Source: Candidatus Calditenuaceae archaeon
GTDB taxonomy: Archaea > Thermoproteota > Nitrososphaeria_A > Caldarchaeales > Calditenuaceae
Assembly (NCBI GenBank): GCA_025058225.1
Contig: JANXEE010000009.1
Location: 19,518-51,517 of the forward strand
Length of the DNA stretch: 32,000 nt
Direction: 5' to 3'
In this document: one piece after another, positions 1-32,000 of the stretch
Layout: each line of letters begins with the position of its first letter
Numbering within the stretch: the stretch's first letter is position 1
Notes under the pieces: generated by a model
Told to the model about the DNA's origin: nothing
What the model saw: only the letters and a program-made list of their open reading frames with translations
Databases searched by the model: none
Program-made: the position numbers and the translations under genes

Positions 1-1387
1 CGACCAGCAGCTCTCCCCTCTTGAGGTTCAAGTTGACCGCATGGGGCGTGATCAGACCGGTCCGTGGACCCTGGATTACTCTCAGTGGAGGCTCCTCACC
101 GTCTGCACCAGCTCTGAAAGTCAGGATGGCCGCTGCTAACGGGTTCGGTACCACGACTTCGTCTCTCAGGGGGTTATAGCAAATTCCGTGCATTGTCCTA
201 GAAAGCCGGGTTCTCTGTCCTTCAACGACCCTGAGAGGAGCGGGAGCGCCGCTCGTCACCGGGTCGAACGCATAAAGTCGTGGCTGAGTCACGCAGTTGG
301 CAACGATGACCTGCCTCCTCCTCGAGTCGAATGTCGCGGCCATCGGATTGCCGAACCCTATCACGTGGGCATCGGGTGGGGCGAGCCTGAGTACCCTCTT
401 GGGCGGCACGTTACCGTCGGAATCCTCGTCGAAGACCAGAACGCTCCTATCTCCTAGGTTAGCTACCCATAGCTCACCGGATTCCGTGTCGACTTGGACA
501 GATACAGGTCTGTTGATGCCTGTGCTCTTCCCCCGTATCACCCTCTTGGGGGACACGTCCCCTCCAGACCTGCGGTCGAACACCAGCACGGAGTCGTCAC
601 CATTGTTCGCAACGAACACCTCGTCCTTCTCGACGTTCACGTGGATGCCCATGGGCCAATTCAGCTGTGTGCTCTGACCGGATATCTTCCTCTTCGGTGG
701 GTGGTCACCGCTCGCGTTTCGGTCGTAGAAGTTTACAGAAGGCATGAGGAACCTCCCGCCGTACTGCATCTCACTGACGTCAAGGTCCAGTTCCCTTATC
801 ATCACACCTTCCTGATTCCAATTCCCGTGACAGGCAACGACTATTTCGTTGTTCTTCTCATCCAGAAAGATGCCCCTCGGATCGGCCATGTCGGAGCTCA
901 GACCGTATATCGACCTGTCTGGGTGAGGACACGAGGCGGGAGCACTATAGATCCTCTGCCTGTCGAGGACGACCACGCCGAAGGTCTGGACGGAAATCGC
1001 AATCTCCTTCTCACTCAGGGAGATTCCCCAGGCCCTGTGGGGTACCATCACCTTCCTCTTCGGTCTGACGTTCCCATCGTCCTCGTAATCGAAGACGACC
1101 ATGCTGTCCTCGATGTCGTTGTTCACGGCGAATATCTCGCCGCTGTTGGGATCGACAGCAACACCCGCGACGAATCCGACCTCGGTTTGAGGACCGATGA
1201 TGTGCCTTCTGGGTCTTACGACATCTCCCGGAGCAGTGGCGTCGTCCAGCGAATACATCAGCAGACTCTTTAAGTTGGTGTCGCTGAGGAACACCATCCT
1301 GTTGTGAGGGTCAACGGCCATTCCGTTTATGATGGGATAAGGATCGAGAACGTACTTCGCAGGCTTATAGATTATTTCATCGGGCAT
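1..1387 (-). CDS. beta-propeller repeat protein (NHL/YncE/lactonase-like); C-terminus lies beyond the window edge
   Basis: Absent from the ORF track because it has no stop inside the window. My hand translation of the reverse strand from ATG (complement of 1385-1387) stays open to base 1: MPDEIIYKPAKYVLDPYPIINGMAVDPHNRMVFLSDTN... A blade-like signature recurs, e.g. AVNNDIEDSMVVFDYEDDGNVRPKRKV, VANNGDDSVLVFDRRSGGDVSPKRVI, VANLGDRSVLVFDEDSDGNVPPKRVL. No N-terminal signal peptide is evident. The + strand ORFs 188-457, 297-677 and 494-1273 are antisense shadows of this gene. Confidence 0.7.
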   Translation of the reverse strand, partial: MPDEIIYKPAKYVLDPYPIINGMAVDPHNRMVFLSDTNLKSLLMYSLDDATAPGDVVRPRRHIIGPQTEVGFVAGVAVDPNSGEIFAVNNDIEDSMVVFDYEDDGNVRPKRKVMVPHRAWGISLSEKEIAISVQTFGVVVLDRQRIYSAPASCPHPDRSIYGLSSDMADPRGIFLDEKNNEIVVACHGNWNQEGVMIRELDLDVSEMQYGGRFLMPSVNFYDRNASGDHPPKRKISGQSTQLNWPMGIHVNVEKDEVFVANNGDDSVLVFDRRSGGDVSPKRVIRGKSTGINRPVSVQVDTESGELWVANLGDRSVLVFDEDSDGNVPPKRVLRLAPPDAHVIGFGNPMAATFDSRRRQVIVANCVTQPRLYAFDPVTSGAPAPLRVVEGQRTRLSRTMHGICYNPLRDEVVVPNPLAAAILTFRAGADGEEPPLRVIQGPRTGLITPHAVNLNLKRGELLV

Positions 1388-1410
1388 GCGGCCAGAGGAG
1401 CCGTGCTGTC

Positions 1411-1424
1411 ATTAATAAGTATTA
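1411..1424 (-). promoter_or_regulatory. TATA-like box for the beta-propeller gene
   Basis: attaataagtatta lies 24-37 nt upstream of the minus-strand ATG at 1387. Confidence 0.35.
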
Positions 1425-1446
1425 ACAGATGGATAACCTGATAGAG

Positions 1447-1470
1447 TCCGACCGCCCCCATCTCCGACCG
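1447..1470. repeat. direct repeat TCCGACCG x2 (16-nt register), with a degenerate third copy CCCGACCC at 1488-1495
   Basis: Read directly in the 200-nt divergent spacer between the beta-propeller and CoA-ligase genes. Confidence 0.6.
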
Positions 1471-1477
1471 ATTTCGG

Positions 1478-3130
1478 GTGGCACCAGCCCGACCCTTTAG
1501 CCCGTTCAATCGGGGCCCTGCTTCTGGCCGAGCCTTCAGCCCTCTTAACAGTAAAGCTAATATTAGGTCGGATTTGGGGGCTGAACAGTTGACCAAGCTC
1601 AACCTCGCTGAAGAGCTGATAGATAAATGGGTTGATCTCGGCCGGGACAGGGCTGAAGCTGTATTCGAGGTGAACGAGGGTGCCAACGGTTTCGGGGCTG
1701 TTACCTACCAGGGGCTGCAGGATTACACTTGTCGAATAGCGAGTTTCCTGAGGGATCTGAACGTGGGGTGGTTCAACAGGGTCGCGATTCTACTCTCCGA
1801 TAGTGTAGCGTGGATCGCCTCGTTCCTCGGAGCGGTAAGAATAGGGGCCGTACCGGTGATAATCTCACCGCTGAACAGGCCAGAGACTTGGAGTTTCATC
1901 GTGAGGGACTCGAGACCTAAGGTCCTAATAACCGACTCGAAGATCTTCAGGTCGTATCCTTGGACCAACAGCGGCCACTTTCCAAAAGCAACGGTGCTGG
2001 TCGACGAACCGCTCAACGGTCATCCTTCATTGAAGGAGGTGATGGAAGACTCAGCATCATTCTCGGAATTCGTCGAACCGGCCGATACGGTCGCTGACGA
2101 CTTCGCATTCATATTGTACACGTCGGGGTCGACAGCGGTCCCGAAGGGCGTCATGCACCTACAGCACGACCTCCCCGAAGCAGCCGATAGCCTATTCAGG
2201 GACGCACTCGGACTGTGCGAGGGTGACAGGTTCTATTCGGTCTCCAAACTCTATTTCAGCTTCGGCATGACCAACACGCTTTCAGCGTTGAGACTGGGAG
2301 CCTCCGCGATCGTGGACGGTGAGAGGTCGACACCTGAGAGGGTGCTTAGAGTTCTGAATCTCCTCGAACCGACGGCTGTGTTCGCAGCTGCGACAGTCTA
2401 CGCACGTCTGCTGGATAGAATTGATGAGAGAAATTCTTCAACCATCAAGAAGATCAAGGTACTGGTCTCAGGGGGGGAACACCTCCCTGAGAAAGTACAG
2501 CAGGCATGGTATGAGCGGTTCGGGAAGTCTCTTATAGACGGCATAGGATCTACCGAGTACCTCCACAAAGTCACCTTCAATGGACCCGGTTGCTTCAAGA
2601 GCGGAAGCCTCGGAAAACCGCTAAAATCACACGATGTCAAAATTGTCGATGAGGACTGGAACGAGCTGAAACCCGGTCAGGTGGGGAGGCTGGCCGTAAA
2701 GTGCGAGGCCTGTACTCCTCTGTATTGGCACAGATCCGATCTCAATAGGAAGGTCATAAGAGGAGGGTGGGTAATGCTTGATGACCTGTGCTACATCGAC
2801 GAGGAGGGATTCCTGTTTCACGTTGGGAGAGCCAACGAAATGATCAAGCAGGCTGGCATGTGGGTTTCCCCATTCGAAATAGAGGACGTATTAATGGGGC
2901 ATCCTGCTGTCTCCGAGGCCTTAGTCGTAAAGGCGACAGACGAGCGTGGATTGCACAGGGTCAGGGCACTCGTGGTTTTGAAGAAGAGCGTAGCGCCATC
3001 CTCTCAGCTCGCTCACGAACTGAAAGAATTCGTCAAATCTAAACTGGAACCATACAAGAGACCGGAATGGATAGAATTCGTTGAAGAACTACCGCTTACC
3101 GTCACCGGCAAAAGGAAACGAATATTGTAA
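1478..3130 (+). CDS. AMP-forming aromatic acid-CoA ligase (benzoate / 4-hydroxybenzoate-CoA ligase family)
   Basis: AMP-binding motif ILYTSGSTAVPKGVMH. Also DGIGSTE, and a C-terminal block GGWVMLDDLCYIDEEGFLFHVGRANEMIKQAGMWVSPFEIEDVLMGHPAVSEALVV...GKRKRIL that is collinear with benzoate-CoA ligases as I remember them. The first ~37 codons (MAPARPFSPFNRGPASGRAF...) look non-native. The true start is probably the in-frame TTG at 1589 (or 1574), about 25 nt downstream of a TATA-like box at 1553-1565. Confidence 0.85.
   Translation: MAPARPFSPFNRGPASGRAFSPLNSKANIRSDLGAEQLTKLNLAEELIDKWVDLGRDRAEAVFEVNEGANGFGAVTYQGLQDYTCRIASFLRDLNVGWFNRVAILLSDSVAWIASFLGAVRIGAVPVIISPLNRPETWSFIVRDSRPKVLITDSKIFRSYPWTNSGHFPKATVLVDEPLNGHPSLKEVMEDSASFSEFVEPADTVADDFAFILYTSGSTAVPKGVMHLQHDLPEAADSLFRDALGLCEGDRFYSVSKLYFSFGMTNTLSALRLGASAIVDGERSTPERVLRVLNLLEPTAVFAAATVYARLLDRIDERNSSTIKKIKVLVSGGEHLPEKVQQAWYERFGKSLIDGIGSTEYLHKVTFNGPGCFKSGSLGKPLKSHDVKIVDEDWNELKPGQVGRLAVKCEACTPLYWHRSDLNRKVIRGGWVMLDDLCYIDEEGFLFHVGRANEMIKQAGMWVSPFEIEDVLMGHPAVSEALVVKATDERGLHRVRALVVLKKSVAPSSQLAHELKEFVKSKLEPYKRPEWIEFVEELPLTVTGKRKRIL
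1553..1565 (+). promoter_or_regulatory. TATA-like box for the CoA-ligase gene
   Basis: aaagctaatatta lies about 25-35 nt upstream of the in-frame TTG at 1589, suggesting a leaderless or short-leader mRNA. Confidence 0.35.
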
Positions 3131-3193
3131 CGGATAGGCAAGGCGTTATACCCATCAGAGCTTCAATAAAAGAGCTCCTCAGAGCCCGAGTTG

Positions 3194-4198
3194 TCAGAGC
3201 CGGAGCAACCTTTCGGCATTCCTGTGCGTGATGTCCTCGATGGCGCCCTCGGGAAGACCGAGTGACACGAGTGATCTAATTATCTCGGCAACCCATCTCT
3301 CCCCATGATCAGGACCAAACGGAAAGTCGGTCGCGAAAAGGACGTGACTCGGTCCGAAGAATTCAATCCCGCATCGTAACGCAATAGCTGATCCCGAGAC
3401 CGCTGTGTCGGCATAAATAGACCTGAAGTAATCCAGTGGATGTCTTGCCAGCGGCCTTTCTAGAAATGTATGGCCTGCATATATTCGCGGATACTGAACA
3501 GCCTCATCGTAGAAGCCCCTGATCCTCTCCGCGAAGAAACTTATCATACCTCCGAGGTGGTGTGTTATTATCTTAACGTTGGGATAAGATTCTAGGATGC
3601 CGCTGAATACAAGCCTGCTGACTGCGACAGATGTGTCGAAAGGCCATCCGAGGGTCTGAGCGATGTTGTACTCATAGACCCACGGGTAGTATTGGAATTC
3701 AATCGGGTGGAGGAGTATAGGAACTCTCAGTCTCTCGACCTCAGCGAAGAAGTCCTTGAATTGGTCAAGCGGTCTGCCCTCAACATTGGTGTACACCTGA
3801 ACCGCTTTAACACCGAGGTCCCTGACAGCTCTTCTCAACTCCTCTATGAATTCACCCTCGAGACGTGGGAGAGTAGCAGCCGGAATCAGCCTGTCAGCGA
3901 ACCTCTCACACAGATCGGCGACGGTATCGTTAGCGAGCCTAGTCAGCCTAAGGGCTCTCCTTTCGCTCAGCCCTTCCCAGAGCTTAGATCCACCCGCAAG
4001 AGAAACGACCTGTTTCTCAATTCCGTGATTATCCATCATCATTAGCCTCACTTCAGGATCGGTAAAGTAACGGAACTCGTCCTCCACCTCTGCCTTCACG
4101 AACCTCACTAAGGCAGGGATACGAGTCCTGACATACTCCTGTAGGAACTCCCTTGGATAGATGTGGTTGAAAACGTCTATCAAGACGAGATCTTTCAC
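3194..4198 (-). CDS. amidohydrolase_2 (PF04909-type; ACMSD/LigW/LigI/LigJ superfamily) paralog 1
   Basis: GTG start. N-terminal LIDVFNHIYP aligns with the IDxHxHxxP metal motif. The mid-protein THHLGGMISFF and the C-terminal FATDFPFGP Asp motif are typical of the TIM-barrel decarboxylase/hydrolase family. Paralogous to the ORFs at 8036 and 14950. Confidence 0.85.
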   Translation of the reverse strand: MKDLVLIDVFNHIYPREFLQEYVRTRIPALVRFVKAEVEDEFRYFTDPEVRLMMMDNHGIEKQVVSLAGGSKLWEGLSERRALRLTRLANDTVADLCERFADRLIPAATLPRLEGEFIEELRRAVRDLGVKAVQVYTNVEGRPLDQFKDFFAEVERLRVPILLHPIEFQYYPWVYEYNIAQTLGWPFDTSVAVSRLVFSGILESYPNVKIITHHLGGMISFFAERIRGFYDEAVQYPRIYAGHTFLERPLARHPLDYFRSIYADTAVSGSAIALRCGIEFFGPSHVLFATDFPFGPDHGERWVAEIIRSLVSLGLPEGAIEDITHRNAERLLRL

Positions 4199-4220
4199 GC
4201 GATCGCCAAGATCACGGTTG

Positions 4221-4228
4221 TTATATAA
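4221..4228. promoter_or_regulatory. palindromic TATA box in a divergent promoter region
   Basis: TTATATAA (a perfect palindrome) lies 23-30 nt upstream of the minus-strand GTG at 4198. It sits in the 77-nt spacer shared with the Mo-enzyme gene. Confidence 0.45.
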
Positions 4229-4275
4229 ACCATGGAACTCATGAGCTGTTGGTTCGAAACAACGATTAATACAGA

Positions 4276-6699
4276 GTGGGGGCGCGGTGTGACCGGATAC
4301 CTTTGAGCACGAAATTAGTGGGTCGGGGGATCCTAAGGCGCGAGGACCTCAGGTTCGTTAAAGGACTGGGAAAATACGTGGCCGATCTGGCACCGGATGA
4401 CGCGCTACATGTTGCGCTTCTGCGATCGCCATTACCGCACGCCGTAATAAGGGGAGTGAGAGCCGATAGGGCCAGAGTCTCGCCGGGAGTGAGACTCGTC
4501 GTAACGGGGCCCGAACTTCCGAGACTGATGAGACCCTTCAGACACCTGATACCGACCCCACCTTATTATCCCATGGCCGTAGATAAGGTAAGGTTCGTGG
4601 GGGAACCCGTCGCCGCGGTCGTTGCGGAGAGCAGAACCCAGGCGGTCGATGCGCTGGAGCTTATAGAAGTTGATTATGAACCGCTGAGACCCGTCATCGA
4701 CCCCGATGAAGCCCTAGAGGGGAAATCGCCACTCGTTCACGAGGGTTTCACGAACAACATCGCCTGGACGGGTAACTACGTTTACGGTGATGTAGAAAGC
4801 GCCTTCAGGAGCGCAGACCTGATAGTGTCATCCAAGTTCGTAGTAAACAGGTTCAGCTCCACACCGATAGAACCGTCGGCTGTCCTGTCTTACTTCGACA
4901 GATCTTCCGGAGACCTCTACATCTACGATCAGAATCATCAGGCCCCGATGCACCATGCGAGATTAGCTGATGTCCTCAAGTTACCGCAGAACAAACTGGT
5001 CTACGCCGTCCCGGACGTGGGTGGTGGATTCGGAAATAAGGTGATGATCTACCCATACTCTGCCCTCATCGGTCTGCTTTCGATAATGGTAGACAGGCCT
5101 GTGATGTGGGTTGCTGACAGAAGGGAGGACATGGCGGCCCTGATGCAGACACCGATGAGGATCGCGACAGCGGAAGCGGCTGTTAGGTCAGACGGCAAGG
5201 TGTTAGGGTTACGAATCAAACTCATCGAAGACTTCGGAGCTCATATGAGACATCCTGAACCGCAAAACGTGACCAGACCATTCGCGTGCATGCTGGGTCC
5301 GTATGACATCGGCGCCATACGACTCGATGCAGTGGGCGTTTTCACCAACAAATCTCCCACAGGACCTAATAGGGCCTACGGCCGAACACATACGTTCTTC
5401 GTGCTTGAGAGGCTGATGGACATAATATCGAAGAGACTGGGCCTTGACCCTGTAGAGATCAGAATGAGGAACTTCATACCGACTGAGAGGATGCCCTATA
5501 CCAACCCGATCGGGTCGGTGTATGATGGAGGCAACTACCATGAAATGATGAGGATACTGCTCACGAAGTTCGATTACGAGGGTTGGAAAAGTAAGAGGGA
5601 AAAATTCTGGCAAGTAGGACGACCGGTAGGAATAGGAGTGGCGGCCATAATAGAACCGGCTGTTACTAACTCTCAGGTCGTATCTCTGTGGGGGTCAGAG
5701 ATAGGAAAGAGATATGCGGGGTCATCTGAAGCTGCTATGATAACGGTTTTCCCGACCGGTAAGGTAGAGGTTAGAATGGGAACCATCCCACAGGGTCAGG
5801 GACACGAAACGGTAGCCGCACAGGTGGTAGCTGAATTGCTCCAGATACCCATGGAAGACGTCAACGTCATTTCAGGCTTCAACTCTAGAACTCACCCCTA
5901 TAGCGGTGACTCAGGAACTTATGCAAGCAGGTTCTCGGTGATGGCAGTAGGAGCTATAACGGGAGCTGCCATCAAAATCAGGGAAAAGATGAAGAGAATC
6001 GCTGCCAACATTCTCGGAACCGATCCAGAACACATCTCTCTAACTGACGGAGAGTTCAGGGACGGCGTAACACAAAGCAGCGTCTCCTTCAGGGAGGTGT
6101 GCAGGGCTGCTTACAATCAGCTGGCCTTACTACCGGAGGGGATGGAGCCCGGACTTCATGCCGTCCATGTTCACAGGTTCGAATCCTCACCGGCGGACGA
6201 TAACAAGTCAGCTAACTTCGCGGTGACCTACTCGCCTGCGATGGCGGCAGCTGCCGTTGAGTTAGACCCCGAGACGTTCGAGGTGAAGGTACTGAGGCTG
6301 GTAATGATAGAGGACATAGGTACGATACTCAATCCCGTGATAGCTGAGGGGCAGGCACATGGTGCGATGGCTCACGGACTGGGAGCAGCGTTATACGAGC
6401 AGTATGTTTACGACCGATCTACGGGCCAGCTCCTCAGTTCAACATTTATCGACTACTTGGTACCTACAGCCCTCGAGATGCCCGAACTTGAGGTTCACCA
6501 CTACGTCACAAGGTCTCTCGTCACGGATTGGGGTTCTAGGGGAGGCCCTGGTGAGAGCGGAACCCCTCTTGTTGCGGTCACGATAGCAAACGCGATCTCC
6601 GATGCCCTTGATCCGCTAGGTGTGGACATCAACGAGATCCCTATCACCCCGTCCAAATTGTGGAGCCTGTCCAGAAACAGGGAAAGGGGTGCAATTTAG
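4276..6699 (+). CDS. xanthine oxidase / aldehyde oxidase family molybdopterin-binding large subunit (CoxL/CutA/HcrA-like hydroxylase)
   Basis: N-terminal VGRGILRREDLRFVKGLGKYVADL, the MoCo motif DVGGGFGNKV, and the C-terminal catalytic-Glu context GGPGESGTP. The active-site loop reads PNRAYGRTH (nt 5371-5385 = RAYGR). GTG start at 4276. An alternative in-frame TTG at 4303 sits about 30 nt downstream of gattaataca (4264-4273). Confidence 0.9.
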   Translation: MGARCDRIPLSTKLVGRGILRREDLRFVKGLGKYVADLAPDDALHVALLRSPLPHAVIRGVRADRARVSPGVRLVVTGPELPRLMRPFRHLIPTPPYYPMAVDKVRFVGEPVAAVVAESRTQAVDALELIEVDYEPLRPVIDPDEALEGKSPLVHEGFTNNIAWTGNYVYGDVESAFRSADLIVSSKFVVNRFSSTPIEPSAVLSYFDRSSGDLYIYDQNHQAPMHHARLADVLKLPQNKLVYAVPDVGGGFGNKVMIYPYSALIGLLSIMVDRPVMWVADRREDMAALMQTPMRIATAEAAVRSDGKVLGLRIKLIEDFGAHMRHPEPQNVTRPFACMLGPYDIGAIRLDAVGVFTNKSPTGPNRAYGRTHTFFVLERLMDIISKRLGLDPVEIRMRNFIPTERMPYTNPIGSVYDGGNYHEMMRILLTKFDYEGWKSKREKFWQVGRPVGIGVAAIIEPAVTNSQVVSLWGSEIGKRYAGSSEAAMITVFPTGKVEVRMGTIPQGQGHETVAAQVVAELLQIPMEDVNVISGFNSRTHPYSGDSGTYASRFSVMAVGAITGAAIKIREKMKRIAANILGTDPEHISLTDGEFRDGVTQSSVSFREVCRAAYNQLALLPEGMEPGLHAVHVHRFESSPADDNKSANFAVTYSPAMAAAAVELDPETFEVKVLRLVMIEDIGTILNPVIAEGQAHGAMAHGLGAALYEQYVYDRSTGQLLSSTFIDYLVPTALEMPELEVHHYVTRSLVTDWGSRGGPGESGTPLVAVTIANAISDALDPLGVDINEIPITPSKLWSLSRNRERGAI

Positions 6700-6707
6700 A
6701 CTGCCTC

Positions 6708-6714
6708 TTTTTTT
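6708..6714 (+). terminator. oligo-T tract (archaeal terminator-like)
   Basis: A run of seven T begins 9 nt after the Mo-enzyme TAG stop (6697-6699). Confidence 0.35.
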
Positions 6715-6730
6715 AAAGATTGAAGAAAAA

Positions 6731-6742
6731 ATTTATTTAATA
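6731..6742 (+). promoter_or_regulatory. TATA/BRE-like box for binding protein 1
   Basis: gaaaaa-atttatttaata lies 21-32 nt upstream of GTG 6763. Confidence 0.5.
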
Positions 6743-6762
6743 GTAAATTTTGGTTTACCGCC

Positions 6763-7896
6763 GTGAATAGAAGGCAGGCCATATCTAAGCTCAGTGCCGG
6801 TTTAATAGGTGCGACGATTACGGGCGTAAGCGGTTTCGTTGCCGGCAGTTATTTAGCACCATTCCAACAACCACGTCAGGTCCAACCGGAGTTGAGGGAG
6901 AGGACGGTCACGGTGGAACGGACGCTGGAGCGAACTTTGACCCAGACCGTCACCACCCAGCCCAGACTTGAGCCCGTGCCATTGAGGTTCGTAGCGACTG
7001 AGGGGGGCGTTACGACCGCACCCAACGCGTTGATGGCTAAGAATTTGCAGGATAGAGGCCCTCAGGTAGGTCTCAGGTTCGAATCGTTTAACGTCGTGAG
7101 GGGGACAGGTGAGGCTGTTAGGGAGCTTACAGACGGCAGGGCCGACGTCATTGGCCCGGTCTCAGTACTGTCGTTGATGGGTGCCATTGAGCGACAGCCC
7201 AACATCAGGATCTTCTATTTCAACGACTATGGAGCCTACGCCGGCATAGTAGTAGGACCCAACGTGCCCTATCGGTCTCTGGAGGACATGAGAAGAGCCA
7301 TTGAGCAAGGTCGGAAGATCAAGATCGCATTTACTAGACCCGGATCTCTCTCCCACTCCTACTCCATTCTCTTAGCTAGGTTGCTGGGCGTTGAATACGG
7401 AAGGGAGATCGAGGGGGTGTCGCTTGGCGAGGACGCCGCGATAATTGCGGCACTAGTAAGGGGAGATGTAGATGCTTACACTACTGCGAACATAATTCTA
7501 GGCTGGTCTTTAGAAGAAGAGGGCAGGGGTAGAGTGATTTTCTACTTCAGAGACCTCATTGGAACACAGTGGCATGAGCTCTCCTATGCGACAACTACTG
7601 AGGTCATGACCAGAAGTCGTGAAGCCATTAGGCGATTCGTAACCTACATACGGGAAACGACTAGAATCGCGATGTTAGACAAAGAGCTGACCGTCTCAAA
7701 CATGACAGCAGACCCACCGAGAGGACTCGGTGTGAAAAGGCCTGCCGCGGAAAGATACTACAGCTTTTACCTTCCGAACATGGTTGGCGCACCGGTCAGA
7801 GAGGCCCTCCAGCCAATGAGGGAGATAGCGGTGAACGCCGGTATAACTAGGAACCCTCCAGAGCCACAGCAACTGTACACAACCGAGTTCCTCTGA
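6763..7896 (+). CDS. ABC transporter substrate-binding protein, NMT1/SsuA/TauA-like (NitT/TauT family), paralog 1
   Basis: GTG start. Twin-arginine N-terminus MNRRQAISKL followed by the hydrophobic helix AGLIGATITGVSGFVAGSYLA, then a T/V/R/E-rich linker. The mature domain is collinear with the ORFs at 10725 and 11987 (shared blocks GRADVIGPV, KIFYF, RPGSLSH, EEEGRGR[IV]I[FY]YF, WHEL, RNPP.P.Q.YT..F). Confidence 0.85.
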   Translation: MNRRQAISKLSAGLIGATITGVSGFVAGSYLAPFQQPRQVQPELRERTVTVERTLERTLTQTVTTQPRLEPVPLRFVATEGGVTTAPNALMAKNLQDRGPQVGLRFESFNVVRGTGEAVRELTDGRADVIGPVSVLSLMGAIERQPNIRIFYFNDYGAYAGIVVGPNVPYRSLEDMRRAIEQGRKIKIAFTRPGSLSHSYSILLARLLGVEYGREIEGVSLGEDAAIIAALVRGDVDAYTTANIILGWSLEEEGRGRVIFYFRDLIGTQWHELSYATTTEVMTRSREAIRRFVTYIRETTRIAMLDKELTVSNMTADPPRGLGVKRPAAERYYSFYLPNMVGAPVREALQPMREIAVNAGITRNPPEPQQLYTTEFL

Positions 7897-8000
7897 GATG
7901 ATGCTACTGGCTCAATGAATGTTTATTGAGGAACGCCTAGCAGCCCGGACGTAGCTAAACTGCTCGAGTGCGTGGTTTCATTTTCTTCAAAATGTCGCGA

Positions 8001-8015
8001 AAATTTTAAAAATAA
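8001..8015 (+). promoter_or_regulatory. TATA-like box for amidohydrolase paralog 2 and the permease operon
   Basis: aaattttaaaaataa lies 21-35 nt upstream of GTG 8036. Confidence 0.5.
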
Positions 8016-8035
8016 CACCAACTCACGATGCCGGC

Positions 8036-9004
8036 GTGATAATCGATTCGTTCGCACACGTGCTTCCTAAGGACTTCGCTAAGGAGCTCCACACGACTTG
8101 GCCGTCACCTGAGTTGGCCAGTGTCTTTCAACTCGATTATTTCTGGGACCTGAACAAGAGAACCAAAGTCTTAGACAGTTTGAACATCGATGTACAGGTG
8201 GTCACGCTCGCGAGACCCGACATATGGTTAAGGGCCCCACCGAAATTAGCGAAGGAATTCGCAGTCAAGGCTAATGACGCCGTCGCCGAAACAGCGTCCA
8301 AGTCCCGAGGGAGGTTGGTGGGAGTGGGGACGATTCCAATAGTCTATCAGGGTGCAGTGGACGAGGTCAAGCGGTGCGTCGAGGAGCTCGGATTGAAGGG
8401 AATCCAGCTCTTCACACACTCCAACGGTCAGCCCATCGACTCTGTCGGTTACACGGAGATTTTCGAGTACGCTAACAATCGAGGTGTACCGATCTGGTTG
8501 CATCCCCAGACTTGGCCGCATCACGTCTGGTCCAATCAGTACGCGTTGGACAGGGTCCTAGGTTGGTTGTTTGAGACCTCGCTGGCAATGTGTAGATTGG
8601 TACTAGGCGGTATTTTGGACAGATTCCCAAACCTTAAGATCGTTACGCATCACCTGGGAGCCATGATGCCCTTCACGGACATAAGGCTGGAGGGTTTCTT
8701 CAGGACGATGACGATGTACCCCTATGCCGAGGCGAGGCAGCTGAGTGCACCCCCCGCACAGCTTCTCAGGAGGTTCTACGCTGACACCGTCGTGCTCAGC
8801 TCTTCTCACCACGCCTTTCTCTGCGGCCTCGAATTCTTCGGAAGTGACAGGGTTTTATTCGCAACCGACTATCCGTTCGGGCCCGAGGAAGGCACGTGGT
8901 GGGCGAGACACGTGATATCGACCATTAAAGGTGCCCCCATAGACGATGAGGTTCGCAGAAAGGTCTTAGGTGAGAACGCGCGCAGACTACTCGGTATAGC
9001 CTGA
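8036..9004 (+). CDS. amidohydrolase_2 superfamily enzyme, paralog 2
   Basis: MIIDSFAHVLPKDF..., VTHHLGAMMPF, LFATDYPFGPEEG. GTG start about 25 nt downstream of an A/T box at 8001-8015. Sits between a binding-protein gene and the permease genes. Confidence 0.85.
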   Translation: MIIDSFAHVLPKDFAKELHTTWPSPELASVFQLDYFWDLNKRTKVLDSLNIDVQVVTLARPDIWLRAPPKLAKEFAVKANDAVAETASKSRGRLVGVGTIPIVYQGAVDEVKRCVEELGLKGIQLFTHSNGQPIDSVGYTEIFEYANNRGVPIWLHPQTWPHHVWSNQYALDRVLGWLFETSLAMCRLVLGGILDRFPNLKIVTHHLGAMMPFTDIRLEGFFRTMTMYPYAEARQLSAPPAQLLRRFYADTVVLSSSHHAFLCGLEFFGSDRVLFATDYPFGPEEGTWWARHVISTIKGAPIDDEVRRKVLGENARRLLGIA

Positions 9005-9079
9005 AGAGGGCATCGGCTCACCTTCGGACGAACCACCATCAGCGGGAGAAAAGGTTATCAACCAATAACTAACTTTGAG

Positions 9080-9877
9080 ATGGACGTGCCGTTGGCTAGG
9101 AGGATTAAGGACGTCGCTCGGGCGGTCCTTCCCCATGTAGCATTCCTGACCATATTGTTCATAGCTGCAGACCAGCTGGTTCGGACAGGTTTGGTTAGTA
9201 GGTTCACGATACCTGCGTTTAATGACTTCCTGAACGCCCTATTGAATCTGCCGCGGAATCCCGACATGCCAGGGTCGTTCACGAACCACCTAATAATGAC
9301 CATCTACGAGCTGGGCGCAGCGGCCCTCATAGTCGTTGGTGTGGTTTTACCACTCGCACTGTTAATAGGGCTGAGGTACACAGCGCGGCGGGTGTTTGAA
9401 CCCTTGCTGCTGGCGTTCTTCGCCATCCCGTCAATAATCCTTTACCCGGTAATCTACTTGATACTGGGGATAGGACCGCCTTCAAAGATAGCCATGGGAG
9501 CGTTAGTTGGCTCAACGTACACTTTCATTTACGTCCTGAACGCCGTTAAACACTTCGATCAGTCACTGGTGAGGATGGCAAGCACCTTTACCACTTCGAG
9601 GTTCAAAATCCTCACTAAGGTGGCAATACCTTCCATAATCCCAATAATGGTATCGGCGATACAACTGGGCATATCCTACGCGATGGTCGGTGTGATAGTG
9701 GCCGAGGTCATCGCCTCCTCAACCGGATTAGGTTTCCTTATCTCGTGGTCAGAGACGACAATACGCGTGCCAGTGATGTATGCTACCATAGCTATTACAA
9801 TAATATTTGCGGCCGTTGTGTACGTGTCGCTTAAACTGTTCGAAAGGTGGGTCAGGGGGAGGATGAAGGAGATATGA
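9080..9877 (+). CDS. ABC transporter permease (TauC/SsuC-type binding-protein-dependent inner membrane component) 1
   Basis: Multi-helix hydrophobic protein. EAA-loop-like segment SLVRMASTFTTSRFKILTKVAIPSIIPIM. Its stop overlaps the next start (ATGA at 9874-9877). Confidence 0.85.
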   Translation: MDVPLARRIKDVARAVLPHVAFLTILFIAADQLVRTGLVSRFTIPAFNDFLNALLNLPRNPDMPGSFTNHLIMTIYELGAAALIVVGVVLPLALLIGLRYTARRVFEPLLLAFFAIPSIILYPVIYLILGIGPPSKIAMGALVGSTYTFIYVLNAVKHFDQSLVRMASTFTTSRFKILTKVAIPSIIPIMVSAIQLGISYAMVGVIVAEVIASSTGLGFLISWSETTIRVPVMYATIAITIIFAAVVYVSLKLFERWVRGRMKEI

Positions 9878-10671
9878 GGGTCACGGCCGGTACGAACAAG
9901 TTCATGGTCATTAACGGCTCCCGTGCAACTCTGATACTGACGTTCTTCGGTGCATGGGAATTACTAGTATCGTCAAAGATCTTGGATGAGTTCTTCATCC
10001 CTAGACCTTCCTCTGTTATTCAGAGGATAATTCAGATCGCCACCTCCGGCCAGTACCTCGATCAGATGCTAATCACCCTTTCGACGTTTTCTCTGGGTCT
10101 GCTGGCGGGCTCGCTGTTGGGCCTGTTGATGGGTTTCGTGATAGGAGGTGTGAAATACCTGCGGAACTTCATGATGGTTTACGTTCTACTCGTGGCTGCC
10201 ACGCCTAAAGTCCTGTTTTATCCGATCATCATCAAGATATTTGTCCAGCCGTTTTATTTCAAAATCGCCTTCGTTGCGCTCCATGCGTTCATCTTCGTAA
10301 CGATAGCGGTCGTTAGCGCGCTGCGTAACATGAACCCGGAGATCCTTAACATGTGCAAGACGTATGGCTGTTCAACACCGCTCAAGGTCTACAGGAAGAT
10401 CTTTTGGCCTTACGCTTTCTTCTCATTCCTAGCTGGTCTGAGAATGGCGACGATCTCTTCGTTCGTGGGCGCCGTTGTAGCCGACATGTTGATAGCGCCT
10501 GGGGTCGGCTATACCGTCAGGCTGTTAGCTTACAACTTCAAGGTCGTGGATGTCTACGCGGTGATCATACTCGTTGCGTTGTTCGCGATAACGATCAACT
10601 TCGTTTTGTTACGTGTCGAAGGCGCTGCGGGCAAAAGGCTAAGACTGGAGCTAGAGCAGGCTAGTCAATGA
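9874..10671 (+). CDS. ABC transporter permease 2
   Basis: The track ORF begins at GTG 9847, but the ATG at 9874 overlaps the upstream TGA (translational coupling). The product MRVTAGTNKFMVINGSRATLILTFFGAWELL... has an EAA-like loop, NMCKTYGCSTPLKVYRKIFWPYAFFSFLAGL. Confidence 0.8.
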   Translation: MRVTAGTNKFMVINGSRATLILTFFGAWELLVSSKILDEFFIPRPSSVIQRIIQIATSGQYLDQMLITLSTFSLGLLAGSLLGLLMGFVIGGVKYLRNFMMVYVLLVAATPKVLFYPIIIKIFVQPFYFKIAFVALHAFIFVTIAVVSALRNMNPEILNMCKTYGCSTPLKVYRKIFWPYAFFSFLAGLRMATISSFVGAVVADMLIAPGVGYTVRLLAYNFKVVDVYAVIILVALFAITINFVLLRVEGAAGKRLRLELEQASQ

Positions 10672-10692
10672 GCTAATCAAGCACATAGGATA

Positions 10693-10703
10693 CATTTATA
10701 TTG
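10693..10703 (+). promoter_or_regulatory. TATA-like box for binding protein 2
   Basis: catttatattg lies 22-32 nt upstream of ATG 10725. Confidence 0.5.
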
Positions 10704-10724
10704 TATCTGTTTTTTGTAGGCGTC

Positions 10725-11876
10725 ATGAATGGAAGTACTGGGAAAAAGATAACAAGGAGACAGGCGATCGGCAGAACGGTTGCCGGGGTAGCTAGCGCGG
10801 CTGTTATCGCGGGTGTGGGCGGTTATCTCTTGGGGTCCTCAGCAGCAGTATCGGTTACGAGGACTGTAACAGCCCCTGGTGGAGCCCAGACCATCGTAGA
10901 GACCATGACCAGAACCGTGACCGGCACAACTACCGTAACCGCCACGCCGAGGCTCGAGCCACTAACGGTAAGGTTTACAAGCACGCAGGGTGGGCGAGGA
11001 ACTGCCTCAAACAGCTTGATCGCTGAGAACAAAAGAGATATCAGCGATAGATTGGCGCTGAGCATCCAATACAATGTGGTCGAGGGCACCGGCGCGGCCG
11101 TGAAAGAGCTGGTAGAGGGAAGAGCCGATGTGATAGGACCAGTTACGGTCGCTGGGCTGGCCGGGGCTATGGAGCAGAATCCCGACCTAAAGATATTTTA
11201 CTTCACCGACATCGGGGTTTACACGACGCTACTGGTCGGCCCCAACTCGCCCTACAACTCACTCTCCGACCTGCGGACCGCGATCTCACAGGGCAGGAAG
11301 ATCAAAATAGGTTATTCAAGACCCGGGTCACTCTCCCACACCTACACGGTGATGCTGGCCCACATCTTGGGCACCAGAGTGGGTGAAGGAATAGAGGGGG
11401 TAGCTCTCGGAGCGACCGACGCGATAATCGCGGCTGCGACGCGCGGCGAGATAGATGGGTTCCCGTGGACACCTGATGTGCACTGGAGGCTCGAAGAAGA
11501 GGGGAGAGGAAGGATAATTTACTATTTCAGCGAATATTTCGGCTCCAAGTGGCACGAGCTGAGCTTCGCCTCCACGAACACGATCATCCGCAATAGACCC
11601 GAACTGATCAAGAGGTTCGTAGATTACTGGAGGGAGGTGACCCGATACTATCTCATCAACAGGGACGAGGCGATAGGGTTGATGACTTCCCAACCCCCAA
11701 GAGGCTACGGTATGAGCAGGAACGTAGCAGAGCGGTACTATTCGACCTACATGCCGAACTACGTGGGAGCTCCCAACAGAGACGCTCTGGTGAACGTGGA
11801 TTACTTCGCTAAACTAAGCGGCGTGGCGAGGAACCCACCGCCTCCAGAGCAGTGGTACACGAGCCAGTTCATCTGA
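10725..11876 (+). CDS. ABC transporter substrate-binding protein, NMT1/SsuA-like, paralog 2
   Basis: The ATG at 10725 (track start is TTG 10701) lies about 25 nt downstream of catttatattg (10693-10703). Has an RR motif KKITRRQAIGRT, a TM helix and a TRTVT-repeat linker. Paralogous to 6763 and 11987. Confidence 0.85.
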   Translation: MNGSTGKKITRRQAIGRTVAGVASAAVIAGVGGYLLGSSAAVSVTRTVTAPGGAQTIVETMTRTVTGTTTVTATPRLEPLTVRFTSTQGGRGTASNSLIAENKRDISDRLALSIQYNVVEGTGAAVKELVEGRADVIGPVTVAGLAGAMEQNPDLKIFYFTDIGVYTTLLVGPNSPYNSLSDLRTAISQGRKIKIGYSRPGSLSHTYTVMLAHILGTRVGEGIEGVALGATDAIIAAATRGEIDGFPWTPDVHWRLEEEGRGRIIYYFSEYFGSKWHELSFASTNTIIRNRPELIKRFVDYWREVTRYYLINRDEAIGLMTSQPPRGYGMSRNVAERYYSTYMPNYVGAPNRDALVNVDYFAKLSGVARNPPPPEQWYTSQFI

Positions 11877-11884
11877 TTCTATAA

Positions 11885-11900
11885 CCTTTCTCTTTATTTT
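11885..11900 (+). terminator. T-rich tract after binding protein 2
   Basis: cctttctctttatttt begins 9 nt after TGA (11874-11876). Confidence 0.3.
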
Positions 11901-11952
11901 GGACATCGTCACCCGTAGAATAGAGCTGGCTATGGTTATTTGGGAGATGTGC

Positions 11953-11967
11953 AAATCTATATATACC
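11953..11967 (+). promoter_or_regulatory. TATA/BRE-like box for binding protein 3
   Basis: aaatctatatatacc lies 20-34 nt upstream of ATG 11987. Confidence 0.55.
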
Positions 11968-11986
11968 GGTTCACTGCTAACATGAC

Positions 11987-13162
11987 ATGCCCGATTTTAC
12001 ATCACAAGGCCCCTCATATATCTCAAGACGCAAAGCTTTAGGGAAGATGCTAGCCGGGGTCGTCGGATCGGCGGTCGTGGCTGGTGCAGGAGGTTATGCT
12101 CTGGGACTCAACCTCGGAAGGGGAGAGCAGGTGATCACCGTCACGCAGCAGCGCGACATAGTGAGGCAGACTATGCTGACGACGGTCAGACATATGGTCA
12201 CTCAATCCGTGACACCGACCCTTCAGCCCATTAGAGTACGCCTGACCACGTCTCAGGGTGCTCTGGGTCTAGCACCCTATCAACTGATAGCGTATAAGGA
12301 CTTCAATGAGGGTCAGCAGATCGCCAAAAATGCAGGCCTCACTATAGAGGGATTCAACATCGTGAGAGGTGGTGGAGAGGTAATGAAAGACCTCCTAGAG
12401 GGAAGAGCTGATCTGGTACCTGGACTTGAGATCATGCAGGCTGCCTCCCAGATCGAACAAACGGGCGGGGCCGTTAAGATCTTCTATTTCTGCGAATATG
12501 GCAACTACTACTCATTAGTGGTCTCTCCGGACTCACAGTACAGATCGATCGATGATTTGAAGCGGACTGTGAGAGAGGGGAAGAGATTGAAAGTCGGTTT
12601 CTCAAGACCAGGCTCTTTGTCCAACGCCTATATCTACATACTCAGTAACATCCTCAATACTAGAATTGGTGAAGGAATAGAACCGGTGTCTTTAGGTGAG
12701 TTCGACGCCATAGCTGCAGCCCTTAGTAGGGGCGAGATCGATTGCTTCCCGTGGAGCGTCAGCAGGACTTGGGGTTTAGAGGAGCGTGGTAGAGGACGGA
12801 TTATCTTCTATTTCAGTGATTATCTGGGAAACAGGTGGCACGATTTGTGTATTGCAACCACTACCGACTACATGTCGAAGAATCAGGAGGCGATAAGACG
12901 ATTTGTGAATTACTGGAGAGAGCTGGTCAGAATCTGGCAGACCAACCCCGACCTGTCCATTTCGCTTCTGAAGGCTGAGCCACCGACTGGGATAGGTCTT
13001 ACCGACAGCTCCGCTAGAAGGTGGTACAGCACTCTCACCCCGAACCCAATAGGTGCACCACTCCGAGAGGCTTTGGTTGAAGTGGACAAGTACGCCAAAC
13101 TTATCGGTCTCACGAAGAACCCGCCACCTCCTGACCAGTGGTACACCACACAATTCCTTTAA
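11987..13162 (+). CDS. ABC transporter substrate-binding protein, NMT1/SsuA-like, paralog 3
   Basis: ATG preceded by aaatctatatatacc (11953-11967). Has the RR motif ISRRKALGKM, a TM helix and a T/V/Q-rich linker. Same conserved blocks as paralogs 1 and 2. Confidence 0.85.
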   Translation: MPDFTSQGPSYISRRKALGKMLAGVVGSAVVAGAGGYALGLNLGRGEQVITVTQQRDIVRQTMLTTVRHMVTQSVTPTLQPIRVRLTTSQGALGLAPYQLIAYKDFNEGQQIAKNAGLTIEGFNIVRGGGEVMKDLLEGRADLVPGLEIMQAASQIEQTGGAVKIFYFCEYGNYYSLVVSPDSQYRSIDDLKRTVREGKRLKVGFSRPGSLSNAYIYILSNILNTRIGEGIEPVSLGEFDAIAAALSRGEIDCFPWSVSRTWGLEERGRGRIIFYFSDYLGNRWHDLCIATTTDYMSKNQEAIRRFVNYWRELVRIWQTNPDLSISLLKAEPPTGIGLTDSSARRWYSTLTPNPIGAPLREALVEVDKYAKLIGLTKNPPPPDQWYTTQFL

Positions 13163-13242
13163 CGGAAGCTGTCCAACACCATCAAAGTCTTCACGGCTAA
13201 GGAAGGTTAGGATGAGAACTTTATTCTAGTGGTGAAGTAAGA

Positions 13243-13252
13243 CTTATATACC
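13243..13252 (+). promoter_or_regulatory. TATA-like box for the TPP enzyme / amidohydrolase 3 pair
   Basis: cttatatacc lies 28-37 nt upstream of ATG 13280. Confidence 0.5.
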
Positions 13253-13279
13253 AACCAACTTTGTCCGCCGCGAAAGAGA

Positions 13280-14944
13280 ATGCGTGGGTATGAAGCGTTC
13301 CTATCGACGCTAGAGGAATTGGACCTCACGACTATTTTCGGGAACCCGGGATCGACCGAGGTACCATGGCTCGACGAACTTCCTCGTTATGAGAAATTGA
13401 GGTTCGTTCTAACGCTCCACGAGTCCATCGCGGTTAACATGGCTGATGGATACGCCCAAGCTAGAAGAAGCCCATCAGTCGCATCGGTTCACGCCAGTCC
13501 TGGACTTCTTCACTCGCTGGGAGCCCTCTACAACGCCAAAATAGCAGGCTCACCAGTGATAGCAATCGCCGGACAGGTCGATAGCAGGATCCTCTCGCGA
13601 GATCCATTCTTGGCATCGGACATCGTCTCAGCCGCGAAGGGGTATGCGAAGTGGACGTGGGAGCTCAGGAGAGCAGATGAGATCAGATACGTGCTTAGGA
13701 GAGCTGCAAAGGTAGCGATGGATCCTCCCACTGGCCCCGTGATGATCTCGGTGCCGAAGGACATTCTCGATGAAGAGGTCAAGGAGAACTACCCCTTGCC
13801 GACTGATTACAGGAATATGCGTTCAGGCTTCGGTGGAGACGACAGGTCGATACAGAGGGCAGTCGAGTTGCTGTTGAAGGCGGAGAGCCCTGCAATGATA
13901 TGTGGTCCCGAAGTGAGGTGGTACGGCGCCGTTGACAAGTGCGTGAAGCTTGCGGAGTTGCTGGCTATGAAAGTGTATGACGACATAAGATATGGTGTTT
14001 ATTATCCCGTCAATCATCACTGCTATTTCGGATTTTTCACTAGAGAAGATTTGAAAAGTCATGATTTGATATTGGTAGTAGGGCAGAGGATGTTCTACGA
14101 AATTACTCGTGAACAGATACCGTTGGTTGGTGAAGGCGCCGAACTCATCCACATCACTTCGGACCCAATGGAGCTAGGTAAGAACTACGAGGCCTCGTGC
14201 TGCATATTCGGAGATTCAGCTACCGTTATGGAGAAACTGCTCGAGAGCTGTTCCAAGAGGTTATCGACTGAATCTGAAAAACTCGAAAATCGCAGGAAGT
14301 CTCTGGAAAACCATAAAAAGGAATTGCTGGAGTACAACAGGAAGGAATTAGAGGAATACTTCGATAGGAAGCCGGTCTCGGCGCACCGGGTGGTGAATGA
14401 GGTAAACAGAGTGTTCGGCGACGGCGACGAATTGAACGTAGTGGTTGAAGCCGTTACGTCGCAGCCGTTCATAAGGAGATTGATGAAGTCATTCAACGGC
14501 TACAACTATTTCGTCAATCCCGGAGCGACGCTGGGCTGGGGAGTTGCCGCCTCCGTTGGGGTAAAGCTTGCTGAAGAAGACAAAAAAGTCTTGTGCTTCT
14601 CTGGTGACGGGGCCTTCATGTATTATCCACAATCACTCTGGACGGCAGCGAGAGTCGGTGTAAAGGTGGTTGTGATAGTGATGAATAACAGAGCGTACAT
14701 GAATGACAAGTTACACATACAGAGCAGGAGAGGTACGTCATTTAGGGCTGGAGCCTATGATGCTGTTGAGATAAATAATCCACCAGTCACAATCGAGCAG
14801 ATAGCAAAGGGGATCGGATGCAACGCAGCAACAGTGAGAGATCCGGGCGAGCTTTCAACTGCACTTGAGCTGGCATCCTCCAGTAGCTCCTCGTTCGTCG
14901 TTGACGTGCACATAGACCCTAGTATTGTGGATCGGAGGCGTTGA
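13280..14944 (+). CDS. thiamine-diphosphate-dependent decarboxylase, benzoylformate decarboxylase (MdlC)-like
   Basis: The N-terminus TTIFGNPGSTEVPWL...ADGYAQARRSP...AGQ... is collinear with Pseudomonas benzoylformate decarboxylase as I recall it. ThDP motif GDGAFMYYPQSLWTAARVGVKVVVIVMNNRAY. A K/E-rich, low-GC stretch (KRLSTESEKLENRRKSLENHKKELLEYNRKELEEYF, about nt 14255-14365) seems longer than the equivalent linker in BFD; this is a by-eye judgement. Confidence 0.8.
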   Translation: MRGYEAFLSTLEELDLTTIFGNPGSTEVPWLDELPRYEKLRFVLTLHESIAVNMADGYAQARRSPSVASVHASPGLLHSLGALYNAKIAGSPVIAIAGQVDSRILSRDPFLASDIVSAAKGYAKWTWELRRADEIRYVLRRAAKVAMDPPTGPVMISVPKDILDEEVKENYPLPTDYRNMRSGFGGDDRSIQRAVELLLKAESPAMICGPEVRWYGAVDKCVKLAELLAMKVYDDIRYGVYYPVNHHCYFGFFTREDLKSHDLILVVGQRMFYEITREQIPLVGEGAELIHITSDPMELGKNYEASCCIFGDSATVMEKLLESCSKRLSTESEKLENRRKSLENHKKELLEYNRKELEEYFDRKPVSAHRVVNEVNRVFGDGDELNVVVEAVTSQPFIRRLMKSFNGYNYFVNPGATLGWGVAASVGVKLAEEDKKVLCFSGDGAFMYYPQSLWTAARVGVKVVVIVMNNRAYMNDKLHIQSRRGTSFRAGAYDAVEINNPPVTIEQIAKGIGCNAATVRDPGELSTALELASSSSSSFVVDVHIDPSIVDRRR

Positions 14945-14949
14945 GTCGA

Positions 14950-15969
14950 ATGATCATAGACTCCTATACTCATATCACACCCATAAGATACTTGAAATCG
15001 CTTAGGGCGAGTGCGGGCGCAAGAGCCGAGGATGCCATTAGGAGGCTCGAGGACATCGGAACGCGATACAAACAATATTGGGACGTCGAAGCCAGAATCG
15101 AATTGCTGAAGAGGTATGGGATAGACATGCAGGCTGTATCGGTACATAATATCATCGATCCAAACTCATCTGGCCTCAGGGGTGAGAACCTGATAAAACT
15201 TTGCGCTTCAGTTAACGACGAAATCTCAGCGATTTGTGAGAGATCGAGGGGAGCCCTGATAGGTATCGGGGCTGCACCATTGTGGAGCATTGACGACGGT
15301 GGAGCTGATGAGATGAGGAGGGCTGTCGAGGATTTGGGCCTGAAGGGCTTCATGATACTGACCAACGTTGATGGCATCCCAGCCGATAAGTTCGGAAAGT
15401 TTTGGCAGGAAGCAGACAGGTTGTCGTGTGTCGTTCACCTCCACCCTGCAGACCCGAACGAATCTTCAGGTCGTGAATACGAGGACGAGTATGATATGAC
15501 ACACGTCTTCGGATGGCCTTTCGAGACCACTTTGATACTCACCAGGCTCGTCTTCTCGGGGACCTTGAAGAGGAACCCACGGGTGAGGGTGGTAAGCCAT
15601 CACGCAGGAGGTATGATACCCTTCTTCGCTGGCAGAATCAGCGAGTCGTATTCCGCTAAAACCGTGCAGATAAGACCTGATCAGACCTCTGACATCTTAG
15701 CGTCTGGAGACCCGTTCGACGACTTCCGGTCCGGGCAAATATACTACGATACTGCAGTTGGAGGTAACCCTCACGCAGTCAAATGCGCGATAAATGTCTT
15801 CGGACACGACAAGATGGTCTTCGCGACCGACTTCCCGTGGGGACCTAATGGAGGAATTCACAGACTTGAAAGGTATCCTAAGATAATATCGTCGTTAGAA
15901 CTCGAAGAGGATCAATTGGAGTGCGTTTTCTACAAAAACGCTTCGAAACTGTTTAGACTAAGTTTGTAA
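14950..15969 (+). CDS. amidohydrolase_2 superfamily enzyme, paralog 3
   Basis: The track ORF starts at TTG 14941. The ATG at 14950 gives MIIDSYTHITP, matching paralog 2 (MIIDSFAHVLP). Also VSHHAGGMIPFF and VFATDFPWGPNGG. The start lies 6 nt after the TPP-enzyme stop (14942-14944). Confidence 0.85.
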   Translation: MIIDSYTHITPIRYLKSLRASAGARAEDAIRRLEDIGTRYKQYWDVEARIELLKRYGIDMQAVSVHNIIDPNSSGLRGENLIKLCASVNDEISAICERSRGALIGIGAAPLWSIDDGGADEMRRAVEDLGLKGFMILTNVDGIPADKFGKFWQEADRLSCVVHLHPADPNESSGREYEDEYDMTHVFGWPFETTLILTRLVFSGTLKRNPRVRVVSHHAGGMIPFFAGRISESYSAKTVQIRPDQTSDILASGDPFDDFRSGQIYYDTAVGGNPHAVKCAINVFGHDKMVFATDFPWGPNGGIHRLERYPKIISSLELEEDQLECVFYKNASKLFRLSL

Positions 15970-16021
15970 ACATCTTGATATTGAACAGATCAATGACGTC
16001 AGAAATTGATTTATTATAAAT

Positions 16022-16680
16022 TTAAACACCCACTCCAACAATTACCGAAACGGATGCGATTTGGTGCTTGATGGAAATCCTCTCCCTCATTTTTAACATA
16101 AATGAAGAATCGACTGTAACGAAAATAGGAGTGTAACCATGCGAGAGGGTGAAACGCTGCAACAACGGGTCACCAGTCGTTGTGAAACCCACTGCGGCGG
16201 AATTTAGAGAGGGGACCAGCAGGCGTGCTTTATTCGGGTCCTCTTCTGATTCGATCGATCTGATGCCCTTCATGAAAACGAGACCGCCAAGGACGATGAA
16301 GAAGGCGACTAATTCAGGGATTCCGGCGATGAGCAAGGCTTCCAGTCTTATCGCGTATGACGTGCCATGGAGGCGCGCAGCGGCGACTGCGACAACGATT
16401 GCCCGTTAACCGTCTTGAAGCTTGCCATCGCAAGCCCGAACTTATTGAGGCCGTATACGAAGGCCGAAGCAGGGCCTGAGATTACCGTACCGCTCAACGG
16501 ATCTTCCACACCCGCTCGAGATCGGCGTTCGATTAAAACGGACGTGGGCCTTCAGAACTGCAGTTTCACGACAATGGACCCGCTTAAGTCACGGTAAATG
16601 GTTAATGGTGTGCGAGCTCGGATCCGATCATCAGATAACATCGCATAACTGAAGATGAGCGGGATTCCTATAATATAATG
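16022..16680 (-). pseudogene. possible decayed membrane-protein gene (fragments in two frames plus an in-frame stop)
   Basis: Only a 104-aa ORF (16022-16336, TTG start) survives. Its frame stays open upstream as RAIVVAVAAARLHGTSYAIRLEA-LLIAGIPELVAFFIVLGGLVF... back to a TAA. Just upstream, another minus-strand frame reads ...GVEDPLSGTVISGPASAFVYGLNKFGLAMASFKTVNG, and that same frame, after a TGA, continues upstream as ...PLIFSYAMLSDDRIRARTPLTIYRDLSGSIVVKLQF. This pattern is consistent with a frameshift near 16405 and a nonsense codon near 16553. Family not recognised. Confidence 0.3.
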
Positions 16681-16758
16681 TCTTTACCGTAATAACCCTG
16701 TCGACTGTTTAAGATAGAAAGTGCAAGGAACTACACGTCCGAGTTCAGCGGTGAGACG

Positions 16759-16776
16759 TTTAAAGTTTTAAATATC
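16759..16776 (+). promoter_or_regulatory. TATA-like box for the epimerase gene
   Basis: tttaaagttttaaatatc lies 24-41 nt upstream of ATG 16800. Confidence 0.5.
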
Positions 16777-16799
16777 AGGGTGGAAACAGATACGAACTC

Positions 16800-17645
16800 A
16801 TGATAGTCATGTTGATAGGGTGCGGACTAATCGGCTCTCAGATAGTGAGGGAGTTACTGGAGAGCGACATGGGCGTGGTGGTGTATGACAGATCGCCGAT
16901 GCTCGATGCGATGTCAGACGTCTTCGACGTCTCGAGTGTTAAGATCGTCAGAGGGGACGTCCTCAACGTTCACGACCTTTACAGGGTAATTAGGGATCAC
17001 GACGTGACCAACATCGTACACATGGCAGCTAACCAGATGCTCACGGCTGGAGCCCAGAAGTGTCCTTACGAAGCGCTATTAACTAATGTGGTGGGTACGG
17101 CGAACGTTCTGGAGGCGTGCAGGACCTTCGACCTCGAACGACTCGTTGTGGCCAGTTCGAACGTCGTGAGGATACACGTTAAGGACTCACTTCCCCACGG
17201 CACTAGGCCTGCGACGATTTACGCATCGACAAAGCTTTTCACCGAACATCTGTGTTACAATTATCACGACATGTACGGAATAGACTTCATAGCGCTGAGG
17301 TTCGCCGCAACCTTCGGTCCGTGGAGATATGTAGGGGGAGGAGCTCCCACGAGGTCATTCGCAGAGCTGATCGATAAGGTGTTGCGGGGACTACCTGCAA
17401 AAATCCCAAGGACCGGGGAGTACGTCTACTCGAACGACACTGCTAGGGCATGCATCGGAGCTCTGAAGGCTCTCCACCCCAACAGGCGAATATATGACAT
17501 CGGGATGTGCAGGATCTACACGTCTGAAGAGATAGCGGAGATCGTGAAGTCGATAGTGCCCGGTTGCGTAGTCGATGGTGAGGGCTGTTTGTCTGAAGTT
17601 CCCGACAATCCGAGTGCGTCCACCAACTTGATGCCTGCTAGGTAG
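16800..17645 (+). CDS. NAD(P)-dependent epimerase/dehydratase (extended SDR), terminated prematurely by TAG; the conserved C-terminal tail continues in frame to 17735
   Basis: Rossmann motif LIGCGLIGSQIV and catalytic YASTKLFTEH. After TAG (17643-17645) the same frame reads ELGFEPIFPMSKAIRDYVEWYRLRILDAT then TGA (17733-17735). This is the usual ...LG[FWY]EP......G[IL]..[YT]..WY C-terminus of this family. Confidence 0.8.
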   Translation: MIVMLIGCGLIGSQIVRELLESDMGVVVYDRSPMLDAMSDVFDVSSVKIVRGDVLNVHDLYRVIRDHDVTNIVHMAANQMLTAGAQKCPYEALLTNVVGTANVLEACRTFDLERLVVASSNVVRIHVKDSLPHGTRPATIYASTKLFTEHLCYNYHDMYGIDFIALRFAATFGPWRYVGGGAPTRSFAELIDKVLRGLPAKIPRTGEYVYSNDTARACIGALKALHPNRRIYDIGMCRIYTSEEIAEIVKSIVPGCVVDGEGCLSEVPDNPSASTNLMPAR

Positions 17646-17810
17646 GAATTAGGGTTCGAACCCATCTTCCCGATGTCAAAGGCGATAAGGGATTACGTGG
17701 AGTGGTACCGTCTGAGAATATTGGATGCAACTTGATCGGCTGCGTGAACCGTTCCTGTATTCGTGGAGTAGTTGGACAAGAGAAGTAACAGTGATGGCGA
17801 CAGAATTACT

Positions 17811-18491
17811 TTAGAGAATTAACGGTATCAGAGATAATGTTATTGAGATCAATAGAAAGAGTAAATCTATGAACCTCAAATCTAACGGAGTCAAGTGAGA
17901 CCAGCGGTTAGGGTCGAACCCTCTCGCTTCGAGGGCTGTGGAGAGCCTATCGGCCCTCTCCGCTAAGCCATGGACCACAACCCTCATCAGGTGACCGGAC
18001 CGAGTGAAGTAATCAAGGGGGTTCGTGAGGATACCTTTGCTGGACAGAGCCAACCGGAGCTCGTCGAAGGATTCGAGGGTCTTGAGGACGACCGAATGAG
18101 CGATTGCCACGGCCGCCGAGATCCATCTGGGGAACCTGAAGTGTAGTGTGAGGGACCAGGCCAGCTCCCACGGATCTGTGCCGTAAGCGAGGAGAAGGGC
18201 TGAGGCTGTCATGGTCCAGACCCTTAAGGGCAGGAGAGCCAACAGATCAGGGTCGCGGTCGGGCGAGGCGAGATATGAGAATACTCCGAGTCCGATACCC
18301 ATCGGTAGAAGCCTGATCGCCCATCCCATGACCTCCAAGGGTCTACCAGACATCAACGACACCGCCACCGTCATGAAGGAAGCGATGGGTAAAAGGTGCG
18401 TAGGTTCACGCTCCAGTGTGACCGCGCTCGCAACGACCAGCAGCCCCACAAGCGCGAGGGTCGGATGAAGTGCGCTCCTCCTACGGATCAA
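17811..18491 (-). CDS. ecfT: ECF transporter transmembrane (T) component, CbiQ/EcfT/YkoC-like
   Basis: Hydrophobic 226-aa protein with the C-terminal ALEARGFDP (AxxxRG) coupling-helix motif. TTG start overlaps the ATPase stop by 11 nt. Confidence 0.75.
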   Translation of the reverse strand: MIRRRSALHPTLALVGLLVVASAVTLEREPTHLLPIASFMTVAVSLMSGRPLEVMGWAIRLLPMGIGLGVFSYLASPDRDPDLLALLPLRVWTMTASALLLAYGTDPWELAWSLTLHFRFPRWISAAVAIAHSVVLKTLESFDELRLALSSKGILTNPLDYFTRSGHLMRVVVHGLAERADRLSTALEARGFDPNRWSHLTPLDLRFIDLLFLLISITLSLIPLIL

Positions 18492-19764
18492 CCCTCCTCA
18501 CGGAACCTCGTTGAATCAGATAGACATCGTCCGATACAGATCTGACGAAGGACCTGTCGTGCGAGGCGATGACGATGATCGACCCCAGTTCCGCAACGGC
18601 CCTGATCACTTCTCTCATGATCTCCTTATTCCGAGCATCGAGACCTGCAACGGGTTCGTCCAGCGCCAAGAGCGCGGGACCTCTGAGAGCAGATGACAAC
18701 ACGGCTAACACGCGCTTCACGCCTGTGCTGAGTCTGTGAATCGGAACGTTCAGCAGGGACTCGGGGCGTATTTCGACTATCGGACCTGCACGAGAGCCTC
18801 TGGCCATGATCAACTCCTCAGAGGCGACCCTCTCGGTTAGATAGGAGCTGGGGTTCTGGGGACAATATGCGGCCCTCGGTGGGGCAGGAGCTGTGCCGTT
18901 CAGGGCTATCTTACCGCGTCGAGGCCTCAGGGCACCTGTTAACAGCTTGAGGACGGTCGACTTACCGGACCCATTGGGTCCTACCAGCGCAACGACCTGA
19001 CCTGATTTCGCCTCCATAGATAGCGCCTTAATGAACTCGACCCCTCTTACGTAACCGAACCAGACCTCCTCAACCACCAGCTCGTTGGCAGCGGAACCGT
19101 TGAGTGCGGCACGCGAGAAGCTGACCGAGAGCGCCTCCTGATGACAGTTGAGCGTAACCTCCATGTTCGGCTCTAGGGGCAGGTCGGCGGGGTCACTTAC
19201 GGCTGCGAGGACCAGCGTCCCCTCCCTCACGATGCGGAGCAGGAGCTGAGCCAATTCGGCCCGAAGAGCCTCGTCGATGTGGGTGAATGAGTTGTCGAGC
19301 AGAAGGAGCTTCGGCTTAGCCACCAGAGCAGATGCAAGTGCAAGCCTCTGGATTTGACCGCCCGAAAGAGTGAATATCCTGTCGTCGGCCCTCTCGATCA
19401 GCCCGACGTGCCTGAGAACCCGTTCGACCTCGCTGACGGCTTCGCCGAACCCGAGACCCATGCACTCGGCCGAGAAGTACACCTCATCCAGCACCCTGTC
19501 CCTCACCATTGCAGAGTACGGGTCATCCGGGACGTAGCGGACGAGCCTCCTGAGCTCAGCCGGCTCATATTCCTTCAGCTCTCTACCCATCAACTCAGCC
19601 GAACCTTCATAGGGGAGGAGTCCGGCGAGCGCGAGGAGCGTTGAGGTCTTTCCGCAGCCGTTGGGACCGGTCACGGAGATGAGTGAGGGCCCATCAATTG
19701 AGAGGTCGATTTCAGGCCCTCCCCCGTCGCCCAGCCTCGGCTTGAACCGCTCGAGCCTCAGCAA
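18481..19764 (-). CDS. ECF/ABC transporter ATPase with two fused nucleotide-binding domains (YkoD/CbiO-duplicated type)
   Basis: Domain 1: Walker A GPNGCGKTS, signature LSGGQIQR, Walker B LLLLDNSFTHID. Domain 2: GPNGSGKST, LSTGVKRV, LLALDEPVAGLD. Only 427 aa for two NBDs. Confidence 0.85.
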   Translation of the reverse strand: MLRLERFKPRLGDGGGPEIDLSIDGPSLISVTGPNGCGKTSTLLALAGLLPYEGSAELMGRELKEYEPAELRRLVRYVPDDPYSAMVRDRVLDEVYFSAECMGLGFGEAVSEVERVLRHVGLIERADDRIFTLSGGQIQRLALASALVAKPKLLLLDNSFTHIDEALRAELAQLLLRIVREGTLVLAAVSDPADLPLEPNMEVTLNCHQEALSVSFSRAALNGSAANELVVEEVWFGYVRGVEFIKALSMEAKSGQVVALVGPNGSGKSTVLKLLTGALRPRRGKIALNGTAPAPPRAAYCPQNPSSYLTERVASEELIMARGSRAGPIVEIRPESLLNVPIHRLSTGVKRVLAVLSSALRGPALLALDEPVAGLDARNKEIMREVIRAVAELGSIIVIASHDRSFVRSVSDDVYLIQRGSVRRVDP

Positions 19765-20329
19765 CCGCCCACCCCCTCATGGAGCCGGCCTCAACAAGCC
19801 TGTCCACGACAGATTTGACCAACAGGCCGCTGAGCAATACACCACTGATAATCATCGCACTCACTATCGACAGATGGAGCCAGAGGGGATACGTCCTGCA
19901 GGCAGGGTAAAACGGAGAGACGAGGCAGTCGAACGGATACGCAGCGATCACGGGCAGCGCACCCGCCAGTGCCATCGTGCCCCATCCCCATCTCTTGTAC
20001 CTCCCCAGCGCGAAGGCCAGCTCGCTCATGATGCCCTGTGCGGGGCCGTAATAGTACAGCAGGACCGAATAAGGACTGACCAACAGCAGCTCGACGACCG
20101 ACGCGACCGTTTCCCCAGCGAACGCAACCCATCGCTTCCTGATCACGTAGGCGGGGAGAGTCCCCCCCATGAACCACAGCCCGTAGATCGAGGCCGTCCC
20201 TAGGTGACCGAGGAGTGGATAGACGATCAGGACCGCCAACTGGCTCCACGCGGCGAAGACGACGCCGGCGAGCGCGGAGAAGGAAGCAAGCCCGACCACA
20301 TCCCTCGTGGTGAACCGCCCATCAGCCAC
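19712..20329 (-). CDS. ECF transporter substrate-specific (S) component, YkoE-like (HMP/thiamine-precursor type, COG4721-like)
   Basis: GTG start. The segment IYGLWFMGGTLPAYVIRKRWVAFAGETVASVVELLL is collinear with B. subtilis YkoE (IYGIWF...AAYMIRKPGAALVSEIIAALVECLL) as I recall it. The 3' end overlaps the ATPase ORF by 53 nt. Confidence 0.65.
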   Translation of the reverse strand: MADGRFTTRDVVGLASFSALAGVVFAAWSQLAVLIVYPLLGHLGTASIYGLWFMGGTLPAYVIRKRWVAFAGETVASVVELLLVSPYSVLLYYYGPAQGIMSELAFALGRYKRWGWGTMALAGALPVIAAYPFDCLVSPFYPACRTYPLWLHLSIVSAMIISGVLLSGLLVKSVVDRLVEAGSMRGWAVAEARAVQAEAGRRGRA

Positions 20330-20351
20330 GCGCCACCCAATCGATGACCTC

Positions 20352-20360
20352 CCTATAAAT
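20352..20360 (-). promoter_or_regulatory. TATA-like box for the ECF operon
   Basis: The reverse strand reads atttatagg, 23-31 nt upstream of GTG 20329. Confidence 0.4.
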
Positions 20361-20427
20361 CATCATATCAGTTACTTATGCTGAACGACCTTATAACATC
20401 GGGCAGGATGTAGGGCCGAGGTGCCAC

Positions 20428-21162
20428 ATGAGAGCCATAATTCTCTCCGGCGGAGAGGGTAGGCGGCTCAGGCCTCTGACGTATTACTTCCAGAAGTCGA
20501 TGATACCTGTGGGGAGGAGACAGTTGCCTCTGCTTTATTACATCATGGCGAACGTCGCTCAGCACGGGATCAGAGACTTCCTGATACTGGTGGGGTACAA
20601 GTCGGAGCAGGTCATGAATTACTTCGGCGACGGCAGTAAGTTCGGTTGGAGGGTCAGCTACGTTGAGGACGCGGAGGGTTATTCCGGTACGGGAGGGGCA
20701 CTTCTGAACGCGATAGACCAGGGTATTCTTTCAACGGAGGAGGACGTCCTCATACACTACGGCGACATCCTCACCAACATCAACGTGTCCAGGATGGTCG
20801 AGCTGCACCGTTCGAGGTCTGCGGATGCAGTTCTAGCCCTCTCTAGGTACTACGAGCTTCCGGTGGGTGTCGCCAAGGTCGCCGACGGCAGGGTCGTTGA
20901 GCTGGTAGAGAAGCCTAAAATTGACATCAACGTCACCGTGGGTGTTCTGACGCTTTCGCGGAGGGCCCTCGAGGTCCTCAGGTCACTGGACAGGTCATCA
21001 GACGTAATGAAGGACCTAATCCCGTCGATGGTAAGGAGCGGAATGGGCGTTTACCCGTACCTGCTCGAGGACGAGACGTGGCTCGATGTAGGCTCCACCG
21101 AGCGCTACGAGAAGCTGAACCCAGAGGAGGTCGAGGCGATGTTTCCGTTTCTGAAAGGTTAG
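20428..21162 (+). CDS. sugar-phosphate nucleotidyltransferase (glucose-1-P thymidylyl/uridylyl- or mannose-1-P guanylyltransferase family)
   Basis: N-terminal MRAIILSGGEGRRLRPLT signature (GGxGxRLxPLT). 244 aa, with no left-handed beta-helix extension. Confidence 0.85.
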   Translation: MRAIILSGGEGRRLRPLTYYFQKSMIPVGRRQLPLLYYIMANVAQHGIRDFLILVGYKSEQVMNYFGDGSKFGWRVSYVEDAEGYSGTGGALLNAIDQGILSTEEDVLIHYGDILTNINVSRMVELHRSRSADAVLALSRYYELPVGVAKVADGRVVELVEKPKIDINVTVGVLTLSRRALEVLRSLDRSSDVMKDLIPSMVRSGMGVYPYLLEDETWLDVGSTERYEKLNPEEVEAMFPFLKG

Positions 21163-21218
21163 TCAACGGAGACACACCTAATAAGATGGCCCCCTCGAAC
21201 TGACTGGGTAGACCTCTC

Positions 21219-21860
21219 ATGGAGGTAAGGGTGATCAACAGAGACGAGGACTCGCTCACCCTCGAGCTGAGTGAAGTGAACCTGTCGCTGGCAAATGCGT
21301 TGCGCCGGCACGCGATCAACGAGGTCCCAGTGATGGCGGTAGAGGAGGTGCTGGTGATGGACAACTCATCGGTCGTCAGCAACGAGGTCTTGGTCCACAG
21401 GATATCGTTGATACCCTTCGTGACCGACTTGGACAACTACAGACTTCCCGAGGAGTGCGACTGCAACAACAGACTCGGCTGCGAGAGATGCGTCGTTCGG
21501 TTCTCACTCAAGGCATCAGCGGTCGACGAGGTGGTCACGGTTTACTCGAGAGACATGGTCCTGGAGAGCGGAACAGGCATCGTCAGACCCGTCAGCGGTG
21601 ACTTCCCCATCGTGAAGCTCGCGCCCGGACAGACGATCGAGTTAGAGCTCTACGTCAGACTCGGTAAGGGATCTAAACACGCCAAGTGGCAGTCCGGCAT
21701 AGTGACCGTTTACGACAGCGAGTCCGGAGGCAAGAGGCTCTACATCGAATCGTTCGGTTTCCTGTCACCGGAGAGGATAATTACTGAGGCTGCGAAGGCC
21801 CTCGAGAGGCGTGTGAGGGATTTGGGATCCGCGATCGAGGAGGTGATTAAGGATGGGTAA
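21219..21860 (+). CDS. rpoD: DNA-directed RNA polymerase subunit D (Rpo3)
   Basis: LELSEVNLSLANALRRHAINEVPVMAVEEV... and the ISLIPF motif are typical of archaeal RpoD / eukaryotic RPB3. Contains the Cys cluster CDCNNRLGCERC. Followed by L18e as in the canonical operon. Confidence 0.9.
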   Translation: MEVRVINRDEDSLTLELSEVNLSLANALRRHAINEVPVMAVEEVLVMDNSSVVSNEVLVHRISLIPFVTDLDNYRLPEECDCNNRLGCERCVVRFSLKASAVDEVVTVYSRDMVLESGTGIVRPVSGDFPIVKLAPGQTIELELYVRLGKGSKHAKWQSGIVTVYDSESGGKRLYIESFGFLSPERIITEAAKALERRVRDLGSAIEEVIKDG

Positions 21861-22227
21861 GCTCCACCGATACGGCCCCACGAAGTACAACGAGCTCGTC
21901 TTTGTGCTGAGCAAGTTGATCGACTCTTCCGAACTTCGGGAGCGATTTTGGACGAGGGTTCTTGAGGAGTTGAAGAGGAGTAGGAGGAATAGACGCGTCG
22001 TCAACCTCTACGAGCTGAACAGGTTGACCTCGCCGAACGATAGGGTGATGGTGCTCGGCAAGCTGCTCGGCGTCGGAAGGCTCGATCACCCTCTTACGGT
22101 GATAGCGATCGACTTCTCCGAGACCGCTTACGAAAAGGTGAAGAGCGCCGGAGGCACGGTCATGTACCTCGACCAGTTCGTAGCAGGAGGAGAGCGTGAC
22201 GTCTCGAGGCTAAAGCTGGTGGGATGA
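21853..22227 (+). CDS. rpl18e: 50S ribosomal protein L18e (eL18)
   Basis: GPTKYNEL...RRNRRVVNLYELNRLT...VMVLGKLLGVGRLDHPLTVIAIDFSETAYEKVKSAGG matches the L18e pattern. The start overlaps the rpoD stop. Confidence 0.9.
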   Translation: MGKLHRYGPTKYNELVFVLSKLIDSSELRERFWTRVLEELKRSRRNRRVVNLYELNRLTSPNDRVMVLGKLLGVGRLDHPLTVIAIDFSETAYEKVKSAGGTVMYLDQFVAGGERDVSRLKLVG

Positions 22228-22233
22228 GGAGAG

Positions 22234-22719
22234 ATGGAAGAGCTGATCGTGATAGATGGGTCCGGTCACAGGTTCGGCAGGCTCGCATCAAAGGTCGCGA
22301 AGATGCTGCTGGAGGGCAAGAGGGTCGTAGTTTTGAACGCGGACAAGATCGTCATTACAGGCACGAAGTCGGCCGTGCTGGAGAGGTATCTCATGCTCCT
22401 CGACAGAAAGTGGTACTCCTCAATCGAGAGGGTTCAAGTGTGGAACCCGAGGAGGTCGGACAGGATCTTCTGGCAGGCAGTCAAGAGGATGCTTCCTAAG
22501 AAGAAGGACCGGGGCGAGGCAGCCATCTCGAGGCTGAGGGTCTATGTAGGCGTCCCTGAGGAGTTCGCTAAGCACAGCGCTGTGAGGGTACCGGACGCGG
22601 AGCACAGGAGCAACATCAGCAGGTCGGGGAAGCTGGTCAAGGCGATCACCCTCGAGGAGCTCTCGACGCTTATCGGGGGCCGTGCGGCAGTACAGCGATC
22701 CCCTGAAGCTCGGGAATGA
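22234..22719 (+). CDS. rpl13: 50S ribosomal protein L13 (uL13)
   Basis: VIDGSGHRFGRLASKVAKMLLEGKRVVVLNADKIVITG is the uL13 N-terminal signature. Confidence 0.9.
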   Translation: MEELIVIDGSGHRFGRLASKVAKMLLEGKRVVVLNADKIVITGTKSAVLERYLMLLDRKWYSSIERVQVWNPRRSDRIFWQAVKRMLPKKKDRGEAAISRLRVYVGVPEEFAKHSAVRVPDAEHRSNISRSGKLVKAITLEELSTLIGGRAAVQRSPEARE

Positions 22720-23132
22720 ACTCGAATTCGAGGAACGCGATAGTGGCCCTCCTCACCAAGAGCAGGAGGTACCTCACCGATGAGGACGTGATATCGGTGC
22801 TTCACGTCATAGCACACCTGAAGAAGGAGCCCTTCTCCTTGAGGGATCTCAAGACCATGCTTCCCGAGAACGTCGTGTCACGTCCTCGGGTAGCCAGGAG
22901 CATCACCAACTTACTCAACACGCTAATAGCGATAGGTTACCTTGAGAGGTTCAGCGAGCGGAAGTACAGGAAGCTCTACGACAACCTGTCGCTGTTTCTG
23001 ATCAGCCAGGTGATGGAGCTGTCGTCGCTGGAGAGCGCGCCACTTGCCGTCCGAGCGGAGGAGAGCGTACTCCGACAGCTGAAGCGGAGGCCAGGAGGAC
23101 GTCAGAGAGATCAGAACTTGATCAACCGCTGA
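22716..23132 (+). CDS. hypothetical protein with a probable winged helix-turn-helix domain
   Basis: ATG overlaps the L13 stop (ATGA). SLRDLKTMLPENVVSRPRVARSITNLLNTLIAIGYLERFSERKYRK reads as helix-turn-helix plus wing. It lacks the GKRK and C-terminal SYR motifs I expect of S9. Confidence 0.55.
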   Translation: MNSNSRNAIVALLTKSRRYLTDEDVISVLHVIAHLKKEPFSLRDLKTMLPENVVSRPRVARSITNLLNTLIAIGYLERFSERKYRKLYDNLSLFLISQVMELSSLESAPLAVRAEESVLRQLKRRPGGRQRDQNLINR

Positions 23133-24273
23133 ACGCGCCTTCCACTATACGATCCACGTCTACAGCCTCGGTCTTGACTTTGAGCTCTTCGAGCGACCTC
23201 AACAGGGCCCTCACCGTCCTTCCGACCCTCTCAGGCGTAACGAGGCCCATGTTACCGATCCTGATGATGAGGCCTCTGGTCTTGCCCATACCGCCGGCGA
23301 TGAGAACGCCGTACTTCTCCTTCATCAACTTCGTGAGTTGAGTGTCCTGAACGCCGCTTGGAAGCCTGGCCGCGATCAGAGTCCTCGACCTGAACTGATA
23401 CCTCGGGAAAACGCTCAACCCCATTCTCTCCAAGGCCTCGTAGAAGGCCGTGCTACCCTGCCTGTGTGCGGCGTACCACCTCTCCAGACCCATCTCGAGC
23501 ATGTAGTCGAGTGAGGCGTCGAGACCGTAGAACAACGTGATGGCCGGGGTGAACGGTGTCTCGAACCTCTTCATGAACTCCTCATGCGTCACGAGATCGA
23601 AGTAGTGGGGCCTCTTGGGGTTCCTGCGTATCCTCTCCCGGGCCTCCTCGGAGACGTAGACGATCGCCAGCCCCGGAGGTGCAGCAAGGCACTTCTGAGT
23701 TCCGCCGACGAACGCGGTCACGCCCCAACTGCTGAGCTCCAAAGGATAACCGCCGATTGAGGTGACTCCGTCAACGATGAGAGCTATCCCCTGCCTCCTG
23801 CAGTAATCCGCGATCTCCTGAACGTATGGGTTGAAGGCACCTGTTGAGGTCTCGTTGTGAACGATCAGCGCGACGTCCACCTTCCCCCTCGACTCGACCT
23901 CCCTCCTGAACTCCTCGACCGTCACAGCGGTCCCGAGCTCGTTCTCGACGCGAGTCACGTGGTCCGAGTAGTACTCCGCAGCGACCGTCATCCTCTCCGC
24001 GAAGAGGCCGTTCACGAACGCAAGCACTCTATCGTCTTTATTGATGAGGTTCGATACAGCACACTCGATTCCACCTGTTGAGGAGCACGTGATGACGTAG
24101 ACGTCACCGGACGAGGCCCCTAGCACCTTCCGGACCTTCTCCAGCACACTTTCATGTAACTTCCTGAACTCGTCCGCCCTGTGGTTGATCATTCGGCGGC
24201 TCATGGCCTGGAGGACCTGCTTAGGCACATCCGTCGGTCCTGGAAGCATTAGTATGAAGTCTTCATTCTCCAT
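23122..24273 (-). CDS. class V pyridoxal-phosphate aminotransferase (serine-pyruvate / alanine-glyoxylate / phosphoserine aminotransferase family)
   Basis: The N-terminus LMLPGPTDVPKQVLQAMSRRMINHRADEF and the PLP-lysine context GGTQKCLAAPPGLAIV are typical of the AGXT/SgaA/MJ0959 family. Confidence 0.85.
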   Translation of the reverse strand: MENEDFILMLPGPTDVPKQVLQAMSRRMINHRADEFRKLHESVLEKVRKVLGASSGDVYVITCSSTGGIECAVSNLINKDDRVLAFVNGLFAERMTVAAEYYSDHVTRVENELGTAVTVEEFRREVESRGKVDVALIVHNETSTGAFNPYVQEIADYCRRQGIALIVDGVTSIGGYPLELSSWGVTAFVGGTQKCLAAPPGLAIVYVSEEARERIRRNPKRPHYFDLVTHEEFMKRFETPFTPAITLFYGLDASLDYMLEMGLERWYAAHRQGSTAFYEALERMGLSVFPRYQFRSRTLIAARLPSGVQDTQLTKLMKEKYGVLIAGGMGKTRGLIIRIGNMGLVTPERVGRTVRALLRSLEELKVKTEAVDVDRIVEGAFSG

Positions 24274-24319
24274 ACTCGGTCACGGTTACGGCTATTAATC
24301 AATCGATCAGCTGGTCAGT

Positions 24320-25198
24320 CTATCTTCGAGCGGTGAGGCCGACCAACCTCGATATCTCAGGAGGATAGGGGACGTTCCTGAGGCCTCGATGGACGACTAC
24401 CCTGACCCGCTCTTCGTAAGGTCGGTCGATGAATTGTCCCGGGCCCAGCGAAACCGTCTCAGCCGACGCCAAACCCCTCAAGACGCGCTCCCTCACAGAC
24501 TCGTCATCGGTAGTCATGACCTCCAGCGGAGTCAACGTGTAGAGTATTCTGTCCTGCACGACGTGCCTTGTGGACTTCGGAGGGAACGTCTCACCCCTTG
24601 AGACCCACTCGACCACCTCCTCCTTACTGAGGGCGGGGACAGCGTACCCAAGCTTCACGTCACCCGAGCTGAGACCTGAGATAACGTTGGTCTCTGTGTC
24701 GTACCTAATCCCGAACCGTCTCAAAGCCTCGTCGACCCGTGCGACCTCCCGGAAGGGGAAGGGCCCCTCGGACAGCATGAGATATGCAACATCAGAGCCA
24801 TGGCTCATCAACAAAACTGCACCCTTCCTCTTCTTCAGGGCCTCGAGACCCGCGTCTACGCCGACGCGCTCGAAGACCGCACACAGCGACCCACTCAACA
24901 CCTTGAGCAACTCGCCGATGTCGTGGTGCTCACTTACCACCCTGTACCACGTCTTCAGTTCCACTTCCTCAGAGAAGTAATCCACTGTGTAGGCGAGCAC
25001 CTTCCTCGCACAGAGCCTGCGGAGGGCCTCGAACCTGTGGGAACCGTCCAAGATCAAACCGTGTGACAGTTCAACCACGATGGGATGGAGGAGCGTCCCG
25101 GTCGAGAGCAGATCGCTCTTTATCGATCCCACGAGCTCCTCGATGATCTCCTCATGGGGCTTCAATCGTTCGATACCCACGAAGGCGAGTTGCCCCAT
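24320..25198 (-). CDS. ParB/sulfiredoxin-fold domain protein (possibly free-serine kinase SerK-like)
   Basis: The N-terminal IERLKPHEEII...LHPIVV...LILDGSHRFEAL matches the ParB/Srx-like nuclease-domain motifs (PHE ... DGxHR). The C-terminal ~190 aa were not recognised. The functional suggestion is an inference; see findings. Confidence 0.55.
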   Translation of the reverse strand: MGQLAFVGIERLKPHEEIIEELVGSIKSDLLSTGTLLHPIVVELSHGLILDGSHRFEALRRLCARKVLAYTVDYFSEEVELKTWYRVVSEHHDIGELLKVLSGSLCAVFERVGVDAGLEALKKRKGAVLLMSHGSDVAYLMLSEGPFPFREVARVDEALRRFGIRYDTETNVISGLSSGDVKLGYAVPALSKEEVVEWVSRGETFPPKSTRHVVQDRILYTLTPLEVMTTDDESVRERVLRGLASAETVSLGPGQFIDRPYEERVRVVVHRGLRNVPYPPEISRLVGLTARR

Positions 25199-25227
25199 GT
25201 CGCCACATCATATTATGCGCTATTGCA

Positions 25228-25238
25228 CTATAAAAAAT
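25228..25238 (-). promoter_or_regulatory. TATA-like box for the ParB-fold gene; its T-run may also terminate sufB
   Basis: The reverse strand reads attttttatag, 30-40 nt upstream of ATG 25198 and about 55 nt downstream of the sufB stop. Confidence 0.4.
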
Positions 25239-25292
25239 GGAGAAGGGCGGAGGCCCAGACCAGGATCGTGAAACGGGAGAGAGTGACGCCCT

Positions 25293-26690
25293 TTAACCGA
25301 CGCTGCCGCTCATCTCGAGCTCGATCAACCTGTTGAACTCGATGGCGTACTCCATCGGCAAGGTCTTCGTGAACCCCTCGAAGAACCCGAGGACTATCAT
25401 GTTGAGGGCCTCCTGCTCCGGAATGCCTCTGCTCATAAGGTAGAAGAGCTGGTCCTCACCGATCTTCCCGACCGTCGCCTCGTGAGTCACGGTAGCGTCG
25501 TCCTCCTGGATCTCGTTGTAAGGATACGTGTCGGTCCTAGACCTGTCGTCCAGTATGAGGGAATCGCACCTCACGCTCGACTTGACGCGCCTCGCACCCT
25601 TCGCGACGTGCAGCAACCCCCTGTAGCTGACCCTACCGCCGTCCTTGCACACCGACTTGGAGGTGATCCGGCTGGTCGTGTCGGGAGCCAGGTGCACCGC
25701 CTTCGCGCCCGTGTCCTGATGCTGCCCGCGTCCGGCGAACGCGACCGAGAGGATCTCGGCCCGCGCGCCTCTGCCGAGGAGGTAAACGCTCGGGTACTTC
25801 ATGGTGACCCTGCTGCCTATGTTGGCGTCGACCCACTCGACCGTGGCCTCCTCGTAGGCGAAGGACCTCTTCGTGACCAAGTTGTAGACGTCTGTGCTCC
25901 AGTTCTGGAGGGTCGTGTACCTCACGTGGGCGCCCTTCATCGCGATCACCTCGACCACCGCCGCGTGAAGGCTCTCGGTGCTGTAGATAGGCGCGGTGCA
26001 CCCCTCGATGTAGTGGACCTTGCTGTAGGGCTCCGCGATGATCAGGGTCCTCTCGAACTGGCCCATGTTGGAGGCGTTGATCCTGAAGTAGGCCTGCAGC
26101 GGGAACTCCACATGCACTCCCTCGGGGACGTAGACGAATGACCCCCCGCTCCACACGGCCGTGTTCAGAGCCGCGAACTTGTTGTCGTCGGCAGGGATCA
26201 CCGTACCGAAGTACCTCCTCACGATCTCCGGGTACTCCCTGACGGCCGTGTCCATATCGCAGAAGACAACGCCGAGCTTCTCCAGCTCCTTCCTGACGTT
26301 GTGGTAGACAACCTCCGAGTCGTACTGCGCCCCGACTCCTGCGAGGAACTTCCTCTCCGCCTCCGGTATGCCGAGCCTCTCGAAGGTCCTCTTGATGTAC
26401 TCGGGGACCTCATCCCAGCTCTGATACTTGCCCTCAGTCGGCCTGACGTAGTACCTCATCTTCTGGAAGTCAAGGGAGTCGAGGTTCCCTCCCCACCTCG
26501 GCATCGGCTTCTCGAGGAACGTCCTGTAGGCTTGAAGCCTTCTCCTCCTCATCCACTCCGGTTCGCCCTTGATCCTCGAGATCTCGTCGACGACCTCCTC
26601 CGATAGACCGGGCTTCGTCGTGTAAACCGGCTGCACCTCGTCCCTGAAGTCGTACTTTTTGTAGTCGAACCCTATCTCCTGAGCGACCAT
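25293..26690 (-). CDS. sufB: Fe-S cluster assembly scaffold protein SufB
   Basis: 465 aa. GLSEEVVDEISRIKGEPEWMRRRRLQAYRTFLEKPMPRWGG and the C-terminal FYLMSRGIPEQEALNMIVLGF are typical SufB blocks. Confidence 0.9.
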   Translation of the reverse strand: MVAQEIGFDYKKYDFRDEVQPVYTTKPGLSEEVVDEISRIKGEPEWMRRRRLQAYRTFLEKPMPRWGGNLDSLDFQKMRYYVRPTEGKYQSWDEVPEYIKRTFERLGIPEAERKFLAGVGAQYDSEVVYHNVRKELEKLGVVFCDMDTAVREYPEIVRRYFGTVIPADDNKFAALNTAVWSGGSFVYVPEGVHVEFPLQAYFRINASNMGQFERTLIIAEPYSKVHYIEGCTAPIYSTESLHAAVVEVIAMKGAHVRYTTLQNWSTDVYNLVTKRSFAYEEATVEWVDANIGSRVTMKYPSVYLLGRGARAEILSVAFAGRGQHQDTGAKAVHLAPDTTSRITSKSVCKDGGRVSYRGLLHVAKGARRVKSSVRCDSLILDDRSRTDTYPYNEIQEDDATVTHEATVGKIGEDQLFYLMSRGIPEQEALNMIVLGFFEGFTKTLPMEYAIEFNRLIELEMSGSVG

Positions 26691-26711
26691 CCTCTATAAC
26701 GCCGTTATGCC

Positions 26712-26722
26712 ATTATTTAATT
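26712..26722 (-). promoter_or_regulatory. TATA-like box for sufB
   Basis: attatttaatt lies 22-32 nt upstream of the minus-strand ATG at 26690. Confidence 0.4.
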
Positions 26723-26812
26723 GTAGAGCCGCGACACAAACCTCACGACGAAACAGAATAAGTCCAGCCGACCGTGATGAACTTAAGAACAGCGCGAAGA
26801 CCATGAGGTTGG

Positions 26813-27136
26813 ATGAGCACGTACGTCTACGATGAGCTGCTCCTGCCGAAGGAGGCCCTCGACAGGGTAGCGAAGACCGGTAAGGTGGCGAGAATCAATT
26901 ACATCAAGAAGTACGGTGAGGAGCCACCGGGTTGGGTCGTCGGTTACGGCAGGCTTGAGGGAAGGAGGTTCTACCTGGAGGGCGAGTTGGTCGCCAAACA
27001 TCTCATCATCAACGCAAAGAGCTACGGCATGATCGCGTTCCAGGGCATGCCCAGCGGCGAAACGGTCGACCGGGGATGGATACTCGTGCCCTACAAGACG
27101 ATAGAGTTCGACGGCGAGCTCTGCGTGATCGAGTGA
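26813..27136 (+). CDS. hypothetical protein (107 aa), family not recognised
   Basis: Clean ORF with local codon usage and no TM segment. Its stop lies 3 nt from the convergent VWA gene stop. Confidence 0.5.
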   Translation: MSTYVYDELLLPKEALDRVAKTGKVARINYIKKYGEEPPGWVVGYGRLEGRRFYLEGELVAKHLIINAKSYGMIAFQGMPSGETVDRGWILVPYKTIEFDGELCVIE

Positions 27137-27139
27137 ACC

Positions 27140-28291
27140 TCAGAAGACGGGCTTGATGGGCGACTTCAGGGGCTTTATAGACTTCCCGAAGAACCTGATG
27201 AAAGAGTTCATGTCCTCGAGGGTGCTGGTTCCCGCGAGGACGTCGATATACGGCAGAGCGGTCAACATGCCCACCGTCATGGGCTTGAAGTTCGGCTTGT
27301 CGGCGTGCGGGTTTAGCCACACGAGCTTCCCTGCCCTCGCCTTCAGTCCCTCGAGGCTCTCCCTGAGGACCTCAGGCTCTCCCGTGTCCCAGCCGTCGCT
27401 GACCACTATCACCACCCAGGATCTGTCGACCAGAGTGCCGTAACGCTCCAGGAAGGTCCTCAGGCAAATGCCGATCCTCGTCCCGCTACCCCACAGGTCT
27501 ATTCTCTCCGATAGCCTCCTCCTTATCTCATCTAAGTTGGTCGTCTCGAGGAGGTCGGTTATCCTCATCAACCTCGTGCTGAACGCGAACACCTCAACAC
27601 GTCTCGAGAGCCTCTTGACGAGGTACATCGCACGTACGATCCACTCGGTGTAGGTGTCCATCGAACCGCTGATGTCGAAGAACGCAACGACCCTCAACCT
27701 CGCGAGTATCCTGCTGGACCTCTTGAGCTCCATCAGCTCCGCGGCAGTCCCAAGGGCCGACTTCATGGTCTTGGGGAAGTCAAGCTCACCCCTCGTAGAC
27801 CTGCGGTACCTCCTCCCCTCCAGCAGCGCGAGCCTCCTCTTCATCCTCCTTATCACCCTCCTCCCGGTTCTCACCCTCAACGGGTCGATGGGCTTAAGGG
27901 CCCTCCTGTGCAGCGTCTCCATAGGGCTGTACATGTAAACGTCGACGGTTTTGTCCTGCTGCTGGCCACGGTTCTGGTCCTGGGCTGCCCTGGCGGCCGA
28001 ATAGCTCTGCGTGCCCCGTTCCCTTCCCTCACCCGTCTGGTCGCCTTCCTCACCACCCTCGCTTTCAGAGGACGCATCCGCCACAGCCCGCTGAAAGACC
28101 TCCTCCAGCAGGTGAAACTTCGACGGGTCCTTGAGCATCGTGACCTTGATCGCGGTCTTTATCTCCGGGAGGCCATAAGAGCTGACGAAGCAGAGTGCCT
28201 GACAGGCGTCCAGCGACTCTGACACACCGACCTTGAGCTGCCTCTCACGCAGGAGATTGGCGACCTCCACAACGAACCTGTACGCGTCCAA
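27140..28291 (-). CDS. von Willebrand factor A domain protein, CoxE-like
   Basis: MIDAS motif VVAFFDISGSMDTY. Has an acidic/Gln-rich low-complexity linker and an Arg-rich segment before the VWA domain, as in CoxE-type proteins. Lies 3 nt downstream of the MoxR ATPase gene. Confidence 0.8.
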   Translation of the reverse strand: MDAYRFVVEVANLLRERQLKVGVSESLDACQALCFVSSYGLPEIKTAIKVTMLKDPSKFHLLEEVFQRAVADASSESEGGEEGDQTGEGRERGTQSYSAARAAQDQNRGQQQDKTVDVYMYSPMETLHRRALKPIDPLRVRTGRRVIRRMKRRLALLEGRRYRRSTRGELDFPKTMKSALGTAAELMELKRSSRILARLRVVAFFDISGSMDTYTEWIVRAMYLVKRLSRRVEVFAFSTRLMRITDLLETTNLDEIRRRLSERIDLWGSGTRIGICLRTFLERYGTLVDRSWVVIVVSDGWDTGEPEVLRESLEGLKARAGKLVWLNPHADKPNFKPMTVGMLTALPYIDVLAGTSTLEDMNSFIRFFGKSIKPLKSPIKPVF

Positions 28292-28294
28292 CCT

Positions 28295-29206
28295 TCAGCC
28301 CATCCTTGAAAGAGTCGATATCAACGAGTCCACGTCAAGCCTCAGTAGGTCGTCCTGCGACTTGATGACGCAGATGAGCGTCGACTTGAGGACCTCCTTG
28401 TTCAACTCTTTGGCACCCACCCTCATCATGGCGTTCGCCCAGTCGAGCGTCTCTGAGATCCCGGGCTTCTTCATTATGTCAGGCCTGGACCTCAACATGT
28501 TGACCACGTTGACGAGCTGCTCAGCTAAACTTTCGTTCAACCCCTTCACCTTGAGCTTCAGTATCCTGAGCTCCTTCTCCCTCGGCGGGTAGGTGACGTA
28601 GTAGTAGAGGCACCTCCGCTTGAGGCCGTCGCCGATTTCCCTGGTCCTGTTGGAGGTTAGTATGACTATCGGTTCGGTCTTAGTCCGCAGCGTGCCGACT
28701 TCGGGTATGGTGACCTGATACTCTGCCAGGAATTCCAGGAGGAACCCCTCGAACTCCTCATCGGCCCTGTCGATTTCGTCGATCAGCAGCACCGGTGGAA
28801 GGGGGCCGTCATACATCACGGCCTTGAGCAGCGGCCTCTTGAGCAGGAAACGCTCGCTGAAGATCTCGCTCTCGATCTCGTGGACGTCCCTTCTGGTCTC
28901 GAGCATCTTGATGTATAGGAGCTGCCTCGGGTAGTCCCACTCGTAAATGGCGTCCGAGGCGTCCAGCCCCTCATAGCACTGAAGCCTTATGAGCGTCGTC
29001 CCCAGGATCTCAGCCATAACCTTGGCGACCTCCGTCTTTCCACACCCCGGCTCACCTTCTATCAGTAGCGGCTTTCGCATCTGGATCGCCAAGTAGAGCG
29101 CCGTCGCGAGTTCCCTGTCGGCGACGTAGAGCCTCTCCTCGAGGGCCTTGATGAGACCCTCGATCGTCAGGTCCTGAAGGTTCACGGGCCTGTTAGGCGT
29201 GGCCAC
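28295..29206 (-). CDS. MoxR-class AAA+ ATPase, CoxD-like
   Basis: GTG start. Walker A EGEPGCGKTEVAK, Walker B VLLIDEIDRADEEFEGFLLEFL, the LIRLQCYEGLD block, and TSNRTREIGDGLKRRC (sensor/Arg finger region). Confidence 0.85.
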   Translation of the reverse strand: MATPNRPVNLQDLTIEGLIKALEERLYVADRELATALYLAIQMRKPLLIEGEPGCGKTEVAKVMAEILGTTLIRLQCYEGLDASDAIYEWDYPRQLLYIKMLETRRDVHEIESEIFSERFLLKRPLLKAVMYDGPLPPVLLIDEIDRADEEFEGFLLEFLAEYQVTIPEVGTLRTKTEPIVILTSNRTREIGDGLKRRCLYYYVTYPPREKELRILKLKVKGLNESLAEQLVNVVNMLRSRPDIMKKPGISETLDWANAMMRVGAKELNKEVLKSTLICVIKSQDDLLRLDVDSLISTLSRMG

Positions 29207-29211
29207 GAGCT

Positions 29212-29227
29212 CACCGAATCACCGAAT
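29212..29227. repeat. tandem direct repeat CACCGAAT x2
   Basis: Read directly, 6-21 nt upstream of the MoxR GTG (29206), in the MoxR / RHH-ORF divergent spacer. Confidence 0.6.
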
Positions 29228-29356
29228 ATCAGATCTACAACTAAAAGATATTGCCAGATACTGACATCAAGGCTAACTTTGGGGCTCGAGTCGGCATCAA
29301 CCCGCATCACCGAGCGCCCTTGAACCGTTAAATCTCAGAATTCTGATCTACAGCAG

Positions 29357-29593
29357 ATGGCGCAGATCAGGGTCAGCGAGGAGACCTACACCGAGATCGT
29401 TCGAGTTAAGGCTCGGCTCGAGGAGCTGACCGGCAGACACCTCACCTTCTGCGACACGCTGAAGTACCTCTGCGAGATGTTCCACGACAACCATCGTGAC
29501 GGCAGGCCTCTGAGAGCCCTCGATCAGCTCACCATTCACCATCGCGGGAATAGGGATAGCTCCAGAGCGCCACCGAGAGCACAACTGCCTTAA
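29357..29593 (+). CDS. small hypothetical protein, N-terminus ribbon-helix-helix-like
   Basis: MAQIRVSEETYTEIVRVKARLEELTGRHLTFCDTLKYLCEMF has a strand-helix-helix pattern and the GC3-rich codon usage of its neighbours. The last 65 nt overlap the 3' end of the convergent protoglobin gene, so the true C-terminus and even the gene's reality are uncertain. Confidence 0.45.
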   Translation: MAQIRVSEETYTEIVRVKARLEELTGRHLTFCDTLKYLCEMFHDNHRDGRPLRALDQLTIHHRGNRDSSRAPPRAQLP

Positions 29594-30122
29594 ACCACGC
29601 GTTGAACATCCTCTCGACCTCGTCGGAGCCGTGCCCTTTCTTCGCGAGGAACGGCTTGATGGTCGCGCTGATGGGGTAGATGAAGGCAATCATGTACCTG
29701 AGCGGTATGTGGGGGACGCTGTTAACACGGTCGGTGACGTTCTTCTTCGACCTGTGGTGCCTCCTCCCGATCTCCAACTGGTAATCGAGCCAGGCTCCGT
29801 CGAACCCCCTCTCGCAGAGGTCGAGTATCCACTGCCCGAACCTCCTCCTGACGGCCTGAAGGTACTCCGGTATCGGCTTTCCCGTCTCTCTGTCGGTGAA
29901 GTAGTGAAGCAGGTGTGGGTTAGACCCGACCCATCCGTACCAGAGATCGAGCACGTCCTCGACCTGGCCCTTCAGGACCTCCCCTGCCATCTTCAGGTAC
30001 TTCACGTCGTTGTCGTCGATCATTATCGATTTCTTCAGCAGCTCGAATTCCTCCCGCGTAACAGGGAAACTCTCCAGCCTCGGCGACCCCAGCTCGTACC
30101 CCGGAATGCGCGGTGCGGTCAC
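29529..30122 (-). CDS. protoglobin (single-domain archaeal globin)
   Basis: 197 aa, collinear with Methanosarcina/Aeropyrum protoglobins as I recall them: IPGYELG..., DLWYGWVGSNPHLLHYF, WLDYQLEIGRRHHRSKKNVTD, YMIAFIYPISATIKPFLAKKGH, AWFKAVVLSVALWSYPY. Confidence 0.9.
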   Translation of the reverse strand: MTAPRIPGYELGSPRLESFPVTREEFELLKKSIMIDDNDVKYLKMAGEVLKGQVEDVLDLWYGWVGSNPHLLHYFTDRETGKPIPEYLQAVRRRFGQWILDLCERGFDGAWLDYQLEIGRRHHRSKKNVTDRVNSVPHIPLRYMIAFIYPISATIKPFLAKKGHGSDEVERMFNAWFKAVVLSVALWSYPYSRDGEW

Positions 30123-30190
30123 ATCGAGTCACTCATGCTGGGGAGTTTAAGCGTGCGTCAACGACGTCGACGGAGTTAACACTCAGGATG

Positions 30191-31189
30191 TCATTTGGTG
30201 TCCCTCTGGACCTCGCTGACGTCAGGGAGGACGCTGTCGGGTTCGTGGATGACGAACCCCTGTGCGATTCTCCTGATCTTCGGTAGCAACCTGAAGAGCT
30301 CCCCCCTTTCGAGGACTGTGTTGACCCCGTACCAACCAGAGGAAGACAGCCTGCTCACCGTCGGTGCCTTCAGGGCCGGCAGCACCTTCAGAAGCTCCTC
30401 CAAGTTCTCTTCACGCACGTTGAGGAAGAGGTGGACCCTCTTTCGCGACTCGATGACCCCCCTGAACATCGTCAATATGTCGAGGATCTTCTCCTTCTTC
30501 CACGGATCGCTCAGCGCGTCCTTGTTGGCTATCAGCGTGGCCGTGCTCACCATAATCTGCTCCAGCACCCTCAGGTTGTTCTGTTCCAGCGTCCTGCCGG
30601 TCTCCGTGTTGTCCACTATCGCGTCCGCCTCTTCAGGAGGTTTGGCCTCCGTCGCACCGAAGGACAGGTAGATCCCGACCCGCTCGTTCTCACCGGTCCT
30701 GAACCAAGGCGTCACGATGGTCGGCATGGAGTTCCCGAACTGGCTCCTGTAGTACTCGTTGTTGGCGATGTAGTTCGACGTGAGCTTCAGGTACTCGGTC
30801 GATATCCTCAGCGATCTGCCGGACCTGAGCCTCCTCTCCAGGAACTCTCTGAGGTCCTTCGAGTCGTCCCAAGAGGGGACCGCGAAGACAAGCCTGACCT
30901 TTCCGTACTCGAGGTCCTGAAGGACCTCCACGTCTGCCCCCGTCTCTAAGACCCAGTCGGAGCCCGTTATGCCGATGTCGTGCAGGCCGTCCTGGACGTA
31001 AACTGGTATCTCCTGCGGCCTCAGGATCTTCAGCTGAATCTCCTCATCGCTTATCGAGGGCCTGTAGGACCTGTCGGCTCCCCGGACGTCGTAGTAGGCC
31101 GACTGGAGCAGCTTAAGCGTCTCCTGCTCGAGCGAACCCTTCGGTATCGCGAACCTCAGCTTCCTGGACTGCATTCTCCCCCTCAGCAC
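30191..31189 (-). CDS. hisG: ATP phosphoribosyltransferase
   Basis: LRFAIPKGSLEQETLKLL and LRPQEIPVYVQDGLHDIGITGSDWVLE are HisG signatures. The track start is GTG 31189; the ATG at 31174 (MQSRKLRFAIPKG) is an alternative. Confidence 0.85.
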   Translation of the reverse strand: MLRGRMQSRKLRFAIPKGSLEQETLKLLQSAYYDVRGADRSYRPSISDEEIQLKILRPQEIPVYVQDGLHDIGITGSDWVLETGADVEVLQDLEYGKVRLVFAVPSWDDSKDLREFLERRLRSGRSLRISTEYLKLTSNYIANNEYYRSQFGNSMPTIVTPWFRTGENERVGIYLSFGATEAKPPEEADAIVDNTETGRTLEQNNLRVLEQIMVSTATLIANKDALSDPWKKEKILDILTMFRGVIESRKRVHLFLNVREENLEELLKVLPALKAPTVSRLSSSGWYGVNTVLERGELFRLLPKIRRIAQGFVIHEPDSVLPDVSEVQRDTK

Positions 31190-31213
31190 CCAACCTCCTA
31201 TATCTGCTTCAAC

Positions 31214-32000
31214 TCATACGGGGAAAAGGGGACACTTCTCTATAGTTCCCAACCTCTCCGCATAACTCCTCAGCAGGCGGTCTAGGGCCCTCCAGATCTC
31301 GGTCCTGAGCTCGCGCAGTTCAACGACCGCATCCACCGCTCCGAGGCGCAGCAGCTTCTCCCCGCCCGCGAATTGGTGCCTCATCTCCTCAGCGAACGTC
31401 CTCAGGAGTTCTTCTCTCTTCTCGGGAAGGACAGCATCCAGCTCTCTCCTCCTTACGAGTTCCACAGCGAGCCTCGGCTCCTGGACCATCACCTCGCTCT
31501 CGGGCAACGCGATGACGTGATTTGCGCCAAGTCCTTTGCTGCACATTGAGACGAAGCCCCCTGCGTAGGCCCTCCTGAGTATAACGGTCACCTTCGGGAC
31601 CTCAGAAGTCGCGTAGCTGTAGAGCAGCTTCGCGCCGTGCCTCGGGAGGTTACCGTGCTCTTGGTCCGGTCCGGGCTCGAAGCCAACCGTGTCCACGAAG
31701 GTGACCACCGGGAGGTTGTTCTTATCACAGACCGAGACGAACCTCGCCATCTTCAGGGCCGCTCCGACGTCGATAGCGCCCATCTTCACAGAGGGCTGGT
31801 TCGCGACCACGCCCACCGGCCTGCCTTCGACCCTCGCGAGCCCCACGACCGCGCTCTCGCTGTAACCATCGCCGAACTCCAGGAAGCTGCCCCCGTCCAC
31901 GACCGACCTGATCACGGCCCTGACGTCGTACCCCGCGTCGGAGTCCGGCAGACAGCCAGGAGCCTCTACCTCCGCGCCCCCCGCCTCGTTGACTGGCGGC
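31214..32000 (-). CDS. acyl-CoA carboxylase carboxyltransferase (beta) subunit / methylmalonyl-CoA decarboxylase alpha family; N-terminus beyond window
   Basis: GRPVGVVANQP...GAIDV..ALKMARFV..CDKNNLPVVTFVDTVGFEPG..QEHG...HGAKLLYSYA...PKVTVILRRAYAGG is the C-terminal carboxyltransferase domain. The frame stays open upstream of the track start (31915) to base 32000 (...YDVRAVIRSVVDGGSF). Confidence 0.85.
   Translation of the reverse strand, partial: PPVNEAGGAEVEAPGCLPDSDAGYDVRAVIRSVVDGGSFLEFGDGYSESAVVGLARVEGRPVGVVANQPSVKMGAIDVGAALKMARFVSVCDKNNLPVVTFVDTVGFEPGPDQEHGNLPRHGAKLLYSYATSEVPKVTVILRRAYAGGFVSMCSKGLGANHVIALPESEVMVQEPRLAVELVRRRELDAVLPEKREELLRTFAEEMRHQFAGGEKLLRLGAVDAVVELRELRTEIWRALDRLLRSYAERLGTIEKCPLFPV

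Follow-up and report, generated by a model that had tools for sequence, protein, structure and literature searches.

The initial annotation described an eleven-gene island for the use of aromatic or heteroaromatic carboxylates at positions 1478-15969 of the window, the 32,000-nucleotide stretch analyzed here (contig JANXEE010000009.1, positions 19,518 to 51,517), which comes from the MAG of a thermophilic hot-spring archaeon of the Caldarchaeales (Aigarchaeota). This island is real: an ORF check finds all eleven frames in place, and Pfam and NCBIfam profile searches agree with the families assigned to them. Identity to every characterized enzyme is low, at about 25-35%. The island differs compositionally from the neighboring housekeeping genes in the window: its GC content at third codon positions (GC3) lies lower, at 0.57-0.67, and theirs at 0.74-0.89. 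Because orthologous gene pairs also recur in related archaeal contigs, the island, with its GC3 difference, represents more than a chance assembly. The window encodes no regulator and no ring-cleaving, dearomatising or CoA-ester-processing enzyme. Gene calls of L001, a contig identical to the source, were used for corrected starts.

The functional unit reaches left past position 1478 to a gene for a cytoplasmic tandem beta-propeller protein (NHL/SGL-like; 1..1387, minus strand), which falls outside the coordinates of the initial annotation. The gene is cut by the window start, leaving its 5' two-thirds with the start codon at 1387; the full-length protein (P0279, 659 aa) is 100% identical. It has no PDB sequence match, and its AF2 model (pLDDT 91.4) retrieves only generic tandem propellers with Foldseek. 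Related genes lie beside binding-protein and permease genes in L003, L004 and L005 (59% identity) and immediately before the permease pair in L037 (80%); identity to the L009 gene is 48%. The tandem beta-propeller gene is the most constant neighbor of this transporter family.

Three genes on the plus strand encode NMT1-like substrate-binding proteins: SBP1 (6763..7896; Pfam NMT1 2e-08), which is membrane-anchored and has a twin-arginine N-terminus, and the tandem SBP2 (10701..11876; weak Pfam and NCBIfam matches; start probably at 10725 according to the L001 calls) and SBP3 (11987..13162; Pfam NMT1 2.3e-10). They share 41-49% identity and form a very small clade with weak matches to the NMT1/SsuA family. 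In their alignment, an invariant RR precedes a hydrophobic helix and a Thr/Val-rich linker. SBP3 has no PDB sequence match. The core of the AF2 model of SBP2 exceeds pLDDT 90, and the model resembles the SsuA, TauA, ThiY, Thi5 and PqqT folds (Foldseek probability 1.0, identity 12-19%). Since the nearest structural relatives bind sulfonates, taurine, pyrimidines, thiamin, PQQ, nitrate or bicarbonate, an aromatic ligand of the binding proteins is putative.

The same resemblance to sulfonate- and thiamin-binding folds would fit a non-aromatic solute of the NitT/TauT class, such as a sulfonate, a thiamin/pyrimidine precursor or a small 2-oxo or hydroxy acid, with the enzymes acting on aliphatic substrates or cofactor-salvage intermediates. 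Calditenuis has been described as a thiamin auxotroph (PMC4681859), a Haem_oxygenas_2/TENA-like gene adjoins the first binding-protein gene in L009, and the binding-protein clade is found with two unrelated kinds of ThDP enzyme. However, the E value of the TENA match is a weak 0.0026, and the NCBIfam SsuA-family scores of 29-33 bits fall far below the cut-off of 163.5. Vitamin salvage would also hardly call for as many as three binding proteins and three decarboxylase-type amidohydrolases alongside an aryl-CoA ligase and a Mo hydroxylase, and the enzymes encoded near related binding proteins (see below) are those of aromatic-acid metabolism. A non-aromatic solute is thus improbable.

Two overlapping genes encode the ABC permeases perm1 (9080..9877, plus strand; BPD_transp_1, with weak TauC, SsuC and SaoP matches) and perm2 (9847..10671, plus strand; BPD_transp_1), the latter probably starting at 9874 (L001 gene call), which gives a 4-nt overlap. 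Orthologs of both (54-74% identity) occur in L003-L008, L017-L026, L028 and L037. The window contains no ABC ATPase gene. Elsewhere in the same MAG, an ATPase 72% identical to the binding-protein-adjacent ATPase of L003 adjoins a paralog of the propeller gene.

Three ACMSD-type Amidohydro_2 proteins with 30-36% mutual identity are encoded by AH1 (3194..4198; Pfam 1.7e-29), AH2 (8036..9004, plus strand, downstream of SBP1; Pfam 6.6e-34) and AH3 (14941..15969, plus strand; Pfam 1.1e-26). The strand of AH1 is corrected here to minus, making this gene divergent from the Mo gene. AH1 and AH2 are putative decarboxylases, non-oxidative in the case of AH1. PDB matches of AH1 include 3ij6, gamma-resorcylate decarboxylase and ACMSD; the best matches of AH2 are 5-carboxyvanillate decarboxylase (4icm, 1e-31) and ACMSD (5e-29), and that of AH3 is human ACMSD (1.4e-27). 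Thus, the three group with the ACMSD/LigW/gamma-resorcylate/iso-orotate decarboxylases, as the initial annotation had proposed. Catalytic residues are retained in all three, the equivalents of ACMSD His174, His224, Arg235 and Asp291 being conserved in AH3. In AH1-AH3 the HxH motif has Phe or Tyr in place of its first metal-binding His, and the uncharacterized protein 3ij6 shares this replacement. LigI/LigJ-type hydrolase or hydratase roles, also suggested at first, are unlikely; no LigI or LigJ chain occurs among the PDB matches listed for the three proteins.

The Mo gene (4276..6699, plus strand; start probably at 4318 according to the L001 calls) encodes a molybdopterin-binding large subunit of the xanthine oxidase family (Pfam Ald_Xan_dh_C, MoCoBD_1 and MoCoBD_2). 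Its top PDB match is CoxL (8uem, 2e-136), followed by quinoline 2-oxidoreductase (1t3q, 2e-120) and 6-hydroxypseudooxynicotine dehydrogenase (7dqx, 7e-109), and the alpha subunit of 4-hydroxybenzoyl-CoA reductase is a detectable relative (3e-74). The catalytic Glu is retained (GPGESGT), but the active-site loop reads PNRA--YGRT instead of the VAYACSFR of CO dehydrogenase. No CoxS/CoxM-type FeS or FAD partner is encoded in the window, and no model distinguishes aldehyde oxidation from ring hydroxylation.

The N-heterocycle enzymes among these matches would fit a narrower reading in which only N-heteroaromatic carboxylates, such as picolinate, quinolinate, dipicolinate or nicotinate, are used: hydroxylation by the Mo enzyme of the carbon beside the ring nitrogen would yield a hydroxy-pyridine carboxylate, which the ACMSD-type amidohydrolase encoded next to it would decarboxylate, as in bacterial PicA, PicB and PicC. 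In the pic pathway a Mo dehydrogenase precedes the decarboxylase PicC (bioRxiv 10.1101/530550), which is reported to be an amidohydrolase-type enzyme (10.1101/457895), and the divergent AH1|Mo pair is conserved in relatives. Isochorismatase-family amidohydrolases are also encoded at related loci, and Mo subunits in L031 have a nitrilase-superfamily gene beside them. However, RutB and biuret amidohydrolase are the only matches of the isochorismatase genes, and weak ones, and the top match of the Mo subunit is CoxL rather than an N-heterocycle hydroxylase. The window lacks homologs of 2,5-dihydroxypyridine dioxygenase, the deformylase and maleate isomerase as well as a PicB-type monooxygenase, and the ligase, the benzoylformate decarboxylase-like enzyme and the HpaB, PaaK-like and UbiD neighbors in relatives suggest benzenoid acids. 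This restriction to N-heteroaromatic substrates is unlikely, although it would narrow rather than replace the broader reading favored below.

The first gene of the island (1478..3130, plus strand; Pfam AMP-binding and AMP-binding_C) encodes an aryl-CoA ligase of the benzoate-CoA ligase family, which passes TIGR02262 with 376.6 bits (cut-off 375.25), as does its L028 ortholog (68% identity, 396.6 bits). The first 37 residues lack any alignment and a TATA-like box lies upstream of TTG 1589, which is therefore probably the start. Anthranilate-CoA ligase (4wv3, 5e-87) and benzoate-CoA ligase (2v7b, 3e-84) are the best PDB matches, and the next kind of solved ligase follows only at 1e-52, more than 30 orders of magnitude behind in E-value. 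The predicted placement in the aryl-CoA ligase clade, outside the fatty-acid ligases, thus holds.

A benzoate-CoA ligase could also activate the products of carboxylation, if the amidohydrolases, together with the UbiD of relatives, mainly carboxylated phenolics in CO2/bicarbonate-rich hot-spring water, so that imported phenolic compounds became hydroxy-aryl acids as in anaerobic phenol metabolism. The closest solved relatives of the amidohydrolases include the 'thermophilic reversible gamma-resorcylate decarboxylase' 2dvt, the best specific model for the L028 UbiD is phenylphosphate carboxylase beta (272 bits), and the relationship of the Mo subunit to 4-hydroxybenzoyl-CoA reductase points the same way. 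However, CoxL and Qor are much closer to the Mo subunit than HcrA, neutral phenols would not require import by an ABC system with carboxylate-type binding proteins, the window encodes neither a benzoyl-CoA reductase nor a Box system, and the lineage has been described as aerobic (PMC4681859). A mainly carboxylating role is therefore very doubtful.

The benzoylformate decarboxylase (BFD)-like ThDP enzyme (13280..14944, plus strand) contains three TPP domains (Pfam). Its best NCBIfam model is that of BFD (PRK07092; 314 bits, below the cut-off of 493), and it is nearest to BFD (1e-56), then to glyoxylate carboligase (1e-42) and acetolactate synthase (1e-33), which bears out the proposed likeness to BFD rather than to acetolactate synthase. 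The enzyme keeps Ser26, Glu28, Glu47, His70 and the GDG...NN motif of BFD, but has Ile at the position of His281. Its ortholog in L009 is 63% identical and all other homologs are at most 41% identical, including a clade member on a bacterial contig (41%) that is again flanked by NMT1-type binding proteins. The ThDP stop codon and the AH3 start overlap by 4 nt.

The gene pairings recur in related archaeal contigs (62-80% identity), but the complete layout does not, and none of the relatives found conserves the arrangement of all 12 genes. In L009 (Ca. Calditenuis fumarioli) and L002, SBP2-SBP3-ThDP-AH3 are held together in the same order, with AH3 immediately 3' of the ThDP gene (SBP2 70% in L009; SBP3 62% and AH3 66% in both). 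The arrangement in L028 and L037 is NHL-perm1-perm2-Mo|AH1 ... NHL-lig ... SBP1-AH2; the Mo orthologs are 79% identical, and in L028 AH1 (78%) is again divergent from Mo and SBP1 (66%) lies directly upstream of AH2 (75%). Each amidohydrolase therefore has a different partner, as initially noted, since AH1|Mo, SBP1-AH2 and ThDP-AH3 recur as pairs (62-79% identity). Exactly matched modules of one binding protein and one amidohydrolase are not supported: SBP2 and SBP3 together precede a single ThDP-AH3 pair, AH1 is partnered by the Mo enzyme rather than by a binding protein, and the ratios of the two gene types vary among relatives. A linear route from the ThDP enzyme through the Mo enzyme to the ligase likewise lacks synteny support, because the SBP2-SBP3-ThDP-AH3 module of relatives lies at a locus separate from Mo and the ligase. 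Both schemes are nonetheless compatible with the gene families.

The content of related loci is also informative. In L002 and L009, genes for HpaB (TIGR02309, 288 bits), flavin reductase and a PaaK-like ligase come after the ThDP-AH3 module. Among the neighbors of more distantly related binding proteins of the clade are PaaK-like ligase, UbiD and UbiX (L019, L024), a Mo subunit (L020) and the second kind of ThDP enzyme (L003, L017, L018, L026), and AH3-like genes (45-49% identity) adjoin binding-protein genes in L021-L024. The presence of UbiD/UbiX, PaaK-like ligase and HpaB/flavin reductase at these loci supports aromatic-acid metabolism.

The modules might instead have been acquired independently and accreted at a genomic hot spot, with no common substrate stream. 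They occupy separate loci in different orders in relatives, IS transposases flank binding-protein/amidohydrolase modules in L019 and L022, nearly every island gene has its own TATA-like promoter region, and the GC3 is atypical. Such accretion is a poor explanation, however, for the re-assembly of the binding-protein clade, permease pair, propeller, ACMSD-type amidohydrolase, Mo subunit, aryl ligases and ThDP enzyme in at least five distinct arrangements, for the 4-nt overlap of ThDP and AH3, or for three binding proteins that must share one permease pair, and it is accordingly given little probability.

The favored explanation, rated somewhat better than an even chance, is a patchwork catabolic island that imports carboxylated aromatic or heteroaromatic compounds and begins their conversion, most likely by stripping or modifying the carboxyl groups of aromatic or pyridine-type molecules. 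The analysis establishes the enzyme families, the retained catalytic residues, the recurring gene pairings and the difference in composition, and from there we infer the substrates and the order and direction of the reactions. Weighing against this explanation are the low identities to characterized enzymes, the missed BFD cut-off and replaced His281, the altered HxH motif, the lone Mo subunit, the lack of regulatory and later pathway genes in the window, the ligands of the structurally related binding proteins and the poor conservation of the full layout. The three twin-arginine, membrane-anchored binding proteins, apparently a small archaeal branch of the NitT/TauT (NMT1-like) class, would capture related yet different substrates and deliver them to the single permease pair, with the ATPase supplied from elsewhere in the genome. 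Inside the cell, the metal-dependent amidohydrolases may remove, or reversibly add, a carboxyl group beside a ring hydroxyl or enol. The ThDP enzyme, presumably coupled translationally to AH3, would decarboxylate an aryl-glyoxylate-type 2-oxo acid to the aldehyde, and the Mo enzyme paired with AH1 may either hydroxylate a ring carbon in preparation for decarboxylation or oxidize an aldehyde. The aryl acid so formed could then be activated by the ligase and passed to a central pathway whose genes lie elsewhere. Conserved sub-modules, namely AH1|Mo, SBP1-AH2 and SBP2-SBP3-ThDP-AH3, make up the island together with the permease pair, the ligase and the tandem beta-propeller protein. Its enzyme families are already known, whereas no description exists of the binding-protein clade, of its beta-propeller partner or of the combination.

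ORF listing together with Pfam and NCBIfam scans bore out the eleven consecutive genes that the initial annotation had placed at positions 1478-15969. They begin with an AMP-forming ligase (1478-3130, + strand; likely start TTG 1589) and an Amidohydro_2 amidohydrolase (AH1; 3194-4198, - strand). The remaining nine are all on the + strand: a xanthine-oxidase-family molybdopterin-binding large subunit (Mo subunit; 4276-6699, likely start 4318), a weakly NMT1/SsuA-like binding protein (SBP1; 6763-7896), a second Amidohydro_2 enzyme (AH2; 8036-9004), two BPD_transp_1 ABC permeases (perm1, 9080-9877; perm2, 9847-10671, likely start 9874), two further weakly NMT1/SsuA-like binding proteins (SBP2, 10701-11876, likely start 10725; SBP3, 11987-13162), a three-domain, benzoylformate decarboxylase (BFD)-like ThDP enzyme (13280-14944) and a third Amidohydro_2 enzyme (AH3; 14941-15969), which overlaps the stop codon of the ThDP gene by 4 nt. 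The true starts of the ligase, Mo subunit, perm2 and SBP2 probably lie downstream of the longest-ORF starts. The island proteins are identical to database entries with locus tags NZ957_01540 to about 01595; pairwise identity is 30-36% among the amidohydrolases and 41-49% among the binding proteins. A twelfth gene, encoding a beta-propeller protein (1-1387, - strand), lies beyond the range originally considered.

GC3 is 0.57-0.67 in the island genes versus 0.74-0.89 in the genes for RNA polymerase, ribosomal proteins, SufBD, HisG and others of the window, so that the region is compositionally an island. The 830 nt that follow AH3 (15970-16799) are partly AT-rich and hold no convincing gene, the sole ORF (104 aa, - strand) having no Pfam match; together with an epimerase gene (16800-17645) they delimit the low-GC3 region on the right. 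Scans for tRNAs and Rfam elements gave no match anywhere in the window, this gap included, and so revealed no integration site. Pfam and NCBIfam likewise showed no regulator in the cluster or in the rest of the window. Elsewhere in the window are a protoglobin gene (29529-30122, - strand) and, between a class-V aminotransferase and SufBD, a 292-aa ORF without a Pfam family (24320-25198, - strand).

The closest named genome is that of Candidatus Calditenuis fumarioli, which belongs to the Caldarchaeales (formerly Aigarchaeota; PMC10547907). Two near-identical contigs of this organism (L009 and L002) carry an extra binding protein of the same clade, then SBP2 (70% identity), SBP3 (62%), the ThDP enzyme (63%) and AH3 (66%) in the order of the window, followed by an EamA transporter, a PaaK-like ligase, HpaB (TIGR02309, 288 bits), a flavin reductase and an ADP-forming acyl-CoA synthetase. 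In another Nitrososphaerota MAG (contigs L028-L030 and L037), the propeller (80%), perm1 (74%), perm2 (74%), the Mo subunit (79%, opposite strand) and AH1 (78%, divergent from the Mo gene) are followed by a classical NMT1 binding protein with permease and ATPase, UbiD, a second propeller, the ligase (68%), UbiX and an isochorismatase-family gene, and finally by SBP1 (66%), AH2 (75%), another binding protein of the clade and a third propeller. Eight of the twelve window genes (the propeller and seven of the original eleven) thus occur together in this MAG, and the other four together in Ca. C. fumarioli. This gene order suggests that two modules have been fused in the window.

Hot-spring metagenomes contain further, more distant binding proteins of the clade (51-64% identity) in several arrangements. 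One comprises a ThDP enzyme (590 aa, PRK08327-like, 25% identical to that of the window), an ATPase, a binding protein, perm2, perm1, the propeller and a DUF169 gene; a second, a binding protein, a permease, an AH3-like enzyme (45%), a PaaK-like ligase, UbiD (VdcC-like, 310 bits), UbiX and the propeller; a third, a binding protein and an AH3-like gene with IS transposases on the flanks; and in a fourth a Mo subunit (48%) adjoins a binding protein. IS-type DDE transposases were seen beside binding-protein/amidohydrolase modules on contigs L019 (4241-4888) and L022 (1587-2471 and 5262-5822). Transposases on module flanks fit mobile or often rearranged modules, and the island might accordingly be read as an accretion of functionally unconnected modules. 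The initial annotation's observation that each amidohydrolase has a different partner stands, the pairs AH1|Mo, SBP1-AH2 and ThDP-AH3 being kept in the relatives, and an unconnected accretion is rated very improbable. The accompanying scheme of three binding proteins matched to three amidohydrolases, as uptake-plus-decarboxylation modules, fared less well: SBP2 and SBP3 stand in tandem ahead of a single ThDP-AH3 pair, AH1 goes with the Mo gene, the relatives show other ratios, and SBP1-AH2 is the only one-to-one pair.

The ligase only marginally passes the curated NCBIfam cut-off for the benzoate-CoA ligase family TIGR02262 (376.6 versus 375.25 bits), and its 68% identical orthologue in the Nitrososphaerota MAG passes it clearly (396.6 bits). 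Among PDB structures, anthranilate-CoA ligase (5e-87) and benzoate-CoA ligases (3e-84 to 3e-73) rank far ahead of the aliphatic enzymes at 1e-52 or weaker (4-hydroxybutyrate-CoA ligase, 1e-52; acetyl-CoA synthetase, 4e-47). This ranking upholds the earlier assignment to the aryl-CoA type and argues against a fatty-acid ligase. The enzyme is best regarded as a member of TIGR02262 with predicted activity on benzoate-type acids.

All three amidohydrolases score well above the gathering cut-off of PF04909 (Amidohydro_2; 94.7-118.4 versus 26.4 bits), and their best PDB matches (1e-24 to 1e-31) are the ACMSD, LigW, gamma-resorcylate, 2,3-dihydroxybenzoate, salicylate and iso-orotate decarboxylases. 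Across all seven aligned sequences, three paralogues and four orthologues, there is no variation in the beta5 His (LHP), the beta8 Asp (ATD[FY]P), the catalytic beta6 His (HH.GG) or the substrate-carboxylate Arg (R232, AH3 numbering), the last two corresponding to His224 and Arg235 of human ACMSD. These rankings and residues agree with non-oxidative decarboxylases, one of the possibilities raised at the outset. Towards the N-terminus the metal motif reads D-x-[FY]-x-H and lacks the first ligand of HxH/ExH, a feature also found in 3ij6, a Lactobacillus structural-genomics protein deposited as uncharacterised. A LigI/LigJ-type hydrolase or hydratase role, also envisaged initially, was not sustained, as no LigI or LigJ chain in the PDB was matched at E<=1e-3; the C-C hydrolase LigY matched AH3 (2.6e-08) and AH1 (2.4e-04) weakly. 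AH1-3 would be members of the ACMSD-related decarboxylase clade, with putative decarboxylase activity. The opposite reading, in which the system operates in the carboxylating direction, is given very little credence.

The Mo subunit contains the hammerhead and two MoCo-binding domains (Pfam) and keeps the catalytic Glu, its GPGESGT aligning with GIGESAT of CoxL. Its closest solved relatives are mycobacterial CoxL (2e-136) and quinoline 2-oxidoreductase (Qor; 2e-120), followed by the CO dehydrogenase large subunit CutL (1ffu; 3e-117) and 6-hydroxypseudooxynicotine dehydrogenase (7e-109); HcrA is a detectable but more distant relative (3e-74). A true aerobic CO dehydrogenase (form I CoxL) was rejected, because the active-site loop reads PNRA--YGRT and not VAYACSFR (pattern VAY[RA]CSFR, with the Cu-binding Cys), and the CO dehydrogenase NCBIfam models give 483-495 bits against cut-offs of 950-991. 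The subunit looks like a functional hydroxylase, with features compatible with aldehyde oxidation and ring hydroxylation alike. Neither a CoxS-type FeS nor a CoxM-type FAD subunit was found in the 32-kb window (Pfam/NCBIfam), in the gene calls at the orthologue of the Nitrososphaerota MAG or around two further Mo subunits (34-36% identity) of an Aigarchaeota MAG. CoxE-like VWA proteins and MoxR/CoxD-like AAA ATPases are typical maturation factors of Mo hydroxylases. Such a pair lies 11 kb from the island (27140-28291 and 28295-29206, both - strand) and could serve the orphan Mo subunit.

The best NCBIfam model for the ThDP enzyme is BFD (NF005485), at 314.3 bits, below the equivalog cut-off of 493. 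Among solved structures, BFD (1e-56) precedes glyoxylate carboligase (1e-42) and acetolactate synthase (1e-33); models for the latter reach at most 246 bits versus 314 for BFD, which rules out an acetolactate synthase. Aligned to BFD, the enzyme keeps Ser26, Glu28, Glu47, His70 and GDG...NN and has Ile at the position of His281. It is about 30% identical to proteins annotated as BFD, and its homologues fall from the orthologue (62-63%) to sequences at 41% and 36% and then to many at about 30-35%, a distribution that marks the family as a deep branch. The enzyme is, as judged from sequence, BFD-like and not a demonstrated BFD. Mandelate-pathway genes (racemase, mandelate dehydrogenase, benzaldehyde dehydrogenase) were not detected in the window by Pfam or NCBIfam, and a MR_MLE gene was seen only beside a 34% identical bacterial ThDP homologue. 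Sulfoacetaldehyde acetyltransferase (Xsc) coupled to a taurine transporter was also rejected: no Xsc model is among the best 25 NCBIfam matches of the window enzyme, and the ThDP enzyme of another compared contig, L003, reaches only 65.7 bits against Xsc models. In three ENA metagenome contigs (L010-L012), the 41% identical homologue lies between two classical NMT1 binding proteins, a bacterial parallel, with a Hydantoinase_B gene and an MFS transporter upstream.

In alignment, the binding proteins share an invariant Arg-Arg, behind which come a hydrophobic helix and a Thr/Val-rich linker, an arrangement read as a signal with a membrane anchor. The AF2 model of SBP2 (core pLDDT >90) matches the SsuA, TauA, ThiY, Thi5 and PqqT folds in Foldseek with probability 1.0 and 12-19% identity, and its target-normalised TM is 0.72-0.83 for SsuA, TauA and the Candida albicans CA3427 product (2x7p). 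At such identities the matches are generic, and the ligand cannot be inferred from homology. SBP3 has no meaningful sequence match in the PDB, and the binding proteins score 29-33 bits against SsuA_fam (cut-off 163.5); the characterised specificity groups SsuA, TauA, NrtA and ThiY were rejected on these grounds. Import of non-aromatic solutes of the NitT/TauT type, vitamin-precursor salvage included, would suit the fold and is considered unlikely in view of these scores and of the enzymes encoded alongside; thiamin or pyrimidine salvage as the role of the island was likewise judged unlikely. When 1.84 billion cluster representatives were searched with a profile, only six reached E<=1e-30, beyond which E drops from 1e-31 to 1e-25 and below, into generic NMT1 proteins. 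On these values, the binding proteins are a very small, distinct clade. A scan of a genome collection with the binding-protein alignment returned one locus, a lower bound, as its degenerate patterns would miss the SBP1-type genes of the Nitrososphaerota MAG.

The two permeases are weakly related to TauC, SsuC and SaoP (NCBIfam). The window contains no ABC ATPase for this importer, its sole ABC ATPase belonging to an ECF-type transporter (17811-20329, - strand) made up of a CbiQ-like T component, a fused double ABC ATPase (427 aa) and an ABC_cobalt-family membrane component; this system is unrelated to the island importer. The MAG of the window (GCA_033581515.1) encodes, on contigs L032 (8981-11986) and L033, an ABC ATPase 72% identical to the binding-protein-linked ATPase of L003. 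It is divergent from a propeller paralogue (P0284) in an otherwise housekeeping locus, and is likely the best candidate for the unlinked ATPase of the importer.

Across the arrangements seen, no other gene accompanies the transporter as constantly as the propeller gene does. Its family is large (1,815 matches at E<=1e-10) and reaches bacteria at 36-50% identity. The AF2 model is a confident tandem propeller (pLDDT 91.4); the protein matches no NCBIfam family and no PDB sequence, and Foldseek returns generic tandem WD/YWTD propellers only. A lactonase or arylesterase was considered, with faint Pfam matches as its sole basis, and set aside. In metagenome contigs of one bacterial lineage (L034-L036), the propeller shares its surroundings with TonB receptors, a permease, a cupin, an aldehyde dehydrogenase and three Haem_oxygenas_2/TENA-like genes, and in Ca. 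C. fumarioli a Haem_oxygenas_2/TENA-like gene (L009, 953-1918) lies between the propeller and the first binding protein. The propeller and these heme-oxygenase-like, possibly di-iron proteins may form a conserved association. On contig L031 of the Aigarchaeota MAG (GCA_025059745.1), a propeller orthologue (P0287) 54% identical to that of the window precedes BKACE, isochorismatase-family, UbiD and F420-type luciferase-like genes, and two orphan Mo large subunits, a nitrilase-family gene and an MFS transporter are also present. Here the propeller seems to be surrounded by a further catabolic assembly of a different kind.

Taken together, the protein families, the conserved residues and most of all the genes that recur alongside lead us to lean towards a role of the island in importing carboxylated aromatic or heteroaromatic compounds and in their peripheral conversion. 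Among the recurring neighbours are aryl-type CoA ligases of two kinds, HpaB with flavin reductase, UbiD/UbiX, ACMSD-type decarboxylases, BFD-like and other ThDP enzymes, and Mo hydroxylase subunits. As its genes cover neither ring cleavage nor dearomatisation, the island can act only as a feeder. The linear route initially proposed, from the ThDP enzyme through the Mo enzyme to the ligase, is chemically reasonable and finds no support in synteny, the ThDP gene being at a separate locus in the relatives.

To our knowledge, every characterised ACMSD-type decarboxylase needs a hydroxyl, enol or amino group adjacent to or conjugated with the carboxyl. In the pic pathway of Alcaligenes faecalis, the Mo dehydrogenase PicA is followed later by the decarboxylase PicC (bioRxiv 10.1101/530550). 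Given this need for an activating group and this precedent, a reading of AH1|Mo as hydroxylation and then decarboxylation would be at least as good as the linear route. The island shares with the pic cluster a xanthine-oxidase-family Mo enzyme beside an ACMSD-type decarboxylase as a conserved pair, whereas PicA has three subunits and the Mo large subunit of the island stands alone, and the island is archaeal and includes a CoA ligase and a BFD-like enzyme. Homologues of PicB, PicD, PicE, PicF and PicG were not detected in the window (Pfam/NCBIfam), and membership in the picolinate cluster was rejected, only the Mo large subunit and ACMSD-type amidohydrolases being present. Substrates that are specifically N-heteroaromatic would fit the AH1|Mo pair and the Qor relationship, and are considered unlikely.

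A more speculative extension of the import-and-conversion reading, to which we assign a low probability in all its parts, is that the window and its relatives represent a previously undescribed archaeal system that strips carboxyls stepwise from polycarboxylated aromatic or pyridine compounds; these may be, for example, benzene-polycarboxylates of thermally altered organic matter, dipicolinate or quinolinate. Its core may be the new NMT1-like binding-protein clade with an obligatory tandem beta-propeller partner, around which different lineages may recruit decarboxylases of three mechanistically unrelated kinds: ThDP-dependent, metal-dependent amidohydrolase and prenyl-FMN UbiD. The multiple binding-protein paralogues and decarboxylases may then reflect successive intermediates, not unrelated substrates.

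Aromatic-compound catabolism is poorly documented in thermophilic Caldarchaeales/Aigarchaeota. If true, the import-and-conversion reading would give a testable function to one orphan CoxL-like Mo subunit, to the [FY]xH ACMSD-type subgroup, of which 3ij6 is the one solved member found, and to a deep branch of BFD-like enzymes. It would also define a new, very small ABC binding-protein clade with a widespread tandem beta-propeller family accompanying it, and provide a source of candidate thermostable (de)carboxylases. The catalytic families are all known already, and thus no established concept is overturned; new are the way in which the genes are combined and, as modules, reshuffled among thermophilic archaea, the small binding-protein clade, the constant propeller partner and the decarboxylase-tied orphan Mo large subunits. 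The region is a sound, testable catabolic island of an uncultured lineage, mechanistically unsurprising and with candidate substrate classes.

Among known systems, the island shares with the mandelate/benzoylformate branch (MdlC followed by a BadA/BclA-type ligase) a ThDP enzyme nearest to BFD, a benzoate-CoA-ligase-family enzyme and, in the Mo subunit, a candidate aldehyde oxidiser. It differs in lacking mandelate racemase and dehydrogenase, in the low BFD identity (about 30%, with the cut-off missed and Ile at His281), in the aldehyde oxidiser, which is an NAD(P)-dependent dehydrogenase in that branch and would be a Mo enzyme here, and in the separate location of the ThDP gene from ligase and Mo in the relatives. 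The amidohydrolases have ACMSD, LigW and similar decarboxylases as best matches and share their beta5/beta6 His, beta8 Asp and Arg, but have Phe/Tyr in place of the first metal His/Glu, and none is orthologous to a characterised enzyme; unlike those decarboxylases, they have ABC binding proteins, a Mo subunit and a ThDP enzyme as gene partners. The furoate (Hmf) and 4-hydroxybenzoyl-CoA reductase pathways combine an aryl-CoA ligase with a xanthine-oxidase-family enzyme acting on the CoA thioester. The island likewise holds both kinds of protein, with HcrA as a relative (3e-74), but its Mo subunit is far closer to CoxL/Qor and pairs with AH1 and not with the ligase, and the small and medium subunits and a downstream hydratase or hydrolase are lacking.

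Literature searches found no published description of this cluster. Two Caldarchaeales genome papers report only a LigAB-type operon, LigW unique to Ca. C. fumarioli and many copies of CoxL/CoxM/CoxS, with CoxL paralogues unassigned (PMC4681859, PMC10547907). With NitT/TauT importers (SsuABC, TauABC, ThiXYZ, PqqT), the island shares an NMT1/SsuA-fold binding protein and BPD_transp_1 permeases. The phthalate importers PatDABC and OphFGH probably belong to the same class. Both are ABC systems that import aromatic dicarboxylates (PMC10973024). The island differs from NitT/TauT importers in having two different permeases instead of one, three membrane-anchored binding-protein paralogues and an unlinked ATPase, as well as in its tiny binding-protein clade and its constant neighbour, the tandem beta-propeller gene.
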